Notes under the pieces: generated by a model
What the model was told of the DNA's origin: nothing
The model's database searches: none
The model's input: only the letters and a program-made list of their open reading frames with translations
Translations under genes and position numbers: made by a program
Shown here: one piece after another, positions 1 through 64,000 of the stretch
Layout: each line of letters starts with the position of its first letter
How positions within the stretch are numbered: the first letter of the stretch is position 1
Source: a virus
IMG/VR virus record: IMGVR_UViG_3300045581_000900
Span: 1-64,000 of that record
Length of the DNA: 64,000 bases
Reading direction: 5' to 3' (one strand)

Positions 1-3000
1 TCGCAAATAACTTTCGGTTCGTAGAGCGGCGGCTTGGCGTAAACTTTTACGTCGTATTTGCAGTCGTCGTTCCCAGACGGAAGCACTTCAACACGGACGA
101 ACTCCTGCTGGAGGTCTGTGGTGCAAGCGTCAAGCCCTGCTTTGTCTGTGTAATAGCACGGGTTAATAAACCCCTCTACGCGGGTGAACGTGGGTACGCA
201 CGTTTCCTTTAGATACAGTGTCAGGTCGATATCAAATTCGCATGCGTCGCCGGGTCGGCGTTTGATTTCAATATAGCTCGGTCCCGGCGTCTCGACGTAA
301 GCTATTCCGACCTTGCTCTTAAAAAATAATGGGCACGCCTCAAGTAACTGCAGGTTTAGATCAAACGTGTACGAGCACGGGTCGCAGCCCAGTCGCGGCT
401 CGGGCGTGATTGTTAACTTGACGAATTCGTCGCCCGCCTTCACGCGGTTTACCGCAAACTGCTCCGCCTTTGGATTCATTTTGATGCATGGCACCGGCGG
501 CAACTGGATGTCAATCTCAAGCTCGGCGTTCCACCACGCAAGGCTGCCGCGATCGCACGCCCCGGCGAACAAGTCCGCCTGTCTTTTAAATACAAGCGAT
601 GCCGTGGAAATGGCAGGTATGCCGGGGCACCACGCTACATTAATTACTGGCTTGTTTGCCGTAATCGCCACCTCCGACACGAATCGTGGGATCGGGATGT
701 TGAGAGCCAAGTCAAAATAGAAAACGCACTGGTCCGGTGTTGTGCAGTTACCGGGAGTTACTTCCGGGATAACTTCAAAGACACCGCCGGGGACGCCGCA
801 ACCCTGCATGAACGTGTTGAGGAAAAGACTGGTGCCAAATGCGGGGCAGGGCGGCTTCGGAAGCGGGACATAGATTTCAAGCTCAAGGTCGAAATCGCAG
901 CAGCCCCGTTTCGGATCGTTTTTGCACGCCGGCGTGATCGAGAACTTGTTTTGGCTGCCCGAAAGACAGTCTTCGTACTTTGTCTCGACCTTAAACGTTT
1001 TGATTTTAAAGACCGGGCAGGGGATTACGATCTGCGGTACGGGCACGCAAATTTCAATATCTAATTCAAATTCGCAGTTGGACGGTCCGGTTGGTCCGGT
1101 GGCAGAGCCGCATGGAGGCGGGCCGGTTTTTTTCGTGATCGTGAAAACGTTGCAACTTGCCGGCGGTGTTACGTTAGGCGGCAGGCGGATGTAATTGACG
1201 GTTAAAGAACCGGTGATTTCGGGGCACGGTGGCTCAGGAATCGGCACCTCGATCCCGATTTCAAAATCAAACTCGCACCGCTCAAGTTCGTCGCAGGTAC
1301 AGGGAATGATGCGTCGTGTGATCGTAAAGCTGCTGCCGCTGCCTGTTAAACAACGTTTGTAGTCGCTCTTGACCTCGAACTTTTTAATTTTGATGTCAGG
1401 GCACGGAATCTTCGGGGCTGGAATGTTGATCTCCAGCGTCACATCAAAATCGCAGCCTTCGGGCGTGAGGTTGTCGCATTCGACTGGCTTGGGCGTCTTG
1501 GTAATAGAAAATTTGTTGCCTTTACCGCACGGGCCGGTAGCTCCCGTCGGCAAACATGTCGGATAGCCGACATTGACGCTGAAACCGGCCACGCGAATTT
1601 CAGGGCACGGCGGCTCCGGCAGCGGCACGACAATTTCAAGCTCTATGTCGAACTCGCAGCGTTCGAGTTCGTCGCACGTGCACGGGATGATTCGCGGGGT
1701 GATTTCAAACCGATTCTGCGGCGTGCCGGAGCCGCCGCTAGTTAAGCACTTTTCGTAGTCGCTTTTGACCTTGAACGTTTTGACGTTGAGGACCGGGCAC
1801 GGAATCTTGGGCGGCGGGATGCAGATTGCCAGTTCGACTTCGAAATCGCACTTTGGAGTTTTTTTATCCCCACAGGCGAGAACTTCTGTTTTACGTGTAA
1901 TAGTGAATTTGTTGCCGCAACCGCAAGTCTTTCCGGGGATGAACGGGAATACTGGCGGCGGAACGCAAACCGGGTAATTAACAACGACGTCAAACGATTT
2001 AACAGAAATTTCCGGGCACGGCGGTCTGGGGATCGGTACGTTGATTTCGAGTTCAATGTCGAAGTTGCACTCGCCAACCTCGTCAACGCAGTTCCCCGGC
2101 GGTACATGCCGCGTGACAATGACAAACCGGTTTTGCCCCTGAGCACAGTCGGCGTAGTCGCTCTTGACCTCAAACTTTTTGATGTTGATGACAGGGCACG
2201 GCGGGACAGGGATCGGGACATTGATTTCAAGCTCAATGTCGAACTCGCACCGCTCCAGTTCGTCGCAGGTGCATGGGATGATGCGGGGCGTGATTTCAAA
2301 TCTGTTTTTTCCGCCCTCCACGCACGGCGACTTGGCGTAACCTGTTTTGACCTCAAATTCTTTAATTTTGATGACAGGGCACGGAATCTTGGGCTGCGGA
2401 ATATTAATCTGCAGTTCGACGTCAAATTCGCATTCCGGCGGCCGAAGATCGCCACACTCTCTGGGTGTGTGCCTTTTCGTGATCGTAAACTTGTTCGGTA
2501 TGCCGCAGGCTTTGCCCGGGATCGGGGGCGGTTCGCACGTCGGGTAGTTGATCTTGACGTCGAACGTCTTTACTTCAATCTTCGGGCACGGCGGTCTGGG
2601 CAGCGGGATGTACACCTCCAGATCGACGTCGAATTTGCATTCGCCCGGATCGTCGCAGCCCTCTGGTTGTCGATGCCGCGGCGTGATCTCAAACCGATTT
2701 CGCCCGGTAGCACAGCCCTCGCTGTAGTCGCTGACGACTGAAAACGTGTTGACGGTAATCTCGGGGCACGGCGGCCTCGGGATAGGAACGACGATCTCAA
2801 GGTCGACGTCAAACTCGCAGGAGCCCGGGTCGTCGCAATTCTCGCCGGGTACGGTGCGGGAGCGAATCTCGAACCGGCTCTCGTCTTCCACGCACGGCTG
2901 ATCGGCGTAGCCGCTTTTGACTTTGAACTTGTCTACTTTGATGACCGGGCACGGTGGGGCCGGGATGCGAATTCCAACTTCAAGCTCGACGTCGAATTCG

Positions 3001-3305
3001 CAACTATTGGACTTCGCCGGGCACGAGTCGTCGATCTTCTTTTTGATCTCAAACTTTAACTTGTTTTCTACGCCGCAGTTATTAATTGTTTTGTCCGGCG
3101 TGCTGCCGAATCCGACGTCGAGCTTCGATTTGACGTTGAACTCGGGGCAGGGAATCTCTGGCTCGCGGGCTACGACCGGCAGCGGGCAGTCGAAGATCGG
3201 CCGCGGCGTCGGCTCGATATCGCAATCGGCGACGAATTTGAATACTGGCTTCTCGACCTTGCCGCCGATGCCGCACTTGTTGTCGGGGAAAAAGAATTCT
3301 GTCAT
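1..3305 (-). CDS. Cys/Pro-rich tandem-repeat protein, putative tail fibre/appendage (3' end runs off window, >1100 aa)
   Basis: ATG at 3305 (MTEFFFPDNKCGIGG...) just after the stop of the upstream gene. The same frame is open at the window edge (...CKYDVKVYAKPPLYEPKVIC). Missing from the ORF track, consistent with no stop in the window. ~60 aa repeats CEFDVDLEIxVPIPxPPCPxIxVxxFxV. Confidence 0.85.
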   Translation of the reverse strand, partial: MTEFFFPDNKCGIGGKVEKPVFKFVADCDIEPTPRPIFDCPLPVVAREPEIPCPEFNVKSKLDVGFGSTPDKTINNCGVENKLKFEIKKKIDDSCPAKSNSCEFDVELEVGIRIPAPPCPVIKVDKFKVKSGYADQPCVEDESRFEIRSRTVPGENCDDPGSCEFDVDLEIVVPIPRPPCPEITVNTFSVVSDYSEGCATGRNRFEITPRHRQPEGCDDPGECKFDVDLEVYIPLPRPPCPKIEVKTFDVKINYPTCEPPPIPGKACGIPNKFTITKRHTPRECGDLRPPECEFDVELQINIPQPKIPCPVIKIKEFEVKTGYAKSPCVEGGKNRFEITPRIIPCTCDELERCEFDIELEINVPIPVPPCPVINIKKFEVKSDYADCAQGQNRFVIVTRHVPPGNCVDEVGECNFDIELEINVPIPRPPCPEISVKSFDVVVNYPVCVPPPVFPFIPGKTCGCGNKFTITRKTEVLACGDKKTPKCDFEVELAICIPPPKIPCPVLNVKTFKVKSDYEKCLTSGGSGTPQNRFEITPRIIPCTCDELERCEFDIELEIVVPLPEPPCPEIRVAGFSVNVGYPTCLPTGATGPCGKGNKFSITKTPKPVECDNLTPEGCDFDVTLEINIPAPKIPCPDIKIKKFEVKSDYKRCLTGSGSSFTITRRIIPCTCDELERCEFDFEIGIEVPIPEPPCPEITGSLTVNYIRLPPNVTPPASCNVFTITKKTGPPPCGSATGPTGPSNCEFELDIEICVPVPQIVIPCPVFKIKTFKVETKYEDCLSGSQNKFSITPACKNDPKRGCCDFDLELEIYVPLPKPPCPAFGTSLFLNTFMQGCGVPGGVFEVIPEVTPGNCTTPDQCVFYFDLALNIPIPRFVSEVAITANKPVINVAWCPGIPAISTASLVFKRQADLFAGACDRGSLAWWNAELEIDIQLPPVPCIKMNPKAEQFAVNRVKAGDEFVKLTITPEPRLGCDPCSYTFDLNLQLLEACPLFFKSKVGIAYVETPGPSYIEIKRRPGDACEFDIDLTLYLKETCVPTFTRVEGFINPCYYTDKAGLDACTTDLQQEFVRVEVLPSGNDDCKYDVKVYAKPPLYEPKVIC
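540..3160 (-). repeat. About 14 degenerate ~180-220 bp coding repeats
   Basis: Recurring GGGCACGG/GGGCAGGG (Pro-Cys-Pro codons) near 565, 845, 1017, 1222, 1400, 1602, 1795, 2015, 2194, 2377, 2584, 2764, 2947, 3144. Confidence 0.85.
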
Positions 3306-3313
3306 GGTGCGGC

Positions 3314-4228
3314 TCAGCAGTTCCCGGCGATAGACGTCGCCGACAGGTCGATAAAGATAGTGTTCGTTTCCGGGTCGGCTGTAATTTCAACGCCCGTACC
3401 GCCTACGATATTAACGTCTGGCCCCGAGACGCCGTTAATCGCGTTGACAAGCTCATCACAAGCCGGGCCGCCGCTCAAGAACTTGCTACCGGCTGGCGGC
3501 TGTTCGTTGGCGTAGAACGGAATTTCTCCGTATGTCTTGCAGATATCGGCGTCGAACGGCATGCCTAGATTTCGGCCAGCGGAGATGGCGATCTCGCGGG
3601 ACAACTGCCGTTGCCGAATCTGAGCGTTGTAGCCTTCTTTGAAACGAATATCGCCGGTCACACAGCGTTTATTAATGACAACGTAACGGCTGCTGGTATC
3701 CGGCGGGTCACAGGCCGACTGAGCCATTGGTCGGGACAGATTGCCCAGCGAGATGGTCCGTAAATACGTTTTTACGAGACTTTGAATTCGAGCCGGCTCC
3801 AAGATGTAATTTTGCTCTAAAGTCAGGCTGCCGTTGGCCGGCAGGGCTGCTTGAAGCTCTGTCAGCGGCCCGGTGACTAAAAAACCCGACCAGACAGGCT
3901 CGACGGCACAACTGTTAATGTCTTTGACGTACGGGGCCGATTCTGCGTCTTCTGTCAGCCACTCTTCGGCATTTACGTCGCGGCGGAAAATTAGCGGATT
4001 GTTGGCGGCACCGGGAGCATCAGTATCGAACTCGAACTCAAACACGTTATCCACGCGGCGGACGGTTTTCAGCCAGACGGAATGCTGCTGTCCGTCAAAC
4101 TCGCTGTCGAGCCCCATAATAATGCCGCAGTCGACAATGGAGGAATTGGGGAGCGTTGTCACATTCGGTTTAAACACGAACGGATACGCTCGGTATTCGT
4201 TGTCGTTGTAGAATCCGGGACGAGGCAT
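3314..4228 (-). CDS. Tail/baseplate-associated protein, YP[FL]...INGV paralogue family
   Basis: 304 aa; N-terminal FYNDNEYRAYPF, C-terminal VNAINGVSGPDVNI; tightly packed operon. Confidence 0.65.
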   Translation of the reverse strand: MPRPGFYNDNEYRAYPFVFKPNVTTLPNSSIVDCGIIMGLDSEFDGQQHSVWLKTVRRVDNVFEFEFDTDAPGAANNPLIFRRDVNAEEWLTEDAESAPYVKDINSCAVEPVWSGFLVTGPLTELQAALPANGSLTLEQNYILEPARIQSLVKTYLRTISLGNLSRPMAQSACDPPDTSSRYVVINKRCVTGDIRFKEGYNAQIRQRQLSREIAISAGRNLGMPFDADICKTYGEIPFYANEQPPAGSKFLSGGPACDELVNAINGVSGPDVNIVGGTGVEITADPETNTIFIDLSATSIAGNC

Positions 4229-4229
4229 G

Positions 4230-5024
4230 TTAAACCACCTTTCGGCCGATTGCGTCTATAAAAATTATGCCCTCGCCCTGTGATACACGCAACACGGTGT
4301 CTTCTACCTGTTGGCCGGTCGCGGTCAGCGTAAAGTTGCCATATTCGTCCGGCGGACAGTTGTTTATAGTGCGGACGAAGTTTTTCGACTGGAACCTGTC
4401 GAACGGAATGCATTGGTAGCGTTGGAACAACGGCAAGCCCGTGATGTCGACGCGGATAATCTGTTTGCCGTCCTTCACGCCCTCATGCCGAAACGTTACG
4501 CCGCCGTCGCCGATCAGCCAGATATCGCCGGTCATCAGGTTTTGCGTGGACGTTGTTTTTACGCCTCGCACGCCGGGCTCATTAGCCGGAATTACCGTTG
4601 TTGCGACGAACTCGGTCTCGGCGACGTCAAACTCGTAAACGCCAACGGCCCAGCCAGCGAACAAAGCGAGCTTTTCTGCCGTGGCTACAATCATTCCCGC
4701 GGGCCGACCAAACGGGTCGAATATCTGTAAGGCCCCGGTCTGCGTATCCTGCACGGGCGAAGGAGCAAACGACGTGGAAGCGACGTTGATATTAAACGCG
4801 TCACTAAAGTTAATGATTACGTTTTGCGTGGTGACCGCAATCGACGAGATATGAATGCGGCTCGTGGCGTCGATAATGTGAAACACGGCGTCGATAAACG
4901 TATCCCGCTCGACCTGCACAGTGCCGTCTGTCGACACGAGCGTTGCCGTGTCGACGAACGGATAGCGGGAGTCCTTCTGCTCCTCGCGAAAGTCGGGAAA
5001 TAGAATGCGTGTTCCGTCGCTCAT
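4230..5024 (-). CDS. Tail/baseplate-associated protein, same paralogue family
   Basis: 264 aa; EEQKDSRYPF and VRTINNCPPDEYGNFTL motifs. Confidence 0.65.
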   Translation of the reverse strand: MSDGTRILFPDFREEQKDSRYPFVDTATLVSTDGTVQVERDTFIDAVFHIIDATSRIHISSIAVTTQNVIINFSDAFNINVASTSFAPSPVQDTQTGALQIFDPFGRPAGMIVATAEKLALFAGWAVGVYEFDVAETEFVATTVIPANEPGVRGVKTTSTQNLMTGDIWLIGDGGVTFRHEGVKDGKQIIRVDITGLPLFQRYQCIPFDRFQSKNFVRTINNCPPDEYGNFTLTATGQQVEDTVLRVSQGEGIIFIDAIGRKVV

Positions 5025-6715
5025 AACGCCGTAATCTCAAATTTGTTAAAGTAGGTCGTGGCCGCGTTGGCAATGATGCCGGATCGCCCGTTCACAATTT
5101 CATATTCATTTACGTTTGTGATGAGTGTGGCGACAGACAGTCCGGTCGTCACGTTGTCGAGCGTGGCCGTGATCGTGGCGGTGCCGTTCGTGCCCGTCGC
5201 GTAGGCCGATACGCGATACCAGTTACCGGCAACATGCGTAATTGGCGTCGAACTCTCTTTGATGAGCAGCGTGCCATCAAACCTGTAAAGCTGTAGCTCA
5301 GCCGCCGCGGCGTCAACCAGAACAGCGAAATACTTCGACCGGCACCGACCAAACTCGGTGACACGGATGTAGTTCAGGATAATGCCGCCGTTTTGACGTA
5401 GCCCGCCCGGTTTAATCCGCAACTCTGTTGATACCGTCTTGTCGTAGGCCCAGTCGCCAGCACATGTTTTATACAGAGCGATATTCAACCCGGCATTGTT
5501 CGACGACAGCCAGACGTTGTGGTTTGAGAGCGTATTGTCGTTTTCCCCGGGCGGGCAGCATACGGGCGGAGCGATAATCAACGAGTTTTTAAATGAGCCC
5601 GCTGCAATAACAAATTCTTCTGGTTCGACAGGCGTGTCGGTTCCGCATTCTTGGCAGGCGTTGAAAGAAGCACAGAGCGGCAGTTCGGCACACTGGAATC
5701 CGACAAGCCATTCGTCGGGATTGTCTGAGCTTGGGGCTCCCGAGTTAAAATTCGGGTCGGTGCAATCTTGGTTAGCCGTGTCGGTGTTTGCGTCTGGCCA
5801 GCAGTATTCGCTTACGCCGTCGTCGTTTTCGCACGGGCAGTCATCTTTGCGTTTCTTTTCGCTGTCCGGGACGCGATTGCAGACAAGCGTCAGGCCGAGG
5901 TCTGTCAGGATGTCGATCCCGCCGCATTCTTCAAACGGCAAACCGTTTAGGCCGCCGCGGAACACGAGATTGATGTTGCCTGTTTCGCAGTCGGGCTCGA
6001 TGCCATTGATTCGCTCCAATGGCGTCTTGTTGCAGGTTCCGCTTTCTGGTCGCTGCGAGCAGGGGGCGAGAAAGAACGTTTGCGGATTAAACTGTGCCGT
6101 TGGGGCGTCGGTTGAAAAGACGATGGCTTGCACGGGGAGCGTATTCGTCTCACCCGTTTCTGGGTCGTATTTGGGTAGCGTGTAGTTCTGGTGGTACGTC
6201 GCCGTCACCGGACTCTCGGCGACAATGTTGACAATACCCTGCAAGTACTCCGACACCGTGTCTTTCCCCAGCGACGGAATAGGCAGCGGGGCGTACGGGC
6301 GGGCGTTTCGCAAACCAATGAACGTCTGCCGCGGAGTCGAGTATCGCCCTACGAATGCTGTGTCGATTCCGGGCCCAAAAGCAATCCAGCCGCTCAAGCT
6401 GGGAACAAACGCCGTTAACGGTTCGTTTACGTTTCTGGCGGCCGGCTTCTCGACCGTCACGGCAGCAACCGTCGGGCAGTTTGTGTCGTCGAGATCGGCA
6501 GCAGCCCCGATGACAACTGTGATTAAACTCGGCGTGACGTTGATGCCCTGAATAAACAGATATTTACCGACACCAGCAGGATAGCGAATGTGGCAATCGA
6601 CAATGATGTCGTCGCGGATCGGCACACCGGAGTCGTCCTCGCCTGTTGTCTTGTCATCCAACGGGTAGCGACGGGTGGCCTGCAGGTTGTACCAGTTTTG
6701 ATTGCGAATCGGCAT
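5021..6715 (-). CDS. Cys-rich tail protein, same family, with C-terminal beta-sandwich (lectin-like) domain
   Basis: Start moved to ATG 6715 (MPIRNQNWYNLQATRRYPL), immediately after the upstream stop. LERINGIEPDCETGNINL motif; beta-rich C-terminus (GNWYRVSA...SGII...YFNKFEI). Confidence 0.65.
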   Translation of the reverse strand: MPIRNQNWYNLQATRRYPLDDKTTGEDDSGVPIRDDIIVDCHIRYPAGVGKYLFIQGINVTPSLITVVIGAAADLDDTNCPTVAAVTVEKPAARNVNEPLTAFVPSLSGWIAFGPGIDTAFVGRYSTPRQTFIGLRNARPYAPLPIPSLGKDTVSEYLQGIVNIVAESPVTATYHQNYTLPKYDPETGETNTLPVQAIVFSTDAPTAQFNPQTFFLAPCSQRPESGTCNKTPLERINGIEPDCETGNINLVFRGGLNGLPFEECGGIDILTDLGLTLVCNRVPDSEKKRKDDCPCENDDGVSEYCWPDANTDTANQDCTDPNFNSGAPSSDNPDEWLVGFQCAELPLCASFNACQECGTDTPVEPEEFVIAAGSFKNSLIIAPPVCCPPGENDNTLSNHNVWLSSNNAGLNIALYKTCAGDWAYDKTVSTELRIKPGGLRQNGGIILNYIRVTEFGRCRSKYFAVLVDAAAAELQLYRFDGTLLIKESSTPITHVAGNWYRVSAYATGTNGTATITATLDNVTTGLSVATLITNVNEYEIVNGRSGIIANAATTYFNKFEITAL

Positions 6716-6716
6716 G

Positions 6717-8363
6717 TTAACTCTCGCAATCGAGGATTTGGTTGGCTGTGGCCACGGCGATCGGTACGTTGCCTTCGCACCCGGCAAGAATGGGGCCGGT
6801 ACTCTTTATGCCGGTCAGCGTACCTTGTATAGCGTACGGATATGCCGGGCAAAAACACAGCCTGAATTTAACGTACACCGATGAGCCCGATTTAACGGTT
6901 GGAAAGTCGGCGGAGAAGACTGGCCAGCCGCCGTTCACAACTGCGGGCACGCTATAACCAGCCCCGACCAGTTCTGTGTATCGCGGGTCGATGGTGCCGG
7001 AGCCGCCGCCGGGAGAACTTGTAAAGGAGATAGTCAGCCGCACGTTTTCGGCACAATCGTCGCACTGATTGCAGTACATGGCGACGACGTCTACGCACGG
7101 GCAGGGCTGGGTCACTAGCAGCAGCCGAAGCGGCTTACTTAGGCGACAAGCCCGCTGGTCATTCCACCGCTGGATGTTTTGTTGATGTAAAGCCTGCAGG
7201 CCCGCCACCCGCTCGCCGATGATCTCGTACTGCTTGGCGACCTTTGTGAGGTACTTTGCCGTCTCGACATAATCTTCGCAGGCACAGCACGGCCCGCAGT
7301 CGCCGCCGATGTGCATCACGGGCCGGATTTCTTGTCCGTTGACGGTATAGGTGTTTCTAGGCTTGTTGTTGATATATGTCGCCGGCTTCCTGATGAACAG
7401 GCAGTCGGTGGCGTTAAGGCTGATATTGCCGTTTTTGTCTGGTGGCACGCCATTTAGGGTTTTGATGCTTTCGCCGGGCTCTTCTTTGCAGATATTCACA
7501 ACAACGTCTTGGCCGGGCTCGCACACGCCGGTGGGCTGGTCTTCTTCGCACACGCCGGTGGCACAGATGCCATACTGGCCCTTCCCGGCCCCCGCAGCCA
7601 CACGGAAGCCGATGTTGGTGTTTTTACGCAGCGTTGTTGTCAATGTCGGCACGCCAGTCAGAAGCGTGGCCGACTCGCCGATGGTCAGTTCCGTGTTATG
7701 CCCGTTAACGAACGTGACCTTGTTGTGAAACCAGTCCGAGACGCAGTTGCCTGTTTGCACCCGCATCGCCAGCACGCGTTTGGGGATTTTTTCGATGGTG
7801 CGTTCGTCCAGCACGGCGTTCCGCGGGCAGAACGAGATGGGTCGTTCGGGGATAGTCGTGTTTGTGTGCAGATGCAGAAACTGCACGACCCGGCAGATAG
7901 TTCGCTGCTGCTTCCGATAGTCCGTCGGTTTTTCGTTCCGCCGCCACTCGATGATTCGGTAATGATCGCCCCAGATTGTTGTGTCGTCGTACTCGTCAGC
8001 CTGCGTCGAGTCGAACACGACGCGATTCTGGCTGTCGACGACGATTAAATCTTTGGCGTGCGTGGCCGTCGGGATCGGCACCTCTGGCACAGGATTCTGC
8101 CCGCTTGAAAACTCAGGCCCGTTCCCGAAGCCGTAAAGCCAATACACCCGCAGCGGATTTACGTTTCCCGGCTCTGACCAGTAATAGCCGCGGTCGTCGT
8201 AAGACAGGTAGAAATCGGCGAACAGTTCGCGGACGTCGAGCAGGAACGTTGGATTGGCGTTTAGCCCCGGCGAGACAAACGGGTAGTCTAGCCCGCTTTG
8301 CGGTTGTACAACGCCAATACCCAAGCCGGCGTTATCTTCTTCATTGGTTTGCTGGGGCGACAT
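6717..8363 (-). CDS. Cys-rich tail protein, same family
   Basis: 548 aa; SGLDYPF, IKTLNGVPPDKNGNISL, CGPCCACED followed by a coiled-coil-like stretch. Confidence 0.65.
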   Translation of the reverse strand: MSPQQTNEEDNAGLGIGVVQPQSGLDYPFVSPGLNANPTFLLDVRELFADFYLSYDDRGYYWSEPGNVNPLRVYWLYGFGNGPEFSSGQNPVPEVPIPTATHAKDLIVVDSQNRVVFDSTQADEYDDTTIWGDHYRIIEWRRNEKPTDYRKQQRTICRVVQFLHLHTNTTIPERPISFCPRNAVLDERTIEKIPKRVLAMRVQTGNCVSDWFHNKVTFVNGHNTELTIGESATLLTGVPTLTTTLRKNTNIGFRVAAGAGKGQYGICATGVCEEDQPTGVCEPGQDVVVNICKEEPGESIKTLNGVPPDKNGNISLNATDCLFIRKPATYINNKPRNTYTVNGQEIRPVMHIGGDCGPCCACEDYVETAKYLTKVAKQYEIIGERVAGLQALHQQNIQRWNDQRACRLSKPLRLLLVTQPCPCVDVVAMYCNQCDDCAENVRLTISFTSSPGGGSGTIDPRYTELVGAGYSVPAVVNGGWPVFSADFPTVKSGSSVYVKFRLCFCPAYPYAIQGTLTGIKSTGPILAGCEGNVPIAVATANQILDCES

Positions 8364-8371
8364 GGTTCACC

Positions 8372-9313
8372 TTATGTGCCGCAGCCTGTGTCGCCGAGCT
8401 TGCTGCCGAGCACCACAAGCGACATCTGCGTGACTTCGGCACCAAGGCGGCTGACGAAATTCTGAAGCGTAGTTACGCCGTCTGCGAACCGGTCGATTTG
8501 CGTGGAAAGCTCGTCAAGTTCCACGCAGCCGCAGCATGGTTGGGCACACGTGTCCGCAAGCGACAGGCTGTTTCGGCCCGGCGTGATGTCAATGCACTCG
8601 TTTGCCACGATAGTGAACGTACCGTTATCGCTGCAGACGCCGTTGATGCAGCGAATGCACTCGCCCTCCGCGGGCGTGGGGCAGATGCAGTCTGCGTTTA
8701 GGTTGAGGCCAGAAATAGCATCAAAGATGATTTTTGTATCTTCCGCGGTGCGAGCGATGCTGATACGGACGTTCGTGCCGGCTACTAGCGTCACGTCGCC
8801 GTAGACGTACTCGCTGGCCTGATTGTTGTTGTTTACGCGGATGCGGGAAATGCCGCGGATATTTGGCCGGATTACGTCCGCTTCAAGAGCACCGGCTTCC
8901 GGCTCGAACGTGTAATAGCCGGGCGGAAGCTTATCGACCTCGTCTACGTTGCCGATGACGACGTGCCCGATCGTGTCGTCAAACTCGTCGATACCGCCGA
9001 GGGCATACGAACGGTTGGGGATAAAGTTTGACCGGGCAATGTTAGCCGCCGCCACATCTCGGGTTACGCCGCCGCCCTCGTCATACCCCACGGTGATGTT
9101 AAAACCGGTCGGGCTGATTAAAACGTTTTTGACGAAGAACTTGCTGGTGTCGATGTCCAGCGTAGCACTGATCGGCAGGTACATGGCAACAATGAAGCTG
9201 TCGGGCAGCCTGATGTTGCCGAGGCGGTCGACTTTGGTGGCCCAACTGGTAAGCGGGTACGAACGCTGCGAGTTATGGTTGAGCCACTGTAGATTCCAAT
9301 TTCCGATTGGCAT
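8372..9313 (-). CDS. Cys-rich tail protein, same family
   Basis: 313 aa; WLNHNSQRSYPL, IRCINGVCSDNGTFTI, CAQPCCGC then coiled-coil-like end; AGGTGA RBS. Confidence 0.65.
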   Translation of the reverse strand: MPIGNWNLQWLNHNSQRSYPLTSWATKVDRLGNIRLPDSFIVAMYLPISATLDIDTSKFFVKNVLISPTGFNITVGYDEGGGVTRDVAAANIARSNFIPNRSYALGGIDEFDDTIGHVVIGNVDEVDKLPPGYYTFEPEAGALEADVIRPNIRGISRIRVNNNNQASEYVYGDVTLVAGTNVRISIARTAEDTKIIFDAISGLNLNADCICPTPAEGECIRCINGVCSDNGTFTIVANECIDITPGRNSLSLADTCAQPCCGCVELDELSTQIDRFADGVTTLQNFVSRLGAEVTQMSLVVLGSKLGDTGCGT

Positions 9314-9320
9314 GGCTCAC

Positions 9321-11498
9321 CTATACGTCGCTACGCACGATACCTGCAATTCGAAGGACGCCGACGTCGTTGTCGTACGCGTTGTCGTCTCGACGCTCGA
9401 TCGTCACCAACACGGTGTCGCCGGCCTGTACGCTGAACTCTTCGCTGTCGCACTCAACAACGACATCTCGCTGGAGTGACACCGACGACTCCGAGAAGTC
9501 GAGGTCGGTGTCTACCGTTGGAAGCTGCAGGCTGTTGTTATAGGGCCGCGGCAGGCGTCGATACGACATGTACAGTGTCGGCAGTTGCGACGGCGTGATA
9601 ACGTTGCCGCCGCGTCCGAACAGTCGGACCCGCACCTTCATTTTTAGGTTCTGGTCGGTGTTTACTTCCGGGATATTCAACCGCACCCGGAGCAGCGAGT
9701 TCTGGCCCGCCGGGAAACCCAGATACGGGATGTCCATGTACAGTCGCTCAACAGTGTCGCTAAGGCGGATGACCTGCGGAGAAATCTCGCGTTCAATCAG
9801 TTCGTCTGTATAGTCGATGCGGAGCAGGCCCTGATGCACAGGCACAGCGTCGTTTGTTGTGATACTTAAAGCTGTCTTTTCGGCCGCGGTCAGATAGCGG
9901 CCCGAGATAACTTTAAACGTGCCCGTGCCGGCGTCTGTTGTTGCCAGTGGTGTACCTTTTGCCGTAGTCGACAGCTTGAACGAGCTTTGCGTTAAATCTG
10001 TGTCGAGCACAAAGTATTCGGTATTCGCCAGCACGCCAGTTGGCAGGGTGCTGCTGGCGTCAGTCGTAAGCCTGACCTTTGTGCCGGCCGTAAAGCCGTG
10101 ATTAACTGTTGTAAAAATCGCCTCTTCAGCCACGGAGATCGTGACGGCTTTCGGCGTATGTCGACTGCCGGTCACGCTCAGATACGACGGAGTCGTTGTA
10201 ACGACGCCTTCGGTAACCCAACCGCGGGCCAGTTGATGGCGGTTCGCAACGCCCTTCACAGCCTGCCCGCCAATCGCCTCTGTCTTAGCGAACTGCAGGT
10301 CGACGTTGAGCTTGAGGTCACCCGTGGAGGCCGGCAAGTCGTCGCAGTTTGTGATTGCCACCGGGGCGACGATAGTCTCGCCATCGACCTCGTCCACGTC
10401 TTGCACGAGGCTGGTGACGACGCTGCGATCATTGCCGATAAGCATACGAAGGTAGATCACCACGATTCGCATGACTTCGTTACGCGGGCATTCGTTGCCA
10501 ATTAGCTGCCCCGGGTTATACGACGGCGACCAATTGTCCGGCCAAGGTACGTCCCGCCGGCAATCGCTCATCCACCAAATGCCATTAACATCTGCAATTG
10601 CGGCACCGCCAGCCCCAAGCGGTATTTCGCACGCCCCGAGTCGGCCCTTACCTCTGTCTCGAATCATCGCCACAGACTGGATCGGGATCGGCGGCCAGAC
10701 ACGATTGATCGCGTTATGCTTCTTCAGGTTGTAGCCAAAGACGGCACCCGGCGGAGCGTAGTTTGTGGCCGGGTCGTTCGGGTCACGGCGGAAGGTTGGA
10801 TGATCGGCCGGCAACCAGCCCTGTAATTCAGGATTAGGGTTGTCTATTCTGTGGCGTTGTTTACCGTCGTCATCCGTGTAAATAGTGTTTGTTCCGCAGG
10901 GTTTTGCGAACAACTCAAAGCGGTAGTGCGTGTGCTCTTCGATATAATCTCGTGTCTGCGGCATTACGAGCACGCGGAGCTTGTCGGAGCAGTTGTCACG
11001 CGGGCCTTGCACGTGGCAGACCACGACGGTCACGGGCGGCTTCTGCTTGGAGAGCTTGCCCGGCTCAACAGCCGATAGGTAATACTTGCCGGGGACAACC
11101 GTCTCGCCAATCGAGTTGGTCAGGTCGTTAAAAACAACTAAACCGCGAAGTACGATGTCTGCCCGGTCTTCTGCCTTTTTGCGGTAGCACATACCGACGC
11201 AGTCGCTGGACGGCTGGACGGTGAAGACCTGCGTGACCGGGTCCTGCTCCACGGCGACGAGAGCTTTCTCGTACCTATTGTTGGCCCAGTTCCAGTACAC
11301 CGGATGCCCGGGCAGTACGTCAGGAGAAACCGTGGCGTCGCCCTCGAAGATAGCCCGGCCGAGTTCCGCCGCGTCGAGGCGTTCTTTCAGATACTCGGTC
11401 CGCTCTTCGAGTGTGCGGTCCGGGCGGCCGACGATCCCAGCCTGTACGGGTTCGCCGGGCGTGACGTGCTTGATATTGTGGGGCCAGTTAGCGGACAT
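9321..11498 (-). CDS. Putative tail fibre / baseplate-attached protein
   Basis: 725 aa downstream of the baseplate wedge genes. Contains the NHGFTAGTKV...LPTG...YFV...FKLS beta module common in phage structural proteins. Confidence 0.55.
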   Translation of the reverse strand: MSANWPHNIKHVTPGEPVQAGIVGRPDRTLEERTEYLKERLDAAELGRAIFEGDATVSPDVLPGHPVYWNWANNRYEKALVAVEQDPVTQVFTVQPSSDCVGMCYRKKAEDRADIVLRGLVVFNDLTNSIGETVVPGKYYLSAVEPGKLSKQKPPVTVVVCHVQGPRDNCSDKLRVLVMPQTRDYIEEHTHYRFELFAKPCGTNTIYTDDDGKQRHRIDNPNPELQGWLPADHPTFRRDPNDPATNYAPPGAVFGYNLKKHNAINRVWPPIPIQSVAMIRDRGKGRLGACEIPLGAGGAAIADVNGIWWMSDCRRDVPWPDNWSPSYNPGQLIGNECPRNEVMRIVVIYLRMLIGNDRSVVTSLVQDVDEVDGETIVAPVAITNCDDLPASTGDLKLNVDLQFAKTEAIGGQAVKGVANRHQLARGWVTEGVVTTTPSYLSVTGSRHTPKAVTISVAEEAIFTTVNHGFTAGTKVRLTTDASSTLPTGVLANTEYFVLDTDLTQSSFKLSTTAKGTPLATTDAGTGTFKVISGRYLTAAEKTALSITTNDAVPVHQGLLRIDYTDELIEREISPQVIRLSDTVERLYMDIPYLGFPAGQNSLLRVRLNIPEVNTDQNLKMKVRVRLFGRGGNVITPSQLPTLYMSYRRLPRPYNNSLQLPTVDTDLDFSESSVSLQRDVVVECDSEEFSVQAGDTVLVTIERRDDNAYDNDVGVLRIAGIVRSDV

Positions 11499-11506
11499 CC
11501 TTGTCC
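11493..11506 (-). promoter_or_regulatory. CsrA/RsmA-type hairpin over start codon
   Basis: GGAC-AAGGAT-GTCC: 4 bp stem with ANGGAN loop; contains the ATG at 11498. Confidence 0.6.
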
Positions 11507-11518
11507 TCCGGCTGTTAT

Positions 11519-12154
11519 TTACTCAAACGCAATGTCCCACGTGAGGCCGATTTGCGAAGAAGCTTCTTTGGTGACCTGATTCGACGGAATAAACATTGTG
11601 CGGGCGAAGATGACGTCCTTCGTGCGGTCGCTGTACAGCGGTGCCGCCACGAGGGCCGCGGCGTATACCTTGCTGGTGCCGCCTTCAGCGTTGTGGCTGA
11701 ACGTCTTGCCGTGTACGCCCTGCGTGCCGACAGTCTGCACAAAGAACGTCAGCTTATTAAGCTGCTGCTCGACGGGCAGGTTTGCTTCATACCCGGCAGA
11801 CACCGAACCCGCTGGCTCGATAATCAGCGGGATGCGGAGGAAGTCGCGGTTGGGGGAGTCGACAAGGGCGTTGTAATAGTTGATTCCAACGTCGCGGGAA
11901 AACGGAGCGACCGAGATTTCATCTTCAGGGTCGGTCTGGTTCTCGAACTCGATATAGACCGCGGAAATGTTGTAGTTGTACCTCTCGGGGTTTGGGCGGT
12001 AGCCGATCTGCTTGGCGGCGATAAACCCCCACGAATACTGAATCTGGTTCTTTTGCGAGCCGGCCGGGATTTTTAGCCCGGTGGTTTCGTCAACCTGCCA
12101 CAGCGAGATGTGCCCGCGGACGCCATTTCCCACGCGAATCGTGTCGTCTGTCAT
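11519..12154 (-). CDS. Putative baseplate/tail-fibre attachment protein
   Basis: 211 aa; position after the wedge genes; C-terminal IFAR...K...IGLTWDIAF pattern. Confidence 0.5.
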   Translation of the reverse strand: MTDDTIRVGNGVRGHISLWQVDETTGLKIPAGSQKNQIQYSWGFIAAKQIGYRPNPERYNYNISAVYIEFENQTDPEDEISVAPFSRDVGINYYNALVDSPNRDFLRIPLIIEPAGSVSAGYEANLPVEQQLNKLTFFVQTVGTQGVHGKTFSHNAEGGTSKVYAAALVAAPLYSDRTKDVIFARTMFIPSNQVTKEASSQIGLTWDIAFE

Positions 12155-12161
12155 GCGTTCC

Positions 12162-14030
12162 TCACTGGCACGTGCCCGATATGCGGTTAATTAGGACACC
12201 AAGGTCCTTTACGTAGGTCTCGTCCACGGTGTCGAGTTGCGGCTCAATTCCTGTAAACGTAATTAGCGTGTCCGGGACATACTCGGTCGCGTTGATTTTG
12301 TCAGATTTCAGCGTTAATTCAAAGACTACAATCATCGCGGTCTGGGGCGGGAGAACCTGCCGCAGGTGTCGTATATTGTACAGCCCCAGCCGATTTTGTC
12401 CCAACGCGGACATGTTAATCCTAACGACAAAAACGTTATTTCGCAGCACGTTTTCTACGAGGAAACGCAGGGGGTTTATTTCTTTCGGCAGGTTATCGGC
12501 GGTCGGTTCGCCTTCGGGTTGTTTACGCTTGTCAAGCAGGTGGGCCAGTGTCCCTAGCTTTTTAAACGGCGGCACCTGCGTAATCTGCACGTACCGAGAC
12601 GCTTCGAGTTCGTTAGCCGCCGCAACCCAGTCGTAATACCGATTATCGTCCAGCGTCTTGTAGATTTTGCCGACAATACCCTTTTCGGGCAGGTCGGCAA
12701 ATGAGCGGTATTCGTTAGGGTTTAAAAAACAGGCGATGCGGTTGGTCTCTGCGGACTCGATCCCGCGGGCGTGTACTTCCTGAAAGAATCGCTCCACGTC
12801 GGCCGGGAAGCCGCCCAATTCAAAGCTGACAAACGTGTAGCCGGTCGGGTGATTTTCGTTGACCAGCAGCGGGACGACTTTGTTCTCAAACACGAGGTCG
12901 CCGTAGAAGCATGTCGATAAAAAGCTGTTGTCGAGGGCCAGTGCCGCAAGGTCTTTTTTCGGCGGGCAGGTGGACTCAATAGAAACGAGAAGTTCGTCGT
13001 CATTCTCAGCGGCGATCGTCTCGTAAATATTCGTGGCCAGCAACTTGGTGGTTTCGGGCCGGTCTACGGGGTCTTCGTTTTCCCGCAGGTACGTGTTGCC
13101 GACAAAAAACTCGTTTACTTCAAAGCCGCGGACGAGGTAATCGCCGGCCCGCACAGTCTGCCCGATAACGACGACGGGAATCGCGTCTTCGTGAAACTTA
13201 TAAACGTTTTTGTCTGTAACGATCAGCAGGCCGGCGGCGTCGTATTCAACAACTTCAACAACCTCTTGCGACTCCATGACGAGTGGAATACCGCAGATAG
13301 CCGAGATCGCTGCGTCGAGGTTCTTGGCTGACAAGCCGCCGTCAATGAGCCCGCTAAAGATCGCGTTTGTCAGGTCTTTGTAGTTCTGGCTCGTTTGCAG
13401 CTTAATGCCCAGAGCGTAAGCAAACTGGGTAAATACGTATTCGTAGTCGAATTTGCCGCAGAACGCCCACAGTGTCAGTTCTTCGTCTTGCGTGCCGTCG
13501 GCGTTTGTGATCGCTCGCTTGAGCACGCCCGGATTGTCGAATGGGTTTGCAACGAATACGAGTGCGTTCCGAGCCCGGTCAACCGTGAAGTCAATGTCGG
13601 CGGCAAATGACACCGTCGGGAATGTCAGTTTATTAAACAGATTCTCGGCCCCGACAAACTGGGTCGGCAATGGAAAAGAAAAAAGCTCGTTTTCGACTGC
13701 TGTGTCAAACAGCAGGTCGCCATCGAATTTGCCTTTATCGCGGTCGAAAGCCACCGTATTTGTTAACGCCGTATTCAGTTCGCTTTTGCGGAGCACCACT
13801 GGGTACAGCAGTTCTTCGTGGAACAGCGGCACGTCATAACGGCTCAGAGCCGCGACGGCCTCTAGCAGGTTGCGGTGGCTTTGGGCTACGGTGTACGCTG
13901 TGGCGTCGACGTGTGAATGAATCTGGTCGATACCTGTGTACGTGCGGGCCCAGAAGCTCCCCAGCAAAGAAATAAGAACTTTGCTGCGGTCTAGGTCCGA
14001 GCCCGGATATGTGTACTCGTTTTTCTTCAT
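12162..14030 (-). CDS. Putative baseplate wedge protein
   Basis: 622 aa directly after the baseplate J-like gene; LGSFW N-terminus, LRQVLPPQT near the C-terminus. Confidence 0.55.
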   Translation of the reverse strand: MKKNEYTYPGSDLDRSKVLISLLGSFWARTYTGIDQIHSHVDATAYTVAQSHRNLLEAVAALSRYDVPLFHEELLYPVVLRKSELNTALTNTVAFDRDKGKFDGDLLFDTAVENELFSFPLPTQFVGAENLFNKLTFPTVSFAADIDFTVDRARNALVFVANPFDNPGVLKRAITNADGTQDEELTLWAFCGKFDYEYVFTQFAYALGIKLQTSQNYKDLTNAIFSGLIDGGLSAKNLDAAISAICGIPLVMESQEVVEVVEYDAAGLLIVTDKNVYKFHEDAIPVVVIGQTVRAGDYLVRGFEVNEFFVGNTYLRENEDPVDRPETTKLLATNIYETIAAENDDELLVSIESTCPPKKDLAALALDNSFLSTCFYGDLVFENKVVPLLVNENHPTGYTFVSFELGGFPADVERFFQEVHARGIESAETNRIACFLNPNEYRSFADLPEKGIVGKIYKTLDDNRYYDWVAAANELEASRYVQITQVPPFKKLGTLAHLLDKRKQPEGEPTADNLPKEINPLRFLVENVLRNNVFVVRINMSALGQNRLGLYNIRHLRQVLPPQTAMIVVFELTLKSDKINATEYVPDTLITFTGIEPQLDTVDETYVKDLGVLINRISGTCQ

Positions 14031-14036
14031 ACCGGG

Positions 14037-15686
14037 TTAGACCGTAAAGCCTGCGGCTCCATACGAGATTGAAACGTCGTCTACGCCGACCAGAAATGCG
14101 GTTGTGCGGCCTGTCACAAGCCGTGTCGCGTCGTTCGGGATGGTCAGGAGCGTGCCGTCGCGGAGGTAGGCGTACGTGCCGTCGGGGCGGCGGATTTTAC
14201 CGAACATGTCGATGTGTCCGATTGCTTGCCGGCCGGTTAAAAACTTGTGAGCCGCGTTGGCGATGACAGACGAATGAAGCTGGCCGGCAAAACCGACTTG
14301 GCTGATGGCGGCTACCACGGCGGTCTTCATTTGCAGCAAGGTCGCCTCACTCAGCACTTCGTTGGTCTCCGTTCGTACCTCGAACGAGATTTTCGTGAAG
14401 CACGGCACGGCGGCCTTGACCAGCAGGTCTGTCGCCCGCGGCCTATTGTCGCGTGATGTCAGTGTGTCGTGGATGTCGCCAATCAGCGGCATGCCTCTGG
14501 TCGTGACAGCGTATAGGGCCTTGCTTTGGTTTAGCGTCAGGCCGGACGACAGCTTGTCGTTGTCCTCAAAGCGGATAATCGCCGTTTGGTAGCGGCTGTA
14601 TACGCCCTCGTGAATATGCACGACGTCTGGGGCGTAAGAAATCTGCGTCAAGTCTACGCCGCGGATATCCTGCACGACCGGGTAGCCGCTGCTGGTGCGG
14701 TCCGTAATCTGCGAGACACGGGTCACGTCATAAAAGCCCGGGGCAGCGTTCCGCGGAATGGCCACTTGCCAGATCGTACCGCGTTCGCCGACGCCGACGT
14801 ACGTCGCTTCTAAGATGTGCTCGACTTCTTGTGCGTACGCTGCGGTCTGTAAGTAAATGTCAACCTTGCCGCCCCCTGACACAGGAAAAATGCTGTGCTG
14901 GTCGCGTTGCTGCTCAACATCGCCGCAGCCGAGCACTGAGCAGTGCAGCAGGTTCTTGAATGCGGCGTAGTTACGAATAAACGCTTCGTAGCTTTTGCGG
15001 CTGCCGATAGTTTTTGCCGTAAGCCCGGAGCTAAGTTCTTTTAAGTATTCTTCGTTGGTCAACGGGTCTGTGCCGTCGACAAAGTCGCTGGTGGCGAACG
15101 CGTCGGCGACGTTGCCGGGGAGCGACGTGGCAAGAAATTTTGTGCCGCGGCGGATGTTGCCGGCACGGCCCGGGTTCACGGCCACGAAAGGCACCGACGC
15201 GGCAAACGTGCCGTCGCCGACTTCGATCATCACTCGCTGGTTTTCGTTAGCCGCGACACTGCCGGGCGGGAGAATAGAAAACGTGGCCGGCGGACGAAAC
15301 GCCCGCTCATTTGCGACAAAAGAAACGTCCGCGGGAATTTGAGTCGGCGTGGGCGACAAAAAGACGAATGTTGCCGCTCCTGTCGCCCGCGTGCCGGCAC
15401 TACGTGTGACATTAAAATTAGCTAGTACTTGGTCGACAAGGGCGTCTTCCGCCAGAGCCGGATTTTGCGTGATCTTCAGCAGGCTGTTACTTTGAAGCAC
15501 GCGGTCGATGTTTTCTCGTACAGCCGCGTTTAAGACTGCGTTAAAATACAGTACCAAGTCGTGGAATACGCCGCGGCTGAGTTCGACCTCTGGGTGCCGT
15601 TCCTGCATCAATTGCGACAAAATCGCCGACATTGCGGCTACGCGGTCGGGCGGCAGTTCTCGCAGCGTGGTTATTTCTAGTGGCAT
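14037..15686 (-). CDS. Baseplate J-like wedge protein
   Basis: 549 aa; NFNVTRSAGTRATG, AVNPGRAGNI, GTDPLTNEEY and GGKVDIY match baseplate J patterns. Confidence 0.8.
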   Translation of the reverse strand: MPLEITTLRELPPDRVAAMSAILSQLMQERHPEVELSRGVFHDLVLYFNAVLNAAVRENIDRVLQSNSLLKITQNPALAEDALVDQVLANFNVTRSAGTRATGAATFVFLSPTPTQIPADVSFVANERAFRPPATFSILPPGSVAANENQRVMIEVGDGTFAASVPFVAVNPGRAGNIRRGTKFLATSLPGNVADAFATSDFVDGTDPLTNEEYLKELSSGLTAKTIGSRKSYEAFIRNYAAFKNLLHCSVLGCGDVEQQRDQHSIFPVSGGGKVDIYLQTAAYAQEVEHILEATYVGVGERGTIWQVAIPRNAAPGFYDVTRVSQITDRTSSGYPVVQDIRGVDLTQISYAPDVVHIHEGVYSRYQTAIIRFEDNDKLSSGLTLNQSKALYAVTTRGMPLIGDIHDTLTSRDNRPRATDLLVKAAVPCFTKISFEVRTETNEVLSEATLLQMKTAVVAAISQVGFAGQLHSSVIANAAHKFLTGRQAIGHIDMFGKIRRPDGTYAYLRDGTLLTIPNDATRLVTGRTTAFLVGVDDVSISYGAAGFTV

Positions 15687-15687
15687 T

Positions 15688-16209
15688 TCAGTTTCTCGGC
15701 ACGATTTCTATTGGCAGGATAATCTCCCGGGAGTCGCCGGCACGACTTATGATTTTAACACCTAGGCTAAGAAACGCCGCGGTTGTTCCGCTCGCCTGAG
15801 ATACATCAAACCCGGGTAAAATAGCCACGTTTAAAAGCTCGGCGTCGGAGAACCGTTCGTCCTCTGGGGTTGTGCTCGTTTCGTCCGCCTGTAAGTTTCG
15901 CCGGATCATGATATTGGCGGCCGCGAACTGAGCCCGAACGTTAATCGGTACACGAAATTGGCCGGTTCTGGCGGCTCGCATAAAATTCGTGCCGCGGTTG
16001 GGTAGCCCCGGCATCGAGCCACGCTCGGTCATAAATTCCAGCAGCCACCGCTGAGCGAGTTTCTGGATGCCCGTCGTGATTGCCCCAGACGTCGTTTTAT
16101 TAAACAGTTCCAGCCCGAGCTTTCTGTCGCGGCGACCGACGGTAACCGCAGTCGTATTCTGCAGGGCAAGGTAGTCGTATTTTCTGTTGACGTAGTCCGC
16201 CAGTGCCAT
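15688..16209 (-). CDS. Baseplate wedge / sheath initiator, gp25-like
   Basis: 173 aa; TGIQKLAQRWLLEFMTERGS...RGT; immediately upstream of the J-like gene. Confidence 0.65.
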   Translation of the reverse strand: MALADYVNRKYDYLALQNTTAVTVGRRDRKLGLELFNKTTSGAITTGIQKLAQRWLLEFMTERGSMPGLPNRGTNFMRAARTGQFRVPINVRAQFAAANIMIRRNLQADETSTTPEDERFSDAELLNVAILPGFDVSQASGTTAAFLSLGVKIISRAGDSREIILPIEIVPRN

Positions 16210-16214
16210 GTTAG

Positions 16215-16679
16215 TTACTCCCGCTTAGCCCCGAAATCAATTGCGGACTGGCAGCCGTCTTTGAGAAACGAAAAGATGCCTTTTTGCTGTTTGCCGTGGC
16301 CGTCGAGCCGGCCGTGTGCCAGCGACGCACAGCGAATCATGCTGGCATGCCGTGTTCTAAACGCCCGCTCCTCGACAGCCATAAAGTCGATTTGCCACTT
16401 GGTCGCCATGGCGTCGCCAAATGAGCCCGCCCCGTCGCCCGCATTTCCGACAATGTCATCCGAGTATGTCCTGTTTAAATTGTTTCGTTCCCATGTCGGG
16501 TTATGCAGGGACGGTACGTCGAGTGGGTCTTTAACAGCGTCTGGCGTGTGCCACTTCCGGTACTTTGTGTGATTGCGGAAATGTGCAGAAAAATCCTTGG
16601 CCTTTTTTTCAAGGTCATTAATCCGCTCTTCGAACATCGGGTCTATTTGTGCTTTTGGCCCGCCTTTTGGATGCCCCAT
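16215..16679 (-). CDS. Hypothetical protein
   Basis: 154 aa; AAGGTGA RBS; fills the operon. Confidence 0.65.
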   Translation of the reverse strand: MGHPKGGPKAQIDPMFEERINDLEKKAKDFSAHFRNHTKYRKWHTPDAVKDPLDVPSLHNPTWERNNLNRTYSDDIVGNAGDGAGSFGDAMATKWQIDFMAVEERAFRTRHASMIRCASLAHGRLDGHGKQQKGIFSFLKDGCQSAIDFGAKRE

Positions 16680-16687
16680 GATTCACC

Positions 16688-17497
16688 TTAAAAGTTGTGC
16701 TGATATCTGGCGTCGAGCATAGTTTGAATTTTTGCGGCACGTTGGCTGACCGCCCCCGGGCTGATGTTTAATCGACGGGCTATGTCCTGCGTCGACGCTT
16801 TTCGGCGACCATTACGACCTAGCGTCAAGTCCATAATCAGCTTATCAGTCGGCGACAGATCGCCGTAAACGAAGTCGAGCCACGCGTCGGTATTTTTTGT
16901 GTAATTTGGCAGTGTGCTTGCCAGATCAGTATTCGCGGCGTCTTCGCTGTCGCCGGCCCGCAGTGCTGTCATACCCTCTGCGATAGGCTGGTTGAAGCCG
17001 CGAATCTTTTTAATGCGGCGGGTCGACAGTCCCGTGGCGTCGGCGATCTCGTCATCAGTCGGGTCGCGGCTGAGTGCGTCTCGTAGTTCGTTCTCGGCGG
17101 CCGACAGTCGCTGAAAATCGAGCCCCACCTGCTCGGGCAAGGAAATGATGTTTTGCTCTTTTGCCGCGAGTCGCCGCAGACTCTGCAATTGCGACAGCAA
17201 ATGTGTTTTTACATTTCCACGCTGCGGGTCGTAAGTCTGCAACGCTTTCAGGGCCATCAATTTAGCCTTGTTTTTAATTGTCGGGCTGGCGTTGGCTCCG
17301 GCATAGCTGCTGACGGCGGTGTCGACGATGGGCTGTATTGTCCCAATTAGCTGCGTGTTCAATTCGGGTGTCTGTTGTTTTTGCCACTGCGGGTAAATAG
17401 CGTCAAAATCAGGCGACGCCCCGTAAGTCGTCTGCCCGGAAAAGGGCGGTTTTACGTCGCCTAGAATTGACGGCATGCCGTTGTTATTTTTTGCCAT
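16688..17497 (-). CDS. Sigma-70 family RNA polymerase sigma factor (alternative, FliA/SigD/SigB-like size)
   Basis: 269 aa; region 2 ALKALQTYDPQRG, region 3 LSRDPTDDEIADATGLS, region 4 HTH LSPTDKLIMDLTLG...STQDIARRLNISPGAVSQ. Confidence 0.85.
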   Translation of the reverse strand: MAKNNNGMPSILGDVKPPFSGQTTYGASPDFDAIYPQWQKQQTPELNTQLIGTIQPIVDTAVSSYAGANASPTIKNKAKLMALKALQTYDPQRGNVKTHLLSQLQSLRRLAAKEQNIISLPEQVGLDFQRLSAAENELRDALSRDPTDDEIADATGLSTRRIKKIRGFNQPIAEGMTALRAGDSEDAANTDLASTLPNYTKNTDAWLDFVYGDLSPTDKLIMDLTLGRNGRRKASTQDIARRLNISPGAVSQRAAKIQTMLDARYQHNF

Positions 17498-17504
17498 AAG
17501 TCAC

Positions 17505-19433
17505 CTACGCTATTCCGCCAAAGTTTCCGGGATTAAACGCTGGAGCACCGGCGTCGGTCGGTGCGTCTGCCGCACCCAAGTCCCCTGCCATCGGCACCAG
17601 CGGTCCGCCCTTCCACGGCGAGCCGGGAAGTTCGTATTTATAGATCGGAGCGTATTCGCCTACATAATGTTTTTTACTTGTCGGATCGTTTACGTCGTTT
17701 TCTTTTTCTGTACGTAAATGACTCAACGCGAAAGAAGTACCTGCCGTGTGTTGTTCGGCGTTAATAGCAAACGACACCTGCACGACCGCCCCGTACATTG
17801 GCGGCCCTTCCGTGTTACCTATCCGTTCAACCGGCGGTAAAATTTTAATAATGCTGCCGGGGGCGATATCGAACCGGAGCTTTCCCGACAGTTCTCCGTA
17901 TCTCTGCCCGAGCGTCGCGGACTTGTACCAGTGACAAGCAAATCGGTCGTACACGTTTAAGTACTCGCCGTCGACGAAGTCGACTGTCTCGCGGTAGTGT
18001 GCTTCGACCTTACTGTGCGACTGCGGAGCCTCTGGGTTTTTTTCGCTGCCTTTTTGCGGGTCGAGCGGGCTGCGGCCTTCCGTGTTTATATGGTTTTCTC
18101 TTGGATACATTTGCGTGTAAACAGGGCTGGCCAACCATGCCGGCGGGTCGCGAACAAGGATGTTGCCCCAGTGGTCGTTGTAGTCGCCTTCTTTTTTGGG
18201 GTACTGGCCGGCGGGATAACAAAACCCGTGTTCCGGCGTCAATTTACCGCCGACCACAGCCCCGGAAGAATCACCTTGCGGCGACCAATAGATAACGATT
18301 GAACTAATCATATTGGCACAATTCGCATTAAAATTTGCGTAATTGTATTCGTCGCCGTGAATGGTGACGTGTGGCGTGCTTAAGCCCGGGAAGAACGGAA
18401 CGGCCTGTGCGTACTCAACGCTGGGCGAAATCGCAAACAGGAAGGAGGGTGCGAGGTCGCCAATTAGCTTACTCCAAATCGAGTTATAGCCCATGCCGTC
18501 AAGAATCATGCGGCACAGGCCTTCATGAGCCGAGAGGCTTAAATAAAGAAACGGGTCGCCACCCTCGAAGCCGGAAAGATTTAATGGCAGTTTGGCTTTA
18601 TATTTTGCGGGAGCTTTACCGGGTATACGCTCTAACGCTTTCCACGCAGCCCGGTTGTTGTAGCCGGGTTTTCCGAGTTCGTCCGCTGAAAGCCCGTCGC
18701 TACTTGGGCCGGTGTCAGTGCCGTTATCTGGCGGCGGCTGCTGGCATTGCACCGCGGGATGGGGCATGTTTGTGATACCCCTGAAAATCTTTTTGATCAC
18801 CTCTTCCCACAGGTCTTTTTCCATGTTGGCTTGCGTAACAATTACACCGCCATCAGGTGAGTCAGGGGCTTTGTTGTCAATCATCGGAACAGCCCGAGCA
18901 CCGGACGGCGATCGACCCGCCCCGCCGCCGTCGCCGCCGGTTAAGTCAGCAATAACGAGCGACGATGCAACCTGTGCCAGATCATGCGGCACGTTCTGCG
19001 ACCAGTCGCCGTTGAGCATCGACGAGCAGTTGAGGTCGTCGAGCCAGTGCACAAGATGGATCGTGTACGAGCAGTTGTTGTGAGCCCGCTGATAGCCGAT
19101 GCCAGCGTAGTAGCCGTCAAATACGATGTACTTGCCGTCCTTCATGCCGTTGATGATCGGGGCGTCCATGCGGCCCTCGGTCGATTTAATCGTCAGAAAA
19201 ACTGTGCAGCGGTCGCGGGGCTGCAGCTTGTCGATCATATCGTGGATCGTAGCCCGTTTTTCTGTCCGCACCTCGATACCGGTCGCAACGTCCAGCGTGC
19301 ATGTTGGGATAGCATTCAGGGCGAACGTGGCCGACATAGCCACGATGTCTTTAAACTCTGTTTCACCGCCCTTCCGGTGCTTGAACTTGGCGGTCAGTTC
19401 AAATTCTGTGCGAATAAAAGGCTCGTTAGACAT
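17505..19433 (-). CDS. Putative baseplate hub protein (gp27/gpD-like)
   Basis: 642 aa; position between tape measure and wedge genes; C-terminal GKLRFDIAPGSII...GAVVQVSFAI pattern. Confidence 0.55.
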   Translation of the reverse strand: MSNEPFIRTEFELTAKFKHRKGGETEFKDIVAMSATFALNAIPTCTLDVATGIEVRTEKRATIHDMIDKLQPRDRCTVFLTIKSTEGRMDAPIINGMKDGKYIVFDGYYAGIGYQRAHNNCSYTIHLVHWLDDLNCSSMLNGDWSQNVPHDLAQVASSLVIADLTGGDGGGAGRSPSGARAVPMIDNKAPDSPDGGVIVTQANMEKDLWEEVIKKIFRGITNMPHPAVQCQQPPPDNGTDTGPSSDGLSADELGKPGYNNRAAWKALERIPGKAPAKYKAKLPLNLSGFEGGDPFLYLSLSAHEGLCRMILDGMGYNSIWSKLIGDLAPSFLFAISPSVEYAQAVPFFPGLSTPHVTIHGDEYNYANFNANCANMISSIVIYWSPQGDSSGAVVGGKLTPEHGFCYPAGQYPKKEGDYNDHWGNILVRDPPAWLASPVYTQMYPRENHINTEGRSPLDPQKGSEKNPEAPQSHSKVEAHYRETVDFVDGEYLNVYDRFACHWYKSATLGQRYGELSGKLRFDIAPGSIIKILPPVERIGNTEGPPMYGAVVQVSFAINAEQHTAGTSFALSHLRTEKENDVNDPTSKKHYVGEYAPIYKYELPGSPWKGGPLVPMAGDLGAADAPTDAGAPAFNPGNFGGIA

Positions 19434-20364
19434 TTCGCCCTCGCAGTTCTTCGGTGCGGTAGATTAACGCTAACACCATACCGGAGAGTCTGTATGCAGG
19501 CAACGGATGATCGAACCACAGGTTCTTGAACGTGAGATACGGTTCCTTGTCTTCGACGCCGAAAATTTCGAGGTACACAGGTTCGCCAAGCATTTCCATC
19601 GACGGCATAACAGTTGTGATCACTGGGGCCGGGTTAACTTTAGTTTCAACCAGCCACTGAGCCACAAGTCCTTCTTGTCCAGCGGCAAGTGCCATTCTTT
19701 CGTTCGACAGCCGGGCCGCAGATGCCGTGTCATATGCTTCAACAACAATAAAATCGTTTATTTCCGTAAGCAGAGCACTGTATTCCGTTTGGTAGGCACT
19801 TGGGTTTAAACGTAGATTTAGTTCTGTGTCGGGGAGGACGACAATTGGCGGCGAACTTAGGTCGGCCACGGTGACAGTGAAACGCGAGTCTCTTTCTCCC
19901 TGATATCGAACTTCCATCTGCAATGATGTCTCGCCGTTTTCTGTCACGCGGCGAAGGCTGACCGTGTACAAGTTAGATGCCTTGCCTTTAGCGGTTAAAG
20001 CGTACAAATTGCCGGCGACATTCAATCGCCGCGGGCTGCCGTAAATCTGCGTAATAGACACCCGTTTTCCAGCCGGCTCAAAATATGGCCGTCCGACTCG
20101 CGGCCAGTACGTGACGCGGGGATCAAGCCGGTACACATACTCTGCTAATTCTGTCGCGTGAATATACGACAGCAATTCGTTGACGCGGAAGTTCAAAAAA
20201 TAATTGTCTGGATTTGTCCCGAACAAAAGCTGCCGCAGCGTGCTCAGTGTGCTCGGCAGCGTCACTGGCCGGAACGCGGCGGGGACATACTCGTAGCCGT
20301 AATCGCTGTAGTGCATGCGATCGCGGTTTTTATTGAGCAGCAATGTGCGGGCGTGATTGATCAT
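19426..20364 (-). CDS. Hypothetical tail/baseplate protein
   Basis: 312 aa; overlaps the downstream start. Confidence 0.6.
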   Translation of the reverse strand: MINHARTLLLNKNRDRMHYSDYGYEYVPAAFRPVTLPSTLSTLRQLLFGTNPDNYFLNFRVNELLSYIHATELAEYVYRLDPRVTYWPRVGRPYFEPAGKRVSITQIYGSPRRLNVAGNLYALTAKGKASNLYTVSLRRVTENGETSLQMEVRYQGERDSRFTVTVADLSSPPIVVLPDTELNLRLNPSAYQTEYSALLTEINDFIVVEAYDTASAARLSNERMALAAGQEGLVAQWLVETKVNPAPVITTVMPSMEMLGEPVYLEIFGVEDKEPYLTFKNLWFDHPLPAYRLSGMVLALIYRTEELRGRNV

Positions 20365-20367
20365 GGC

Positions 20368-20850
20368 TTATTCTTTTTTAGGCAGCACTTCCATTCGCAG
20401 CGTCCAATAACCGACAGGGCCTGTGTCGCTCTGATTCAAATCTATTTTTACGCCGGTCAAAAATCCGTGCAGTTCGATTGCTTTACCGGTCGGCGTCAGC
20501 AACACAACGTCTAATGATTTGCCGCCCCGAGCCGCTGTTTTGTTTTTGTTGTAGTAGTCGTAAATCGCAAATATGTTTGCCCCTTCTTTGGCTCCGTCGC
20601 ACGTTTTAAGAAAACCGACTCCGGTAATAGTTAACAAACCGACGCGGTCGCCAAAGGCGTAAAAATAGACAAAGTCGTTTACTGTGTGCAAAAATTGGTA
20701 GTTGCCTGACAACTCTAGCGTGACACCGGTAACAACAAATTCGTTTGTGAACAGTTGATAGTCGAGAGCCACCACTAAAAAATCGTTTTGAGAGCACTCT
20801 TTTCGAGAGACCTCAACCGCACCGGTACATGGCGTGAAAACCATCGGCAT
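20368..20850 (-). CDS. Putative tail tube initiator (tube-fold)
   Basis: 160 aa right after the tape measure gene; YFYAFGDRVG resembles the tube's YYVGDRRRG. Confidence 0.5.
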   Translation of the reverse strand: MPMVFTPCTGAVEVSRKECSQNDFLVVALDYQLFTNEFVVTGVTLELSGNYQFLHTVNDFVYFYAFGDRVGLLTITGVGFLKTCDGAKEGANIFAIYDYYNKNKTAARGGKSLDVVLLTPTGKAIELHGFLTGVKIDLNQSDTGPVGYWTLRMEVLPKKE

Positions 20851-20858
20851 ACGTCACC

Positions 20859-23800
20859 TCATGTCACTCGTTGCCCACTGGGCAGCCCGCCGCGGCCCAT
20901 GTGGCCGGTGCCGACAACTGGCACGCCGCCGCCCGGCGTAGCCACAGCTTTCTGGGCGGTTGCGTCGAGGATTGCCTCGTGCAGGCCCTCTAGCCGCAGC
21001 GAGCCGTTTAGCGTAATCGAACCGCCGTCTCCGCCGCCTTGCGACGCCGCCTGCCCGGTGTATTCTCCTCCGCGGGCGGAATGCTGCTCTGGGCTGTAAG
21101 AGACTGGTTGAATGTTTGCTGAGCCTAGGCTGCCGGCAAATGATTGCTGCACGTCGGCTGTTCTTTCTGGCGGCAGTCCGGCTGAAATTTTTTGTTCGAT
21201 TTCGGCTGCAACAAAACTTTGTTGCAGTCTGTTGCCGCTGGTAGCAGCGTAATCTTGCATCAAATCGTTAATGTCTGAGCGACCCCGCAGATGCGGCGGC
21301 ACGGCACCCGAATACGAACTCTTGCCTTTTCCGCTCATGTTGTGGCTAACGCCTGCGTCATCTCCCGGCGTGAGCACGCTGCGGTTTTTTGTGTTTAGAT
21401 GGTTGTCGCGTGTGTATTGCCCTTCGTCGGCAACTGGTTTTTCTCCGGGTTCGAGTCCGGCTTTTTGCTGGATTTCCGCGTCGTTCTTGGCGGCAATATC
21501 GGCTTTTTCTGCTTCTTTAATTGCAATTTCTTTTTTACGTGCGTCCATCTTTGCCAATTCGTAAGCCCGCGACTTAGGCGATAACGCGTCGCCGTGCCTG
21601 TCCACGCCCGCTTGAAAGTCGGCTAAATGTTTACGGAACGCTTTCGGGTCGAGCGGCGTGCCGCCGACACTGATATGCCCGTGATCGTTAGAAACCTTTC
21701 CGCTAGAATCTATGCCCGCATCTTCAGCCATCCGACGGGCAACGACGTTTTCTTGCAGCAACTCGTCCAATCCTTGTAGTTGTTCTCTCTCTTCTACGCC
21801 TGTTTTTGGGTCGTCTATCTGTTTACGAATCTGTTTACGTTTTTCGTAATAAAGGGCTTCCGCCTGTTCCGCAGGCGATAACGCTGCGTACATGGCCTGT
21901 CGTTTATTTTCTGCCGCTTCGTATTCTTTTTGTGCTAGTTCCTTTTGCGTTGGTTCGGTGCTCGTTGTTGCGGCAATAACCGCCTTTGCTTCTTCTTTTG
22001 AAACGCCGACCGTTTGTACAGCCGCCTCGTCAGTCTGCTGTCGAATATCAGCCGCCGTGGCCGAGTCTTTATCCGCGGTCTTTGTTTCTGGCAGTGGCTT
22101 GTCTGCTGTCTTGCCCGCCGTGCCCGCGGCCGCCGCTGCGGCCTGCTCCGCCCCGGCGTCGCGTTGCTTGATAAGCTCTTCTCGGCGAGCTTTGTCGGCC
22201 TCGGTCATCTGGCTCCAGTTAAGCCCGAAACCAAAGGCACTTTCTTTTTTATTGATCGCCGCGATCTCGGCGTCGATAGCTTCTTTGGTATCCGGCATAG
22301 GAGAGCCGGGCGTTTGAGCGACAGCACCACCGCCTGCCTTGGCTCCGTTGATATAGACGTTCTGTGCCGCGAGTTCGACCTTGTCGGCTTTCTGTTTGTT
22401 TTCGCCCGCCTGTGCTGCTTGCTGGTCTACAACTTTTCCGAGTTGTTGTTTTTCATCCGCACGGCCGACGCCGATAATATCTTCGGCCATTTGTTGTTTG
22501 AGAGATTTTTCATGGGGGCTAAGAGCTTTTCCTGCCTCAAAATCTTCTTTCTTCAGCCCGAGCGTTTCTAATGTTTTTGCGGTGGCCGCGTCGCCGTCGG
22601 CGTTGATTAGTTCCGTGAGCAACGCTTGATTGCCGGCTAACTCACCTGCTTTGCCGCCAGCGTCTTTGTACAGTCGCCCGATCGACCCGATTGCCGCATC
22701 TCGCATCTCTTTATTCGTGCCGTCGTGCTGCGAGCGGATTATGGTGTCGATATCTGATTGCACTTCGGCGTATGACCGCCCCGACGCGTGCGTGCCTTCA
22801 AGAGCATGACCTATAGACCGGGCCGCATTTGTTTTCAGCGTGCCCATTGAAATTGCTTGATTCCCGGTTTCTTTCGTTCGCTCGGTAAGGTATTCCTTGT
22901 CCGCCACCTGAGCGTACTTGCTGCTTTCGGCTAGCACTCTTTTCTGGTCTGCAATCGGAGTGAGGGCAGCTTCTTTTTCTGTGATGCCGAGTGCGTCGGC
23001 GTAAGCGGCAGTAGCAGCCTTTGCGTCCATCGCCGCTATTTTCGCGTCGCGTTCCTTTTTAAGTTTGGCGTCGTCTACGACCTCTACCTTGTCGTTCTCT
23101 TTGTAGCCGGCAAGTTTCTTAAGCTCATCTGTTTTTCCGGCTGCCGCAAGGTCGTCGATAGTTTTGTCTGTAACGGATACCGCATCTCGTCTCGCGTAGA
23201 GCGAGTGCATTCCAGCCCCCATCTCTCCGGCGTAACGCTTTAACAGTTCCTTATCCGCGACGAACGGCGACATTTCTTTAATGAAGTTCCCCGCGTCAAA
23301 TTTTTCACCGCGTTTTCCGATGTCCATAAAGTAGTCAGAAAAGCGACCCACAACCGTAGATTCGCTACCGGCCCCGACGAGCCGTTTTGTGGCATCTGCG
23401 TGAGCCCGTGACCGGGCCATTTCTTCCATGCCGGCTACGTCACCTTGATTGCCGTAAAACATGTTTAAATCGACGAGATTCTTGCCGTACGTTCGCTGGG
23501 CTACGCCGCCAACGTGCCCGATAAGTCGGTCAAGCCCGGCCCCGCTGATGTTGCCCTGCTTGTCCCGCCCAAAAGTTTGGTCGACAATTCGCCCGGCCAT
23601 TGACTGGGCGGTTTTCTCGTCCATGCCCTGTGTTTTTTGCAGGTGCTCCGCGAGTTTTTCGGGCATGTGTTTTTGTAAAAATTCAATTTGGTCTTTAACG
23701 CCCATGTTTGACGAATCGAGCACCATCTCGGAGAACGCGTTACCTACGTCAGCAATACCGGCCTGCCCTAGCTCTTGTCCAAGCTGTGTATTGCTGAGTG

Positions 23801-25895
23801 CGTTCACGGCTGTACCGCCGGCCCCGAACGCCGACAAGTCACGAAGAATTTGATGCTTCTGCGTCATAAAGCCGCCGCCGGCAATGGCAAACTCTTCGGT
23901 CATGGTTCTTGGATCATGAAACGCAGCGTGGAAATCGTTTGCTCCAGCACCAGACTGGGCGATAATTTTTTGAGCCCCCAGCACACCGAACCGACCGATC
24001 TGCTCAAAAAGATTTCGCTCTTCGCCCTTGTATGTGTATTTACCGCCAGACGCCCGATCTTCGTAGCCTTGCGTGACAGCAGCTTCAAGTTCTGTGCCCT
24101 TGAATTTCTCTGGGTCGGCCTGATAGACGCGTCGCATCGCGGCCATGGCTTTTGCATTGTCAGACGCGTCACCTTGTTGCAGTCTCGTGACCGCCTCTTG
24201 CTGGAACTGCTCCCTCGACATGCCGCCCGGTGCGTTGTTGCTAAACGAGCCGCGTTCTGTGGCTGTTTTTGTCAGCCCCATCGACATCGCCACGTTTTGC
24301 ATCGTGATTGACGGGGCGATGCCAAGTTGCTGCCCCATCGCCCCAGCTTGAGCCGATATCGCGGCTAACTGTTGCATTCCCGTGCCCGTGTCGCGGGCCA
24401 TGCTTTGCATTTGTCGCAGCGTTGTCGCCATTTGTGCAGGATTAATACGGCCCATGCCGCCCTGCGTTAAATGGTCGAGAGCCGCCATCAAGGCCGGCAT
24501 CGGGGCGTTCGAATTGCCGTTGTCGCCAAAGATATCACGCACGGCGGCAATCGAGTCGGCGTAATCCTTTATCCGCGACGACACACGACTGGCGTCTACG
24601 TTGCTGGCAAGAGCTTCTCCGCCCACCATTTGCATAACGTCTTCTGCCGATTTTGCCCCGACGCCGCCCCGTGCTGTTCTTTCAGCTTCTGCCCTCGTGG
24701 CGTTTATTTGCTCTTTAGTCCCACCTTGTTTGTTCGCTAATGCCTCAATTTCTTGTTTCTGCTCTGTCGCCGTCATATCCGTGAATTTTTTACCGGCGGC
24801 GTTGGTTTCATTTTTCTCGGTAAGCTGCCGGCGGGCCATCGTTTCGGCCAGCCGCTGCAGCGTGGCATCATCAAGCTTGGTCTCCGCAATGGCAGAAACC
24901 TTGCCCTTGGCATCGAGATTGCCGACCGTTTGCGGCAGAACGCCCCGCTGGAACAAATTCTCCATAAGCTGACCAGCTTGTCCCGCTGTCAGCCCACGCA
25001 TCTCGGCTGTCGGTTGTTTGAACGCCGCGGTCTCTAGTTGACCGATTGTGGCTTCTTCGTCCAGCAGCACCCGCGACTCTTTAATCGCTCGGTCAAACTT
25101 TGTTAACTCTTTCGCTTGCGTTGCTGTGTCGGTAGCGGTGCCGCCTTGTACGTATTTTTTATACAGAGCGTCGACGCGTGGGGCCCCGGCGTCCTCTAAA
25201 CGTTTTTGCACGGCTGCGTCGCTAACGACGTTGACGTGTTCCATGTTAGCCGCTTTTTGCAGCCGCTGCGTGGCCGCAAGTCCGGCGTCGCCGCCGGCTC
25301 GGGCTGTCGCGGCAAGTTTTTCTGTGTCGCCCTGCGGCTCATATAAATGCGAAAACACGCCCGTAGTGAGGTCTTCAAGCGAGTTAGCGTCCATCCGGTT
25401 ATTGCCGCTCGGGTCTTTTTGAAAGTAACCCAAGCGGTTAACGGTATTGCCGAGACTCTGCACGTCGCCGCGGGAGCCGTGCAGCATCATCTCGACGTTT
25501 TCCGCACCCATCATCATGCCCGCAAACGTCTTGGTCATCGGGTTGTTAAGTACCTGAGCCATTTGCATGGCCTGCTCCCGATTCATGTCTGTCGCGGCTG
25601 AGCCAGTAAACATGCTCCGAATGCCCAGCAGCCGGTTGGCTACATCTTGATTCTGCGGCCCTGCCTGTGCCAGATTCAGCGACGCATTTCTGGTCTGGTT
25701 CTGATAGTTCCTCATGGCGAATTGGTCCATGAGGGCCTGACCGGGCATCATGTGGGGCACAAAGTTCCCGGGGCCGGCCATGCTGCCAAGCAGGGGGCCA
25801 GCGAACATGGTTACCAGTTGGGACAGTTCGGCGTTGTTATTAAACGCTATTTGTCCGGGTGAATACGGAGTTGGGTACAGTAATGGATCAGGCAT
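20859..25895 (-). CDS. Tape measure protein
   Basis: 1678 aa, Ala/Gly/Gln/Met-rich and helical; follows the frameshifted chaperone pair. Confidence 0.8.
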   Translation of the reverse strand: MPDPLLYPTPYSPGQIAFNNNAELSQLVTMFAGPLLGSMAGPGNFVPHMMPGQALMDQFAMRNYQNQTRNASLNLAQAGPQNQDVANRLLGIRSMFTGSAATDMNREQAMQMAQVLNNPMTKTFAGMMMGAENVEMMLHGSRGDVQSLGNTVNRLGYFQKDPSGNNRMDANSLEDLTTGVFSHLYEPQGDTEKLAATARAGGDAGLAATQRLQKAANMEHVNVVSDAAVQKRLEDAGAPRVDALYKKYVQGGTATDTATQAKELTKFDRAIKESRVLLDEEATIGQLETAAFKQPTAEMRGLTAGQAGQLMENLFQRGVLPQTVGNLDAKGKVSAIAETKLDDATLQRLAETMARRQLTEKNETNAAGKKFTDMTATEQKQEIEALANKQGGTKEQINATRAEAERTARGGVGAKSAEDVMQMVGGEALASNVDASRVSSRIKDYADSIAAVRDIFGDNGNSNAPMPALMAALDHLTQGGMGRINPAQMATTLRQMQSMARDTGTGMQQLAAISAQAGAMGQQLGIAPSITMQNVAMSMGLTKTATERGSFSNNAPGGMSREQFQQEAVTRLQQGDASDNAKAMAAMRRVYQADPEKFKGTELEAAVTQGYEDRASGGKYTYKGEERNLFEQIGRFGVLGAQKIIAQSGAGANDFHAAFHDPRTMTEEFAIAGGGFMTQKHQILRDLSAFGAGGTAVNALSNTQLGQELGQAGIADVGNAFSEMVLDSSNMGVKDQIEFLQKHMPEKLAEHLQKTQGMDEKTAQSMAGRIVDQTFGRDKQGNISGAGLDRLIGHVGGVAQRTYGKNLVDLNMFYGNQGDVAGMEEMARSRAHADATKRLVGAGSESTVVGRFSDYFMDIGKRGEKFDAGNFIKEMSPFVADKELLKRYAGEMGAGMHSLYARRDAVSVTDKTIDDLAAAGKTDELKKLAGYKENDKVEVVDDAKLKKERDAKIAAMDAKAATAAYADALGITEKEAALTPIADQKRVLAESSKYAQVADKEYLTERTKETGNQAISMGTLKTNAARSIGHALEGTHASGRSYAEVQSDIDTIIRSQHDGTNKEMRDAAIGSIGRLYKDAGGKAGELAGNQALLTELINADGDAATAKTLETLGLKKEDFEAGKALSPHEKSLKQQMAEDIIGVGRADEKQQLGKVVDQQAAQAGENKQKADKVELAAQNVYINGAKAGGGAVAQTPGSPMPDTKEAIDAEIAAINKKESAFGFGLNWSQMTEADKARREELIKQRDAGAEQAAAAAAGTAGKTADKPLPETKTADKDSATAADIRQQTDEAAVQTVGVSKEEAKAVIAATTSTEPTQKELAQKEYEAAENKRQAMYAALSPAEQAEALYYEKRKQIRKQIDDPKTGVEEREQLQGLDELLQENVVARRMAEDAGIDSSGKVSNDHGHISVGGTPLDPKAFRKHLADFQAGVDRHGDALSPKSRAYELAKMDARKKEIAIKEAEKADIAAKNDAEIQQKAGLEPGEKPVADEGQYTRDNHLNTKNRSVLTPGDDAGVSHNMSGKGKSSYSGAVPPHLRGRSDINDLMQDYAATSGNRLQQSFVAAEIEQKISAGLPPERTADVQQSFAGSLGSANIQPVSYSPEQHSARGGEYTGQAASQGGGDGGSITLNGSLRLEGLHEAILDATAQKAVATPGGGVPVVGTGHMGRGGLPSGQRVT

Positions 25896-25900
25896 GTTAA

Positions 25901-26311
25901 TTACTGTCCCCCCTCTTTGTTAGCCCGCCAGACTTTATATTTTTCGATCATCTTGCGGCTTTCAGCGTCTATTTTACTGTTTTTGTCTTGCTTTTCGATC
26001 TCTTTCTCTTCTTCGGTTTTTTCTTTAACATTCCACGGGAAAATAAGCCCCTGTAATTCCTGCAGCGTCTCGCCGGCGTCTTTTTTGACGCTGGCAAAAC
26101 TTTCCTCGGTCAGCGAGCCGTGGGCCAGATAGGCACACCAATGGCGGTGCCTATGTTCCAGCACGTGCTGGTCTTCCCGCCGCTGAAGTTCCAGCAGCAG
26201 GAGCCGGTGCTTAATCCGCCACTTATTATCCGTGGGATCGGCTCGGGAGTAGTCAACTGCCCCCGATACTGCAGCCCGCACCATGTAGGCTGCTATTCGA
26301 TCCCGTTCCAA
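25901..26311 (-). CDS. Tail assembly chaperone, -1 frame extension (gpT-like)
   Basis: Overlaps the end of the upstream gene in the -1 frame, beginning exactly at a slippery heptamer. Confidence 0.75.
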   Translation of the reverse strand: MERDRIAAYMVRAAVSGAVDYSRADPTDNKWRIKHRLLLLELQRREDQHVLEHRHRHWCAYLAHGSLTEESFASVKKDAGETLQELQGLIFPWNVKEKTEEEKEIEKQDKNSKIDAESRKMIEKYKVWRANKEGGQ

Positions 26312-27294
26312 AAATTTGGCTCAAGAGCCATGGCTTCGAGAGCTTCGACCAGCCGCTGGAATTGTCGGAGGTGCGTCCCGACAAGCCGGCGAGTCGCCTC
26401 TTGAGCCATGTTTTTGTTGATTAATTCCAGTTGCTTCGGCAGCGGGGTGGCCAGCGGCTCGTCCTTGTTCGGCTCAAATGCCATCTCCTCCAACAGCGGG
26501 ATGATCATGAGAACCTTGCCGGATTTGTCGGCTACAGACTCAAGCGAGCACGCCAGCCGGTAGTCCATCATCTGAACGAACCACTCGGCCTCGGTTGCGA
26601 CCTTGTTATTCTGCTGGTCGAGTACAAGCTGACGATAAATCAGTTTGTTCTCTTCGGCCAGCAGGCTGCGGAATGTCACCACGATCCGCCCGCCAAAGAG
26701 TTCGTACTTCTTCTTGAACCGGACGCCCCCGAGCAGGGTCGCAAGGAAGTCTTCCTTCTCGCGATCAGTCGGCACGACATCAAACTTCTGCCGCATGTCC
26801 CAGCCGCATCGTGGGCAGAACACGACCAACGCCGGGTCGACCGTCTCTTTCGGCTTTTCTTCGGTCGGTTCTTTTGCAGGCTCAGAAGCCGGCTTTTCTT
26901 CGACGGCCGCTGGTTCAGTGGCTACTGGTTCGGTTGTTTCGCCGTTCTCGTCGCGGTCGTCAACGATCATTGGCTCGGATTCAAGCTGTTTGTATACCTC
27001 GGCGACGTCCGGGGCCATGTTCTTCGTCTGCTCTTCGAGTTCTTCGGCCCGCTTCTTCTTGCGACCAAGGTCTCGGGCTTCACGGAGCATGTCTTTGATT
27101 TGCTTGATCTGTTCTTCGCTCATGACATCTTGGTCAATCAGGACGTCGGAGCGTTTCGAGATCGGCAGCGTCTCTTTCATCTTGATCATCAACTGGCCAA
27201 GGTCTGCAGGGATGGCGTCGCCCTCCTTCCACCCGAACTGCCCGAGCGTGGCTTTTGTGAAATCCGAGACGTAGACGTTTTCAACCAGTTCCAT
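26293..27294 (-). CDS. Tail assembly chaperone (gpG-like) with CPRCG motif
   Basis: 333 aa, upstream of the tape measure gene; slippery site 6 codons before the stop. Confidence 0.7.
   Translation of the reverse strand: MELVENVYVSDFTKATLGQFGWKEGDAIPADLGQLMIKMKETLPISKRSDVLIDQDVMSEEQIKQIKDMLREARDLGRKKKRAEELEEQTKNMAPDVAEVYKQLESEPMIVDDRDENGETTEPVATEPAAVEEKPASEPAKEPTEEKPKETVDPALVVFCPRCGWDMRQKFDVVPTDREKEDFLATLLGGVRFKKKYELFGGRIVVTFRSLLAEENKLIYRQLVLDQQNNKVATEAEWFVQMMDYRLACSLESVADKSGKVLMIIPLLEEMAFEPNKDEPLATPLPKQLELINKNMAQEATRRLVGTHLRQFQRLVEALEAMALEPNFWNGIE
26311..26317 (-). other. Programmed -1 ribosomal frameshift site A-AAT-TTT
   Basis: Zero frame reads CCA AAT TTT TGG (X XXY YYZ); -1 slip gives AAA TTT TTG GAA CGG, in frame with 25901..26311. 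Confidence 0.8.
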
Positions 27295-27306
27295 GTTTTA
27301 ACCTCA

Positions 27307-30222
27307 CTAAGTCTTAGGGCGGGGTGTGATGATGTAGTTTCCGTTAATAATCTTGTCCTGCGGCGACTTGAACTCGGGGTTGCGGTACGGCCCGGCAAGA
27401 CCCGGAGCTTTGCCGCGTTCAAGATCAATAAATCCACCTTTTTGAAATTGCACGATCTTGAAATCTTGTTCTTTGTACGCCGGTTGGTCTTGTAACCACT
27501 TCTTGCCGGGGAACGGATATGTGGGCACGCCGCAGGCTTCTGCTTTGACGGGCTTCTCAGTCCATTTGTCGGGTATCTCGCCGCCGATGCGGGCCATCTG
27601 CTGCCAGCGGTCTTCGTACAGCAGAAAGTCAGGGATGTTGTAATCCTCGTCTTTGCGGAACGAGAACTCCATAATCGTCATCACGCGGTTGTTGCCGGCC
27701 CGCTTATCTATGTACCAGATTTGCTTGATCTGAGCGTCGTGGACCGCGTCTCCGATCTTGGGTATGGTTGTGTTAATAAGCTCTGCGATAAGGTCGATTG
27801 CGGCGTTTACTTGACCTTGGCAGTCGCCGTCGCACGGAGCCACAAAGATAAGCCCGCGGGCAGCAACTTCGGTAAATATGTGCCCCTTGGTCAGCAGGCA
27901 GCTTCCGCGAGCCAGAATGTTGCCGTCCATAATCAGGTCGGCGTCTGTGCCGATGGGGCCGCAGAGCAGCGTAAAATTCTTTGAGAACATGTTGGCTTTA
28001 TTGGTCGACCAGCCCTCGCCGCCGGAACCAAAAAAGTGGAAAGCCGCGTTCTTAATGAAGTGATACAGCATTCTTGACTTGGTCAGGATATCGCGGCGAG
28101 CCTGTGCGGCGTCGATGGTGATGTCGCCGTCCTGAATCTTTCCGCCGCCGGTTCGCAGATAGATGTTCTTCGCCAGCCCGACGACGTTGGAGTACGGGGC
28201 TCGGGCAACCACGCCGGCAAACCTAATCTTTTCGCCGCACTCCTCAAAGTCGTATTCAATGGTCTTGCCGCGGCTTTCCAGCAGAATGCCGCCCTCGCGG
28301 TCGGATGTGTCGTTTCCGGCGAGCACGAGCACGTTGCGTTCGGCCTTGATACGAACGTTCTTTTCAGTCGCCGAGATATCAACAGTATTGTTAGCTCGGA
28401 CAATAAAGTCGCTGCCCGCCCACGCCTGCACGTCACGGCCGCCCTTGAGCCATACGTCGCCCGGAGCCGAGATAAACACACAACCGCCGGTCATACGAAT
28501 CTCGCCGCCGTATCCGTCGCCGATGCAGATGCCACCGTCTTCGAGCAGCGAGATATAGCTCTCAGACTCGTAGAACTTCTGCGGCTTCTTGTCGTACCTG
28601 TGGTCGATCTTGAAGATTTTGGGCTCTTCTTCTTTCAGGTACATCTTCGACGACATCAACTGCGGGAACTTGGGAATCTTCTGGTTGACGTCGGCGTACT
28701 TGAGTTCCTGCTGCTCCCACGTCTTGTAGTCTTTGGCGTGCCAGTAGAAGGCGTGCAGGCCGGAATAGTTGTATAAGTACCCGTGCATGTCGAGCACGGC
28801 CGTGGCCCGCTGCAGGTTGGGATACTGCTCGTCGGTCGTGATAATCGTGCCGGTGATCTCGTGATCCGGCCCGCTGCCGTACTTACTGGCGGCCTTATAA
28901 TTCTTCTCAGCCTCGTCGCCGTTCTGGTAGTCTTCGGGCCGCTTTTCCCGCTGTGGGAACGGGAGCAGAACACGCTTTGCGATGTGCACGCCCTTTGCGG
29001 ACGCCATGAAGATGCGACCGTCGAGAGCTTTGTTTATTTCGTTTAAACCGTAGACCGGCTGCGGATCGTGGTCTTTGTCTTTGTCCGGGCCGCCTTTGCA
29101 GTTGTCCTTGGCCCCCTTTGATGACTCGATTTGAGAGTCATATGGCGTCGGGCCCTTTCCGCCGGGTTGGCCCTTGTACGTCCAGCGATCCTTGCCGGGC
29201 GGCGGGGCGTGAACAATAGCCCGGTGCCCCTGCCCAAGATAACCCTGAAACACTTGTGTGCGATGATACGGCTGAGCAAACTCGTGCTTGTTTTCCCAGT
29301 GCGAATAAAACGGCTTTTCTTTAAAACAGTGATAGCAGCCCGGCTCGTATTCCTCAATAATCGGCGGGCCGGGGATAAGCACGCCCATACCTTCCCACGG
29401 ATACGGCGTGTACCCCTGCGAGTCGTTGCACTCCGCCTGATCCATGTACGAGTCACGCTCGCTGCCGGCCGTCCAGACCTGCATGTTGTAACCGGCGACG
29501 CGGAGCATGTTGTCGTGATAGAACCCGAACACGCCTGTGAACTCATTAATGGCTGTCTGGAACATGAAATCGTCCAGAGAGACCCGAGCACCCGTGGACG
29601 TGATCGCACCCCATTCGCCGCCCAGCGTGGCGTCATACGGCCGCCAGTTGCTGTAATCGGCCATGCCCGAGCTTTTCTCTTGCTTAATGTGCTTCTTGTG
29701 GGCGTCATCCACCCGATTCCGGGACGCCTGCGAGATATAGTCTTGAAACGCACGTTTGCCGCACTCCAGCGTGTGCGGGATCGCCCCGACGATAAAGGCT
29801 TTGTTGTCTTTATCCTGCACCATCACAATGACGCGGGTGCCGGGGACGTACGTGTTAAGCTCGGTGGAGCCGAAGGCCGACGAACTGCCGTGTGTCACTG
29901 CCGTGGCCAGTACGGGGTTGTGCCCGTGATCTGGGTGCACGATATACATGTTGGCAATCGCCGTGCCGTCTTGAATGATGCCGGTGAGCATCCGGCCGGT
30001 ATCCATGAAACCCGTTTTAAAGCCAACCTGATTGCTGTACGGGTCAGCGGCCGGATGAAGATGGGCACCGTATGCTGCTGTGGTGCCACGCCCGGCAAAT
30101 TGCGTATAGTTCTGCAGCCGACGAGTCGCGAGCGTCGGGTCGTTAAAGTACTGGTTGGAAGTAGACGGGGTCGTACCGACCGACCTACTCGGCTGCTTAT
30201 CTGCACTCATATTGTCCACCAA
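27307..30222 (-). CDS. Putative central spike/hub protein (gp5/VgrG-like)
   Basis: 971 aa; N-terminal OB-fold-like segment (YVPGTRVIVMV...FIVGAIP) and later beta-strand repeats (SYISLLEDGGICIGDGYGGEIRMTGG...). Confidence 0.5.
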   Translation of the reverse strand: MVDNMSADKQPSRSVGTTPSTSNQYFNDPTLATRRLQNYTQFAGRGTTAAYGAHLHPAADPYSNQVGFKTGFMDTGRMLTGIIQDGTAIANMYIVHPDHGHNPVLATAVTHGSSSAFGSTELNTYVPGTRVIVMVQDKDNKAFIVGAIPHTLECGKRAFQDYISQASRNRVDDAHKKHIKQEKSSGMADYSNWRPYDATLGGEWGAITSTGARVSLDDFMFQTAINEFTGVFGFYHDNMLRVAGYNMQVWTAGSERDSYMDQAECNDSQGYTPYPWEGMGVLIPGPPIIEEYEPGCYHCFKEKPFYSHWENKHEFAQPYHRTQVFQGYLGQGHRAIVHAPPPGKDRWTYKGQPGGKGPTPYDSQIESSKGAKDNCKGGPDKDKDHDPQPVYGLNEINKALDGRIFMASAKGVHIAKRVLLPFPQREKRPEDYQNGDEAEKNYKAASKYGSGPDHEITGTIITTDEQYPNLQRATAVLDMHGYLYNYSGLHAFYWHAKDYKTWEQQELKYADVNQKIPKFPQLMSSKMYLKEEEPKIFKIDHRYDKKPQKFYESESYISLLEDGGICIGDGYGGEIRMTGGCVFISAPGDVWLKGGRDVQAWAGSDFIVRANNTVDISATEKNVRIKAERNVLVLAGNDTSDREGGILLESRGKTIEYDFEECGEKIRFAGVVARAPYSNVVGLAKNIYLRTGGGKIQDGDITIDAAQARRDILTKSRMLYHFIKNAAFHFFGSGGEGWSTNKANMFSKNFTLLCGPIGTDADLIMDGNILARGSCLLTKGHIFTEVAARGLIFVAPCDGDCQGQVNAAIDLIAELINTTIPKIGDAVHDAQIKQIWYIDKRAGNNRVMTIMEFSFRKDEDYNIPDFLLYEDRWQQMARIGGEIPDKWTEKPVKAEACGVPTYPFPGKKWLQDQPAYKEQDFKIVQFQKGGFIDLERGKAPGLAGPYRNPEFKSPQDKIINGNYIITPRPKT

Positions 30223-30271
30223 ATGGTGTTTTTACGGGCGTAAAGCCCCGGGCCATAGGCCCATATACCTT

Positions 30272-30304
30272 AAACGGCGGCTGCGGAAACCGCAACCGCC
30301 GTTT
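30272..30304 (-). terminator. Hairpin / probable intrinsic terminator after the tube gene
   Basis: AAACGGCGGTTGCGG-TTT-CCGCAGCCGCCGTTT; short U tract. Confidence 0.6.
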
Positions 30305-30335
30305 GTCGGTATAGGATGGTAATTAACCAGCTAAA

Positions 30336-30797
30336 TCAGGTGTATTCGAGGTCGACGAACATGAAGCCCATGCTCTCCGTGACCACGATGTCCTGAGCCG
30401 TAACCGAGGCTCCGAGCGAGTTTAACGTCGCCGAGAGCATCTTGTAATTCATCTCGCCCTTGGTTCCACCGCAAGACGTCGCACCCACCTTCATGTCGAT
30501 GTGGTTGTTCGTCGCTTTGCAGATGTCGCCAAACTGTTGGATCATGTTCTTGAACGTTGCCGAGCCACCCACGATGCGGCTGAACTGAGCCGTACCACGG
30601 CGACGGTCGCCGACGTAGTACACCTTCGGCGAACCGATCTCATAGATCATGTTTACCGTTCGTTCGCACGTGAGTTGGGCCTGCTGGACCAACGCACCGT
30701 CCGCACCGCCGGCAGCACCCGGGAACTGAAGAGTTACGTCTTCCGCCCGAATGACGCCGTTGAGAGCCTGACTTTTTCCTTGAAAGACCGATGGCAT
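30336..30797 (-). CDS. Tail tube protein
   Basis: 153 aa directly after the sheath; IYEIGS...YYV motif; AAGGAG RBS. Confidence 0.8.
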   Translation of the reverse strand: MPSVFQGKSQALNGVIRAEDVTLQFPGAAGGADGALVQQAQLTCERTVNMIYEIGSPKVYYVGDRRRGTAQFSRIVGGSATFKNMIQQFGDICKATNNHIDMKVGATSCGGTKGEMNYKMLSATLNSLGASVTAQDIVVTESMGFMFVDLEYT

Positions 30798-30827
30798 AGT
30801 GTTAACTCCTTAGAACTCTAATGTGTG

Positions 30828-33800
30828 TCAGACGACCAAGTGCAGTTCGATGTTGTTGAGCGGAGCCGGCACGACGAGGTCGAGCACGATCTCAATCCGG
30901 TCCTTCAACAGCGGGTGAACCTGCAGCTTTCGGATTTCACCCGAGATTAACTGCGAACCAAGCTCTTCCGTATTGCCGTTATTGGCGAGGAAGTTAATGA
31001 TCGTTTCCACTTCGAACTTCAGGCGACGCAGCATACCCGGCTGGACGTTGGTGCGGCCGATGAACGGACGCAGACGACGCAGGAACAGGTACGACATCGA
31101 GTCCACATTGCGGCGGATCATCTCTTCCCGACGGTTCAGGTCGAGGTTGTCCGTCGTCAGGGCGTGGCGGGTGTGCGGGGTGCCGTCGCGGTCTTCCGTG
31201 ACGATCCACACGCCGGCTTCTGCCATGCGGTTCAGTTGCGTTTCATTGAAGTACTTGTAGGACCGAGTGAAGTCGTCGAAACCGGCAACCTCGACGTTCG
31301 TCAGCGGCTGGTGGGGCACCACGCCGGAGACGAGACCGGCCAGAGCAGCGGCAAGGTAGTAACCCGGCTGGGTGATACCGGCCTCGCCGACCTGATCGGG
31401 CCACACCGCACAGATACGACGGTTCGAGAGCGAACCGGCCTGCTGTGCGAGGTCTTCCGCAACCTCGTTACGGTTACGGTTGTGCCAGATTTCAAACCGC
31501 TGCGGAACCGTCACGGCCGCGTCAGCACCCGTGTACAGGAGCAGCGAGTTTTCCGACAGCACCTGATCCACCACGTACTCTTCGTACTGCTCCTCGCCGA
31601 ACTGATCGACCGAGAAGTTGTAACGAACGATATCGCCGGGGCGAACGTCGTTGGTGATGAAGTAGCCGCTGGCGAAGTTCGTTCCCGTCGGCACCTGCAG
31701 CAGCGTGAACTGGCTGCCCGTGGCGTTCGGGTCGTCCTTCAGGGTGGCCAGCATCTCGTCTTCCATGACGTTGCCAAGCACGCCGCCGATCAGAGCATTC
31801 TGACCAACGACGAGTTGCTTCGGCTCCGCCTTGAGGGAGAAGAAGGCCGCCTTCCAGTTGTTGGCGATCTCGTTCGACTCGGCACCGACGTGGGCAGCCC
31901 AGAGGTTCTGCACAAGGCGGTCGTAAGTCAGCGGGATCAGGTTGTACATATCGTCGCGACCCTTGATACGCTCAAGGACCTGCACCCAGCTATCGAGGTC
32001 TGGGCCGGTGACGCGGTAGTTCTCCGGGTGGTATTCCACCGGATGAGCCACAGCGGTGTACTTCACGACCGTACCGTTGCTGTTCGAGAGGGCCTTGTAG
32101 ACGCCCCACTTCAGCGGGTTATCGGGGTGAAGCTGACCGGCGATATCGTCGAGGTCGGCCACGTCGCTGATCGAGTTAACCTCGTCGGCGAGTTCGGCCA
32201 AGAACTCACGATACTCGGCGTAAACCTTGCCCTTCTCGACAGGCAGCGGCTGCTCAGCACCAGCCGAGGTCCACTCGGGGTGATAGGCAGTGATGCCCTC
32301 TTGGACGCAGACCTGCGTGTCTTCGAACCAGTAGTTCGTAAGCTGGTCAGCTTCGGGACGAACGCGAGAAATCTCGATGTTGTCCTTGATGAACAGCTTC
32401 AGATCGAGCGGCACGTACCGCTCGTCGATGGCTTCGTCGTCACGCTGGAAACGGATCGGCGTGGTTCCGGGGATTACGGAGCCGGAGTTGGTCAGAACCC
32501 AACCCGAGCCCTCGTAGGTGACACCGGCGGTGACGCCGAAGTAAATGTTCTTAACAAGCTCTTGCGTGGTGTCAGCGTCCGTGGCACGAGTCCAAGCCCC
32601 CTCAGCCGCGACGTAAACACCGTTCTCGGTCTCTTCGTCTTGGTTGACGACGAGCACGCGGTTGCCAGACTCAACCATAACGCCGTCGATATTCTGAAGA
32701 CCGGACAGCGTGATGTTCGTGTCAGCAACAACGCGGACAGGGGTCTTGACCGTCGAGGCACGGATGTAGGTGTCACGCATCTCCGAGGGGAGATCGTCAC
32801 GGAGGATGAGCTTACGGACCGGACCAGCCTTGCTGGAAACCACAGCCACGTAGAACTTGTCACCCTTGCGGAGCTTGGCGTCGATGAACGCCTGAGCCAC
32901 CGCACCCGTGCCTTCGCCACCCTCGAACGTCACCGACGGCGGGTTGTAGTAGCCGCTACCGGGGTTGGTGATGGTGATGCTGTTTACCGAGCCGGCCTGA
33001 TTGATCGTGCAGGTCGCAGTGGCCTGAACGCCAGTCGGATCGTCGGGGGCACTGAGCACGACAGTCGGGGCAGACTCGTAGGTGCTGCCGCCGTTGTCGA
33101 GGTCGATCGCTTCGACCTTACCCGGAGCCTTGATGACAACCTTCACGCCGTTCGTGCCGATGCCAACCTCGCCGCCGTTCTCGACCACTTCGGTCGGACC
33201 AGAGAAATCGAGGCCCTTCACCGTACGCACAGTGATCTCGGGGAAGCCGACGAGGTCGCCGTCTTCCACCGCGTCGAACGTGCCGCCCTTGGTGACCTCG
33301 ACGATATAAACGTCATTCTTGGCACCGTTGTAGGCACCAGCGATGTCGCCGTCGGGCTGGACTTCGAACTGACCGTCAGCGGCCGAGTCGACTTCCGTAG
33401 CATTGAACTCTTGCTTGACGTTCACCACCCACTTCTGGCCGGTCACAAAGTTGTCATAAACAACTTCGTTCGCCGCGGCAGCTTCAAGGCAGCCTTCGAC
33501 GTCGGTCAGGTCGAACTTCACACGCAGGCCGCGGGTGCCGATGTTGGTCCACTCGCCGAAATCGGCCGGCTGGACTTCTTCGACATTATCGCGGCTCGAC
33601 GCCGAACGAACACGCAGGCGAGCCGCGTTGCAGCCCGAGATCGTGCTCTTGATAACTTGAATCGTGTACTCTTCTTCAACGTCACCGCTCTGGATGCCGC
33701 TGTAATCCGAGCCGTCAACCTCAACAAGCTTAATGCAGTTAACACGACCCGCAACCTGCAGGTAGTTGTTATCCGCGTCTGGCTCGTCGACGTAGTAGGC

Positions 33801-34364
33801 CGTATTGGGCTGGTTGTCGTCGTCGGCTTCGGCCGGCTTGATCAGCGACGGCACGAGGTCCGAGGCGAAACCGACCACTTCGGTCCACAGTTCGACTTCG
33901 AGGCAGTCGCCGTCACGGTCGACAACCGTGCGGAGATATACAACGTCACCGGCCTTCACGTCGCGGTCGAGGAAGTCGCTGCTACGCGGGTAGGCCGAGG
34001 TATTGGACTTGAAAGAAAGGTCGTCGGACTGAATCCAATTGAACTTGCCCTCAACCGTAGTGATACGGGTGTAGGTGCTCTGCAGGTCGTGCTCGAAATA
34101 CTTGAGCAGGGCGTCGTCCATATAGACCTTGGCGTAAGCAAGGTCGACGATCGAACCCGGACGACGCTGCGGCCAGCCATAGCAGACGTCGTTCAGACGG
34201 TCGTACTGGCCGAGCAGAATCGTCTTCTTCTCGTCGCGATCGCTATAGCGGTGCAGGATAGCGTGGGCACCGGCGATATGAGCACGCAGCGGTTCCGTGA
34301 TTTCGGTCGGAACGATGCGGAACTCTTGGAAGACTAATACTTGTGGTTTTACGTAACTAGACAT
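30828..34364 (-). CDS. Tail sheath protein with inserted surface domains
   Basis: 1178 aa; YVKPQVLVFQE N-terminus; C-terminal sheath core (LAAALAGLVSG...QPLTN...RHALTT...RRNVDSMS...PAPLNNIELHL). Confidence 0.88.
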   Translation of the reverse strand: MSSYVKPQVLVFQEFRIVPTEITEPLRAHIAGAHAILHRYSDRDEKKTILLGQYDRLNDVCYGWPQRRPGSIVDLAYAKVYMDDALLKYFEHDLQSTYTRITTVEGKFNWIQSDDLSFKSNTSAYPRSSDFLDRDVKAGDVVYLRTVVDRDGDCLEVELWTEVVGFASDLVPSLIKPAEADDDNQPNTAYYVDEPDADNNYLQVAGRVNCIKLVEVDGSDYSGIQSGDVEEEYTIQVIKSTISGCNAARLRVRSASSRDNVEEVQPADFGEWTNIGTRGLRVKFDLTDVEGCLEAAAANEVVYDNFVTGQKWVVNVKQEFNATEVDSAADGQFEVQPDGDIAGAYNGAKNDVYIVEVTKGGTFDAVEDGDLVGFPEITVRTVKGLDFSGPTEVVENGGEVGIGTNGVKVVIKAPGKVEAIDLDNGGSTYESAPTVVLSAPDDPTGVQATATCTINQAGSVNSITITNPGSGYYNPPSVTFEGGEGTGAVAQAFIDAKLRKGDKFYVAVVSSKAGPVRKLILRDDLPSEMRDTYIRASTVKTPVRVVADTNITLSGLQNIDGVMVESGNRVLVVNQDEETENGVYVAAEGAWTRATDADTTQELVKNIYFGVTAGVTYEGSGWVLTNSGSVIPGTTPIRFQRDDEAIDERYVPLDLKLFIKDNIEISRVRPEADQLTNYWFEDTQVCVQEGITAYHPEWTSAGAEQPLPVEKGKVYAEYREFLAELADEVNSISDVADLDDIAGQLHPDNPLKWGVYKALSNSNGTVVKYTAVAHPVEYHPENYRVTGPDLDSWVQVLERIKGRDDMYNLIPLTYDRLVQNLWAAHVGAESNEIANNWKAAFFSLKAEPKQLVVGQNALIGGVLGNVMEDEMLATLKDDPNATGSQFTLLQVPTGTNFASGYFITNDVRPGDIVRYNFSVDQFGEEQYEEYVVDQVLSENSLLLYTGADAAVTVPQRFEIWHNRNRNEVAEDLAQQAGSLSNRRICAVWPDQVGEAGITQPGYYLAAALAGLVSGVVPHQPLTNVEVAGFDDFTRSYKYFNETQLNRMAEAGVWIVTEDRDGTPHTRHALTTDNLDLNRREEMIRRNVDSMSYLFLRRLRPFIGRTNVQPGMLRRLKFEVETIINFLANNGNTEELGSQLISGEIRKLQVHPLLKDRIEIVLDLVVPAPLNNIELHLVV

Positions 34365-34367
34365 ACG

Positions 34368-34383
34368 AAGGCCTCCATGCCTC
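34368..34383 (-). promoter_or_regulatory. CsrA/RsmA-type hairpin over the sheath RBS
   Basis: GAGGC-ATGGAG-GCCTT. Confidence 0.55.
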
Positions 34384-34459
34384 AGTTATTTGTGTGCGGG
34401 GTCAGTGCGTTCGAGTAGTATACACAACCACTCGTGCAACAAAAAAACACCTCGTTAAT

Positions 34460-35170
34460 TTAACCTGACAACAAATCTGATGCCTTGAAGACAATCCGCT
34501 TAAGACGCGGTGCGAGGGGCTGAAGCGACCAAGCTTCTTCGGCCACATACGCGACGGTGACGGGGACGGCATATCCCTGCGTCGCCTCTTGTACTTCTCC
34601 AACACCTCCGACCTCAGACACATAGAACTTGAAGAAGTTCATCTGCTCCCTGATCATTGGCGAGAAAAGGATTAAAAACTTAACAACCTCCGTTGCTAAA
34701 AATTCTGTTTCGGCTCCGTTCTGCGACAGGCAAAAAAGTGTATGGCTGCCCTCCCAGAACCCCGAGTAACTAACTTCTCCAGTATAGTAGTTCGAAACCG
34801 CTCTGTCACCAATTACTTTAGAATTCCACTGCCAACTGTTTCTTTTAATGAGCACAGCCGGCCGCTTGTCCGCTGTATTCGGTGCCCAGCGTGTAATACT
34901 TTCTATCAAAATGCCGCCCGGATTCAAACCACTATCTGACTCCCGCCATCCCCCGATCTCTTTTACGTGCCGGCGGACTTTGGGGTCTTCAATATTTTGT
35001 GGGTCCGAAAAGTGACCAATTAATAGTTGCCGCAAAAAGCCGGTCATTACATGGGGCCGCATGCCGTAAGAGCAGAGCGAGCTTACCTTTTCGACGCGGT
35101 TTTCTGTGGTACTGCCGTCTGGAAATTCGCCCTCCAGATGATCGTCATTGGGATTCGGGCAATTCGTCAT
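34460..35170 (-). CDS. Putative tail terminator/completion protein
   Basis: 236 aa immediately upstream of the sheath; KRPAVLIKR motif. Confidence 0.55.
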   Translation of the reverse strand: MTNCPNPNDDHLEGEFPDGSTTENRVEKVSSLCSYGMRPHVMTGFLRQLLIGHFSDPQNIEDPKVRRHVKEIGGWRESDSGLNPGGILIESITRWAPNTADKRPAVLIKRNSWQWNSKVIGDRAVSNYYTGEVSYSGFWEGSHTLFCLSQNGAETEFLATEVVKFLILFSPMIREQMNFFKFYVSEVGGVGEVQEATQGYAVPVTVAYVAEEAWSLQPLAPRLKRIVFKASDLLSG

Positions 35171-35321
35171 CTGTCTGGTCCTCTGTTTCCGGCCAAAATT
35201 TTACGCCGGCTTTTAACGGGTTTTTCTTGTCCGGCTTAAATAAACTGATTTTCGGCAACATTTCGATCTTCTTGCCGTACAGCGATATTTTCTTTCCGGG
35301 AAATTGCGGTGCCGGTGTCAT
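35145..35321 (-). CDS. Small hypothetical protein (58 aa, below the ORF-track cut-off)
   Basis: ATGA overlap with the upstream stop; MTPAPQFPGKKISLYGKK...DDELPESQ fills the gap. Confidence 0.55.
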   Translation of the reverse strand: MTPAPQFPGKKISLYGKKIEMLPKISLFKPDKKNPLKAGVKFWPETEDQTDDELPESQ

Positions 35322-36628
35322 ATCCGCCAGAACTCCTCGTCTGGGTCGCCGGCAGGCTTTACGTCGTAAACTACGCCGCTTTCTGGGGTACTAAGAATTT
35401 TATCGTCTTCTGTCTTGAAGAATGACGGGTCACCTTCGGCGTCCGTCTCGCCGAGCGGGAATTGCGGCACATATGTCGGCACTAAGTCTTCTTCTGGCAC
35501 GGTTACAGTCACGGATTTGGTGTCCGGCCCATATTCCCCCGCCTTTTCAAACAGAATAACGTAGTCGCCGGGATCGAGTTTGATAGATCGGGTCCAGCGG
35601 CCGTTCACGCGGGTCGTCGTCTTCGCGACGGCCAAATTACGGTTAACGTTTACGCCGTTTGCGTCAAAGACCGCCTTCCGAAAAATATACACGTCTGCTC
35701 CCACAACACCGCAGCCGTCGGTGAGTGTGTAGGCCAGTTCGTCTAAACCGCCGTAGTCTTGGTCGACCGGTATGTCGCCGCAGCCAGCCATCGGAAGCGT
35801 GGGCCCGGTTCTGACCGACGGCTCGCCACCGATCTCTACTGCATAAATACTGTTGCTGAACGGCATCAGGCCCATACGCACCTGATAGATGACGGGCACG
35901 CCGCGGAGGGCCGCAGCGACCTGAATGCTCTCAACCACCCAGCGTTCGTCCGACGAGCCGTTCACCCAAATGTCATCTTTATTTAATCCGGGGAAGCCAA
36001 TGACTCTGGCTTCGACATACGGGTTTTCGCGGGTAGTGCCTTTCGGCTCTCCGACATCGCTCTGCTCGTTTTGCGGCGACAGGTCCCAGCATTGCATCGG
36101 CTGGGCAGGGTGATATCCCACCTCGAAACCCGTGCCATTACAGACCGGGCAGTTGGCGTCAGTGACTTCGCTCGACATTTCGTCGCGGCAGCGGGGGCAT
36201 GGAACGCCGTACCGCATTGGTTTGATTAAATAGCCGGGTATCGAGACCAGCCGATGCCGCAGTTGTTCTTTGCGGATAATTTCGCGGGACAGCACCCAGT
36301 CGCGTTCTGTTAACTCGCCGAAGACGTTGGCGGCCTGTGAGATGTATACATTCTGCGGCGTGGTGAGCTTGACGCGATAATGCGTCATTAACGTGTAGCC
36401 GGCCTCACGCCACGCCGGGTCTAAAGCGAAATATCCATTCGTGACAGGCTGGCCGACGTCGACCCAGTCAGTCGCGTCCCGAAGCCCCGTCCGGCCAAAT
36501 TGAAGCTGGAAAACGTAGGGGCCGGGCTCTTTAAACAGTTTCTCTAACTGCCACCAGACGCGGGAAACGCCGCGTACCATGTGGTCTACCGATACACGAC
36601 GAAATGGGAAAATACGTGCTTGGCTCAT
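35318..36628 (-). CDS. Putative neck / head-closure protein with Zn-finger
   Basis: 436 aa; CPRC...CPVCNGTGF; position between adaptor and tail terminator. Confidence 0.55.
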   Translation of the reverse strand: MSQARIFPFRRVSVDHMVRGVSRVWWQLEKLFKEPGPYVFQLQFGRTGLRDATDWVDVGQPVTNGYFALDPAWREAGYTLMTHYRVKLTTPQNVYISQAANVFGELTERDWVLSREIIRKEQLRHRLVSIPGYLIKPMRYGVPCPRCRDEMSSEVTDANCPVCNGTGFEVGYHPAQPMQCWDLSPQNEQSDVGEPKGTTRENPYVEARVIGFPGLNKDDIWVNGSSDERWVVESIQVAAALRGVPVIYQVRMGLMPFSNSIYAVEIGGEPSVRTGPTLPMAGCGDIPVDQDYGGLDELAYTLTDGCGVVGADVYIFRKAVFDANGVNVNRNLAVAKTTTRVNGRWTRSIKLDPGDYVILFEKAGEYGPDTKSVTVTVPEEDLVPTYVPQFPLGETDAEGDPSFFKTEDDKILSTPESGVVYDVKPAGDPDEEFWRI

Positions 36629-36644
36629 GGCTTGATTATAGCGG

Positions 36645-36665
36645 GCGGCTGATAGCTAAAAAAAA
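36645..36665. repeat. 21 bp direct repeat, copy 1 (GCGGCTGATAGCTAAAAAAAA)
   Basis: Identical to 40268..40288; partial copy ATAGCTAAAAAAA at 37149..37161. Confidence 0.85.
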
Positions 36666-36697
36666 AACGCTTACGCGTGCGGAGCCGTCGCCTCCGC
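36658..36697 (-). terminator. Probable terminator of the last island cassette
   Basis: GCGGAG/CTCCGC stem and a small ACGC/GCGT stem followed by 10 T on the minus strand. Confidence 0.5.
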
Positions 36698-36717
36698 TGC
36701 CTACAAATTGTCAATGC

Positions 36718-37014
36718 TTAGAACCACCGGTTCAGGCAGTTCTCCAGCATTTTCGCGATTTCCGTGCCGTGGATCACACGTTCCCACGCGATGCCGTATT
36801 CGTGCATGTCGCCGCGAAGGTGTGCCGACTCGGCAATCGTCTCTTCGCACCGCACGCACGTACGAACACAATCCAGCGTCTCGGTGAAGATTCGCTTGAC
36901 TGTTTCGCTGGGGCCGAAATTGCGATGGCACTCCATTGCGTGCGTCTCCATCGCAAAGAGGTCGTTGGCGAAACGCTCTTCAGCCGACCGCTGAGTCTGG
37001 GTCATTGTCGTCAT
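36718..37014 (-). CDS. Hypothetical protein (98 aa), island cassette 3
   Basis: Start moved to ATG 37014 (MTTMTQ), preceded by AAGGAGG; has its own promoter and terminator. Confidence 0.7.
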   Translation of the reverse strand: MTTMTQTQRSAEERFANDLFAMETHAMECHRNFGPSETVKRIFTETLDCVRTCVRCEETIAESAHLRGDMHEYGIAWERVIHGTEIAKMLENCLNRWF

Positions 37015-37110
37015 TATTGCCCTCCTTAAGGCAAAGTCTTTTACCCAAAGACTCTGGGGAGTACTGCTAGCCGACGATACATATCGCCGGAATGCTAGGT
37101 TCCTCATATG

Positions 37111-37138
37111 ATATACCCTGTTTTTGTCGGTTATTTAG
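37111..37138 (-). promoter_or_regulatory. Putative phage promoter CTAAATA-N14-GGTATAT
   Basis: One of three copies with identical 14 nt spacing, each upstream of an island gene. Confidence 0.75.
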
Positions 37139-37154
37139 AGCCGCTCGAATAGCT

Positions 37155-37183
37155 AAAAAAAGCCCCCAATGGTCTGGGGGCTT
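37155..37183 (-). terminator. Intrinsic terminator
   Basis: AAGCCCCCA/TGGGGGCTT stem running into T7. Confidence 0.8.
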
Positions 37184-37189
37184 GAGTGA

Positions 37190-37770
37190 AATGTGGGCCG
37201 GTCGGGAAGGCTAGCTTCTTCCCGACCGGCCATCCCCCGTTAACACCTGATTGTCACACACAATCAGTTCACTGTGTTACGGGCTCGTTGTTTACCGGCC
37301 GTGACGGCAACACCACAACGTCGGTCGCCCTAGGGCTGTGGACAGGGGGTACAACGAGAAAACATGCTCGCACAGGATTGGGCCATGCGAGCGTGGCGTA
37401 AATTTAGGCGGCACCCAGATTTACAGTCTCCGAACAATCCCATCAGAGTTTCGGCAACCTACGATCTGGGCAGAAAACAGTTTGTTACTTTCAAAGAACT
37501 TACCGGCGTTTCGGTTTCCCGACGTCCCGGTATTCGGACTCGATTTCACAATAAGGGTGCTGCTGCCAACCACCCCGAGGCTGCCTGTGCCGACAAGACA
37601 CAGGCTTTTTGTCCAAGGGCTTCACCTACGAAAGCCTTTGTTCCGTTCGGACCAGTACCGCCTAAAGCGACGAGCCCCCAGAGCGACGACGGAACAAGCG
37701 TCGCTCCAAGGGCGTATTAAACGTATTCATAGTTAGGGAAAGGGCATCTTCGACCTCCTTTCAGGAGCCG
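37190..37770 (-). ncRNA. Candidate large structured non-coding RNA (~580 nt), family unknown
   Basis: No minus-strand ORF of 60 aa or more; at least 10 helices including a perfect 14 bp stem (37196-37231), a 12 bp long-range stem (37403-37414 with 37655-37666) and a GAAA tetraloop; ends at a terminator. Confidence 0.6.
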
Positions 37771-37776
37771 CCTACG

Positions 37777-39306
37777 TCATTTCATCTTCAGGGCCAAGTC
37801 AAAGCCCCTGAGCATCCGAGACTGGTCAACGCAACCAATCGCCATGCTCAGTTTTTCCATCGCTTCCGGTCTCCAATTTGGAAGCAGATTGGGTACGGTC
37901 GGCTCGGGTCTTCCACTGGATGTCGCCCAGTTATGAAGCCAGAGCACTCGGGTTACAGACCGTAGTTCTGCGATCTCCCCGTAACGGTCGACCGCGTGGT
38001 GGTCGCCAAGCATGACGACAACACGAACCCTGTAACTACTCTCGCCGCGGCACACTTCCTCAAAAAGCCGTTCGGCCTCTCGGGGGCTTGTGGCCGCGGG
38101 CCTCCCGTTAAACCACGGAATGTACTCTTCGCTGGAGTCCACGCCGCCGTTAAAGTGGGGAAGCACCAGCACGTCGGAGCCTGCGACTCCGGCGTAGCCC
38201 GCCGCGTTGGCAAGGTCGCAGGCTGGCTGGGCCTGCTCCGCACAACTCGGCGAGATGTCGGGAAGAAAGAGGACCACCGGGCGGCCGGCGACCGTATCTT
38301 CCTTGAGTGCGTTGGGGAGCGGACGGCGGACAACCATCCGTTTAACCAACTTTGATGCACTCAAGACAGGTACGGGTCCCGTGGTTTCACCCACGGTCCC
38401 GCCATGCTCAACGAGCCGATTGATCAGTTCGGCCATCTGATTCCTCAACTTCTGGGAAACGTTTTGCAGGCGGCCAAGGCCCCGCGAAACTTGTTTCCGA
38501 GCGGTGAGGGAGACGCCGGCTGCTTGGGCTTTCGAGTTATACGAAAGCTTTTTGCGGGCCTGTCCCAATTTACGTTTTGCCGCTTTAACCGCGGCGTCTG
38601 TCCCCGGCTTTTTGCCGTTTTTGGCCGCGGCTTCCAGAGCGTCTTTCAACTCTCTCTTGGCCGCCTCAAGGGCTTTCTGCTGGGGGCTCGGCTGCGGTTT
38701 GGGCGGCGGGGTCGGAGCCGGCGGCGGGGGTGTAGGTTCAGCGTTAGCTTCGCCGTCACCGCCAGACGCAGGACCGGTCGTCTGCGTTTGGCTGGACGGT
38801 TGCGGCTGCCCCTGACCCGACTGCCCCTGCCCCTGCTGACCTTGGCCCTGTTGGCTTTGGCCAGACTGCCCTTGCCCCGGCTGGGCTTGGCTCTGTTGGC
38901 TTTGGCCAGACTGCCCTTGCCCCGGCTGGGCTTGGCTCTGTTGCCCCTGACCCTGCTGGTTCTGGCCCGGCTGGCCCTGCGGCGGTTGCTGCTTGGCCCG
39001 CTCCTGCTCGATAACTTCGAGCAGGTCCGCGTTCGGCCCGTATTCGCGGGCCCAGCGGTCAGCGAGGCGGCGAACATCCGGGACGATGGTGCCAGCCTTT
39101 TTGCACTCGTAGCACTTGCAGGCGTTTAACAGGCCGCCGTCCCGCAAGACGTTAGCCCGACGCCACCGGTTTACGCCGGTGACGAAAGCCCCAAGCCTCC
39201 CGAGAGCGGATTCGACGTCGCTGTCGTACACGCCGCCGAAAGCAATGCCGCGTTCAGCGGCAGAGAAACACTTCTGCAGTTGCCGCAATGTGAGCGACAT
39301 TGCCAA
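37777..39306 (-). CDS. vWA (MIDAS) domain protein with Gln/Gly/Pro low-complexity linker; probable MoxR partner
   Basis: 509 aa; VVLFLPDISPS (DxSxS) and VVVMLGD; adjacent to the AAA ATPase; AAGGAG RBS. Confidence 0.7.
   Translation of the reverse strand: MAMSLTLRQLQKCFSAAERGIAFGGVYDSDVESALGRLGAFVTGVNRWRRANVLRDGGLLNACKCYECKKAGTIVPDVRRLADRWAREYGPNADLLEVIEQERAKQQPPQGQPGQNQQGQGQQSQAQPGQGQSGQSQQSQAQPGQGQSGQSQQGQGQQGQGQSGQGQPQPSSQTQTTGPASGGDGEANAEPTPPPPAPTPPPKPQPSPQQKALEAAKRELKDALEAAAKNGKKPGTDAAVKAAKRKLGQARKKLSYNSKAQAAGVSLTARKQVSRGLGRLQNVSQKLRNQMAELINRLVEHGGTVGETTGPVPVLSASKLVKRMVVRRPLPNALKEDTVAGRPVVLFLPDISPSCAEQAQPACDLANAAGYAGVAGSDVLVLPHFNGGVDSSEEYIPWFNGRPAATSPREAERLFEEVCRGESSYRVRVVVMLGDHHAVDRYGEIAELRSVTRVLWLHNWATSSGRPEPTVPNLLPNWRPEAMEKLSMAIGCVDQSRMLRGFDLALKMK
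38848..38943. repeat. Exact 45 bp tandem duplication (QQSQAQPGQGQSGQS x2)
   Basis: 38848-38892 is identical to 38893-38937. Confidence 0.9.
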
Positions 39307-39324
39307 CTCCTTTCTCGTGGCGTT

Positions 39325-39364
39325 AATAAAAGGGGCCAGATTCCCGCCACAGAATCTGGCCCCT
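39325..39364 (-). terminator. Terminator-like hairpin between the ATPase and vWA genes
   Basis: 13 bp perfect stem AGGGGCCAGATTC/GAATCTGGCCCCT, then TTTATT. Confidence 0.7.
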
Positions 39365-39371
39365 GTTTAAC

Positions 39372-40196
39372 TCATCGGCGTTTGAACTCGCCGTAGAGGA
39401 CGGCCCCGGGAGACTTAACCTCCCGCTCGATGGCCTTTCGGTCCTTATCGGCCTTCACGAGAAAGGCGTCGATCAGGGCTTCGGTGTCCTCGACCGAAGC
39501 GACCAAGTCACGAGCTTTCAGGAGTTCACGCAACTCCTGCAGGCTCGGCTTGGACTCGCCCTTGGTTCGCACGGCGTTAGCCATGCGAACGATGAGGCGA
39601 CACGCCTGCGATGGAGCCCCCGTGCTCTTGCGAAGCACGTCGGTTTCGATGTTCTCCGGCAAGAACTCCATCGTTACCCGGAAGCAGCGACGCTTCACAG
39701 CCTCCGGGATATCGCCCTCCTCGTTTGCCGTGAGGACGACGAACATCCTCTTGAGGTCTGCCTGATGCATGTGATGCCGAGCGTCCGGCACCCGACCATG
39801 CTGCAGGAAATCGAGGATCAGCGGATAGAACCTCGATCCGGCTTTTTCCACCTCGTCGAGGGTCACAACTACGTCGTGGTGCTTCGTGGCCTTAACAGCC
39901 CGGAGAAGCTGACCGTCCATGTAGGCCTCGTCGGCGTGATTAACACCAACGGCGACCTTCCCGATATCCACGCCCTGATTGACCTCTTCATTTGTCAACC
40001 AAGGATGGCAGGGAATGAAATAGTGCATCGCCCCCCTGCCGCGGGCGAAGCAATCGGCGAAGAAGGTCTTGCCGGTGCCGGGCGAACCGACGAGCAGTAC
40101 CGCTCGCATCGTCGCCGTGATCGACGCCAGCCACTTAGCCGCCAAACCCTCACCACGGCGAGCGTGGTAGTTGGGGAGCAATGTTTCAACAGACAT
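39372..40196 (-). CDS. MoxR-like AAA+ ATPase
   Basis: 274 aa; Walker A GSPGTGKT, Walker B VVVTLDEVEK, sensor I LTAN, Arg finger KRRC. Confidence 0.88.
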   Translation of the reverse strand: MSVETLLPNYHARRGEGLAAKWLASITATMRAVLLVGSPGTGKTFFADCFARGRGAMHYFIPCHPWLTNEEVNQGVDIGKVAVGVNHADEAYMDGQLLRAVKATKHHDVVVTLDEVEKAGSRFYPLILDFLQHGRVPDARHHMHQADLKRMFVVLTANEEGDIPEAVKRRCFRVTMEFLPENIETDVLRKSTGAPSQACRLIVRMANAVRTKGESKPSLQELRELLKARDLVASVEDTEALIDAFLVKADKDRKAIEREVKSPGAVLYGEFKRR

Positions 40197-40237
40197 GCCA
40201 GCCTCCTATGTAGGAATAGAAAATCGTGCCACAACAA

Positions 40238-40265
40238 ATATGCCGCAATTTGGCCGATTATTTAG
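40238..40265 (-). promoter_or_regulatory. Putative phage promoter CTAAATA-N14-GGCATAT
   Basis: Second copy, upstream of the ATPase. Confidence 0.75.
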
Positions 40266-40267
40266 CC

Positions 40268-40288
40268 GCGGCTGATAGCTAAAAAAAA
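40268..40288. repeat. 21 bp direct repeat, copy 2
   Basis: Identical to 36645..36665. Confidence 0.85.
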
Positions 40289-40319
40289 CGTCACCCGGGC
40301 CGAAGCCGGAGTGACGTTT
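40281..40319 (-). terminator. Intrinsic terminator with C(UUCG)G loop
   Basis: AAACGTCAC...GGC-TTCG-GCC...GTGACG followed by T8. Confidence 0.85.
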
Positions 40320-40355
40320 AAACGTTAAAACGTTTTGCAACTGCTCGGGCGGGCC

Positions 40356-40895
40356 TCAGTTTGCACTGGGCTCCCACTTCCGATGGACCGTTCCGACAGC
40401 CGGCTTGGGCTCGTCGGCCTTCTGCTTCAACTGCTCGGCGAAGGCTTTCACCTTTGCCTTTGCAGCCTCTGCCGCAGCCTCTTCTTCGGCCCGCTCTTTT
40501 TCCATCTTCACGCCGTCTTCGAAAATCTGCTCGGCGATGTACTGTGCGTCGACGGTTTCCATGAAGCTGCTGCAGACAGACTCAAGGAAGTTCATCGAGG
40601 TCGCCATCTCGTCCGCAGCCTTCTTGTGTTCCTCGTCGCCCGTCTCGGCAGCGATTCGCATGAGGGCCACGATCTCGTTCATCGTCGACGCCAGCGAATT
40701 GCCAACGATGCTGGCGATCCAGATAGTCATCGCACCGATCGCTCCGTTGCGGTGCTCCTCGTCCCACTCGGTCTTACCGAGCCGGTCGAGGCCCTTGCGG
40801 CTCGCCGCGTACGGGTGTGCGGACCACGGCAGGTCCGCCGCCTTCTTCCGAAAGTTTTCCAGCGTTTGCTGCGTGGCTGTATTGACCGATTTCAT
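40356..40895 (-). CDS. Hypothetical helical protein (179 aa), island cassette 1
   Basis: Start moved to ATG 40895 (MKSVNTA) with AGGAG RBS; has its own promoter and terminator. Confidence 0.7.
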   Translation of the reverse strand: MKSVNTATQQTLENFRKKAADLPWSAHPYAASRKGLDRLGKTEWDEEHRNGAIGAMTIWIASIVGNSLASTMNEIVALMRIAAETGDEEHKKAADEMATSMNFLESVCSSFMETVDAQYIAEQIFEDGVKMEKERAEEEAAAEAAKAKVKAFAEQLKQKADEPKPAVGTVHRKWEPSAN

Positions 40896-40976
40896 GCCAA
40901 CTCCTACAGGTGGTGGAAATGGCCGCCGCAGACAAACGCCGCGGGGCGGTGCCGAACAGATAAACGGCACTACCTA

Positions 40977-41004
40977 ATATGCCAGCCTTCAGCCCCCTAT
41001 TTAG
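40977..41004 (-). promoter_or_regulatory. Putative phage promoter CTAAATA-N14-GGCATAT
   Basis: Third copy. Confidence 0.75.
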
Positions 41005-41019
41005 GTGTGTCAAAACCTA

Positions 41020-41039
41020 GGCTAAAAATATTTTTAGCC
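41020..41039. promoter_or_regulatory. Perfect 20 bp palindrome GGCTAAAAATATTTTTAGCC (operator-like)
   Basis: Self-complementary; its half-site GCTAAAAA recurs at the other cassette boundaries. Confidence 0.55.
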
Positions 41040-41060
41040 GACGTTTTGTAACAGGGGCGT

Positions 41061-42050
41061 TTAATACCGAATGCGTATGGCGTCGGTGTAGGCACTGTAC
41101 TTGTAGTTCGACCCAACCTCGCCGTAGCAGCTTTCGAGGTTAATACTGGCTTTCGTCGCCCGCACCCACTCCCGATATGCCTGCCACCGAGTCTGGCCGG
41201 CACGCTCGTAGCTGCCCTCTTTGTTCTGGTCGTCTACCGCAATACCGCCGGCCTGATACGAAAGCTGGTTGCGGCGGAACTGCTCGGCCACCATTAAGAA
41301 CAGGTTGGCACAGATGCCTTCAAGCCAATGATATCTAAACGGGAAGTTCTGGGTGTTGTAGTTACGGCCCAGCGGCGGTGGCACCTCATTCCAGTACATA
41401 ACCGGCCGGGCGATAGCGAGGGCAATCTCCGCGTCGTCGAACATGAGGTTTTCCAGCAAATAGCTTTCGCCGGGAGACGAGTCGCGGAGGTGGAGCCTGA
41501 TTTCAGCGATACTGGGCGGACCACCGTTGCGGCCGTCATTGCCCAGTGTGCCTCGGTTAATAATCAAATAAAACGTGTTCGAGAAGATGATGCACGGCTG
41601 GTCGGCTTCTTCCGCCGGCACATTGATCAGGGCCATCTCGGCGTAATAGATGCCGGGGATGCCGACCATGTTTTTAGTCAGATTAACGCTGACACGGCCT
41701 TCTGCGGCGTCTGTCACCGTGGCGTCGACCTGTTGGACGGGCTTGGAGTTGCCCAGCGAGATTTGCTCCTTGAGCCGCAGCACGACCTTATACGGCAACT
41801 CGTCGCACGCAGACATGTTTACGGGCACGCCGTCGCGGTCCACCATCTGCCAGTCAATCGTGGCACACTGGCCCTGCCCGATCGAAATAGCCTTCATACG
41901 GCCGAGTAGCGGCTGCCCGTTCTGCTCGGAAACCGGGGCCGTAATAACGTTTTGGCCGGCACAGGCTACAGGCGTTAAAACCTGCTCCGTGTTGCGATTG
42001 TCGCAGCAGGGCACGAGCGGGTGGGACGTCGGGGTCGCGATGACAGCCAT
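41061..42050 (-). CDS. Putative head-tail adaptor (neck) protein with N-terminal Ig/BppU-like domain
   Basis: 329 aa; IRLHLRD...FDDAEI...WNEVPP...RNQLSYQAGG; lies downstream of the capsid genes. Confidence 0.6.
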   Translation of the reverse strand: MAVIATPTSHPLVPCCDNRNTEQVLTPVACAGQNVITAPVSEQNGQPLLGRMKAISIGQGQCATIDWQMVDRDGVPVNMSACDELPYKVVLRLKEQISLGNSKPVQQVDATVTDAAEGRVSVNLTKNMVGIPGIYYAEMALINVPAEEADQPCIIFSNTFYLIINRGTLGNDGRNGGPPSIAEIRLHLRDSSPGESYLLENLMFDDAEIALAIARPVMYWNEVPPPLGRNYNTQNFPFRYHWLEGICANLFLMVAEQFRRNQLSYQAGGIAVDDQNKEGSYERAGQTRWQAYREWVRATKASINLESCYGEVGSNYKYSAYTDAIRIRY

Positions 42051-42076
42051 GTGTGTGCTCCGTTTTTATCAGTATA

Positions 42077-42113
42077 CAAACAGAAAGGGCTGACCGTTAA
42101 ACGGCCAGCCCTT
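42077..42113 (-). terminator. Intrinsic terminator of the capsid operon
   Basis: AAGGGCTGGCCGT-TTA-ACGGTCAGCCCTT followed by TCTGTTTG. Confidence 0.75.
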
Positions 42114-42139
42114 CCGCGTTTCAGACAGTCAAAGTTGAA

Positions 42140-42544
42140 TCACGTGCCGGCCGGGCCAGTAGCACCCGTAGCACCCGTAGCACCCGTGGCACCAGCACTG
42201 ACGGCAAAGCCACCGCCGCCGGCACCGTCCCACGAGGGAGTCGACGTGCCGAGTTGGCTCGCCGAATTCATCGCAAGCTCCTTGGTGACGCTGCCAGTCT
42301 CGCTGAGCAGGTACACCGACGGAGACTTTACGATGTCGAGGAGGTTGTTAGTCAGGGCACGTTCCAGAGCCTTGAACTTACGCTGGCTGCGTTGAGCACC
42401 CAGCTTGGTCACAAGGTCGCCGGGCACGGTGTACGTGGCGTTGTTAGCCAGCGTTTTACCGTGGGTTCCCAGAAACCCAAACGCCATGGTTTTACCCGAG
42501 ACGTTTTTTACAGTCGTATAAAGATCAGAAGAAGTTGTGGGCAT
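42140..42544 (-). CDS. Small virion protein with a short collagen-like (GAT)4 tail
   Basis: 134 aa; ends GATGATGATGATGPAGT. Confidence 0.65.
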   Translation of the reverse strand: MPTTSSDLYTTVKNVSGKTMAFGFLGTHGKTLANNATYTVPGDLVTKLGAQRSQRKFKALERALTNNLLDIVKSPSVYLLSETGSVTKELAMNSASQLGTSTPSWDGAGGGGFAVSAGATGATGATGATGPAGT

Positions 42545-42555
42545 TTTTTACTCCA

Positions 42556-42945
42556 TTACTCTGCGGATTGCATGGCCGCAGATGCCGCGGCTTGCAGTGT
42601 CAGTACAGCATTAGCGATTGCAGGTTGATCGGCGGCGAGAGCAGCCACGTCGCGAAACGTGGACTGCTTCTCAGCCTGTCCGCCAATCCCCGACGCCGCC
42701 AGCACCGCATCAAGCTGCTGATTTACAGCAGCGAGACCATTGTGCCGGGCTGCGGCGGTTTTCTCCTGCTCGGCCGTATAGAGCACATGGAGCTTTTGAG
42801 CAGCGGCCCACATTTCCGCGGCTTCGCCCTCAGTCGACGGCGAGATGCCGGCGGCAGCGAGCTTTTCGAAGAAATAGGGGGCAGCAAGTTGGGCCACAAC
42901 CGTGGCGTAAGCCTGCTCTGCTGCTTCCTTAATGTTATCAGCCAT
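42556..42945 (-). CDS. Ala-rich head-associated protein
   Basis: 129 aa; AAGGAG RBS; KEA, KLA, KTA motifs. Confidence 0.65.
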   Translation of the reverse strand: MADNIKEAAEQAYATVVAQLAAPYFFEKLAAAGISPSTEGEAAEMWAAAQKLHVLYTAEQEKTAAARHNGLAAVNQQLDAVLAASGIGGQAEKQSTFRDVAALAADQPAIANAVLTLQAAASAAMQSAE

Positions 42946-42973
42946 TTTTAGTGCTCCTTGTTATTTATACGGC

Positions 42974-43900
42974 TCAGACAAACGTTACCTTAGCGAGACC
43001 GTTCGTGTGACCGAACGAGCCGCCTTGCGTGTTATAGGCGAAGTACTCAAGCATGTAGGCCTCACGACGGATATACATCGTGGTGGGCTCAAGCTCGTAG
43101 TTCTTGCCGATGAACTTCGGCGAGGCGAACATGTACAACACGTCGTTCGGGACGAGGTTCCGCTTGATCGTGACGATCCAGCGGCAGTTGAGGAAGTTGG
43201 TCTCCGCCCAACCGTTCTTGATGATGTCCTGCGAGAAGTCACCACCCATCTCGTCGCGACCGAACTTGAGGAGTTCCTTGATCGTGATGTTATTCACGAG
43301 GCAGGTCTCAACCTCAAAGTGGCTGGGAGTCGAGGGCATAACCTTCAGGGCATCAACAATCGTCTCGCGGGTGATACCGCCCGAGATCGTGACGTTCTGC
43401 GGAACGCCCGAAAGCGGGTTGTTGGTGTCAACCGTACCGACAGCGGCGTCCATCGCGGTGATGAACTTCGAGTCCTCTTCGGCGAGCATGTCCTTGATCA
43501 TGTTGTCGCTGAGCACCTGACGGATGTCGATGACATACGTGCGGAGTTCGTCGACGTCCTTCACAGCACGGGGCGACACGATCCGGTCAAACATGACGCG
43601 GTAACGCGGGCCACGGATGTAGAAGTTGATCGGGAGCGTCGCAAACGGAAGCGACACAGCCGCCGGGGAATCGGGCTCCTTGTCGACCACCTTCACCGGC
43701 TTGTCCGTGTCAACCTGACGATCGAGTTCGTCGTTGGTGATGGTCAGCGGCGGGATGATCCGACGGTAGAACCCGTCTTCACGCATCTTGGTACGCGTGA
43801 AGTCGTTAACCGCATCAATGGCCTGCTTCTGCATGCCGGGAGTGTCAAGCTGCTCAAAGAGCGTTTCATTGAGCAACTGGATTTCTTGCTGAGTGGGCAT
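42974..43900 (-). CDS. Major capsid protein (HK97 fold expected)
   Basis: 308 aa from ATG 43900 with GGAGG RBS; strong codon bias; protease-scaffold-decoration-capsid gene order. Confidence 0.75.
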   Translation of the reverse strand: MPTQQEIQLLNETLFEQLDTPGMQKQAIDAVNDFTRTKMREDGFYRRIIPPLTITNDELDRQVDTDKPVKVVDKEPDSPAAVSLPFATLPINFYIRGPRYRVMFDRIVSPRAVKDVDELRTYVIDIRQVLSDNMIKDMLAEEDSKFITAMDAAVGTVDTNNPLSGVPQNVTISGGITRETIVDALKVMPSTPSHFEVETCLVNNITIKELLKFGRDEMGGDFSQDIIKNGWAETNFLNCRWIVTIKRNLVPNDVLYMFASPKFIGKNYELEPTTMYIRREAYMLEYFAYNTQGGSFGHTNGLAKVTFV

Positions 43901-43903
43901 TTT

Positions 43904-43921
43904 AAAGACCTCCATGTCTTC
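43904..43921 (-). promoter_or_regulatory. CsrA/RsmA-type hairpin over the capsid RBS
   Basis: GAAGAC-ATGGAG-GTCTTT. Confidence 0.55.
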
Positions 43922-43935
43922 TGTTAGGGATTAAT

Positions 43936-44493
43936 TCACGGTGTCCAGTCGGTTGCACCCGGCAGCCAGACGCACCAAAACGAAAGGGCCTGAATACCAT
44001 TGTGGTTCGTTGTGGCACCACTGGACACCACGCCCACAACCGGGGTTTCATACTGCACGACGCTGTCGTTCGTCAGCACACCGTCCGTCGAAGCCGGGCT
44101 GGCCGTCGTGGTAGCGGTGAGCAGATCGCCCGGCACGTAGTCCTGCTCGGCGTCGAACTCCGTGGTGGAGATTTCGTAGCCGCCAGTTGCAACGAGACCC
44201 GACAGCTTGCCGGTCGGGGCGACAGCGAGGTGCATGAACTTACCACCGGCAGTTGTGCCGGGGTTAGCGACGTCCGCGTCGGTGCTGCCGTTGAGCAGGA
44301 AGATCGCTACGTTCGTCTTGGAGACGCCCGGAACGAAATCGCCGTTCGCGTCAACGTGAACAACCCGCCCACGCTTTACGTCGAAGTCGATGCTGGGCGA
44401 CAGCTTGGCACTGTAGTCCAGCGAAGCCATATCGAACCAGCCCTTCTTAACGTCAAGGCCGTGTTCAAACATCAGATCAGGAGCGTTAGCCAT
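43936..44493 (-). CDS. Putative capsid decoration/cement protein
   Basis: 185 aa, beta-rich; YVPGDLLT...VVGVVS; directly upstream of the capsid gene. Confidence 0.6.
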   Translation of the reverse strand: MANAPDLMFEHGLDVKKGWFDMASLDYSAKLSPSIDFDVKRGRVVHVDANGDFVPGVSKTNVAIFLLNGSTDADVANPGTTAGGKFMHLAVAPTGKLSGLVATGGYEISTTEFDAEQDYVPGDLLTATTTASPASTDGVLTNDSVVQYETPVVGVVSSGATTNHNGIQALSFWCVWLPGATDWTP

Positions 44494-44495
44494 TT

Positions 44496-44513
44496 TTAGA
44501 CCTCCATGTCTAA
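44496..44513 (-). promoter_or_regulatory. CsrA/RsmA-type hairpin over the decoration-gene RBS
   Basis: TTAGAC-ATGGAG-GTCTAA. Confidence 0.55.
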
Positions 44514-44530
44514 GAGAAAGTTATTTCAGT

Positions 44531-44962
44531 TCAGGTAGTGGGCGGATTCAAACCAAGGCCTGTGAACAGCTTCACGTCAGAGGCCTTGAGGCGACCATCG
44601 CGGGCACCCACATACCCGCTCGTCAAACTTGCTGAAGGGTCATAGCTGGCAGACTTCTGCTGCCCAACCGGCGTACCAAGACGGGCCATTTCGGCGGCGT
44701 TCTTGTGGCTGGCGAGCTTGACCACGAGTTCCATCGTGCGAACCGGGTCGTGAAGGGCCTTTTCAAGGGCTTCCTTCTGGTGCGACTCGATACGCTCGTG
44801 CTCGACGCAGGCTTGCACAGCGGCCGGAATAAGGGCCGCAAGCTTTTCAGCCTGCTCTTCTTGATTCTTAATCACGCTGGCAGCCTTGGTCAGAGCCGCA
44901 TCGGAAAAACCGATGTAGTCGATGACCTTCTGCACGAGCGTGTTTGTGTTATTTGCGGGCAT
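44531..44962 (-). CDS. Small scaffold-like head protein
   Basis: 143 aa, helical, K-x-A motifs. Confidence 0.6.
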   Translation of the reverse strand: MPANNTNTLVQKVIDYIGFSDAALTKAASVIKNQEEQAEKLAALIPAAVQACVEHERIESHQKEALEKALHDPVRTMELVVKLASHKNAAEMARLGTPVGQQKSASYDPSASLTSGYVGARDGRLKASDVKLFTGLGLNPPTT

Positions 44963-44980
44963 TATTAAAACCTCCCTAGA

Positions 44981-46348
<1,368 letters not shown>

Positions 46349-46394
46349 GTTTATCTCCTTTGAGGCCTAATCGTTACGAGCGATTAGCGTCTTT

Positions 46395-47852
46395 TCATGT
46401 GACATAATTTTGCAGTACACACTGGTTTGCTGTCAACAAATTATTCCGGTATTTTTCGCTCGCAGCCGCGAAGGCAGCAATCTTATACAAAGCGTAGTGC
46501 TTGGCAAGAGCCGTTTCCGCGTTACTACAAGCCCGTTTTTCGTGTTGTAAGGGAGCCGGTTCAAGATTACGAATCGCAGCCAAATAGGCCCGCTTTTCAA
46601 CCTGTGGCGTTAACATGCTGTGCGTCGCGGCGGCCTTCTCGGCCCAGAGGCGTACGGCTGTTGATGCGTGGTCAGCGGGATAGAACTTGTTGTTCTCCAG
46701 CAACGAAACGATGTCCTCTGCAGCGGCCAGTTTTGAAAAAATGTTCGGCAACGCATTGGTTACCGCGTCTACGAGTTCAACATTAGCAGATTTAACTGTT
46801 AACGCCAAGAAGTCCCGCACCGGCAAGACTACGCCAGCATCAGCCAGCCCACGTAAAACCTCCGCCATTTTAGCAAACGGACAGCCATTTACATCAAGGG
46901 CTGGTTGTACTTCTGGGTGGGACGCGATCGTTAACTGTGTCCAGCCGATCGGCCGACCGCTTAACTCCTGCTCGGCCTGCACCAGTTGCTGCAGGGCGTT
47001 CATCTGCTGGGCGGCTCGTTTAGACGCAAAAGCAGCGTCCAGCCCGAACGGCATGGTCACGCCCATCTGCTCGGCAAGCTCGGCCCCGGAAATAACAGCA
47101 TTACTCGCGGCCTTCTCCAGTCGGCCCGAAACGTAGGCAATACGGTCGGCCGGGCGGAATACATAGGAGATGTCGAAGAACGAGGGGTTGGGGTTGTCAG
47201 CGTGCAGAACGTGCCCGTCTGACATCACCCGCCCGATATTGTGCTTTAAACCGCCGGCTTTGCAGTGGCCGCCGTTCTCGATTGAGTCGCAGTATTCGGC
47301 ACGGGTCCGGGCCGTGTTGCCGCAGGCGGAGCACTTATCAAACGGAATCTTGCAGGCCATCGAAACAGGGATGTCCTGATCGTTCGACAGCCGCTCCATC
47401 TCCTTGTCGGCGAGCAGTCCGCCGTTTCGCTCGGCGGCTTCCTTGCTGCCGTTCAACGCACAGATCAGTTCGATCCGCTTCATCGGCTCGTTGTAGTACG
47501 ACGCTTTTACAAGCCCGAAGCTCTTCGCGGGGTTCTTGTTGGCGTGGTCCCGATAAAACCGGGCAAACTTTTCAAACGTGTGGTGATACTTGCTGCAGCA
47601 GTCGCGGGTAAAGCCGTCGCCGTTACGGTTCGGGCCGTAATCCTCGGTCGCCCCGATGGCGATAAGGTGGACCGGAATTTCATCCTTGGCGAACTTGATC
47701 GTCGAGGCCTTCTCAACGAACTCAGCACCGGCACGCTTCACAAACGCTTGTTTGTCGCTGCCGATGATACCGCGGCTGGAAACTTTGATAAGGGCGGCAA
47801 CCGGCTCGCTAAAGTCTTGCGAGTGCGGCTGGATGACTTTAATCATGCTCAT
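46395..47852 (-). CDS. Putative prohead (capsid maturation) serine protease
   Basis: 485 aa; NRNGDGF, FYRDH (candidate His), VSMAC (candidate Ser) followed by CSACG...C, FFDISYV.RPAD. Confidence 0.7.
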   Translation of the reverse strand: MSMIKVIQPHSQDFSEPVAALIKVSSRGIIGSDKQAFVKRAGAEFVEKASTIKFAKDEIPVHLIAIGATEDYGPNRNGDGFTRDCCSKYHHTFEKFARFYRDHANKNPAKSFGLVKASYYNEPMKRIELICALNGSKEAAERNGGLLADKEMERLSNDQDIPVSMACKIPFDKCSACGNTARTRAEYCDSIENGGHCKAGGLKHNIGRVMSDGHVLHADNPNPSFFDISYVFRPADRIAYVSGRLEKAASNAVISGAELAEQMGVTMPFGLDAAFASKRAAQQMNALQQLVQAEQELSGRPIGWTQLTIASHPEVQPALDVNGCPFAKMAEVLRGLADAGVVLPVRDFLALTVKSANVELVDAVTNALPNIFSKLAAAEDIVSLLENNKFYPADHASTAVRLWAEKAAATHSMLTPQVEKRAYLAAIRNLEPAPLQHEKRACSNAETALAKHYALYKIAAFAAASEKYRNNLLTANQCVLQNYVT

Positions 47853-47860
47853 GGTTATGC

Positions 47861-49654
47861 CTACATAAGTCGGTTGGTGCGGATGTCGCGTGTCTCGGCC
47901 TGAATCTTGTCCCGCTCAGCCCGGAGTTTGTCCATCTCCAGAATCTGCTTCACGTCAAAATCAGCCAGACTGCCAGCTTCGAGCCGCTTTCGCAGCACGG
48001 ACTGAATCATGCCCGGCGAATCGACAAGGTTCGGGGCCAACTCGGAAATCTCGTTAAACGCCATGGCCACGTCTTGCGGATCATAGCCCGAGATTACAGG
48101 GTCATTAAGCACAAGGTCGTGCAGGACGCCCTTGGCCCGAATCGTTTTCAATGCCTGCTCGTGATCGGCATCGGTGAGCGATTGAAAGTGTTCTTTTGTC
48201 TTGTCTTTCTTGCCGTCACCATGCAGCATCTTGCCGATCTGCCCAGTCACGCCTTCTTGGCTCGCACCGATTAAACCGCCGACCATTTTCACTGGCGTTG
48301 TAATACCAATTTTGTTGTCTTTCAGTATCGAGTTTAATCCGCCAGACGTGTCCTTCGCGACTTGTTTTCCTCCGGCGAGTAACGCGTTGATCGGGTCCTT
48401 GGTAGCCTGACTTATCTGTGTAAACGGATTTTTTGGCTCCGGGACGCTATCGCGGGTTGCTCTTCCGTCGGCGACTCTTTTTTCATGCTCCGCAATGCTG
48501 TCGTCCCACGGTTTAAAAAGCTCGTCGACATATTCTTCGGTGCTTTGTTCGCCACGAGCCGCTTCTTCGCGGTCCAGTTTTTTGTCGATGGACTTGGTGC
48601 TGGTCAGCGGCGGCGAATCCTTTGAGCCAGCGAAATCCCGGGCGGTGAACGACGTGCGACCGGCGAACGGGTCGGTAGGCATTAAGCCGCCTGTTAAGTA
48701 CGGTTCTTGCAGAGCTTTGCGGGTTTTTGCGGCCTGCACGCGGGCGTCAAGTCCGCCGGCTTCTTTTAACGTCAGTGGTTCGTCAGCGGGATTGTGCAAG
48801 ATAGAGCCTGTAATAAACTCTGGTGCTTCTTTCTTACCAAATCCCGCATCAGCTTTTTTTGTGGCTACCCGGCTCTGTGCCTCGTTGTAGTGCTCAACGG
48901 TGCCAATCACGTCTTCCACAAGCTTGTACAGCGGGTCATGCCCGTAGTGGTTCTTGCCGCTGTCTGCCTGCTTCGTAAAGTGCGGGTACACCGCGGCGAT
49001 CTTTTGCAGGACGCTCACGCCGCTGGGACCAAGCCGCAAGCCGACCTCACGCAGGGCGTCTCCAAACGGCATATTGCCGGGCGTGCGGAAATACGTATTT
49101 AACTCTTCAAGGCTGTTCGCGGCTTTCTGATATGCCGCGGCGGCTTGCCGCCGCGTTTCTTCTGCCGCACGCAGTGCGGCATTTTTTTCGCTTTGGGCCC
49201 GCATTACAGCCGCGTGCTCGTCACGCGGTGGCGGGGTCCATGTCTTCTCGGGCAGAGCCACACCGGCACTCGCGGCCTTCTGCATCGCGTCCCGGCGGCG
49301 GTTTAAAAAGCCAGACGGCGGTACTGCATACTCGGTCGAGACGAGTTCGGACCGTTTCAGTTCCGCAGATGTCTTCACGTTCTCGGGGTACAGGGCTTCA
49401 AGAATCACGCGAACGTCAGCCAACGGAAACTCAGCCGCCTTTTCCAGCGTGTTTTCGCCGCCTTCTCGCTGCTTTGTCGTCCGGCCGGTGTTATAGGCAT
49501 GCACCATCAGGTTAACGTGCCCGGACGGAATATTGGCGTCGCTGGCACTCTTGATAATCGCGTCATTGGGGCTCATGCCTTCGTTAACAAGCGAGGCGGC
49601 CTTCTCAATGGCGGAGATTAGCTTCCGCTCGGCTTCCTTGGTGAGTGTACGCAT
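47861..49654 (-). CDS. Putative internal head protein
   Basis: 597 aa, helical, more than 10 K-x-A motifs. Confidence 0.55.
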   Translation of the reverse strand: MRTLTKEAERKLISAIEKAASLVNEGMSPNDAIIKSASDANIPSGHVNLMVHAYNTGRTTKQREGGENTLEKAAEFPLADVRVILEALYPENVKTSAELKRSELVSTEYAVPPSGFLNRRRDAMQKAASAGVALPEKTWTPPPRDEHAAVMRAQSEKNAALRAAEETRRQAAAAYQKAANSLEELNTYFRTPGNMPFGDALREVGLRLGPSGVSVLQKIAAVYPHFTKQADSGKNHYGHDPLYKLVEDVIGTVEHYNEAQSRVATKKADAGFGKKEAPEFITGSILHNPADEPLTLKEAGGLDARVQAAKTRKALQEPYLTGGLMPTDPFAGRTSFTARDFAGSKDSPPLTSTKSIDKKLDREEAARGEQSTEEYVDELFKPWDDSIAEHEKRVADGRATRDSVPEPKNPFTQISQATKDPINALLAGGKQVAKDTSGGLNSILKDNKIGITTPVKMVGGLIGASQEGVTGQIGKMLHGDGKKDKTKEHFQSLTDADHEQALKTIRAKGVLHDLVLNDPVISGYDPQDVAMAFNEISELAPNLVDSPGMIQSVLRKRLEAGSLADFDVKQILEMDKLRAERDKIQAETRDIRTNRLM

Positions 49655-49655
49655 T

Positions 49656-50588
49656 TCATTCTCCCGGAAAATCTAGTTTAGATATTTCTTCGGCGGAAGC
49701 GTCGAGGGTGCCGCCGGCGGCAAGAATCATCATTTCATCGCCGCGTAATTCTGCCGCTTGTCCATCAAAGGGTAACATTTTTGACCCCTCTGAATCCAGT
49801 TTCGTCCCAACTTTAAACGGCAACCCGACCAGCATCTGCCCAATATTGTCAATAATTGAGTGCTGAGCCTTGGTGGCGTTGTCGGTTGTACGTTCAATTT
49901 CAACGTATTTCACAAACGCTTCAATCAGCGGCAATTGCGTGTGACTGTTCACTGGGATGGTCACCGCCGCAAGGGCCGCCTTGTATTTCATGGTGTTGAT
50001 GGCGAAATCCTGCAGGAATCCGCCGACTTCGTCAGCCGACGTCGGTTTGGGCACGCTCGGGCCGCGATTGATCGCCGCATCAAGGGCGTATTCCCCGCCC
50101 TGCAGGCCGATCATCTTCCAGAGCAGGTCGTAATGCCGCTCGCTTAATCCCCGGGTCACAGCGTCGGCCAGAATGACGCCCTGTATGTAATCCGGGCGGT
50201 TGAGTTTTTCCCGCACGTCGAAAAAAACGTTTATGTAAGCCTCCACGACACCGACCTCGGTGCCCATTTTCTCCGCGATAGCCTCGTCGGTCTCGCCGGC
50301 CAAGACGCGGGCTTCTAGTGCCCACCGCATCTGGTTCTTGTCTTCGGACCAGATAGAGTACGCCCAGAACATGTCCGGGTCGCGGAGCATGACGTTGTAT
50401 AAAGCGTCCTGCCGCCCAGCGGCCCGCTCTACGCGGCGTTTCGTCCGCAGAGCCCGCCGAATCCATGTAAAGCCTTCGGGGCCGTCAAGGCGTCGTGTTG
50501 TTTTTTGACCACCCGCGTCGATTTCACAGGCACGGGCCCAACGCCAGTGCGGAAATCGCTTGTTGTAGTCTTTGCAGGACTTAAGCAT
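49656..50588 (-). CDS. Hypothetical protein
   Basis: 310 aa, tightly packed in the operon. Confidence 0.65.
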   Translation of the reverse strand: MLKSCKDYNKRFPHWRWARACEIDAGGQKTTRRLDGPEGFTWIRRALRTKRRVERAAGRQDALYNVMLRDPDMFWAYSIWSEDKNQMRWALEARVLAGETDEAIAEKMGTEVGVVEAYINVFFDVREKLNRPDYIQGVILADAVTRGLSERHYDLLWKMIGLQGGEYALDAAINRGPSVPKPTSADEVGGFLQDFAINTMKYKAALAAVTIPVNSHTQLPLIEAFVKYVEIERTTDNATKAQHSIIDNIGQMLVGLPFKVGTKLDSEGSKMLPFDGQAAELRGDEMMILAAGGTLDASAEEISKLDFPGE

Positions 50589-50591
50589 GCG

Positions 50592-50981
50592 TTACCGCAG
50601 GGTCGGGGTGTCCACCGTGACCGAGAACACGTAGTTCTTCGTGCCTGTGCCAGCCGGCGTAATTTTCAGATATAAATACCGCACGGGCGTCGAGGGCTTG
50701 CCGTCCCGGTTCAGATACGACAGGTTTAAGTCCTCGTCAGCCGGCGTGGCCTGATCAAATGAAAGCAGCTTGAACGCGGCTTCGGGCAGCGTGCTGTTTG
50801 GGGCCTCGTCCCGCTTGCTGGTATACAACGTCGCGGTGAAATCGCCCGTGGCTCCGCCAGCGGCTTCTACAAGGCTGTAGCCCTTCAAAATACCGCGGTG
50901 CGGCATCGGGATATCAATAACCGACGCCTCGCCGGCGGGAACAGTAAACGACTTGCTACCAGACCAAACTGTGCTCGGCAT
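50592..50981 (-). CDS. Hypothetical beta-rich protein
   Basis: 129 aa; AAGGTGA RBS. Confidence 0.65.
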   Translation of the reverse strand: MPSTVWSGSKSFTVPAGEASVIDIPMPHRGILKGYSLVEAAGGATGDFTATLYTSKRDEAPNSTLPEAAFKLLSFDQATPADEDLNLSYLNRDGKPSTPVRYLYLKITPAGTGTKNYVFSVTVDTPTLR

Positions 50982-50990
50982 AATTCACCT

Positions 50991-53384
50991 TTAAATGTTA
51001 GCGGAAGGCCCAAGATCGACATCGCCGGCCGACTCCTCGGGGAACGGCTCGATGGTCTTCTGCTTGAGGAAGAGGATCACGTCGCCCAACATCTCGAACG
51101 CGTTGCGGAGCGAATCTTCCAGTTCCGGCATATCGGCCTTGCCGTAGCGATCGGCGAACCGGTCGCCATGCCAATAGAACATGAACAGGATGCGGCCCAG
51201 CTTGTCGAGACCCTTGGTAAGCTCACCCATGTAGCGGTCCACAAGGCCGTCATCCCGCACGGCCCGAAGCATGGTGCCGATCATGGCGGTGTCAAACACC
51301 TCACGCTGGCCAGTTTGGGCCGCCTGCATCACCTGCTGCACGGCACCCTGATCCAGTTGCGTGTTGGGGTTGTACACGCTGCGATCCGTCTGGCTAGCCG
51401 ACATACCCGGCACGGGCACACCGACGTCGATGCCAAGCTGCGTGGGGACGCTCGTCCCCATGATGGTCTCGCCGCCCATGACCGGCCCCGGGTCTGCCGG
51501 GGCTGTGGGGGCGTTCTGGATCATCATCGGCGAGCCATACGGGTTTGCGTACTTCACGTGGCAGGCAAACTTCCGCTTAGCCTTGGCACGCGAAAGAATT
51601 TCGCGTGCATTTTTTTCGCGAAGGCCGTGCTTGGCGACCAGCGAAACAAGGGCTTGCTTCTCCGAAAGCTCCTTCTCGATCAGTTGTTGCTTCGGGCTGT
51701 GAATCTCGACGGCCGTGCCGTTGTGATACACCGTCAGGCTCGACAGCTTCTGCATGATTACAAGCTGGGCGTCAGCCAGATTGCCCGGCATCAGCGGCGG
51801 ATTGTCGCTCTCGCCGCAGCCGCAGGAGCCCTGACCGCCCTCAGCCGCGTCGGCCACATCGTCTTCGCCCGGAGCACACTTTAAGAGCTTATACGTGCTC
51901 GGCACGAAGATGTCGCCCATGCTGGAGCGGATCGAGCCGCCGCCCTTGGCGTTTAAATGAATTCTGACGCCGTCGCGGTACTTGTCGTAGTTCAGCGGGT
52001 CGGTGTAGCAGCAGGGCGAAATTGAGCCCTTGGGCGGGAACTTGGAGTGATCCTCCATGTGAACTTCGTAGGCATTTCCGCCGAACTCAGTCTCGCCGTA
52101 CTCACGAATCACGCGGAACGGCACCGTGGTATCGCCCGACTTGCAAATCGCCATGTACCGGCCGTTTTTGGAGAGACTGGTGGCGTCAGGCAGGCCGTTG
52201 AGCCATGTATCAAATTCGTCGCCTTCCACGCGGGAGAAGCAGAATACGTGGTCGGCACGGGTGTTGATCCACTCAGGCCTGCCTTCGGTACGGACGACGG
52301 TCACAAAGTCAGACCGCTTGGCGGGCCCTTGTGGATATACCGCGACGTAGCACTTTTCGATCTCGCCCGGCTTGACTAGCACCATGTACAGGCCGCTCTG
52401 GGTGGGATTGAACAGTTTTTGCTCAACCTGAATCTGGTACGGCACCGAGACGTTATCCCGATCCCGCTGGTCGAGAATAAGCACGCCATCCCGCAGCAGC
52501 TTTTCTTGGTCTTCCTCGGTATGCCCGGGCGGAAGAGCCGTCTGCGTCGTGGCGTCGTACGTAATGACTTTCAGCGTCTCTTTCGCCTTGGGCGTCTCCG
52601 GGGCGTCAGAAAGCACGCTGGCGATCTTAGTCGCGTTCTGGCGGGCACTGGCGGCACTGATAGCCTCGCTAATAACGTCTAAACCGTGGAATTCGTCAAT
52701 CGCCTGAGCCAGATGCGGGGCGTACTGGCAGGTTTTAACAAGAGCCGAAATCGTATCCATTCCGGCCTGCTTGAGAAACGCCTTGAGGTTCAGCTTGTGG
52801 CCGAGTTCTTCAAACGCCAGCTTCGTGTTCATCGTGGCGGTCTTGGCCAGTGTCGGCATCACCGCGGTCATCATCTCCTTCAGCGTCGGTTGGGCCGAGC
52901 CGAACTTGGCGGGGCTGCGGGAAAGCTGCGTAAAATCAGGCTGCCGCTGGCCGAACTGGGTGAGATTCTTATCAATGCCGCTGCCCAGAATGCTGGGCTT
53001 GCGGTTGACGAGATAGTTGACCCAGTTTTCCTTGAGCGGGACGAACATATCCTGATTCTTGATATACAGGAGTTCGTGGCCTTTGAGGTCGCCGTTCAGG
53101 AAGAAAACCGGGGCATACAGCCACATGGAGCCGACCTTGAACGCAAAAACACCGACAGCCTTGGTGTTTTCCCGATTGCGGTCGAGAAGTTGAAAGCCGA
53201 TCTCGTGGTCCAAAAGCTTCGGAGCAGAATCCCGAAGATAGGCGTGGGCCAGATTAGAAAAAGCCTGTTCAAACGCCACGTCGTCACCGCGGCCACCAAT
53301 CTCGGCGGTTTTAGTGCGGTCGTGAGACCGGACGACGTTTAACCAATGCTTCCACGAGGCTTCTTTTGACTTTTTATTAAACAC
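50991..53384 (-). CDS. Large putative head protein
   Basis: Start moved to GTG 53384, which has a GGAGG RBS; K-x-A motifs (KEA, KTA, KLA, KQA, KIA, KYA). Confidence 0.6.
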   Translation of the reverse strand: MFNKKSKEASWKHWLNVVRSHDRTKTAEIGGRGDDVAFEQAFSNLAHAYLRDSAPKLLDHEIGFQLLDRNRENTKAVGVFAFKVGSMWLYAPVFFLNGDLKGHELLYIKNQDMFVPLKENWVNYLVNRKPSILGSGIDKNLTQFGQRQPDFTQLSRSPAKFGSAQPTLKEMMTAVMPTLAKTATMNTKLAFEELGHKLNLKAFLKQAGMDTISALVKTCQYAPHLAQAIDEFHGLDVISEAISAASARQNATKIASVLSDAPETPKAKETLKVITYDATTQTALPPGHTEEDQEKLLRDGVLILDQRDRDNVSVPYQIQVEQKLFNPTQSGLYMVLVKPGEIEKCYVAVYPQGPAKRSDFVTVVRTEGRPEWINTRADHVFCFSRVEGDEFDTWLNGLPDATSLSKNGRYMAICKSGDTTVPFRVIREYGETEFGGNAYEVHMEDHSKFPPKGSISPCCYTDPLNYDKYRDGVRIHLNAKGGGSIRSSMGDIFVPSTYKLLKCAPGEDDVADAAEGGQGSCGCGESDNPPLMPGNLADAQLVIMQKLSSLTVYHNGTAVEIHSPKQQLIEKELSEKQALVSLVAKHGLREKNAREILSRAKAKRKFACHVKYANPYGSPMMIQNAPTAPADPGPVMGGETIMGTSVPTQLGIDVGVPVPGMSASQTDRSVYNPNTQLDQGAVQQVMQAAQTGQREVFDTAMIGTMLRAVRDDGLVDRYMGELTKGLDKLGRILFMFYWHGDRFADRYGKADMPELEDSLRNAFEMLGDVILFLKQKTIEPFPEESAGDVDLGPSANI

Positions 53385-53387
53385 AGA

Positions 53388-53403
53388 GCCACCTCCATGC
53401 GGC
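53388..53403 (-). promoter_or_regulatory. CsrA/RsmA-type hairpin over RBS
   Basis: GCCGC-ATGGAG-GTGGC. Confidence 0.55.
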
Positions 53404-53429
53404 AGATATTGAACCAATCCCTTATCAAT

Positions 53430-55403
53430 TTACAGTGTTTTAGGCGGCGAGCCTAGAGGACCCGGCAGTGGACTTGCGGGGGACATGCGGGGTACTTGCG
53501 GGGTACTTGGGGGGTACTTGGGGGCTGGCTCCGGTTTCCAGCCGCTTGTTGTGCCAGAAACGCCGAATTGTTCGCCGCGGGCCAAAGCCGGCACATAGCT
53601 GCTCCCGGACGTATCACTGGCACGGCCGCGGTGCACGCTATTAAGAAATCCGCGTTCCTGATACGACCCGAGCATTCTTGTCATCCAGTCGGGGTCGTTG
53701 GAGATATTCGCCATGCCACGAACCATTTCAGATTCAAACGGCGGCGGTTCTTTGTGGGCTTGGATGTTTGTAATTCCGTACTTCTTCAGATTATCGGCCA
53801 CGCTTTTTGTAATCTTCGTTCCGATCGAGTAATGCAGGGCGGGTTCTTCCAGATAGTGATTTGAAAGTGTCGCCGGGTTGCCCGCAATGGCCCCGTCTCT
53901 GGGTTTCCACGATCGTTCCAGCATGGAATACGGCACAATGTCGTCCGGGGCGTAATCGCCGTACTCGTCATTGAGCCGCACATGATTAATCAAGCCGCGA
54001 GCGACCAGTTCGATATTCCGGCGGTGAGCGGTAATGCCTGAGTTCTTCAATACATCACGCATGGCAGAAACGAAATATCGCCGGCCCTCGCCGACGCCTT
54101 TGTGCCTGACGATCTCCGCCGGGTTGGGCATGCCATCAGACAGCACGTCGCCGGCTTCGAGCATGTCGCCTTTCTTGACAGAGACCACGCGGTCAGCAGG
54201 GACGTAGTGCTCTTCGCCGTCCACCACGACGTACGAACCGCCTTGAGCCGCCGGGCGAATTTCCTGCACCCGGCCCTCTCGCTGGGCATGTGTGGCCCCG
54301 TCGGGATATTTCTTGGGCACCTGCACCAGAGCGTTAATAGCCTTGAAGCCGCCAATAGACTTGGCCCCGCCGACACCGCCGGAGTGCTTTGAACTAAGCT
54401 GAGACTGGCTGACCGGCTCCGAGAGAGCTTGAGCCGCGGCCACGCCCACATAGTCGCCTACGGGCGGCAAACGGCCCTTTTCGCGGTAGCCGACGTCTTT
54501 GGCGTACACGCCGCCGTCTTCAGGGCCGCCCACCGTCGGGCTGCGGACAAGGATGTCTTTGACGCCCATCTCTTTAAGGTCTTTGAGAATCTTGGGCGTG
54601 AGCAGCGTGTTTCGCTTGTAGGGGCCGATCGGGCGGGCCAGAAACGCCCCTTCGTTGTCGGGATCGTCCACATCGGAGGGCATACCGCGGTTCGAGGCTG
54701 TGGTCGCTCGCTCTTCGTCATCATCGTCGTCTGCCGTTACAAGCAGGCGGTGAGCCATCTGCGTAAGCTGCTTGCCGTAGAAGCCGGCGTCGGCCGTGGC
54801 TGTTTTGACGTCAATGACGCCCTTGCGGGTGCCGAAGCTCGCGGCGAAGTATTCCGCCGGCGTTAAGCCTCGCCCGTAAGACCGCAGCACCGGCAGCGGA
54901 ATCGGCTCGTCCTTGTGGTCGACGTACTGCAAATCGGCACCGATCAACGAGTTCAGCGTAAACTTATTGCCGGACCCGCCGCCCAACACCTGCTGCACCA
55001 GCGGGTTATTGTTCTCTAACGCCTCGTTGTAAACATCGTCGATGAGTTTCTTCTGCGTATCTGCCGCCAACTGCAGAATCTTTAGCTGCCGCTCTTTTTC
55101 CGGCATGTTCGGCGTGGCCATGATGCCGCGGAGCTTTTTACGCACGTCAAGTTCCGCCCGGCGGCTGGCAAACGTGGGCTTGATGTCTTTTAAGCCCATC
55201 GACAAACCGCCAGTCGAATACGCCACGTCGCGGGAGACGTCATGAATCTTCTTCATGACTTCGCGGTACTTGTCCGGGTGCCGCTTTGCTAGGTCCGTCG
55301 CCAGCGAGCCCATATTTTTCTTGTCGAGCACGCGGTTGTAATCCCGCATGTCTTCAGGCAGAGCTTCGTTGATGAGCAGTTGGCCTAGCGTCGTTTTTAA
55401 CAC
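53430..55403 (-). CDS. rpoC: RNA polymerase beta' subunit, C-terminal part
   Basis: 657 aa; TTLGQLLIN, bridge helix GLTPAEYF...GTRKGVIDVKTATADAGFYGKQL, trigger loop VGVAAAQALSEPVSQSQLSSKHSGG, HRRNIELVARGL. Confidence 0.93.
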   Translation of the reverse strand: MLKTTLGQLLINEALPEDMRDYNRVLDKKNMGSLATDLAKRHPDKYREVMKKIHDVSRDVAYSTGGLSMGLKDIKPTFASRRAELDVRKKLRGIMATPNMPEKERQLKILQLAADTQKKLIDDVYNEALENNNPLVQQVLGGGSGNKFTLNSLIGADLQYVDHKDEPIPLPVLRSYGRGLTPAEYFAASFGTRKGVIDVKTATADAGFYGKQLTQMAHRLLVTADDDDDEERATTASNRGMPSDVDDPDNEGAFLARPIGPYKRNTLLTPKILKDLKEMGVKDILVRSPTVGGPEDGGVYAKDVGYREKGRLPPVGDYVGVAAAQALSEPVSQSQLSSKHSGGVGGAKSIGGFKAINALVQVPKKYPDGATHAQREGRVQEIRPAAQGGSYVVVDGEEHYVPADRVVSVKKGDMLEAGDVLSDGMPNPAEIVRHKGVGEGRRYFVSAMRDVLKNSGITAHRRNIELVARGLINHVRLNDEYGDYAPDDIVPYSMLERSWKPRDGAIAGNPATLSNHYLEEPALHYSIGTKITKSVADNLKKYGITNIQAHKEPPPFESEMVRGMANISNDPDWMTRMLGSYQERGFLNSVHRGRASDTSGSSYVPALARGEQFGVSGTTSGWKPEPAPKYPPSTPQVPRMSPASPLPGPLGSPPKTL

Positions 55404-55412
55404 GGCAATTCA

Positions 55413-55637
55413 TTAGTTTTTTGGCGGCGGAGGAAGTTCATTCACTGTCGGGGCCGGCGTGGTAACGCCGGCCATTTTTAACACCGTAGCAAAGTCATTG
55501 TCGCCGACAGCGGAATACACAATCCCCTCTGCCACGTGAGTTGCGACAAAGATCGGGTTCTTTAGGTCGTCTTCAATGACAACCGTATGAGCCTTCGTCT
55601 CTGCCGGAATTAAATTATGCTGCGTTTTAACCAGCAT
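55413..55637 (-). CDS. Small hypothetical protein
   Basis: 74 aa; overlaps the upstream stop. Confidence 0.6.
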   Translation of the reverse strand: MLVKTQHNLIPAETKAHTVVIEDDLKNPIFVATHVAEGIVYSAVGDNDFATVLKMAGVTTPAPTVNELPPPPKN

Positions 55638-56343
55638 GATTCGTCAAACTCCGGCACAGGGCGGCGACGGCACTTGCTTTCGTTTGAAGATCGAACGTTT
55701 CTGGCGTCGACGGGGTTGAAGACACACTGGGATCAATCGGCCGCCCGATAGAGCGGGCAGCGTGCGTATCTACCGCGTCCCACCAGTTGGCCATCTTCGG
55801 GGCACCGGCGTCGGGCGGCATAGGAGCACCGCCAGCCGCGGCCGGATCACCGCCCGGCGGAGCCGCAGGCGGAGGAGCCATTGGACCGCCGGGAAGGGCG
55901 GTTTCCGCCGGCGGAGCACCGGTTGTGCCGGGCGGCAGCACCAGCGATTCAGGAGCAACCTGCACGCCCATCGCGTTCATGATCGCCGTAAGTTGCTGCT
56001 GCATGTTGTAAAGCCGGTAATCGAGCATTTGCATCATCTGCTCAGGCTTAAGTTTCTGACCGCCTGCGGCACCACCAGCGGGAGCCGGGGCTGGCTGTGC
56101 GGGCGGCAGAGCACCCAGCATCGACGGGTCCATCATTCCCGGCGGAACAGCACCGCCAGCCGCCGCAGGGTCGCCAGCCGGAGGAGCCGCACCCATCGCT
56201 GCCTGCATCGGGTCAGCGGGCGGAACAGCACCTTGAGCCGCGGCAGCCGGGTCCATACCGCCACCGGGAGGCACCACAGCCGACTTTTCAAACAGAGCCC
56301 GCTTGGCGAGCGATAACAATTCGGGATTTACCGTATAGGACAT
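55627..56343 (-). CDS. Pro/Ala/Gly-rich low-complexity protein
   Basis: 238 aa; GGAGG RBS; KRA, KSA, KMA motifs; DPAAA repeats. Confidence 0.7.
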   Translation of the reverse strand: MSYTVNPELLSLAKRALFEKSAVVPPGGGMDPAAAAQGAVPPADPMQAAMGAAPPAGDPAAAGGAVPPGMMDPSMLGALPPAQPAPAPAGGAAGGQKLKPEQMMQMLDYRLYNMQQQLTAIMNAMGVQVAPESLVLPPGTTGAPPAETALPGGPMAPPPAAPPGGDPAAAGGAPMPPDAGAPKMANWWDAVDTHAARSIGRPIDPSVSSTPSTPETFDLQTKASAVAALCRSLTNHAG

Positions 56344-56344
56344 G

Positions 56345-56360
56345 ACTACCTCCGTGTAAT
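56345..56360 (-). promoter_or_regulatory. CsrA/RsmA-type hairpin over RBS
   Basis: ATTAC-ACGGAG-GTAGT. Confidence 0.5.
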
Positions 56361-56366
56361 ATCAAG

Positions 56367-59300
56367 TCAAGGCTTATCTTCTACGATGTGAACCGGCGTG
56401 TCCACATCAATCTCGCCGCGTCGGTACGCCGCGAGAGCGTCCTTTTTGCTGCGGTAGACCCGTGGCTTGGAGCGGTTGTTCATTTTGCTGGAAGCTAAGT
56501 ATACACCAGTCTGGTAATCTTTATTCGGCACATAATGGGCTTTGAAGTTCGCCGTGGCAAAAAGGTTCTTGCTCGGCAGCATCTTTTCCACGGCTTCTTT
56601 TGCCGCTTCTTCGGTACTGGGGACGTGGTACTGCATGGCGTCCCCGTCGAAATCAGCCCCGAAACCCTTGGTAATTACCGGATTTACTTCCATAACTTTG
56701 TTTTTAGTCAGCCGCGGATAAAACGCCATCACGCCGTAGCGGTGCAGCACAGGAGCCCGGTTGATCACAATGGGCTTGGCGTTCATCTGCGTGTTTAACT
56801 CGTCAAAAGCGGCTTTATTTTTGTCTTCTACAGCCCGCAGGGCGTTCATTCGGGGCATTCCGCGGCGGACGAGGCCCCGGACGACGAACGGCTTGTAAAT
56901 CTCCCACGCTTTTTCCTCGGGGAGAGCGACTTCGTCCATGTCGAGGTCGGGATTCGGGGTAATCACCGCCCGCCCCACAAGGTCGACGGTGCTGGAGAGC
57001 AGTTTTCGCTGCATGGTGCCGAATTTGGGGCTGTCGCCGAAAATTTTCGACAAGAAACCGCGGACGTTACGTTCGACGTTCTTGGGGTGCTGCGGATCAC
57101 CAAGACCCGTCACGGCTTTCATCGAGTCATACAGAGATAAACGCTCGTTACCATAATCGGCAAACGTCCCGGAGGCTTCTTTTAAGACGTTATTGGAGTC
57201 GAGCAGTTCTTTGTAGAGATAATTCGCGTCATCCACGAGCGGGAGTTTCTTGGAGCCCATAGTCGAAACAGGGCGGAAAGCCGGCGGCAGCACACCCACT
57301 TTCGTGAGCATCCAGTCTTTCGGGTGCACGTTGGTTGTTTCGGCACCTTTTAAAAAGCCCAACCGGCGAACAGCGGCGTCTCGAACTGTCTTGCGGCCTG
57401 ATTTGATGTCTTCGCGAGCCTGCTCAATTGCCTTCGGCAGATTAATGCTCTTCAACGCATCATGAATGGCCGCAGGTCCCGTTTTGTCGCCTAACTTGTC
57501 TTGGCCGGCCAGAATGCCGCGGAATTGCTTTTCGGTAAGCCCAAGAACGCGGCGAATGGGTTCTTCCATGATCGGGTTGGGCATCGGCTCGTGTAACGTG
57601 ATCTTCGCCCACCGATTGCCGCCATGACCGCCCGTAAGCGTCTCATCGAACAAGCCGCCTTTGATGGGCTTGAGATTGCCTTTCCAGTCGACGGTCTCGG
57701 CACTGGTGATTTCACGCTCGCCGGCTAGTTCGTCGACGGATTTGTCTGTTAAAGCCATGATGTGCGTCTTAGTTCCCGTACGCACTGTATTCACGCCAGA
57801 CGCCCGCAGTTGATTCACAAACTTTTCGTAGACGTGCGGAACTTTGGGGAGCGGCGGGTCGTAACCGGCCATGAATTGCGTCCAGTACTCAGGATTAGCT
57901 TGGCCGCGTACCATCTTGGAGTCGCGAACTACTTTGCCGGCACCGTGGGAAAGCAAAGCTCCCAGTTCGAGCATGCCGACGCGTTTAGCCCCTTCTGATC
58001 CGCCCTTGGCTGGTGTGCCTTCGGCTGTATAGCCGCCGGTCGAGCGTCCTTGGCCCTTGGATTCGGCCGTGTGATGGAGTTTCATGAAGAACCGGTGGCC
58101 CGTTAAGATTCCCTTGATCTTCCGGCCAGATTCGGGGTCAGTCAGGTCTTCCGTGTCAGAGAGCCCGTGTTTGGCAAGTTCCTGCTGGGCGAACTCAATT
58201 AAGTCCTTCTGGTCGTCGAAATCTTTGATCTTGAACGGCTGCCCGGTCTTAGCCGCGACTTTGCCCAGTGCCGCCTCAACGATCTGGGCGGGGTTTACAC
58301 GGCTAATAAGTCCGAGGGGGCTGACCAGTATCTCCATCGGGTTTCCGTCTTTATCGGTCGGCATCTGCTGATCTGGGACGATTTCAGATACCACGCCCTT
58401 GTCGCCGAATCTGCCGGTGATCTTGTCGCCCACTTCCATCTGGGCTTTTGATTTCACGACAACCGAAACACCCTTCTTGGTGTGCTCGACGTCCGTAACA
58501 ATCCCGGGAGAGTGGTGCTCCCACGTCAGAGTCTCGTTCGCAAACGCACCGCCGCGGCCTCGATGCACCTTGCCGTATACCTGTTCGCGTTTCTTGGCCA
58601 CGAGAACGAGCGGGTCACCGAAGTTCACAACGGTGCCTTTCTTGATCGCCCCGTTGTCGTCGAAGCTCTCCAGCATCTTCTTGTCGTACTCGGACGGGAA
58701 CAACGACATGAACGCCTTTTTGCCGACGTGGGTGTTGTCGTCCCACTCGGCTTCGTGCTGATACATGTGCTGGCTGGTAAGTCTCTTGGCCGCAGACTCA
58801 GAGATCACCACGGCGTCTTCGTAGTTTCTTCCGCGGAACGGCAGATAGCCCACGCGAAGGTTTAATCCAAGAGCCGCGGAGCCGTTCTTATCGGTAAAGT
58901 TGGACGTGGCAATAAGCTGCCCGGGCTTGATAGTGTCGCCGGGCTGCACAGTCGGCGTCTGTGTCCAGAACGTCTTCCGATTGAACGGCATGTCGTTATA
59001 CAAGTCGATAGTCTGCTTTTTGCCGTCTTGATCGCGAATGATGATCTCGTCTGGCGTAATAGCTTCGACCTTGCCGGCAAACTGTGATTTAATCGCTCCC
59101 AGTTTCTCGCCCATCTCGTCTTCGTGCGAGGTGCCGGGCAGGTCGGCTTTTTCCGACTGCACAAACGGTGACTCGGCGTTTTCCAGCGGGAGAGCCTGTG
59201 TAAACATACGGCTGCCCATGATGACACGCTGGCCCTTTACCATGGACTTCATCGGCACCATGTTTGTGAGAGCCGAGAACGTGCTGTCCATGTTGGGTAC

Positions 59301-60794
59301 GGTGTACTGGGCGTCTTTTTTGGGCACGTACTTAATCTTGCCGTTCACCAGTGCCGCGACCATCGGAAGATCGGACTTCTCTTCGCCGGGGAACATCAGC
59401 GGCATGTCGGCGAGTTCCTGCGGCGTCTTGTACTCAGTCTCGCCCGTCTGGGAGTTCTTCACGGGCACGACAAACGTGTGCAAATTCTGGGCTGACTTGC
59501 GGGCACCGGCGGCAAATCGCATATCGACGCCTACCTTGCCGCTCTCGGGCGTGCGGAGATAGTCGATAAAGCCGAAATGACTCGGCTGCACGCTGCGGGA
59601 TTCGGCGGGAACGGCGTCGAGCGAGCCGATGCCGCCTTCGCCCAGTCGCGTGACGCGGGTCTGGTGATCGAAGATTTCAGCCGGGTTGATCTCTTCGAGG
59701 CTGGAACCAAGACCTGACCCGATAAGGGCCGCGGTGATCGACTTGTTAAACACGCCGGAAGGAATGTGATCCAGTGACTTTTTGGCCGTGGCTTTCCAGA
59801 GCAGTTGCCGCAGGGCTGTCTTGTCTTTGACGAACCGCTCCGAGATCAAATCCTCGGGGCCGAAGACCTGCTGATACGTCATGCTGTCGCGGTCGTCGCT
59901 GTCGGCTTCTTTACGATTGACGGCGATCAGCTTCTTCGTGATGTCGAGAATCGCGTCGGGGGTGAGATTCTTGTAGGGCTTGCCGAGCGTGCGTTTGGTG
60001 ACCTCTTCGTCCAACTCTGTCTTGTTAAACTCCGCCGCGATGGCCTTGATCTTGGCGATCTGGTCTGCGTTGGCGTCTGGTTTGAAGACAAGGCGTTGAT
60101 AAAGTTTGTCGAGCGTGCCGGCATCGCCCTTCTGCATGTTGACGGCTGTGATCTCATTGCCCCACGCCTCCCGCATCTGCTTGTCGGTGACGCCGAGCGT
60201 CTTCAGCAGGGGCATGAGCGGAATCTTGGCTTGGCCGATTTGAATCTGGAACTCGCCGGTCTTGGGGTCCATGTAATACCGGTGCGAGCGACCTTTGCCG
60301 GGCAGAGTATTGACGTGCGACTCCAGTTCGCCGTTCTCCTTCTCGCGGGTGAACACGCCCGGCCGCAGACGGAGTTGGTGGGCAAGGGTGTATTCAACGC
60401 CTTTGTTCACGAACGTGCCGGAGTCGGTGAGATACGGGACGTTGGCGATCGTAGCTTGGCGGGACGCGACCGGCTGCTGTGTTTTGTTGTCTATGAGCGT
60501 CCACGTGCCGGTGAGCTTCCGGGCCAGAGAGCCACGCGTGAGCACGGCCTTCTTTTGGTCCTTGCGGCTGAACCGTTCGGGGCCGGCGTAGCCGACGTTC
60601 TGCAACTGCAGCGTGTACAGATCGTTTTGAATCGGCTCGATGCTCGACGCACTTCGCAGAGCTTCGTTGAAGATATTGTCGCGAAGAGCGGGTACGTCGC
60701 CGAACGCTCGCGTCTGCGGCTGAGCGATCGGCTGCTTTGGCAGCGGCGGAGCAAGCGGCGGAAGTTGCGGGGCTGGTTGCAGCGGATCAGGCAT
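56367..60794 (-). CDS. rpoB: RNA polymerase beta subunit fused to the N-terminal (catalytic) part of beta'
   Basis: beta motifs PYLTDSGTF, RTPESGKVG, GRNYEDAVVISE, VGDKITGRFGDKGVV, MKLHH, GAKRVGMLE; then beta' motifs GGLFDE, VLPPAFRP, INRAPVLHR and the catalytic GADFDGD. Probable start ATG 60794. Confidence 0.95.
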   Translation of the reverse strand: MPDPLQPAPQLPPLAPPLPKQPIAQPQTRAFGDVPALRDNIFNEALRSASSIEPIQNDLYTLQLQNVGYAGPERFSRKDQKKAVLTRGSLARKLTGTWTLIDNKTQQPVASRQATIANVPYLTDSGTFVNKGVEYTLAHQLRLRPGVFTREKENGELESHVNTLPGKGRSHRYYMDPKTGEFQIQIGQAKIPLMPLLKTLGVTDKQMREAWGNEITAVNMQKGDAGTLDKLYQRLVFKPDANADQIAKIKAIAAEFNKTELDEEVTKRTLGKPYKNLTPDAILDITKKLIAVNRKEADSDDRDSMTYQQVFGPEDLISERFVKDKTALRQLLWKATAKKSLDHIPSGVFNKSITAALIGSGLGSSLEEINPAEIFDHQTRVTRLGEGGIGSLDAVPAESRSVQPSHFGFIDYLRTPESGKVGVDMRFAAGARKSAQNLHTFVVPVKNSQTGETEYKTPQELADMPLMFPGEEKSDLPMVAALVNGKIKYVPKKDAQYTVPNMDSTFSALTNMVPMKSMVKGQRVIMGSRMFTQALPLENAESPFVQSEKADLPGTSHEDEMGEKLGAIKSQFAGKVEAITPDEIIIRDQDGKKQTIDLYNDMPFNRKTFWTQTPTVQPGDTIKPGQLIATSNFTDKNGSAALGLNLRVGYLPFRGRNYEDAVVISESAAKRLTSQHMYQHEAEWDDNTHVGKKAFMSLFPSEYDKKMLESFDDNGAIKKGTVVNFGDPLVLVAKKREQVYGKVHRGRGGAFANETLTWEHHSPGIVTDVEHTKKGVSVVVKSKAQMEVGDKITGRFGDKGVVSEIVPDQQMPTDKDGNPMEILVSPLGLISRVNPAQIVEAALGKVAAKTGQPFKIKDFDDQKDLIEFAQQELAKHGLSDTEDLTDPESGRKIKGILTGHRFFMKLHHTAESKGQGRSTGGYTAEGTPAKGGSEGAKRVGMLELGALLSHGAGKVVRDSKMVRGQANPEYWTQFMAGYDPPLPKVPHVYEKFVNQLRASGVNTVRTGTKTHIMALTDKSVDELAGEREITSAETVDWKGNLKPIKGGLFDETLTGGHGGNRWAKITLHEPMPNPIMEEPIRRVLGLTEKQFRGILAGQDKLGDKTGPAAIHDALKSINLPKAIEQAREDIKSGRKTVRDAAVRRLGFLKGAETTNVHPKDWMLTKVGVLPPAFRPVSTMGSKKLPLVDDANYLYKELLDSNNVLKEASGTFADYGNERLSLYDSMKAVTGLGDPQHPKNVERNVRGFLSKIFGDSPKFGTMQRKLLSSTVDLVGRAVITPNPDLDMDEVALPEEKAWEIYKPFVVRGLVRRGMPRMNALRAVEDKNKAAFDELNTQMNAKPIVINRAPVLHRYGVMAFYPRLTKNKVMEVNPVITKGFGADFDGDAMQYHVPSTEEAAKEAVEKMLPSKNLFATANFKAHYVPNKDYQTGVYLASSKMNNRSKPRVYRSKKDALAAYRRGEIDVDTPVHIVEDKP

Positions 60795-60799
60795 GGCTC

Positions 60800-61915
60800 T
60801 CACACTGCCGGGGTGTTTTGATTGCCTAACGCCATCGCCTTTACCTGAGCCACTTCACGCGGGTCGATCCACGCTCCGGGCAAAGAAGTTAACCGCTCAC
60901 GAGCTTTGCGGGCCCGGGCAAGTTGCTTTGCCGCCGAGTTTTCTTGTGTCTTGTTATACATGTATGTGCCGCCGACACCTGCTGCTCCCAGACTCGCTAA
61001 CGCGGTCAGAGCAACGGGCAGCGTGATACCGACGTCAGCAAGCGTGCTGCCCCAGCCCTCGTTTTGCTTCAAGCCGTTGTTAGCTCCGTTCCCGCCGCCG
61101 CCAGAGCCAGCCCACGCTTCGGGGCTGGTGTGCACGTAATCCCAGAAACTAGCTCCCTTTTCTTTATACCCGTTAAACGCCGCATCCAAGGCTGCCGCTG
61201 CTTTTTCGTCGGCCACAAGCGTTTTGAAATATTCGTTTCGGGCGTCTTGGATTGCGTTGACGTTTTTTTCTTCTTTTGCTTTTGTATCGCGGCTGTCGAG
61301 CAGCGTGTTGGCCAATGCACCGCCGGCAACAAGGCCCGCAGGCACTGCCGCATACCGTCCGGCCATCGCCAGCCCCTCGTAAAAATTATTGGCGGCTTGC
61401 GGTATGTCAGACGTTGATTTTTGCTGCGACTCCGTCGCAAGTCGGCCAAGATTTGTTAACCCTAGCCCGCCAGCGAGACCAACGCCGCCGCCCATCGCGG
61501 CTCCTGAGAGAGCCGCCCGAAACTTATCTTTCTTCGCTCGATTGGCGTTCAGGTACGCCCCGATCCCGGCTCCCGCTACTGGCAGGCCGTAAAATAAGGC
61601 CTTGTCCAGCGGCGATAACGGACCAGCGGAATCCCACGTTGAAGACAGCTTTTCTACTGGTTGTTCGGCGGTTACGTCTTCGGGCAGAAAGCCAGACGTG
61701 GCAATCGCGTTATAGTCGGGGGCTTTTGGAAGGTGATCGTCCACAAGCTTTTTCTTAGTCCTTTTGAGCAGGTGAAACAGCCCCATGCCGCCCATACCTA
61801 ACGCAGCGTTTGTTAAAAAATTGCCAACGGCCGCGGCATGGTGCCGATCCCAAATCCGTTGGTCGTTTATGGCCCGTTCCGCGGCGGCGGCGGCCGGATT
61901 TGCTTGTTTCTTCAT
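60800..61915 (-). CDS. Gly-zipper hydrophobic protein, putative internal virion/ejection protein
   Basis: 371 aa; several GxxxG hydrophobic helices; begins MKKQA. Confidence 0.55.
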   Translation of the reverse strand: MKKQANPAAAAAERAINDQRIWDRHHAAAVGNFLTNAALGMGGMGLFHLLKRTKKKLVDDHLPKAPDYNAIATSGFLPEDVTAEQPVEKLSSTWDSAGPLSPLDKALFYGLPVAGAGIGAYLNANRAKKDKFRAALSGAAMGGGVGLAGGLGLTNLGRLATESQQKSTSDIPQAANNFYEGLAMAGRYAAVPAGLVAGGALANTLLDSRDTKAKEEKNVNAIQDARNEYFKTLVADEKAAAALDAAFNGYKEKGASFWDYVHTSPEAWAGSGGGGNGANNGLKQNEGWGSTLADVGITLPVALTALASLGAAGVGGTYMYNKTQENSAAKQLARARKARERLTSLPGAWIDPREVAQVKAMALGNQNTPAV

Positions 61916-61922
61916 AATGCAC

Positions 61923-62270
61923 CTACTTGGGCGGAATCATGCCATAGACCTGACACCACTCCAGCCAGACTCTGTAATGTTTTTTTTCTTCGTCCCAGTG
62001 GTTTTCACGTTTTTGCAACATGTACCAGCCGTTAACAATCTTATCATTTATGTCGTCAAATTCGTTTTTTTGCGACACGTCCCATAGTTCAAACAGTTTC
62101 GACTTGAAATCGAGCCGAAAATCTATGCCTTCTAGCTCTTCCTGCTTTAAGTTCGGTGTGACGCCGGCTGCGGCGAGTACGGGGAACCCTTCAGGCGTCC
62201 CGGGCCAATGAAGCCGATTATTGCCGTGCTGCTCCCCCGCAACTTCACCGAAGTACTTCCTTGTACTCAC
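61923..62270 (-). CDS. Hypothetical protein
   Basis: 115 aa; GTG start with GGAG RBS. Confidence 0.65.
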   Translation of the reverse strand: MSTRKYFGEVAGEQHGNNRLHWPGTPEGFPVLAAAGVTPNLKQEELEGIDFRLDFKSKLFELWDVSQKNEFDDINDKIVNGWYMLQKRENHWDEEKKHYRVWLEWCQVYGMIPPK

Positions 62271-62284
62271 AAATCACTCCGTTA

Positions 62285-62683
62285 TTAAAGGCCCTGAGCT
62301 TTCCGATACTTCAGATATGCCTGCCGAGCTTTTAAACGATCGGTGTACGCCTTGTAGGTGTTCGCGAGTTCTTGAGCCTTGATATCGTCTTCCGTGACAT
62401 CCGGCTCGTTGAGTTTTGCCAGCCCGTAGCCACCTGCGGCACCAGCGGCCAAACCGAGCCCGACCGGCACTCCGACGGCTAATGTGGCGACCGGCTTGGC
62501 CGCCTCCACAAGGGCTTTTGCCCCGCCACTAATAGCAGACCCTACGCCCAGTAAGTCAAGAGATGCTTTTTCAAGCCAGACGGCTCGCTCGCAGGCCGCC
62601 TTTTGCGATAATTTTTCTTCACGGCAGCGGGCGGCGAACCCAAGCTGAAAAGCTGTCTTGGCGTCAATATTGGCAAAATCCAT
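62285..62683 (-). CDS. Small Gly-zipper protein
   Basis: 132 aa; AFQLGFAARC; VGLGLAAGAAGGYGLA. Confidence 0.65.
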   Translation of the reverse strand: MDFANIDAKTAFQLGFAARCREEKLSQKAACERAVWLEKASLDLLGVGSAISGGAKALVEAAKPVATLAVGVPVGLGLAAGAAGGYGLAKLNEPDVTEDDIKAQELANTYKAYTDRLKARQAYLKYRKAQGL

Positions 62684-62684
62684 G

Positions 62685-63176
62685 TCACTCTCCCGGCAGA
62701 ATTAATTTTTTGGGGCCTGTGTTCGGCCCACCCATTGTAAAATCTGGGGCGACATGTTTTCCAGTGTCTTTTCCGAGCGGAAGCATGCCGGGCAGGCGAG
62801 TTGAAAAATCAGCCGCACTCGCCAAAGAAATACGGCTTTTTCGGTTCGGGCGGTGCTTTGTAAACCACTCGTCGACCTTGGGGTCGTTGCGGTCGCCCTG
62901 CTCTTTGGCCTCGTTTGTGCAGGCGACCATGTCCTCAATCGCCTTGATAAGCTCGCTGCGGTCGGCCGAGAGCCAGACGGCCTTGCTGGGATTTTCAGCG
63001 GCAATCGAGCGGAGCCGGCGGGCTTCGTCGGACAGGGCCTGAGCCCGCAAGAGAAATTCTTTACGCGTTAAAACGTAAAACTCACCGGTATCTTCGTCAT
63101 GCAGGCAGACAAAACCGTTTTCGGCGTAAAACTTAAGCCCGCGGAACGTGTAACACTTGCCGGTGACCTTTTGCAT
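62685..63176 (-). CDS. Hypothetical protein
   Basis: 163 aa; ends KKLILPGE. Confidence 0.65.
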   Translation of the reverse strand: MQKVTGKCYTFRGLKFYAENGFVCLHDEDTGEFYVLTRKEFLLRAQALSDEARRLRSIAAENPSKAVWLSADRSELIKAIEDMVACTNEAKEQGDRNDPKVDEWFTKHRPNRKSRISLASAADFSTRLPGMLPLGKDTGKHVAPDFTMGGPNTGPKKLILPGE

Positions 63177-63183
63177 CCTTGCA
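63172..63183 (-). promoter_or_regulatory. CsrA/RsmA-type hairpin over start codon
   Basis: TGC-AAGGAT-GCA containing the ATG at 63176. Confidence 0.5.
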
Positions 63184-63255
63184 CCTTTGTCGCATGTATC
63201 GGACCATAGAACGCGTAGGCACGTGTATATCAGCCGTTACGCGTTTCGGCAACGG

Positions 63256-63603
63256 CTATTGCACCAGCCGTGTGCCTACCGGTGCCGGCTGCTTGTACCG
63301 ATCCGGGTCTGATTTTGGTGTCTTAACGCCCGGAGCGGCGGGATAGATATCAAGTGTGTCACCTGTCGGCCCTTCGCAGTCGGGGCACTTGGTCCACGGG
63401 TTATTGCTGTCGCCGGTCCGCACACGGCCAGTGCCGTTGCAGTTCGTGCAGTCCTTCGTCGGCACCTTCGGCTTTGTGGGGGCCGCACTGGGAAGCGTGG
63501 CGGCGTAAGCAACATGAGCCGCAATCTCGCCGACGTAGTCGGTGTTGTCGGCGTGGTTGACTGGAAACAAAAACGCCAACACCGTCAAAAGCCACTTCCA
63601 CAT
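63256..63603 (-). CDS. Signal-peptide/membrane-anchored protein with DnaJ-type Zn-finger
   Basis: 115 aa; MWKWLLTVLAFLFP; CTNCNGTG...CPDCEG. Confidence 0.65.
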   Translation of the reverse strand: MWKWLLTVLAFLFPVNHADNTDYVGEIAAHVAYAATLPSAAPTKPKVPTKDCTNCNGTGRVRTGDSNNPWTKCPDCEGPTGDTLDIYPAAPGVKTPKSDPDRYKQPAPVGTRLVQ

Positions 63604-63672
63604 AGCAGTATCCTTTGTTTAGCCATCTTGTGCGGAACGACATAACTTTCTGCTGTCATTCCGCTCGCAACG

Positions 63673-63999
63673 TCAAATCTTACCCCGTGCCCCGTAGCTC
63701 TTCAGTTTTTTGGGCGGCCAGCCGTTCACGCCGGAGAACGCGATCATTGAGCGGTTCTTCATATCAGACCACTTTGACCAGAACGAGCCAACCGGAATGT
63801 CATAGTTGGTGCCGTAGATACGCGTCCCGCCGCGGTTCCATTCACCCCACGAATTTTGAATTAACACCAGCGGCTCACCATAAAGTTTAATAATCTCGGG
63901 GCGGTCGTCGACTCCGAGATAGGCAAGGGCGTGGGCCCAGCCCTTCGATGTCCGCTTAGATACGCCATTTTCATCTCTGACGTCAGACCACGATTCGCC
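63673..63999 (-). CDS. Papain-like (C1) cysteine peptidase, C-terminal fragment (5' end outside window)
   Basis: Frame open to the window edge: GWAHALAYLGVDD...VLIQNSWGEW carries the catalytic His and Asn motifs; the catalytic Cys is not visible. Confidence 0.7.
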   Translation of the reverse strand, partial: GESWSDVRDENGVSKRTSKGWAHALAYLGVDDRPEIIKLYGEPLVLIQNSWGEWNRGGTRIYGTNYDIPVGSFWSKWSDMKNRSMIAFSGVNGWPPKKLKSYGARGKI

Positions 64000-64000
64000 G

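Follow-up and report, generated by a model that had tools for sequence, protein, structure and literature searches.

Repression of hcnA by RsmE in Pseudomonas (structure 2JPP) and of glgC by CsrA in E. coli proceeds from a short hairpin which exposes A-N-GGA-N in a hexaloop, is closed by a C-G pair and sits on the Shine-Dalgarno sequence (SD) or the start codon. Hairpins of the same design are present at translation starts in the virus DNA analyzed here. Phage-borne CsrA is usually assumed to manipulate the host, and we know of no target that has been defined for such a protein to date. csrA genes are catalogued in about 1% of phage genomes (Sobrero and Valverde, 2020; PMC7366521), and one phage csrA was shown to affect plaque size (PMC11879866). 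As quoted in later papers, the RsmE/CsrA consensus is A/U-CANGGANG-U/A (Schubert, 2007, in PMC6849547), and the CsrA SELEX consensus is RUACARGGAUGU with the GGA within a hairpin loop (Dubey, 2005, in PMC4347634). We propose that an RNA-binding protein of the CsrA family, most likely the one encoded by the phage itself, uses the viral hairpins as operators (probability roughly 0.6), and that the phage probably regulates translation of its own genes through them.

The window, i.e., the entire stretch of 64,000 nucleotides under analysis, belongs to a 112-kb contig (G000) from an uncultured phage of about 200 kb; the contig is 55% complete and truncated at its start. A preliminary description had listed seven covarying C-ANGGAN-G hairpins on translation starts. 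The sequence bears out all seven as written. They read on the minus strand, the mRNA or sense strand for nearly all genes, and each lies on or shortly 5' of a start codon. With G-U pairs permitted, six of them have stems of 4-6 bp, a 6-nt A-N-GGA-N loop and a closing C-G pair. The seventh is a weak candidate of 3 bp.

The hairpin GGAC-AAGGAU-GUCC (11493..11506; this and all following sites on the minus strand) carries the AUG of gene 9321-11498 at its loop/stem junction. A separate GGAGGA SD directly upstream gives this leader two GGA motifs. The hairpin sequence is the same in the relatives G011 and G003, while G005 has another 7-bp stem around ACGGAU. GAGGC-AUGGAG-GCCUU (34368..34383) lies on the ribosome-binding site (RBS) of a 1178-aa tail-sheath-like gene (30828-34364). 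Its orthologous hairpins are gaggc-ACGGAG-gcctt in G011 and ggc-ACGGAG-gcc in G003; a 1306-aa gene of G005, by its size the probable counterpart, has tggac-ACGGAG-gtcta. At the major-capsid-like gene (42974-43900) the RBS hairpin GAAGAC-AUGGAG-GUCUUU (43904..43921) occupies most of the 35-nt gap behind the upstream gene and is part of the minimum-free-energy fold (-5.4 kcal/mol). The AUG in its loop is ruled out as the real capsid start because in relatives it leads into an in-frame TAA. UUAGAC-AUGGAG-GUCUAA (44496..44513) lies on the RBS of the 185-aa gene (43936-44493) that directly precedes the capsid gene, and is conserved in about 40 relatives with varying stems, e.g., gcat/gtgc and gtgaac/gttcac.

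On the RBS of a 797-aa gene with a GTG start (50991-53384) lies GCCGC-AUGGAG-GUGGC (53388..53403), with tgccgc/gtggcg in G011, cagc/gctg in G003 and ggg-AAGGAA-ccc in G005. AUUAC-ACGGAG-GUAGU (56345..56360) lies on the RBS of a 238-aa gene (55627-56343) located between phage RNA-polymerase genes. G011 has a different 7-bp stem at this place (tgtttac-ATGGAG-gtaaata), and the orthologue comparison found no hairpin in G003. UGC-AAGGAU-GCA (63172..63183) overlaps the AUG of gene 62685-63176. It is weak on its own because it has 3 bp here and only 2 bp in G011, the closest complete relative, and it is not significant alone. GGA abuts AUG at this site and at 11493-11506, the two cases that had been pointed out. 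The view that virion genes are the set under control is not supported for all hairpin genes: family assignments among them are limited to capsid-like and sheath-like, and 55627-56343 lies among RNA-polymerase genes.

Further sites were absent from the preliminary description. GAGUAC-AAGGAA-GUACUU (62251..62268) begins at the last base of the GTG with which gene 61923-62270 starts, about 15 nt past the ACGGAG SD of that gene, and five more sites are situated beyond the window at contig positions 64711, 74998, 106836, 108989, and 109498. A 9-bp hairpin buries the AUG of a 374-aa gene (contig 107854-108978). Seven contig genes have (G)AGGTGA placed 3 nt before ATG, in agreement with the AGGTGA type of RBS described before. 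Across all sites the stems are of low stability (-1.0 to -6.6 kcal/mol), and only about half of the hexaloop hairpins appear in the local minimum-free-energy fold.

The number of hairpins clearly exceeds chance. Counting stems of at least 4 bp, the contig has 11 start sites with an NNGGAN hexaloop hairpin versus 1.6-1.66 expected, the expectation being the mean from permuting 5' arms among start sites (p < 5e-5). At this threshold hairpins enclose 11 of 84 start-site GGA motifs, compared with 34 of 1360 on the rest of the sense strand (Fisher p = 2.7e-5). The comparison with GGAGG-matched controls, which had been suggested earlier, gives the same picture: 9 of 22 GGAGG-type sites at starts have a hairpin, but only 2 of 53 elsewhere. 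Five complete relatives repeat the excess, with expectations of 2.5-5.4: 16 against 2.9 in G011, 12 against 3.1 in G003, 29 against 5.4 in G005, 14 against 2.5 in G004, and 11 against 4.7 in G013. In four more distant relatives which lack csrA and were processed in the same way the excess is not significant. The claimed covariation is borne out as well. At orthologous sites the stems differ in sequence and pairing is preserved. For the capsid hairpin, pairing is maintained via compensatory changes over 43 distinct relatives, with a covariation score of 0.365 versus 0.129 +/- 0.023 in shuffles; none of 500 shuffles reached the score and every slid control was lower.

The loop geometry is equally specific. 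Of the 20 size-and-register combinations compared for the loop, NNGGAN (68 observed versus 13.3 expected) and its nested forms alone are enriched; the same test in the four csrA-less relatives shows no enrichment (16 versus 14.4). Two features which the search did not impose are an A at loop base 1, found in 96% of hairpin sites versus 38% of hairpin-less start-site GGA motifs, and a C-G closing pair in 66% of sites. The distance from GGA to the start is 6-10 nt in 53 of 68 sites, and in 8 the GGA is fused to AUG. The latter class is therefore not a matter of SD presentation, and it supports the earlier contention that the motif is not merely an SD: among genes with such a fusion, stems of at least 3 bp occur in 15 of 25 in the clade versus 2 of 28 in csrA-less genomes. 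With its C-G-closed hexaloop placed on the SD or the start codon, the site consensus C-ANGGAN-G agrees with the one published for RsmE/CsrA. Part of this resemblance is due to the SD itself because a C ahead of a strong GGAGG naturally yields C-ANGGAG-G.

A search for csrA had been named as a test on which the CsrA reading might founder. The clade encodes its own CsrA: csrA (PF02599) is present in 16 of 16 clade genomes which are at least 90% complete, i.e., it is a core gene of this clade of about 200-kb phages, and it is absent from five of five more distant relatives. csrA is not on the present contig. Because the contig is truncated we infer, rather than observe, the gene in this particular phage, about 5 kb past the contig start as in the collinear G011. 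The residues L2, L4, R6, R44, and E46 (E. coli numbering) are the RNA-binding residues of CsrA according to an alanine scan and the RsmE structure. In seven clade CsrA proteins M1, L2, V3, L4, R6 and the equivalents of R44 and E46 are invariant; the positions of H43 and E45 vary. With the RsmE/CsrA systems they share the conserved MLxLxR at the N terminus and the equivalent of R44, and the best PDB match of the G005 protein is RsmE (2JPP, E = 1.9e-16). By these kept residues and the RsmE match the clade CsrA proteins look functional. The CsrA of the closest lineage diverges: ISRHEL replaces VHREEI, there is a 4-aa insertion, and the match to B. subtilis CsrA is 22.7 bits. Autoregulation of csrA was considered and set aside; a clear start-site hairpin exists only at the fused csrA of G004 (atcga-AAGGAG-tcgat) and none at the others. 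The csrA-positive genomes with hairpins all belong to one clade, and the association of csrA and hairpins therefore is effectively a single evolutionary event. In sum, the CsrA/RsmA reading has strong circumstantial support from the consensus, the single register, the A at loop base 1, the fused GGA-AUG class and the clade csrA.

Could the pattern be a functionless by-product of base composition or of the choice of gene starts? The starts were selected partly by SD score, and the motif was defined by the preliminary description on the same data. Yet the permutation tests were conditioned on the chosen starts and the excess remains, five other genomes replicate it while four identically processed controls do not, and orthologous sites carry compensatory changes. 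Permutation, replication, covariation and loop geometry already contradict this view, and we give it almost no chance. A purely cis-acting role deserves more consideration, although we deem it unlikely. Here the hairpin would keep the GGAG of a strong SD single-stranded and insulated from the flanking GC-rich polycistronic mRNA, so that abundant proteins are translated at a high and predictable rate and no protein ligand is involved. It would suit such a role that the loop GGA(G) coincides with the SD in most sites, at normal spacing, that capsid and sheath genes, which have the highest protein demand, are among the genes concerned, and that most sites have a single GGA. A second GGA within -60..+30 is missing at about half of the sites (5 of 11 in this contig), and additional GGA motifs are only weakly enriched (mean 1.29 at hairpin genes versus 0.95 in other genes, p = 0.02). 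The searches for an antagonist agree with it, too. The GGA-rich sponge RNA that had been envisaged did not materialize: no Rfam family reached the gathering threshold within the window, no GGA- or ANGGA-dense region resembling CsrB/RsmZ emerged from 27 intergenic gaps and sliding windows in four genomes, and a structured 762-nt gap (37015-37776) has 12 GGA versus 9.8 expected and no CsrA-type hexaloop hairpin. Against it, the four relatives without significant excess have the same GGAGG-type SD and a similar GC content; mere exposure requires neither one exact register nor an A at loop base 1; the fused GGA-AUG class lacks an SD function and is hairpinned nevertheless; and no hairpin accompanies the putative tail-tube neighbour (30336-30797).

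If a protein reads the hairpins it might be the CsrA/RsmA of the host. Virion synthesis would then follow the Csr state of the host, and the phage CsrA would have host mRNAs as its targets or be a competitor of the cellular protein. The motif fits the cellular CsrA/RsmE consensus as quoted in PMC6849547 and PMC4347634, and the G005 protein is close to Pseudomonas RsmE; therefore, phage and cellular proteins would probably read the same sites. We consider this improbable all the same, since the hairpin excess tracks the phage's own csrA over six csrA-positive and four csrA-negative genomes and certain phages with a csrA have hosts whose chromosome lacks the gene (PMC7366521). Among 185,579 species genomes, a search with the capsid matched only MAG bins (one Nannocystaceae, one unclassified), too weak to name a host. 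The further proposal that virion-protein synthesis is tied to the metabolic state of the host is pure speculation. T4 RegB cleaves GGAG within SD sequences, and the conserved loop holds GGAG in most sites; conceivably another phage factor, a RegB-like endoribonuclease or a RegA-like repressor, reads the hairpins, or they are mRNA-stabilizing or processing signals. This has a very small chance in our opinion: homologues of RegB (PF10715) and RegA (PF01818) were found neither in this contig nor in four complete clade genomes, about one fifth of the loops carry GGAU, GGAC or GGAA instead of GGAG, and the motif suits CsrA better, whose gene is present in the clade.

Returning to the phage CsrA as the ligand, we infer that the clade protein binds these hairpins and that the effect is repression, not activation or mRNA protection. 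In each site a C-G pair closes a 6-nt loop of A-N-G-G-A-N, whose GGA is the SD core or is fused to AUG. A CsrA dimer on the hairpin would occupy the site required by the 30S subunit, and translation of this set of genes would therefore be held down. The set would comprise, among others, the capsid protein, its upstream neighbour, the sheath and the 797-aa, 725-aa, and 238-aa proteins, and repression would last until late mRNAs outnumber CsrA, or until some other relief. At even odds, the clade of about 200-kb phages runs a private Csr circuit in which the core phage CsrA reads hairpins on its own genes (capsid, sheath and a dozen or more others) and thereby subjects the synthesis of virion proteins to a titration threshold, or to a brake coupled to assembly, independently of the host Csr. 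This would be the first defined target set for a virus-encoded CsrA. Likely CsrA targets can be read straight from the genome: high-copy structural genes of the phage itself carry conserved, covarying hairpins that resemble operators. In this way the open question of what viruses do with CsrA becomes simply testable. It suggests that large phages may time or balance virion-protein synthesis by post-transcriptional titration, and may offer compact, orthogonal repressor-operator pairs for synthetic biology.

How does this locus compare with known systems? Unlike RsmE-hcnA and CsrA-glgC, the predicted regulator and its targets are in a lytic-type jumbo phage genome, not in a bacterial chromosome. 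Most phage targets have a single GGA site; two or more, which a dimer can bridge, are typical of CsrA targets. The base after GGA is mostly G (from GGAGG) instead of U, and the searches for sponge RNA and FliW in the phage were negative. In ymdA, CsrA opens a leader hairpin that sequesters the SD. The phage sites likewise are leader hairpins around the SD, but with the SD in the loop and not in the stem; occlusion, hence repression, therefore is the simpler outcome. A mechanism like that of ymdA is conceivable for the 9-bp hairpin over the AUG of the 374-aa gene.

Other phages possess a csrA homologue, too. In F116, Bcep22 and CSP3 (PMC10269572) it is located within the head-gene module, which hints at a link with virion genes. 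F116, an unrelated csrA phage, has 1 start-site hairpin versus 1.0 expected and 0 CANGGANG sites; Bcep22, also unrelated, has 4 versus 0.7, but with non-A loops and with two of the four in ORFs called on the wrong strand. These results give no support to a link between csrA and hairpins, nor do they refute a clade-specific one. From the csrA alleles of phages and plasmids (PMC7366521; PTXU04_00028, PMC11879866) the present case differs by a visible cis regulon and by a csrA that is core to a whole clade of about 200-kb phages. A partner switch with FliW was considered and set aside, as five complete clade genomes have no FliW homologue. In the Hag-FliW-CsrA system of B. subtilis, CsrA sits at the SD hairpin of an mRNA whose product is a highly abundant, self-assembling structural protein, and a similar arrangement is predicted here. 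It would lend itself as a model for how synthesis might be coupled to assembly.

The seven CsrA/RsmA-type C-ANGGAN-G hairpins listed in the preliminary description are all present. They read in the minus (sense) strand, and each overlaps a start codon or lies immediately ahead of one. Six possess stems of 4-6 bp; the seventh (63172-63183) has 3 bp. In the contig, 117 genes were called and NNGGAN hexaloops with at least four closing base pairs, G-U allowed, were scanned. Such hairpins are found in 11 of 84 GGA motifs at start sites, compared with 34 of 1360 at other sense-strand positions (Fisher p = 2.7e-5). When the 5'-arms are permuted among start sites, which preserves position-specific composition, 1.66 hairpins are expected against the 11 observed (p < 5e-5). 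The enrichment prevails when only GGAGG-type sites are compared, with hairpins in 9 of 22 start sites vs 2 of 53 elsewhere. Outside of the window five more sites are located at contig positions 64711, 74998, 106836, 108989, and 109498. The predicted stabilities of the stems are weak, -1.0 to -6.6 kcal/mol. Second GGA sites are weakly enriched.

One hairpin belongs to a 374-aa gene beyond the window (contig 107854-108978). It has 9 bp, ttgttgtca-AAGGAC-tgacaatgg, with the AUG buried in the stem, is retained in the ortholog of a close relative (G011) with two compensatory changes, and could be a start-codon-sequestering switch. The window has a second start-site style, the AGGTGA ribosome binding site already seen previously. 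(G)AGGTGA is positioned exactly 3 nt 5' of ATG, often directly after the preceding stop, in genes 6717-8363, 8372-9313, 16215-16679, 16688-17497, 20368-20850, and 50592-50981, which suggests translational coupling of those genes.

The window covers the initial 64 kb of an IMG/VR viral contig of 111,939 bp, about 55% complete according to CheckV; nearly all genes are coded by the minus strand. Gene 42974-43900 is major-capsid-like, shares 27-28% identity with the capsid annotated in Salmonella phage Arash and with Vibrio phage D69 proteins, and matches PHROG 2522. Gene 30828-34364 contains a tail-sheath C-terminus. A capsid search in IMG/VR retrieved 65 related loci with 54-99% identity. Many reside on contigs of 190-235 kb, therefore we are dealing with a clade of uncultured phages of about 200 kb. 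The closest complete relative, G011, has 198 kb, terminal repeats and a 98% identical capsid. A capsid with 67% identity is encoded on a 15.7-kb contig (CAZVEM010000126.1) in the MAG bin of an uncultured Nannocystaceae, a weak hint at the host or else a binning artefact.

Complete relatives were retrieved and processed like the contig, counting stems of at least 4 bp. In all five csrA-positive genomes the hairpins exceed expectation: 16 vs 2.9 in G011 (p = 2e-4), 12 vs 3.1 in G003 (p = 3e-4), 29 vs 5.4 in G005 (p = 3e-4), 14 vs 2.5 in G004 (p = 2e-4), and 11 vs 4.7 in G013 (p = 0.007). The more distant outgroups, which have no csrA, gave 2 vs 4.4 (G006, p = 0.94), 6 vs 3.5 (G007, p = 0.13), 3 vs 2.6 (G008, p = 0.49), and 5 vs 2.2 (Arash, p = 0.07); at a stricter threshold of 5 bp Arash alone reached p = 0.01 (4 vs 0.8). 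In four clade genomes the plain motif CANGGANG accompanies 97 of 844 starts, in the four outgroups 17 of 819. The association of csrA and hairpins is limited to one clade and is effectively one evolutionary event.

The geometry of the loop was examined by varying its size (4-8 nt) and the position of GGA, 20 combinations in all. The sole enriched register in the clade is NNGGAN (68 vs 13.3), plus nested 4-nt and 8-nt readings; in the outgroups none of the 20 combinations is enriched. The loops of the 68 hairpin sites comprise AAGGAG, ACGGAG, ATGGAG, and AAGGAT. Loop base 1 is an A in 96% of them vs 38% of the hairpin-less start-site GGA motifs, and 66% are closed by a C-G pair; neither was required by the search. 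A strong GGAGG with a C ahead of it by itself yields part of the C-ANGGAN-G consensus. The preliminary description had argued from GGA abutting the AUG that these are not just Shine-Dalgarno (SD) sequences. Indeed, GGA-AUG-fused sites form a separate class with a spacing too short for an SD role, and hairpins of at least 3 bp exist in 15 of 25 such genes in the clade vs 2 of 28 in the outgroups. In G005 the form AGGAGGC-ANGGAU-GCC recurs at these sites. Four observations speak against the main rival explanation, hairpins as ligand-free structures which present the SD: the outgroup controls, the enrichment of a single loop register, the invariance of the loop A, and the GGAUG class.

Orthologous sites pair through different stem sequences, in line with the covariation noted earlier. 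Capsid-site stems among relatives are GAAGAC/GTCTTT, AGAAC/GTTCT, GGAAC/GTTCC, GGAC/GTCC, GCAC/GTGC, TAAC/GTTA, and GATC/GATC; those of the 797-aa gene (50991-53384) are gccgc/gtggc, tgccgc/gtggcg, and cagc/gctg, and those of the 238-aa gene (55627-56343) attac/gtagt and tgtttac/gtaaata. Covariation was scored on 43 distinct capsid leaders and amounts to 0.365 vs 0.129 +/- 0.023 for shuffles, reached by 0 of 500, with 34 vs 13 both-sides-changed cells and a lower score at every slid register. The capsid loop, A-Y-GGAG, is near-invariant. The AUG in this loop (43910-43915) was rejected as capsid start since this reading hits a TAA in relatives; the automated ORF start at 43915 arose because here the loop AUG shares the reading frame of the capsid ORF.

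A CsrA-like protein of host or phage had been postulated. This contig carries no csrA, yet the gene is present in 16 of 16 clade genomes which are at least 90% complete (7/7 and 9/9). Five more distant relatives have none. G011 is collinear with the contig (contig position 3139 aligns to 164841), and its csrA, near 156.3 kb, lies about 5 kb past the truncated start of the contig. The clade CsrA proteins retain M1, L2, V3, L4, R6 and the equivalents of R44 and E46. The best PDB match of the G005 protein is RsmE 2JPP (E = 1.9e-16); the proteins of the G011/G012 lineage are more divergent. In the 224-kb relative G004, csrA (L067:1162-1653) codes for a 163-aa tandem CsrA-CsrA fusion, possibly a single-chain dimer, with an insertion of about 20 aa in the second repeat; it has its own start-site hairpin, atcga-AAGGAG-tcgat. 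Two other clade members, G021 and G027, have two separate CsrA-family matches each, far apart. The unrelated podoviruses F116 (33363-33569) and Bcep22 (31170-31364) possess an annotated 'CsrA-like regulator' gene within the head-gene module. In Bcep22 it immediately precedes the gene of the major head protein; F116 has a second CsrA match in the early region. Comparable hairpins were not found in these two phages.

The preliminary description had considered a GGA-rich sponge RNA. No CsrB-like RNA of this kind was found, nor FliW, RegA, or RegB. A gene-free gap of 762 nt (37015-37776) is predicted to fold very stably in the minus strand (-307 kcal/mol). Since it is neither rich in GGA nor equipped with a CsrA-type hairpin, it was rejected as a CsrB-like sponge.

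The proposed ligand of the hairpins is a CsrA-family dimer, most likely the phage's own. It would bind the hexaloop hairpins and compete with the 30S subunit, and a conserved gene set would be repressed until rising late mRNAs titrate CsrA or some antagonist relieves it. Instead of repression, CsrA binding may result in activation as at ymdA (PMC7492729), or in mRNA protection.

Phage csrA alleles have been catalogued (PMC7366521), and one alters plaque size, a role described as previously untested (PMC11879866). In the literature searched we found no description of a target set within a phage genome. C-ANGGAN-G, the consensus of the hairpins, is identical to that of RsmE, A/U-CANGGANG-U/A (as quoted in PMC6849547), and fits the CsrA SELEX consensus RUACARGGAUGU with GGA within a hairpin loop (PMC4347634). 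The proposed competition with the 30S subunit is the same as in the canonical CsrA mechanism.

Follow-up and report, generated by a model that had tools for sequence, protein, structure and literature searches.

The window analysed here comprises the first 64,000 nucleotides of a 111,939-base virus record (G0) from an uncultured phage of ~200 kb. It contains a 4.3-kb strain-specific island lying between conserved structural genes, the gene of a sigma factor placed inside a long structural operon, and the genes of two RNA polymerase chains (Table 1). The 329-aa gene that precedes the island belongs to the structural module, its orthologs in the relatives G1 and G2 being 64–70% identical; in G2, where the island is missing, it adjoins the ortholog of the 420-aa gene found here on the far side, and in G1 the island is replaced. 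When the region was compared at the nucleotide level with 50,697 phage records, no match was found.

The island is made up of short units of orphan or accessory genes, bounded by terminators and each headed by a copy of the same promoter motif. Neither Pfam nor PHROG names the 179-aa and 98-aa products or gives a family over threshold for the 507-aa product, and these genes, like that of the AAA_5 ATPase, are without homologs in G1 and G2. Among 15 promoter-proximal proteins compared with both collections, the AAA_5 ATPase is the only one that received a name, three PHROGs of unknown function being the other matches, and no structural PHROG matched the small orphan genes downstream of the motif. 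A 203-aa gene family retains its promoter in G1 despite a different location. Gene calls were scored by codon usage, and plus-strand open reading frames lying over several of the sites were discarded as spurious.

Table 1. Features of the window (window positions; all features with a strand given lie on the minus strand)
Feature	Position	Strand	Description
Sigma factor gene	16688..17497	-	269 aa, sigma2-sigma3-sigma4; inside long structural operon
Sheath gene	30828-34364		Matches PHROG sheath families
Downstream flanking gene	35318..36580	-	420 aa, conserved; first of sheath operon
Island-closing terminator	36652..36690	-	TTAGCTAT tail; followed by TATAAT box before the 420-aa gene
Island gene	36718..37014	-	98 aa, orphan; single-gene unit after promoter 1, then terminator
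Class-A promoter 1	37105..37139	-	t-CTAAATA-N14-GGTATAT-c-ata-T-G; candidate start G at 37105; score 36.0
Terminator	37149..37183	-	Hairpin, T-run, TTAGCTAT tail; ends 10 nt upstream of promoter 1
Island gene	37777..39306	-	About 507–509 aa; shares the promoter-2 unit with the AAA_5 ATPase
Island gene	39372..40196	-	274 aa, AAA_5 (MoxR-like) ATPase, PF07728, E 1.5e-12; headed by promoter 2
Class-A promoter 2	40232..40266	-	g-CTAAATA-N14-GGCATAT-t-tgt-T-G; candidate start G at 40232; score 39.8
Terminator	40275..40316	-	Hairpin, T-run, TTAGCTAT tail; ends 9 nt upstream of promoter 2
Island gene	40356..40895	-	179 aa, orphan; first unit of the island, headed by promoter 3
Class-A promoter 3	40971..41005	-	c-CTAAATA-N14-GGCATAT-t-agg-T-A; candidate start A at 40971; score 28.9
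Hairpin	41020..41039	-	Upstream of promoter 3; closes the unit of the 329-aa gene
Upstream flanking gene	41061..42050	-	329 aa, conserved, structural module
RNA polymerase chain 2 gene	53430..55403	-	657 aa, beta-prime C-terminal half
RNA polymerase chain 1 gene	56367..60803	-	1478 aa, complete beta fused to beta-prime N-terminal half

A two-block promoter class

A sequence-only reading of this DNA had reported three intergenic copies of CTAAATA-N14-GGYATAT, each upstream of an island gene. All three are present as exact copies (37111-37138, 40238-40265 and 40977-41004) on the minus strand, which is the coding strand, with 41–96 nt between each of them and a gene start provided with a Shine-Dalgarno sequence; the motif did not occur once in 100 dinucleotide-preserving shuffles of the window. 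The whole record holds six exact copies and one with a single mismatch (107825-107852), seven of seven being on the minus strand and seven of seven in intergenic DNA, which amounts to ~7.6% of the record. In a weight-matrix scan of the record these sites score about 29–43, against a shuffle maximum of 13.8, with no score between 14 and 26 and no sites on the opposite strand.

The consensus of the class, which we call class A, is g-CTAAAT-w-N5-C-n-AAA-N4-GGCATAT-Y-N3-T-R, or CTAAAT-N15-GGCATAT in short. Its layout is the two-block one of the sigma-70 family, with CTAAAT separated by 17 bp from CATATY and a G at -14/-13. An invariant T-purine follows GGCATAT at 5–6 nt and is likely to be -1/+1. 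Every site points toward its downstream gene, most gene starts lying 41–140 nt away, and the leaders that follow the proposed +1 fold as 5' hairpins (mean z -1.24, versus -0.09 in random genome windows).

The SigD/sigma-28 consensus has a CTAAA -35 block and a 16-nt spacing. The B. subtilis SigD consensus is spaced in the same way as the motif when the latter is written CTAAA-N16-GGCATAT, and the earlier count was correct. When sigma-28/SigD (FliA) promoters, TAAA-N15-GCCGATAA, are aligned with class A, the (C)TAAA, the spacing and the ATA of the -10 block coincide, whereas the CGA of the -10 block is missing from 17 of the 17 sites of G0, G1 and G2; class A has the geometry of the group-3 promoters and is not a member. 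CTAAAT shares two of six positions with TTGACA, and the sites are not picked up by a scan with the host sigma-70 consensus.

Class-A sites in related phages

Exact or near-exact class-A sites on the coding strand were found in all nine sigma-clade records examined (G000–G007 and G009), which span sigma identities of 38–95% and GC contents of 49–59%; the motif is kept in G006, with a sigma 42% identical and a GC content of 49%, and in G007, where sigma identity is 38%. Reversed-pattern controls in the clade records gave ~0 matches, and scans of Salmonella phage Arash and of the AT-rich record G008 gave matches at control level only. G0, G1 and G2 contain seven, five and five sites, respectively, all intergenic, on the coding strand and with no intermediate scores. 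We regard it as close to certain that class A is a class of promoters belonging to this phage family itself.

The number of sites per genome is small, from five to seven, and a 96%-complete genome of 197 kb holds just five. Five are few for a whole early class, which we count against the explanation that we consider best. The weight-matrix scan finds no class-A site preceding the sigma or polymerase genes, and in six relatives there is none within 10 kb of the sigma gene. The expectation that a genome-wide scan would mark non-structural or early genes held in part: the non-structural island genes are marked, but what the sites head is accessory cassettes and not all early genes.

Terminators and other intergenic signals

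Class A is one of three conserved types of intergenic signal, the others being a T-run followed by TTAGCTAT and a TATACT-type box. At three of the seven sites of the record, a hairpin with T-run and TTAGCTAT ends 9–10 nt before the promoter, and at a fourth 23 nt before it; the predicted terminator and promoter 1 form a composite terminator-promoter. TTAGCTAT was considered as an upstream promoter element and rejected, since it is also found directly before genes without a promoter; in G006 and G007 it is not conserved. Another candidate, TTGATATCAA, which occurs upstream of three G1 sites, proved to be a palindrome dispersed throughout G1 and outside the promoter. The structural operons have a different, sigma-70-like -10 box, TATACT or TACAAT.

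The phage sigma factor

The sequence-only reading had assigned regions 2, 3 and 4 to the 269-aa protein, and all three are present, as judged from the Pfam matches to Sigma70_r3 (PF04539, 37.1 bits with a cut-off of 25.3, E 3e-9) and Sigma70_r4 (PF04545, 27.1 bits with a cut-off of 24.1, E 3e-6) and from the alignment of the full-length fold. Pfam gives no match for region 2, which is covered by the SigBFG profile, where residues 46–259 align to positions 4–220 of 227, and by the AlphaFold model, which aligns over the whole chain (~245–270 columns, Foldseek probability 1.0) with full-length SigA, RpoS, SigB and SigD. Matches to the NCBIfam sigma subfamilies are weak and about equal, the RpoD type being best with 31.9 bits. 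Membership of FliA/WhiG (sigma-28; TIGR02479, 24.1 bits versus a cut-off of 189.6) and of SigB/SigF/SigG (TIGR02980, 22.8 bits versus 234.35) was rejected. The protein is a real three-domain sigma outside all curated subfamilies, and the large uncultured clade to which it belongs has it as a core gene (361 matches; 491 clusters at 50% identity, E<=1e-30).

Within the clade, the parts of the protein expected to read DNA are conserved alongside the promoter motif. The region 4.2 helix hardly varies at S251, Q252, R253, I257 and Q258, even at an overall identity as low as 35%, and most of the region 2 motif THL..LQ.L.R is retained, with H99 and L100 in ~80% of the proteins and L107 and R109 invariant. 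Region 2.3 is without the aromatic melting residues and has THLLSQLQS in their place, and sigma-70 is therefore no guide to the way in which this sigma might read a -10 block. A search for covariation of sigma with promoter showed co-conservation only, since the motif is kept, as is the helix of region 4.2, down to 38% identity. From their association and the parallel conservation of the DNA-reading helices, the phage sigma appears to be the most likely reader of class A.

The polymerase core and its cultured relative

Chain 1 matches Pfam Rpb2_6 (E 3.5e-53) and Rpb1_2 as well as the NCBIfam beta/beta-prime family (E 5e-111), and chain 2 matches Rpb1_5 (E 1e-22) and covers rpoC positions 548–1048. 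The clamp helices of chain 1 are retained though diverged, and the flap-tip helix is replaced; sigma-docking surfaces that have diverged in this manner from those of cellular cores fit a co-evolved partner. A single polymerase set and, at the sensitivity of this search, a single sigma were found per genome, to which G1 adds a few weaker region-4-like helix-turn-helix matches. No alpha-like subunit was found in the genomes, nor any other recognisable specificity subunit for the phage core.

The closest known system is that of Salmonella phage Arash (OQ632216.1) together with Vibrio phages D69, D148 and D181, which resembles ours in core layout, sigma homolog and gene position: a beta/beta-prime N-terminal fusion, a separate beta-prime C-terminal half and a sigma gene in the structural module are found in both. 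The Arash beta homolog has the same fusion (96% coverage, 32% identity), the phage sigma is a homolog of Arash gp10 (27% identity), and the next-but-two gene downstream of sigma (14037-15686) matches Arash gp13, a conserved neighbour among the structural genes. In purified Arash virions, gp206 (beta) was the most-detected protein, with 3516 spectra, and gp216 (beta-prime) and gp10 (sigma) gave 1210 and 467 spectra, respectively, the latter at 100% coverage, although the authors consider carry-over of abundant enzymes in the preparation possible (PMC10585845). Arash is very distant from our clade and, unlike it, lacks CTAAAT-N15-GGCATAT; its proteins are listed without promoter, start site or function (PMC10585845). 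The virion proteomics of this cultured relative, 27–32% identical, suggest that the phage sigma may act with the phage core. The 'Moraphages' (PMC12619734) were considered as members of the same lineage and discarded, as they form a separate one without polymerase.

Discussion

Since the motif is kept across a family that also encodes a sigma and a bacterial-type polymerase, we are probably dealing with a self-contained transcription system. In the model that we favour, to which we assign a probability of about one half, the phage sigma and the packaged phage core would read the class-A promoters early, after injection. The phage sigma is encoded within a late structural operon and would hence be produced late, to be packaged in the virion with the two-chain bacterial-type core; injected together, they would begin transcription at class-A promoters in the next cell. 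The early timing of these units is suggested by the type of genes that they contain and by the position of the sigma gene, and delivery of the enzyme with the virion in this clade by the presence of its homologs in Arash virions. The TATACT/TACAAT boxes of the structural operons would probably be read by another form of the enzyme, possibly that of the host, as in coliphage N4. A wider formulation, which we put forward more tentatively, is that of a virion-borne minimal orthogonal machine, with a beta/beta-prime core lacking alpha and omega, a sigma, and a portable promoter of ~36 bp that would tag mobile accessory cassettes.

SPO1 gp28 and T4 gp55 are phage sigmas that redirect the host core. 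They, and the group-2 jumbo phage sigmas, likewise combine a sigma-70-family protein with a distinctive phage promoter consensus. The alternative that best withstands the evidence, although we think it unlikely, is of this kind: the phage sigma would steer the host core to CTAAAT-N15-GGCATAT, leaving the phage polymerase to different signals or to a separate specificity factor. Phage-encoded sigmas are indeed described in reviews as acting on the host core (PMC7824862, PMC13282480), and the complete, cellular-like sigma2-3-4 architecture, closest to RpoD-type profiles, would suit such a role. Yet phages with host-core sigmas have no core of their own (PMC7824862, PMC13282480), whereas here sigma and core are encoded in the same genome, and in Arash virions they occur together (PMC10585845). 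With a single sigma per genome, moreover, the phage core would have no other recognisable specificity subunit, its sigma-docking clamp helices persist despite their divergence, and a late operon is an odd position for a factor that redirects the host enzyme during infection.

The sigma might also read a different signal, as either the T-run with TTAGCTAT or the TATACT box could in principle be its target instead; on this reading, class A would be left to the phage core and another, unrecognised factor. Three conserved signal types are available, the sigma is linked to class A by association, and the phiKZ and AR9 polymerases use specificity subunits that have diverged past recognition (PMC7824862, PMC13282480). 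Against this, class A alone has two blocks spaced as for a sigma, and no other signal is still conserved where sigma identity falls to 38–42%, TTAGCTAT not being conserved in G006 and G007, and the sigma is without the region 2.3 aromatics expected for a TATAAT-like box, all of which makes this account distinctly improbable.

A host alternative sigma of the sigma-28/FliA type, the alternative that the sequence-only reading had named, fares worse. The motif would then copy the geometry of host flagellar promoters, whose -35 block and spacing it shares, but the CGA core of GCCGATAA is missing from GGCATAT, the identical motif is present in phages of 49–59% GC with probably different hosts, and a motility sigma would limit infection to flagellated cells in their motile phase; we give this reading very little credence. 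Least likely of all is that the 36-bp element serves mainly for recombination or the binding of a regulator and not as a promoter. Strain-specific cassettes do have the sites at their borders, and the sites travel with genes, like the PeSL elements of T4-like phages, but all of them face a downstream gene, follow a terminator and mostly lie at the leader distances given above, with two blocks, a T-purine where a start site would lie and hairpins in the 5' leaders; and the two roles are compatible because PeSLs themselves are promoters.

Our preferred reading, that phage sigma and packaged phage core act together at class A, has partial precedents. N4 has a single-subunit enzyme that uses hairpin promoters, and its late genes are transcribed by the host sigma-70 enzyme. 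N4, AR9 and the phiKZ-like phages package and inject a polymerase that acts on phage-specific early promoters, which is likewise proposed here. Unlike N4, however, the present phage has a core near the bacterial beta/beta-prime (about E 1e-111) and a two-block promoter; and the phiKZ and AR9 cores consist of four to five chains with no recognisable sigma, whereas there are two chains and a sigma-70-family factor here (PMC7824862, PMC13282480). Large phages are described as having either a multisubunit polymerase without sigma or a sigma without polymerase (PMC7824862, PMC13282480). The present family has both, unlike either group, and its sharp, family-wide promoter provides the missing third part, so that the system, three proteins and a DNA element of 36 bp, is directly testable. 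Should sigma act with the phage core, no simpler sigma-dependent holoenzyme of bacterial type would be known, and it would reveal how a sigma can dock where the flap tip is replaced and an alpha-like subunit is lacking; it would also offer a candidate system for orthogonal expression.

The arrangement of the cassettes has a parallel in T4-like phages, in which PeSL cassettes of variable orphan genes are likewise bounded by a hairpin terminator followed by an early-type promoter and are sited in hyperplastic spots between conserved core blocks; both this siting and the composite of terminator and promoter recur here (PMC2839356, PMC4122927). PeSL promoters are host sigma-70 early promoters, whereas the promoter described here is phage-specific; recombination between its copies is putative. 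If the favoured reading is true, the promoter would be a plug-in tag through which the injected enzyme expresses newly acquired genes without depending on the host, and the cassette layout suggests how such genes get wired into the phage programme.

Occurrence and shape of the motif

The sequence-only reading had proposed that a promoter of the form CTAAATA-N14-GGYATAT is recognized by the phage's own sigma factor, a 269-aa protein. Its observation as a whole is confirmed: the motif lies on the minus strand at the three places listed in the table, and no copy appeared in 100 shuffles. Genome-wide, the complete record (G0, or G000; 111,939 bases, IMG/VR, rated 55% complete, the window being its first 64 kb) holds six exact copies and one with a single mismatch, all on the minus strand, which according to gene calls carries nearly all window genes. 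A weight matrix built from 16 seed sites in three genomes (G0 and its relatives G1 and G2) separated a clean class, here called class A, of seven, five and five sites, respectively, with scores of 27–45; the range 14–26 was empty and no further coding-strand match was found, and, as the matrix was trained on the very sites it scored, this gap is informative and the high scores are not. The maximum score in shuffles was 19, the opposite strand gave a single weak intragenic match (14.3, in G2), and the class-A sites of the three genomes are 100% intergenic.

The extended consensus, g-CTAAAT-w-N5-C-n-AAA-N4-GGCATAT-Y-N3-T-R, includes an invariant T five bases past GGCATAT, followed by a purine in all but one of the 16 seed sites, and this T-purine step is a candidate for −1/+1. 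Read as hexamers (CTAAAT, 17 bp, CATATY), the motif has the canonical spacing of the sigma-70 family; read as CTAAA-N16-GGCATAT, it does show the sigma-28/SigD spacing that had been pointed out earlier. From the proposed +1 onward, the first 45 nt show greater folding stability than their shuffled versions (mean z −1.24, versus −0.09 for random genome windows), and at many sites a hairpin lies within the first few bases.

Spread across the phage family

Contigs of up to 213 kb carry 361 close relatives of the sigma, and a profile search recovered 491 clusters at the 50% identity level (E<=1e-30). Exact or near-exact sites, on the strand of the sigma gene, are present in every clade record examined: in G1 and G2, whose sigmas are 63–69% identical, in G003, G004, G005 and G009, in G006 (sigma 42% identical, GC 49%) and, as a weaker site, in G007 (sigma 38% identical). 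Reversed-pattern controls on the clade records were near zero, and scans of Salmonella phage Arash, a cultured, distant relative, and of an AT-rich outlier gave matches at control level only. Clade GC spans 49–59%, so the hosts are probably different, and the motif is a property of the phage family rather than of a host. The region 4.2 recognition helix, A-V-S-Q-R-x-x-K-I-Q, is largely kept down to 35% overall sigma identity, with S251, Q252, R253, I257 and Q258 nearly invariant, and the region 2 stretch T-H-L-x-x-x-L-Q-x-L-R-R is largely kept as well. This co-conservation of helices and motif is compatible with the sigma being the motif's reader, short of proof.

That class A is a real, phage-intrinsic promoter we hold to be very probable. 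As its reader, judging from sequence, we favor the phage sigma, with a probability of roughly 0.65. The rival reader, a host sigma-28, would suit the CTAAA-N16 spacing, sits poorly with a motif that belongs to the phage family, and is unlikely.

Positions of features in the window
Feature	Position	Strand	Remark
Sigma gene	16688-17497	minus	start of the 16688-41004 span, then long structural operon
Sheath gene, 1178 aa	30828-34364	minus	PHROG sheath families; within the span
TGTATACT box before sheath gene	34417-34422	minus	after T-rich stretch; position kept in G2
Cluster of small transcription units	36.7-41.0 kb		end of the span
Class-A site	37111-37138	minus
Class-A site	40238-40265	minus
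Class-A site	40977-41004	minus
TGTATACT box before 329-aa gene	42071-42076	minus	after T-rich stretch; position kept in G2
Beta-prime C-half ORF	53430-55403
Beta (complete) fused to beta-prime N-half, 1478 aa	56367-60803

Genes and terminators at the sites

In most cases a class-A site precedes a gene start by 41–140 nt, usually with a terminator just before the site. In G0, three of the seven sites follow a terminator whose T-run ends in TTAGCTAT 9–10 nt before CTAAAT (23 nt at a fourth), a proximity that makes the pair a composite terminator-promoter. Hairpins with a T-run ending in TTAGCTAT(C) are found at window positions 36652-36659, 37149-37156 and 40275-40282, and further along G0 at 92667-92674, 93365-93372, 94588-94595 and 98423-98430.

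The genes behind the sites are small; apart from one AAA_5 ATPase and matches to three PHROGs without a known function, Pfam and PHROG left them unassigned. All three window sites fall inside one 4.3-kb block of four genes without homologs in G1 and G2, and its flanks (41061-42050 and 35318-36580) are 62–70% identical to the orthologs there. The orthologs of the two flanking genes adjoin each other in G2 and enclose another cassette with the same promoter in G1. A 203-aa gene family stands behind a class-A promoter in all three genomes, at a different locus in G1. The same arrangement of terminator, promoter and cassette is known from the PeSL cassettes of T4-like phages (PMC2839356, PMC4122927), whose promoters are of the early type, but here the promoter is non-host.

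At ~101.8-107 kb of G0 (L036:14879-14953 and downstream), small orphan genes surround five tRNA genes (Lys, Leu, Val, Glu, Asp), which are downstream of the class-A promoter 107825-107852 and may be transcribed together from there. In G1 (G001), the first gene after one class-A promoter (95871-96422; L020:15871-16422) encodes a weak sigma-region-4-like helix-turn-helix (E 0.03) and may be an early regulator. In the window, ~580 nt without a convincing ORF (37190-37770) separate a 507-aa gene from the terminator 37160-37183, inside the transcription unit begun at 40265.

The sigma factor and the phage core polymerase

Pfam recognizes regions 3 and 4 in the sigma. NCBIfam sigma subfamilies all score weakly, about equally and far under their cut-offs (RpoD-type 32 bits, SigBFG 23, and FliA/WhiG 24, on which a sigma-28 identity was rejected), and the AlphaFold model (mean pLDDT 68.5; helical domains 75–87) aligns along its whole length with SigA, RpoS, SigB and SigD chains; together these mark a separate lineage within the sigma-70 family. 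Region 2.3 is without the aromatic residues that melt the −10 element in cellular sigmas. Ahead of the sigma2 domain, where model confidence is low, residues 7–21 (window 17435-17479) read G-M-P-S-I-L-G-D-V-x-P-P-F-S-G, which does not vary within the close clade and persists loosely as M-P/R-S-x-L/F in relatives of 35–43% identity; this motif may serve as a tag for packaging or for docking to the core.

One polymerase set and one sigma are encoded in each of G0, G1 and G2; an alpha-like RNA_pol_L domain was found in none of the three and in 14 of 14 control genomes. The beta-prime clamp helices, the docking place of sigma region 2, are present with many basic positions changed, and in place of the beta flap-tip helix, to which region 4 docks in cellular polymerases, there is a shorter stretch rich in glycine, VYGKVHRGRGGAFA (flap region, window 57624-59126). 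As far as sequence can tell, these changes hint at a private sigma-core interface.

The matrix scan placed no class-A site before the sigma or polymerase genes, and in six relatives the 10 kb on either side of the sigma gene are free of such sites. This is compatible with a sigma that would be produced alongside the late proteins and then put to use at the following infection. The same beta/beta-prime fusion occurs in Arash and in Vibrio phages D69, D148 and D181 (tblastn, 32% identity, 96% coverage). Arash gp10, a sigma homolog by tblastn, sits among structural genes, and gp13, nearby downstream, matches the corresponding G0 gene. In purified Arash virions, gp206 (beta) was the protein detected most, and gp216 (beta-prime) and gp10 (the sigma, with 100% coverage) were detected as well; early transcription was suggested by the authors, who left room for abundant proteins having been carried over (PMC10585845). 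That the sigma on the phage core is a virion-delivered holoenzyme serving early accessory units is a tentative proposal, with chances just short of even. Reviews describe jumbo phages with a polymerase and no sigma, and others with a sigma and no polymerase (PMC7824862, PMC13282480); our literature search found no description of a sigma-dependent phage-encoded core or of a promoter of one.

Other repeated signals

The TGTATACT boxes are a sigma-70-like −10 class of structural operons, separate from the class-A motif. G1 has TACAAT before its sheath gene, and no such −10-type box is evident ahead of its ortholog of the 329-aa gene. The commonest 12-mer in G0, TTTTTTTAGCTAT (8 copies, coding strand only), is also found in G1 and G2 and not clearly in G006 or G007. 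At several places a start codon follows just 16–25 nt further on and a class-A promoter is absent; the element could represent either a terminator tail specific to the clade or a second type of promoter with a −10 box only. The palindrome TCATTGATATCAATGA, absent from G0, occurs in the 197-kb genome G1 (L016-L025), where its core TTGATATCAA is present 21 times, about half of them intergenic, and TCATTGATATCAATGA or a one-base variant stands just upstream of three class-A promoters.

Follow-up and report, generated by a model that had tools for sequence, protein, structure and literature searches.

An unclassified large structured RNA at the end of a MoxR-vWA gene cassette in uncultivated jumbo phages

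Very few structured RNAs longer than 500 nt are known from bacteria and phages apart from rRNA, introns and RNase P, and to our knowledge every one identified so far (OLE, GOLLD, ROOL, HEARO and raiA) has opened new biology or a new RNA architecture. Two of these, ROOL and GOLLD, assemble without protein, as seen by cryo-EM (PMC12286853). The RNA described here shares with them a size in the range of 500-800 nt, many covarying stems, conserved junction nucleotides, a location in phage and the lack of a known function. However, their covariance models give no sequence or structure match to it, and whereas ROOL and GOLLD are typically free-standing genes, often near tRNAs, the present RNA forms the end of a protein-coding unit, is linked to a MoxR-vWA gene pair and carries a Shine-Dalgarno (SD) sequence with a mini-ORF. 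The bar minigenes of lambda and leader mini-ORFs also combine a strong SD, a start, two to four codons and a stop inside a phage transcript, but the mini-ORF reported here lies within a large folded RNA, just past a long-range helix. A survey of IMG/VR reported motifs of 29-151 nt only (PMC10690425), which may include a piece of this RNA.

The protein genes of the locus invite other comparisons. In the Ro60 (TROVE plus vWA/MIDAS)/Y RNA and bacterial Rsr/YrlA systems a MIDAS protein is encoded beside a structured non-coding RNA, as is the vWA/MIDAS-like protein here, and the C-terminal domain of the cassette protein had the vWA domains of Rsr and of a TROVE protein among its best matches by fold. 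Y RNAs, however, are ~100-200 nt long with a tRNA-like module, the present RNA has no Rfam Y RNA match, and Ro systems have no MoxR partner. We rejected a ribonucleoprotein of the Ro60/Y RNA type, as no TROVE domain was detected in the cassette protein (no Pfam family at E <= 0.01), which resembles the TROVE-protein vWA only in its C-terminal domain. Midasin (Rea1), whose dynein-type AAA_5 ATPase and MIDAS domain act on a large RNA-protein particle (pre-60S), provides the top natural fold matches of the vWA-like domain, but it is eukaryotic, a single giant polypeptide and directed at a ribosome precursor, and so serves as an analogy only.

The gene pair itself resembles NorQ/NorD, CbbQ/CbbO and RavA/ViaA, in that an ATPase that is NorQ-like over its full length is followed by a gene for a vWA partner. 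MoxR-vWA pairs are already known in jumbo phages and in ATV, where they are placed among virion genes and are thought to be protein-assembly chaperones without an RNA partner (PMC7824862). The phage pair in that study has a peptidase-fused vWA protein, a fusion absent from the present cassette. None of the described MoxR-vWA pairs has an RNA partner, and we found in the literature no description of this RNA or of any such pair linked to an RNA. Finally, phi29 pRNA is a phage-encoded structured RNA that acts with an ATPase in morphogenesis, and the present cassette lies between head and tail genes; pRNA differs in being ~174 nt long, in forming a ring on the connector and in serving an FtsK/HerA-type packaging ATPase, and it has no Rfam match here.

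The MoxR-vWA cassette and its proteins

The window analyzed here, by which we mean the whole 64,000-nt stretch of DNA, comes from a lineage of uncultivated ~200-kb phages (jumbo phages). The cassette consists, in order, of a predicted promoter, the MoxR gene, the vWA gene, the RNA and a terminator, with the RNA as its last part (Table 1). It sits in the head, neck and tail region. The same phage encodes its own RNA polymerase, and its capsid protein is just 28% identical to Vibrio and Salmonella jumbo-phage proteins.

The ATPase matched Pfam AAA_5 with 48.1 bits (cut-off 22) and aligned with NorQ (9qhd_A) as a full-length match (residues 32-258, E = 7.5e-9), thereby satisfying both criteria for a MoxR protein, an AAA_5-type ATPase domain of ~270-330 aa and NorQ/CbbQ-like similarity over the full length. 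It is 82-91% identical in relatives, and the vWA protein is 38-62% identical among them. The latter protein begins with a small N-terminal domain that contains Cys, continues through a Q/G/P-rich linker and a basic segment, and ends in a C-terminal domain whose DxSxS residues (D350, S352 and S354) were invariant in 33 homologues. It matched no Pfam family (E <= 0.01) and no PDB sequence. The best Foldseek match of its AF2 model (pLDDT 77.7) was Rea1-MIDAS (E = 5e-3), and VIA matches of the C-terminal domain included Rea1/MDN1 MIDAS (Z 8.0, rmsd 4.3, 171 aligned; and Z 7.2), a TROVE-protein vWA (Z 7.8) and Rsr (Z 6.8). Many vWA domains scored at Z ~6, yet unrelated alpha/beta folds scored alike, and VWA, CobT_C or CoxE was found in a minority of the protein's Atlas neighbours. 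Given the lack of a Pfam match and Z values of no more than 8, in the range of common alpha/beta folds, the predicted vWA fold is a modest assignment.

PADLOC returned only weak generic AAA matches for the ATPase (E >= 5e-5) and none for the vWA protein, and we set aside a known anti-phage defence system, there being no significant model match for the cassette proteins. Nothing informative came from NCBIfam or additional Pfam scans of the cassette proteins and of those encoded nearby.

Conservation of a structured non-coding RNA

The first-pass annotation of this DNA had proposed that the gap behind the MoxR and vWA genes is non-coding and holds an unclassified, highly structured RNA read from the minus strand. 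Consistent with the first part of this proposal, no conserved ORF was found between the 509-aa gene and the next plausible start codon (ATG 37014, behind an AGGAGG). The ORF-free element runs from 37776 to 37155 on the minus strand (~620 nt); its first base is the one following the vWA stop codon, and its last is where the U-run of the terminator ends. Conservation of the plus-strand ORFs in this stretch would have spoken against an RNA, but they are not conserved: the longest open frames fall in a different place and frame in each of the 10 homologues, and the nearest relative differs by indels of 4, 1, 4, 8, 2, 2, 1, 3, 3 and 9 nt that break the frame. We therefore conclude that the stretch is not coding. 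Indels in relatives likewise exclude read-through or extension of the vWA frame into the RNA.

When the minus strand of 37140-37780 was folded against 20 dinucleotide shuffles, none folded equally well (z = -5.75), as the earlier proposal would predict. The plus strand also surpassed all of its 20 shuffles (z = -5.45), so the stretch is more structured than chance, and the z-score by itself is insufficient to choose the strand. The choice of the minus strand is upheld by G-U pairs, which make up 91 of the 841 paired cells in the homologues and with which 92.0% of cells are paired, compared to 81.2% on the opposite strand. Together, the G-U pairs, GNRA loops and terminator point to the minus strand.

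The RNA was found directly behind the vWA gene in all nine of the other distinct related phage or metagenome sequences that we fetched, two of which are divergent and match the RNA only in part. The comparative set thus consists of 10 distinct sequences, and most of the 87 vWA-homologue loci remain outside the alignment. In the relatives, nhmmer detected the RNA with E-values from 1e-169 to 1e-8, including relatives whose vWA protein shares no more than 38-52% identity, and at the nucleotide level the RNA is as conserved (63-76% identity) as the coding DNA that flanks it.

Most helices were lost when RNAalifold was applied to plain MAFFT alignments of 5-8 sequences. As this loss reflects misalignment, we used instead three covariance models, covering the 5', middle and 3' parts of the RNA and seeded from the two closest sequences. 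Paired cells amounted to 93.8% in the 5' part, 92.6% in the middle part and 89.8% in the 3' part (about 90-94%, as opposed to 31-48% in slid controls), and both sides had changed in 26 of 37, 28 of 43 and 23 of 34 pairs, respectively (77 of 114 for the three models together). The covariation scores were 4-8 times those of the slid controls (0.755, 0.519 and 0.313, against best controls of 0.143, 0.103 and 0.067), and none of 500 shuffles reached the observed values in any model. The homologues therefore show the heavy covariation expected of a structured RNA, with helices that covary and junctions and internal loops that keep their sequence. We note that alignments fitted to models seeded from two sequences are biased toward the modelled structure, and that no phylogeny-aware (R-scape-type) correction was made.

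No known family accounts for this RNA. A scan of the whole window with Rfam 15 gave no matches at the gathering threshold and, at E <= 10, just terminator look-alikes of 21 bits or less; at E <= 1, nothing relevant appeared in eight homologue loci. The families that it thus failed to match include ROOL, GOLLD, OLE, HEARO, raiA, group I and II introns, RNase P, tmRNA, 6S, Y RNA and pRNA, and the RNA can indeed be called unclassified. By its sequence features it fits the descriptive class of large "ornate" RNAs, being longer than 400 nt (core ~545 nt), with many compensated helices, invariant loop motifs and no conserved reading frame in 10 homologues.

Searches beyond the immediate relatives added little. 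A 17-mer scan of IMG/VR gave six chance matches and one already known relative, and two degenerate core patterns, the first drawn from the conserved P11 block, reached only contigs already found through the vWA protein. A metagenome scan gave three loci. The first core pattern had no match in GTDB genomes, and two matches to a looser pattern there (Archangium and Flavobacteriales MAGs) were rejected by the covariance models, so no host or prophage carrying the RNA was found in GTDB genomes. Neither the RNA nor the vWA protein had a match among phage isolates, and the cassette was found in no cultured phage. Across 11 genomes examined, the RNA never occurred apart from the two cassette genes. 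In the complete 203-kb genome of one relative (G001) the vWA gene and the RNA are both missing, and a 330-aa gene directly adjoins a 433-aa gene; this is the only complete genome in which the joint absence was seen.

Architecture of the RNA and its probable transcription unit

The RNA folds into two domains, a 5' domain of ~360 nt that is closed by the long-range helix P1 and contains the SD and mini-ORF, P2, P4-P8 and a pseudoknot (PK1, in which the loop of P2 pairs with the linker leading to P4), and a 3' domain made up of P10, P11/P12 and P13/P14 (Table 1). Every local helix listed in the first-pass annotation is present in the window and kept in relatives.

Table 1. Positions of the cassette genes, RNA helices and flanking signals in the window
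Feature	Position	Strand	Helix in first-pass annotation	Details
Cassette start	40257..40310	-		Terminator hairpin of the upstream unit, T-run, AGCTATCAG and TAAATAAT
MoxR-type AAA+ ATPase gene	39372..40196	-		274 aa, NorQ-like
vWA/MIDAS-like protein gene	37777..39306	-		509 aa
Whole RNA element	37155..37776	-		Core ~545 nt plus terminator hairpins
P1, 5' strand	37767..37774	-		Long-range; begins 2 nt past the vWA stop codon
SD and 4-codon mini-ORF	37733..37758	-		SD GGAGG at 37754-37758
Mini-ORF MPFP	37733..37747	-		ATG 37745-37747 to TAA 37733-37735
P2 hairpin	37676..37711	-	37681-37688/37699-37706	15 pairs, 14 changed on both sides; 95.5% paired
PK1, 5' strand	37690..37697	-		Apical loop of P2
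PK1, 3' strand	37638..37645	-
P4 hairpin	37614..37640	-		86% paired; 4 pairs changed on both sides
P5 hairpin	37583..37605	-	37583-37589/37599-37605	Conserved 5-nt loop; 100% paired; 8/9 pairs changed on both sides
P6 hairpin	37554..37576	-		87.5% paired
P7 long stem, four segments	37482..37551	-	37511-37522, GAAA-capped tip	Internal loop invariant in nearly all homologues
P8 stem, two segments	37414..37470	-	37414-37420/37464-37470	Conserved 4x4 internal loop; 5/7 and 8/9 pairs changed on both sides
P1, 3' strand	37405..37412	-		Partner of 37767-37774
P10 hairpin	37366..37392	-	37366-37372/37386-37392	Opens 3' domain; 9/9 pairs changed on both sides
P11 with inner helices P11a and P12	37284..37358	-	37284-37291/37351-37358	P11 97% paired; most conserved sequence block of the RNA
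P13/P14 stem-loop	37236..37283	-	37236-37246/37274-37283 enclosing 37247-37254/37260-37267	Outer helix, asymmetric loop and inner hairpin
Terminators	37153..37231	-	37196-37209/37218-37231 (first hairpin)	Hairpins 37196-37231 and 37160-37183; U-run 37155-37161
Promoter-like junction of next unit	37125..37154	-		AGCTAT, spacer, TAAATAA

One proposed long-range contact fared differently. A 12-bp helix (37403-37414/37655-37666), thought to close a multibranch domain, is real in this window and appears in its minimum free energy (MFE) fold, but it is not conserved, since its 5' strand lies inside a segment deleted from the closest relative and no counterpart was found in other homologues. In place of that helix, its 3'-proximal partner region forms P1 with a different 5' partner at the start of the RNA. 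The P1 duplex is predicted at -20 to -26 kcal/mol in seven of eight homologues and beats shuffled leaders (fraction <=0.01); its sequences differ among homologues although the pairing stays, and in two relatives it includes the vWA stop codon itself.

In PK1, the P2 loop is complementary, over 7-9 bp, to sequence in the 16 nt immediately preceding P4, an arrangement present in eight of eight homologues with complementary sequences that covary. We replaced with PK1 a weak 3-bp hairpin ("P3") predicted from two sequences, which is broken in three homologues (L015, L019 and L024) that keep the pseudoknot. A further candidate helix ("P9", RNA positions 379-384 with 516-522) was rejected because it falls in the P14 apical loop; this loop has 7 nt in the window, and four homologues have a GNRA tetraloop there. 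The P13/P14 layout was identical in independent MFE folds of all 10 homologues. The tip of P7 is GNRA or variable, helix 3 of this stem in the middle model had changes on both sides of all five pairs, and the P7 loop motif is the sole part of the RNA still detected in the most distant homologues.

Within 30 nt of P1 and the vWA stop codon, nine of the 10 homologues have an SD, a start codon, 3-4 codons and a stop. The MPFP peptide also occurs in three relatives (L013, L015 and L019), and the four copies differ only by third-position (synonymous) changes. At its other end the RNA finishes, in all 10 homologues, with a GC-rich hairpin and 7-8 U residues, in line with the terminator that had been expected immediately after it. 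A promoter-like junction follows the T-run in every homologue and recurs at 40257-40288 and 36635-36667. Terminator, T-run, AGCTATCAG and a -10-like box thus come in this order ahead of the ATPase gene, where one relative (L013) is arranged alike with both AGCTATCAG and TAAATAAT, and again after the RNA, and no such junction is present between the vWA gene and the RNA. This places the RNA inside the same promoter-to-terminator unit as the MoxR and vWA genes, which is circumstantial support for a link between them in the absence of expression data.

We rejected a riboswitch or leader of the downstream gene, as one or two strong terminators and the conserved promoter-like junction intervene in 10 of 10 homologues. 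A self-splicing group I or II intron was also rejected: the upstream gene ends at a position-conserved stop, a promoter-like junction lies behind the RNA, the downstream 98-aa ORF is missing from the nearest relatives and no intron model matched.

Possible functions of the RNA

From these data we are highly confident that this is a real, conserved structured RNA of a new family. It is probable, with appreciable room for doubt, that the RNA is co-transcribed with and functionally tied to the cassette. That it forms a ribonucleoprotein specifically with the vWA and MoxR proteins is a tentative proposal, the function being unproven and without binding data. Our overall reading, to which we would give an even chance, is that of an unclassified large RNA at the tail of a MoxR-vWA cassette that acts most likely as a ribonucleoprotein. 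The RNA would be transcribed as the final part of a self-contained accessory cassette with a phage promoter and intrinsic terminator(s), and we infer that it works as a folded molecule and not as a message. The vWA protein, made immediately upstream on the same transcript, may bind it, a proposal based on the basic segment ahead of the MIDAS domain, and a MoxR hexamer could then remodel or load the RNA-vWA complex. The link of the RNA to the ATPase/vWA pair is circumstantial, consisting of a shared unit, a position behind the vWA gene in 10 of 10 sequences and the joint absence in a complete relative, and co-occurrence with the proteins could mean one inherited cassette and not a common function.

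The alternative that survives best, although we consider it unlikely, is that the RNA functions independently of its neighbours, either as a self-assembling particle of the ROOL/GOLLD type or as a trans-acting decoy or scaffold for a host component, with the cassette promoter used merely for convenience. The size, many stems, pseudoknot, conserved junction nucleotides and phage location of the RNA do resemble ROOL and GOLLD (PMC12286853), and the ATPase is far more conserved than the vWA protein or the RNA, which indicates that the three parts are not evolving in step. Nevertheless, the ROOL, GOLLD and OLE models give no similarity even at E <= 10, and an independent RNA would have to be reconciled with the lack of a promoter-like junction of its own, with a start at the vWA stop codon and with the constant company of the two genes in the 11 genomes examined.

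We judge it improbable that the RNA is a cis-acting 3' untranslated element that controls the stability, termination or translation of the MoxR-vWA mRNA. P1, which abuts or includes the stop codon, could sense a ribosome there, and the nearby SD and mini-ORF, maintained in nine of 10 homologues with synonymous changes only among the MPFP copies, could park ribosomes, set them free, or protect the lengthy untranslated tail against Rho or RNases; an end marked by one or two strong terminators also fits such an element. However, known 3' stabilisers or termination signals need far less than a core of ~545 nt with 11 or more covarying helices, a pseudoknot and internal loops that do not vary, and the 3' domain has no obvious tie to translation of the upstream gene.

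A ribozyme that cuts itself from the mRNA or performs other catalysis is very unlikely. In its favour, catalytic RNAs are typically large and pseudoknotted, with unpaired nucleotides under strict conservation such as those seen here in the internal loops of P7 and P8 and near P11. Against it, no Rfam ribozyme or intron family matched, there are no split exons (a conserved stop ends the upstream gene and a promoter follows the RNA), and most large conserved bacterial RNAs of unknown function have not turned out to be catalytic. Already disfavoured, and scarcely credible, is the view that the stretch is no RNA at all but a site acting in the DNA (for origin, packaging or recombination), the remains of a gene or inverted repeats clustered by chance: inverted repeats are symmetrical in DNA and the plus strand folds nearly as well, but the 91 G-U pairs fit one strand only, compensatory changes keep pairing across 10 sequences, the strand-specific terminator and SD agree, and no remnant of a reading frame is present.

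Returning to the ribonucleoprotein reading, its most far-reaching form, which rests on analogy and which we hold to be possible but doubtful, is a new viral ribonucleoprotein machine made of the RNA, the vWA/MIDAS protein and MoxR, a phage counterpart of midasin and pre-ribosomes or of Ro60 and Y RNA. In such a machine the AAA_5 and MIDAS pair would load, remodel or deliver a large folded RNA that may be catalytic or form a cage. It might be packaged with the virion, as the cassette lies among head, neck and tail genes of a phage that has its own RNA polymerase.

The RNA is a rare new candidate for a large functional RNA, and its support is unusually clean for so few sequences, with defined ends and two long-range contacts that can be tested directly. 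The two candidate protein partners on the same transcript are directly testable as well. Should the RNA act in cis, no 3' untranslated element so far known from a phage would be as elaborate, and it would include a mini-ORF of its own. If the ribonucleoprotein reading is true, this would be the first MoxR-vWA pair with an RNA partner, and such a partner would bear on what the widespread MoxR-vWA chaperone pairs act on in viruses.

A conserved, strand-specific, non-coding fold

We found no credible gene between the 509-aa vWA-like gene (37777-39306) and the ATG at 37014 that is the next plausible start. No reading frame in the RNA stretch is conserved on either strand, including the plus-strand ORFs whose conservation would have refuted the structured RNA proposed by the first-pass annotation. 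The region 37140-37780 folds more stably than shuffled sequences (minus strand, z = -5.75; plus strand, z = -5.45), every local helix listed in that annotation is present, and a terminator follows the RNA as it had stated. Its minus-strand assignment also held: G-U pairs make up 91 of 841 paired cells, pairing reaches 92.0% on the minus strand versus 81.2% on the other, and GNRA loops, Shine-Dalgarno (SD) sequences and terminators are all consistent with this orientation. The contig carries one copy.

Rfam 15 gave 0 matches for the whole window at gathering thresholds, only terminator look-alikes for the RNA region at E <= 10 and nothing relevant for eight homologue loci, in keeping with its earlier description as unclassified; a literature search found no description of this RNA.

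The first relative (L003/L013) was reached through the downstream 436-aa protein. Its equivalent gap is 74-81% identical to the window, with identity blocks, obvious compensatory changes and indels (RNA indels versus L013: 4, 1, 4, 8, 2, 2, 1, 3, 3 and 9 nt). In a large protein collection, homologues of the vWA-like protein form 87 clusters, and a profile from 33 of them led to 11 IMG/VR and 3 metagenome loci. Each locus with sufficient flank has a gap of 580-770 nt behind the vWA gene, in which nhmmer detected the same element (E = 1e-169 to 1e-12; with a rebuilt profile, the two most distant groups gave 1e-8 to 1e-15). The ten distinct RNA sequences came from the window, L013, L024, L015, L014, L028, L019, L020, L026 and L017. 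Despite encoding nothing, the RNA is 63-76% identical to the window's copy, on par with flanking coding DNA (64-80%).

Features of the cassette and its RNA
Feature	Window position	Strand	Remarks
ATPase gene	39372-40196	minus	
RNA	37776->37155	minus	
Repeated junction	40257-40310; 37125-37183; 36635-36700	minus	also behind the RNA in all ten homologues
Terminator with T-run	37160-37183	minus	
SD and 4-codon mini-ORF	37733-37758	minus	peptide MPFP
P1	37405-37412/37767-37774		
PK1	37690-37697/37638-37645		P2 apical loop with linker just before P4
5' part (P2, P4, P5)			93.8% cells paired; 26/37 pairs changed both sides; score 0.755 (best slid control 0.143)
Middle part (P6-P8)			92.6% cells paired; 28/43 pairs changed both sides; score 0.519 (best slid control 0.103)
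3' part (P10-P12)			89.8% cells paired; 23/34 pairs changed both sides; score 0.313 (best slid control 0.067)
-10-like box of 436-aa gene	36626-36640		6 nt from ATG
One-gene cassette (98-aa ORF)	36718-37014	minus	AGGAGG; own promoter-like junction and terminator
204-aa ORF	40356-40970	minus	own terminator
Q/G/P-rich linker of vWA-like gene	38500-39000	minus	GC 0.68; AT skew -0.6

Covarying helices and long-range contacts

Plain alignments were not good enough for RNAalifold; we therefore seeded three covariance models with the window and L013 and used them to align the remaining sequences. Both sides had changed in 77 of 114 pairs, and none of 500 shuffles reached the observed values in any of the three parts. 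These alignments are model-fitted, comprise only 8-10 sequences, and are judged against controls that leave some phylogenetic signal. The 3' tail (P13, P14 and terminator) adopted an identical fold in 10/10 sequences, each folded alone. A predicted P9 conflicts with P14 and was dropped.

A 12-bp helix (37403-37414/37655-37666) that the first-pass annotation had closing a multibranch domain can form in the window but is not conserved: its 5' strand is deleted in L013 and has an equivalent in none of the other homologues. The conserved partner of 37405-37412 is instead the P1 5' strand, 37767-37774, 2 bases past the vWA stop codon. The two P1 segments are complementary in 7/8 homologues despite differing sequences (exception, L024), cognate duplexes reach -20 to -26 kcal/mol, better than with shuffled leaders (fraction <=0.01), and in L013 and L015 P1 takes in the stop codon itself. 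The window-specific insertion 37655-37666 (minus) duplicates the P1 5'-strand sequence and is able to base-pair with the 3' strand of P1 (-23.6 kcal/mol), an alternative to P1 found in no relative; it may reflect chance duplication or act as a switch peculiar to this strain.

A second contact, the pseudoknot PK1, was newly found here. Its pairing is retained in 8/8 homologues in five different sequence versions, and it supersedes a 3-bp hairpin from a two-sequence prediction.

Predicted transcription unit and phage setting

In the repeated junction, a terminator hairpin is followed by 7-10 T, AGCTAT(CAG), ~9 nt and a -10-like (TATAAT-like) box; the junction is probably the phage lineage's own promoter, back to back with terminators. 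Since junctions flank the ATPase-to-RNA stretch and no further one separates the vWA gene from the RNA, we predict one transcription unit of promoter, ATPase, vWA, RNA and terminator. The -10-like box lies so near the ATG of the 436-aa gene, with like spacing in relatives, as to suggest a leaderless mRNA.

The IMG/VR virus record (111,939 bp) is judged ~55% complete, the window being its first 64 kb. As the long ORFs, all on the minus strand, include sheath-like and capsid-like proteins, the window is assigned to the structural region of a ~200-kb phage. We found no close isolate; the capsid protein is only 28% identical to Vibrio and Salmonella jumbo-phage counterparts.

Gene content around the cassette varies. 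The 98-aa ORF cassette, which separates the RNA from the 436-aa gene, occurs in no relative fetched and has no family match. The 204-aa ORF, just upstream of the cassette promoter, is kept in L013 and missing in the complete relative, likewise without a family match. In L005, a relative of 203,206 bp that is complete and has terminal repeats, the entire accessory block is missing (3880-4020): a 330-aa gene is followed by 61 nt and a 433-aa gene, without the AGCTATCAG junction motif. Loci L016 and L028 both belong to IMGVR_UViG_3300032298_001038 (198,312 bp), whose vWA gene is cut off at one contig end, with the final ~200 nt of the gene and the RNA at the opposite end; from this split we infer a circularly permuted or terminally redundant, probably complete, genome.

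Cassette proteins and possible roles of the RNA

The ATPase (AAA_5, 48.1 bits; NorQ, E = 7.5e-9, full length) is classed by homology as a NorQ-like MoxR protein and is 82-91% identical among relatives. The 509-aa protein, without a Pfam or PDB sequence match, is 38-62% identical, mainly because of its long, low-complexity Q/G/P-rich linker. A Lys/Arg-rich segment follows this linker just before the MIDAS domain, and the N-terminal ~100 aa hold a conserved CxCxxC. An invariant DxSxS motif, the best resemblances of a C-terminal-domain model (pLDDT 77.7), to the MIDAS/vWA domains of Rea1 and MDN1 (Z 8.0 and 7.2) and of a TROVE protein and Rsr (Z 7.8 and 6.8), and Atlas neighbours pointing the same way lend moderate support to a vWA/MIDAS-like label; unrelated alpha/beta folds gave similar Z-scores.

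MoxR-vWA pairs known from jumbo phages are presumed assembly chaperones and are described without an RNA (PMC7824862). The vWA protein, encoded directly ahead of the RNA on what is predicted to be a shared transcript, would be the RNA's most economical partner, with MoxR as motor, a reading we favour only tentatively. In the same complete 203-kb relative (G001, locus L005), the vWA gene and RNA are both missing and the cassette-flanking genes abut. A role for the RNA alone, of the ROOL or GOLLD kind, is also possible, if rather unlikely.

Right after P1 lie GGAGG, 6-7 nt, ATG, three or four codons and a stop, a unit present in 9/10 homologues. MPFP is encoded in four, one of them distant, with differences at third positions only (synonymous); the others encode MFT, MNFT, MTWP, MHWPR or MGTQ. 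The peptide usually ends in F or W, then P or T ahead of the stop. On this small sample the pattern looks selected. We doubt that the RNA is a cis-acting 3' element centred on P1 and the mini-ORF. A ribozyme, which the first-pass annotation had entertained, seems very improbable, and the covarying, strand-specific helices in ten sequences leave hardly any room for the element not being an RNA at all.

The vWA protein as partner with MoxR as motor remains a proposal; the conserved, strand-specific non-coding fold has defined ends and forms one unit with two genes, bearing out the large structured RNA first placed behind the MoxR-vWA genes. We infer that it works as a folded RNA, its function being open. 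Judged from sequence, it is a real, large phage RNA of a new class and merits experimental follow-up.

Follow-up and report, generated by a model that had tools for sequence, protein, structure and literature searches.

The 64,000-nucleotide stretch of DNA analysed here (the window; IMG/VR record IMGVR_UViG_3300045581_000900) comes from an uncultured freshwater jumbo phage and encodes a bacterial-type RNA polymerase (RNAP) in which beta is fused to the N-terminal part of beta', while the remainder of beta' is specified by a separate gene. This arrangement, with two small genes between the RNAP genes, agrees to the base with the original prediction. It is likely that the resulting two-chain core, without alpha and omega, is carried in the virion, works with a sigma factor and serves early transcription as the only RNAP of the phage. 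The features concerned are as follows.

16688–17497, minus strand: sigma70-family factor, 269 aa, no cysteine; in the baseplate module; homologue of Arash gp10
53430–55403, minus strand: beta' C-terminal gene (P0002), 657 aa; TTxGQ motif, bridge helix, trigger loop
55413–55637, minus strand: 74-aa beta-rich protein; stop 9 nt before the start of the beta' C-terminal gene
55627–56343, minus strand: 238-aa Pro/Ala-rich protein; in place where the relatives' beta' C-terminal proteins are at least about 68% identical
56367–60794, minus strand: fused RNAP gene, beta plus beta' N-terminal part, 1475 aa; stop codon TGA at 56367–56369
56370–57773, minus strand: beta' N-terminal module (P0001 residues about 1011–1478); clamp helices, catalytic double-psi barrel
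56637–56651, minus strand: catalytic DFDGD (residues 1385–1389, context GADFDGD), from translation and alignment
57774–60794, minus strand: beta module (P0001 residues about 4–1010), from profiles and alignment

The two polymerase chains

The ORF map and translation revealed a single uninterrupted minus-strand ORF (P0001) at 56367–60803. The ATG at 60794 is its likely start, giving a 1475-aa product identical to database protein P0005. The chain contains a complete bacterial-type beta and the N-terminal 40% of beta', through DFDGD, and matches the Pfam domains Rpb2_3 (residues 369–431, 24.5 bits), Rpb2_6 (residues 575–926, 181 bits), Rpb1_1 (residues 1131–1211) and Rpb1_2 (up to residue 1406, 86 bits). 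In the alignment, a linker of 4–5 residues leads from the C-terminus of beta into beta', which is entered at about E. coli residue 18. The ORF ends 89 residues past DFDGD with the letters ...VHIVEDKP. The beta' cut lies at about E. coli residue 568. The second, 657-aa ORF opens with VLKTTLGQLL, matches Rpb1_5 (81 bits) and has a Pro-rich C-terminal tail; a Pro-rich extension of ~50 aa forms the N-terminus of beta and is confined to the window subclade.

The Rpb2 and Rpb1 domains pass the Pfam gathering thresholds, as in a bacterial-type beta plus beta' core, and the window RNAP is ~30% identical to bacterial beta'. Alignment with the E. coli enzyme showed that the catalytic motifs are kept, namely GADFDGD, the lysines of beta GDK...GDKG, the bridge helix and the trigger-loop KHSGG. 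E. coli beta segments 230–358, 938–1049 and 1125–1178 are absent from the beta module. Neither of the two beta' zinc sites (C70/72/85/88 and C814/888/895/898) is present, the Zn ribbon (E. coli beta' 65–96) being deleted from the beta' N-terminal module and the Zn2 positions replaced. The flap-tip region, which binds sigma region 4, is 8 residues shorter in the window subclade. In cluster I of the rifampicin pocket, the alignment gives the substitutions Q513S, F514S, D516E and S531T, and one might guess that the enzyme is insensitive to rifampicin.

The two small genes in the gap had been regarded as unrelated to the polymerase. However, both are positionally conserved in closer relatives, and homologues of the 74-aa protein lie directly upstream of the beta' C-terminal gene even in relatives of ~50% identity. 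Neither gap protein, nor the 371-aa protein encoded upstream, has a family match in Pfam, PHROGs or NCBIfam. The AF2 model of the 74-aa protein (pLDDT 88) gave no Foldseek match in the PDB (best E 0.59) and VIA-align Z values of at most 2.5.

Probable virion packaging and the sigma factor

Each of the four complete relatives has one DPBB beta' locus. As predicted, alpha and omega genes were not recognisable: PF01000 and PF01192 had no match in the contig or in the four complete relatives, with controls giving matches in all of 14 genomes. The window contig is ~55% complete, and it is the complete relatives on which the statements on a single RNAP and on alpha and omega rest. Host alpha may possibly be used by the phage enzyme.

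The counterparts of the window proteins in the cultured Salmonella phage Arash (OQ632216) are gp206 (1525 aa, the fusion), gp216 (606 aa), the sigma factor gp10 and the helicase gp217 (PMC10585845). Virion mass spectrometry of Arash revealed gp206 as the top protein with 3516 spectra, above the major capsid protein, together with gp216 (1210 spectra), gp217 (1148) and gp10 (467) (PMC10585845). Exactly the four window homologues of these proteins are devoid of cysteine. At the genome-wide cysteine content of 1.5%, its absence from all 2135 residues of the RNAP chains has a probability of about 2e-15, and the sheath, baseplate and capsid-like proteins of the contig retain cysteines. Pro-rich termini, considered as a common mark of the cysteine-free proteins, were not significant (Mann-Whitney p = 0.34). 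The window RNAP is probably carried in the virion, as had been proposed. That proposal is reasonable and finds its best support in the Arash virion proteome, whereas the position among head genes from which it was drawn shows nothing; the RNAP gene lies ~10 kb from a capsid-like gene, inside a long same-strand block.

A two-chain enzyme that is made only after infection and serves middle and late genes, with host RNAP reading the early ones, is unlikely. The Arash authors themselves pointed to possible carry-over of abundant enzymes into virion preparations (PMC10585845), in which case the spectra would reflect contamination by a very abundant enzyme, and the position of the RNAP gene is uninformative on packaging. 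Carry-over is harder to reconcile with a gp206 count that is the highest of all and is accompanied by those of sigma and helicase (PMC10585845), and with a cysteine-free signature that is limited to these enzymes and does not extend to tail or capsid proteins. Furthermore, there is one RNAP set per genome, and therefore no second enzyme to start the programme.

The enzyme had been described as a streamlined one of two chains, but the core is accompanied by the sigma70-family gene, the Arash homologue of which is packaged. The product of this gene matches Sigma70_r3 (37 bits) and Sigma70_r4 (27 bits), both above the Pfam cut-offs, its AF2 model aligns with 133 sigma chains across about 250 columns, and it shares 27% identity with Arash gp10 (E 4e-16). 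Sigma genes are found in all examined genomes of the fused clade, and the sigma homologues sit on contigs with lengths equal to those of the contigs carrying RNAP homologues. The phage sigma probably pairs with the phage core.

Many phages without an RNAP encode sigma factors for the host enzyme. The phage sigma could likewise redirect host RNAP, the phage core initiating with another, unrecognised factor (compare phiKZ gp68 and AR9 gp226), but this is quite improbable. Sigma genes are indeed frequent in jumbo phages without RNAP (PMC7824862), the flap tip of the phage core is shortened and its Zn ribbon lost, and no role has been assigned to the conserved small genes in the gap. On the other hand, Arash packages gp10 together with the core (PMC10585845), no examined genome of the fused clade is without a sigma gene, and the phage core has the beta' clamp helices, where sigma chiefly docks.

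In the favoured reading, of a virion-carried enzyme that uses the phage sigma, the first chain would provide beta joined head-to-tail with beta' residues ~18–568 (E. coli numbering) and thus both halves of the active site, and the second would supply what remains of beta', trigger loop and bridge helix included. Their assembly would involve neither alpha nor omega and, in the window subclade, no zinc either. The sigma70-family factor would bring the core to the promoters of the phage and, together with the core and an SNF2-type helicase, would be packaged in the capsid. All of these would be injected along with the DNA, and early genes would then be transcribed without host RNAP. The same enzyme, newly made, would probably perform later transcription too, because the genome has one polymerase set.

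Origin of the split

Logan contigs from two freshwater runs, which may be the source sample, cover 55300–58000 with zero differences at depths of 198 and 60, and an identical contig from a wastewater run extends across the stop codon of the fused gene. The fused-and-split layout is not an assembly error. That RNA splicing, a split intein or recoding undoes the split to give one beta-beta' chain is extremely improbable: inteins are plentiful in relatives, a group I intron lies within the fused gene of Vibrio phage D181 and a sister clade has the fully fused form, but no Rfam intron was found in 53000–61200, and a group I/II intron is accordingly rejected; the cut changes fewer than 10 residues, lost or added, relative to the unsplit L075 and Va2 proteins, and there is therefore no space for split-intein halves; two protein genes, both conserved and one having a Shine-Dalgarno sequence of its own, occupy the gap; about 70 loci keep the stop and the start codon; and mass spectrometry of Arash found gp206 and gp216 as two distinct proteins (PMC10585845).

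The layout had been taken for an independent rearrangement of this phage. Instead, the same beta' cut occurs at about 70 independent IMG/VR loci. The fused ORF ends at P0001 residues 1474–1477 in 65 of these, of 28–96% identity, which are the loci whose fetched DNA extends to the end of the fused gene, and the match to the separate beta' C-terminal protein begins at P0002 residue 1–3 in nearly all, the exceptions being intein-interrupted or edge-truncated loci. In a library of 1.8 billion proteins, the beta/beta' junction lies within one protein in all 150 of the best 50%-identity representatives; 75 of the 93 among them with an intact motif end 63–97 residues past DFDGD. The layout is also present in the cultured phages Arash and Vibrio phages D69, D148 and D181. 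At ten more distant IMG/VR loci from uncultured jumbo phages (L075, L094, L096, L099, L100, L104–L107 and L109), beta and all of beta' form one ORF of ~2030–2090 aa. Moraphages lack an RNAP and are unrelated.

In the tree, which includes three bacterial sequences and no Helicobacter or Wolbachia sequence, the fully fused and split forms together make up a single clade (SH-aLRT 100), separate from the bacterial sequences. The split forms are a single clade (ultrafast bootstrap 92, SH-aLRT 91) beside the fully fused ones, and fusion therefore came first, followed by one later event that cut beta' between the catalytic barrel and TTxGR. Sequence comparison indicates that the layout is an ancient trait of the family, shared by hundreds of phage lineages, some of them in culture, and that it descends from a fully fused beta-beta' ancestor. 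As to novelty, the layout itself exists in cultured phages, but no description of it was found in the open-access and bioRxiv literature, including PMC10585845, PMC7481178, PMC7824862, PMC12619734, PMC13573597 and PMC13282480. The Arash proteins are annotated simply as beta and beta', with no mention of the fusion (PMC10585845).

Comparison with known RNA polymerases

The closest known enzymes are those of Arash and D69/D148/D181, which form the sister of the window clade in the tree. They share the beta-beta' N-terminal fusion, the cut before TTxGR within 4 alignment columns, the separate beta' C-terminal gene on the same strand, the sigma and helicase homologues and the deleted Zn ribbon, and the window RNAP has every feature that defines this Arash-type family. 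However, it is only ~32% and ~26% identical to the Arash-type chains. Arash retains the second Zn site (4 Cys), which is replaced in the window, lacks the Pro-rich termini, and has nine other genes in the gap, with no detectable homologues of the two small genes of the window. The fully fused phage forms have the same beta-to-beta' junction and Zn-ribbon deletion, but their beta' is continuous across the cut, and identity is 24–34%.

In the fusions of Helicobacter and Wolbachia, the C-terminus of beta is likewise joined to the N-terminus of beta' in one polypeptide. These are cellular enzymes that include the whole of beta' and use alpha and omega, whereas the window chain stops soon after DFDGD. 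The distinction drawn originally is borne out by the scores against NCBIfam NF007172 (372 bits; cut-off 5372) and NF011417 (293 bits; cut-off 4632). Cyanobacterial and plastid gamma (rpoC1) and beta'/beta'' (rpoC2) are also divided between the catalytic barrel and the half containing the secondary channel and bridge helix, but beta is unfused, and alpha and omega are present. Their split falls after TTxGR, as stated in the prediction, ~20 residues downstream of that in the window; the match to the rpoC2 profile begins at P0002 residue ~20, and the rpoC1 profile extends ~62 positions beyond the end of P0001. The archaeal split, correctly placed after the bridge helix, would correspond to about P0002 residue 270.

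The phiKZ/AR9-type enzymes of jumbo phages (Chimalliviridae and relatives; PMC7598289, PMC7824862) are phage-encoded, lack alpha and omega and have beta' cut shortly after the catalytic barrel. A virion-packaged enzyme starts infection, and an SNF2-type helicase is linked to the beta' C-terminal gene. These enzymes had been set apart as far more diverged, and their similarity to bacterial RNAP is indeed far weaker, but their beta' cut is just ~38 residues before that of the window, the beta' N-terminal protein of Ralstonia phage RP13 ending at about P0001 residue 1440. In these phages, beta is in 2–3 unfused pieces, and each genome has two enzyme sets, virion and non-virion, and no sigma70-family factor, whereas in the window type beta is whole and fused, with one set and a recognisable sigma. 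In the mReC enzymes, beta and beta' are separate chains, each of 800 aa or more, and beta' carries NADxDGD (Weinheimer and Aylward 2020). The chain encoded in the window is fused and carries GADFDGD. The mReC supplement gives separate beta and beta' ORFs per contig, and none of the IMG/VR sample ids of the loci found here is listed in it as an mReC contig.

Current views hold that cellular RNAPs require alpha2 as the platform for assembly, omega as a latch and zinc in the folding of beta'. Here, a recognisably bacterial enzyme would dispense with all three, and its catalytic subunits are cut and joined in a novel manner. How fusion replaces alpha can be tested, given the fully fused sister clade and the cultured phages Arash and D69. 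The reason why beta' cuts fall only within ~60 residues, here as in cyanobacteria/plastids and the phiKZ type, has also become testable, as has the packaging and injection of a large multisubunit enzyme with its sigma. Lakes and wastewater harbour the family in abundance, and early transcription that is host-independent, and perhaps rifampicin-insensitive, would therefore be a widespread phage strategy that has escaped notice. We tentatively suggest, at somewhat less than even chances, that the jumbo phages of a very large family, most of it from freshwater, inject a complete holoenzyme: a core of two chains that contains no zinc or cysteine and no alpha or omega, together with a canonical sigma70-type factor and an SNF2 helicase. 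If so, the layout and the loss of every cysteine would be adaptations for capsid packing and tail passage of a ~240-kDa polymerase. It would be the only near-canonical bacterial enzyme among virion RNAPs, would offer a natural system of minimal size for studying how an RNAP assembles independently of alpha and omega, and would represent a third independent solution to the virion RNAP, beside those of N4/crAss and phiKZ.

Organisation and distribution of the RNAP locus

The RNA polymerase (RNAP) genes and their neighbours are arranged as follows, every gene involved lying on the minus strand.

60800–61915, minus: 371-aa protein without cysteine and of no known family
56367–60803, minus: fused RNAP ORF, translating to 1478 residues
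55627–56343, minus: 238-aa Pro/Ala-rich ORF with a GGAGG ribosome-binding site (first gap gene)
55413–55637, minus: 74-aa ORF (second gap gene)
53430–55403, minus: beta'C, a 657-aa ORF that starts VLKTTLGQLL and carries Rpb1_5

The original prediction placed here a beta subunit fused to the N-terminal part of beta', with the remainder of beta' in a separate gene; its RNAP coordinates and quoted peptides were found to be exact by ORF mapping and translation. Pfam domains Rpb2_3 and Rpb2_6 of beta are followed in one chain by Rpb1_1 and Rpb1_2 of the N-terminal half of beta'. In an alignment to sequences from E. coli, Acinetobacter and Staphylococcus, a linker of 4–5 residues connects the beta C-terminus (...LRASGVN) to beta', which is entered near E. 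coli residue 18. DFDGD occupies residues 1385–1389 of the fused chain, which ends 89 residues further on (...VHIVEDKP, TGA). The start is probably the ATG at 60794, giving 1475 aa as in the public protein P0005. As this ATG sits 5 nt past the stop of the 371-aa gene, the two genes are probably co-translated. In Salmonella phage Arash and Vibrio phage D69, the position of the 371-aa gene is instead taken by a portal gene (annotated as portal only in Arash) and a ~95-aa ORF. The beta'C gene starts 9 nt past the stop of the 74-aa ORF.

Positions 55300–58000 are covered with zero differences by contigs from two freshwater runs (depth 198 and 60) that may be the source sample of the window, and an identical contig from a wastewater run crosses the stop codon of the fused gene. 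Seventy IMG/VR loci related to beta'C (28–96% identity) were taken with their flanks. In the 65 loci with enough upstream DNA, the fused ORF stops at window residues 1474–1477, and the separate beta'C match begins at residue 1–3 in nearly all loci; broken HSPs coincide with an inserted intein. The layout is real, and the independent IMG/VR assemblies are stronger evidence for it than the run contigs.

Residues 700–1478 of the fused chain, which span the junction, were searched with HMMER against all 1.84 billion cluster representatives. All 150 best hits (44–61% identity) cover the junction in one protein, and 93 of them have an intact D[FY]DGD motif. The chain ends 63–97 residues past this motif in 75 of the 93 and 103 residues past it in one other. 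In 17, it ends 549–722 residues past the motif, the alignment breaking just after DFDGD and resuming further on, which is the pattern expected of an intein at DFDGD.

The fused gene is very intein-rich among homologues P0125–P0274, 67 of the 93 representatives being longer than 1560 aa (the longest 3350), and insertions recur near window residues ~393, ~421 and ~940 and just after DFDGD. Intein-rich fused genes were also seen at loci L022, L044, L051, L061, L078, L083, L084, L086, L088, L091 and L109, and inteins in the beta'C genes of L059, L061, L065, L069, L074, L091 and L092. In some relatives of ~45–52% identity, the beta'C frame is extended by 300–600 residues, either a C-terminal extension or an intein:

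L071, 9944–12757: beta'C frame with extension
L086, 9968–13696: beta'C frame with extension

A tblastn search of 50,697 phage records revealed the same two-gene layout in Arash (gp206, 1525 aa; gp216, 606 aa) and in Vibrio phages D69, D148 and D181. The Arash paper labels the proteins beta and beta', with no mention of a fusion (PMC10585845). In D181 and D148, a group I intron (RF00028, 100.7 bits) and, after it, a homing-endonuclease gene break up the fused gene (4931–5211 and 5225–5842 of L112, the D181 locus), whereas their close relative D69 has the same ORF without interruption.

Both gap genes are kept in place where the beta'C of the relative is at least ~68% identical. In relatives of ~50% identity, the gap widens to 2–5 kb and a 72–83-aa ORF directly ahead of beta'C is homologous to the 74-aa gene (hhalign probability 87–90%). 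A confident model of the 74-aa protein has five strands and one helix, and structure comparison matched it to nothing known.

Origin of the layout

Distant loci were added through a profile-guided scan of IMG/VR, and at ten of these (24–34% identical) beta and the entire beta' are in one ORF of ~2030–2090 aa, or 3190 aa with inteins. Maximum-likelihood trees of concatenated beta and beta' (IQ-TREE, LG+G4, ~2000 columns) were built with three bacterial outgroups, Helicobacter, Wolbachia and cyanobacterial sequences being absent; the model is a single matrix, and the program flagged compositional heterogeneity. All fused forms fall in one clade (100). Within it, the split forms, i.e. the window clade and the Arash/D69 clade, group together (ultrafast bootstrap 92, SH-aLRT 91), and a single change suffices in 93% of bootstrap trees. 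The fully fused forms take a sister or basal position, with weak support (67/51). One fusion followed by one split would be the most parsimonious reading of these trees.

A virion-carried, sigma-directed polymerase as the best reading

The window makes up the initial 64 kb of an IMG/VR virus record of 111,939 bp judged ~55% complete; the genomes of close relatives are 197–212 kb, some with terminal repeats. This sequence occurs in runs from freshwater, lake and wastewater metagenomes. Family searches left most other ORFs without a family match; those assigned, and the homologues of two Arash proteins, include the following.

14037–15686: Baseplate_J protein
16688–17497: sigma homologue (tblastn against Arash)
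30828–34364: sheath-like protein
39372–40196, minus: AAA_5 (MoxR/dynein-type) ATPase (48 bits), inside the virion gene block
42974–43915, minus: putative major head protein, weak match to phrog_2522 (E 2e-5)
Contig 80089–81969, outside the window: helicase homologue (tblastn against Arash)

The putative head gene is overlapped by a long ORF on the opposite strand (42932–43927, plus); the minus-strand ORF points the same way as the genes of the block.

On the best reading, the locus encodes an early RNA polymerase that is carried in the virion, is directed by sigma and is the sole polymerase of the phage. In mass spectrometry of Arash virions, gp206 was the most detected protein (3516 spectra), followed among others by gp216 (1210), helicase gp217 (1148) and sigma gp10 (467, 100% coverage) (PMC10585845). 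The alternative, a polymerase that is not a virion component, depends on possible carry-over in the Arash preparation, and we consider it rather unlikely. When all contig ORFs were compared with the whole Arash genome by tblastn, the fusion, beta'C, sigma, helicase and a few tail proteins matched.

The two RNAP chains contain zero cysteine in 2135 residues (22 in E. coli; P ~2e-15 at the contig-wide Cys content of 1.5%). The N-terminal Zn ribbon is deleted across the whole fused clade, and the four Cys of a second Zn site, kept in Arash, D69, L090 (a related locus) and the fully fused forms, are replaced in the window subclade. The large proteins that lack cysteine stand apart as a set: the two RNAP chains, the sigma, the helicase, a protein of 1678 aa and six more. 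Besides the RNAP chains and the sigma, the set includes the following intervals.

Window: 19426–20364, 20859–25895, 47861–49654, 60800–61915
Contig: 68090–69835, 80089–81969, 85974–87866, 88335–89741, 89750–90724

Sheath, baseplate and capsid-like proteins contain Cys, and tail proteins likewise lie outside the set. The cysteine-free proteins with Arash homologues (n=4) correspond one to one to the four enzymes detected in the virions of Arash, which we take as indirect but independent support for a class of packaged and injected cargo; the set may mark capsid-internal proteins of this kind. Four cysteine-free proteins begin MPDPL, MPDPL, MPDDL and MPAPF (N-termini at window 60794 and 25895 and contig 81969 and 89741). 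An MP[DAN][PD] start is absent from every cysteine-containing ORF; it could be an N-terminal signal common to these proteins or a coincidence.

The contig and four relatives rated 100% complete each have one catalytic beta' locus and gave no match to RNA_pol_A_bac or omega, while controls matched in 14 of 14 genomes. At least one Sigma70_r4 match was present in every genome searched. In Pfam, the 269-aa window sigma scores above the cut-off for both region 3 and region 4, and it matches RpoD, FliA and SigBFG models, all below their cut-offs. Its AlphaFold model (pLDDT 69) matched 133 sigma chains over ~250 columns, from sigma2 to sigma4. Contigs with sigma homologues have the same lengths as those with RNAP homologues. 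CTAAATA-N14-GGYATAT, a motif of sigma-28-like geometry that could act as a promoter for the phage sigma, has three exact copies in the window and zero in 100 shuffles:

37111–37138, minus
40238–40265, minus
40977–41004, minus

That the phage sigma instead serves the host enzyme is improbable.

The cut in beta' compared with known enzymes

When aligned by MAFFT with beta' from E. coli, with its unsplit counterpart from Vibrio phage Va2 and with the fully fused L075 protein, the window sequence is cut after E. coli residue ~568, immediately ahead of KDTTVGR; Arash and D69 are cut at most 4 alignment columns away. Relative to the unsplit proteins, the gain or loss is below 10 residues, which excludes split-intein halves at the cut, and it is very unlikely that splicing or a split intein rejoins the pieces.

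The fused-and-split layout is not described in the searchable literature, which covers phiKZ/AR9-type, crAss-type, P23-45 and mReC enzymes; the proteins are already public, but mis-simplified as "beta" and "beta'". In profile coordinates, cyanobacterial rpoC2 starts at about residue 20 of the window beta'C, the rpoC1 profile extending ~62 positions beyond the end of the fused chain, whereas the archaeal A'/A'' boundary falls at about residue 270. For Ralstonia phage RP13, which is phiKZ-like, the beta'N alignment reaches window residue 1438 and the gene ends two codons later, ~38 residues upstream of the window cut, in agreement with PHROG profile ends. Judged from these sequence positions, the cyanobacterial, phiKZ-like and window lineages thus cut beta' within a stretch of roughly 60 residues, at different peptide bonds.
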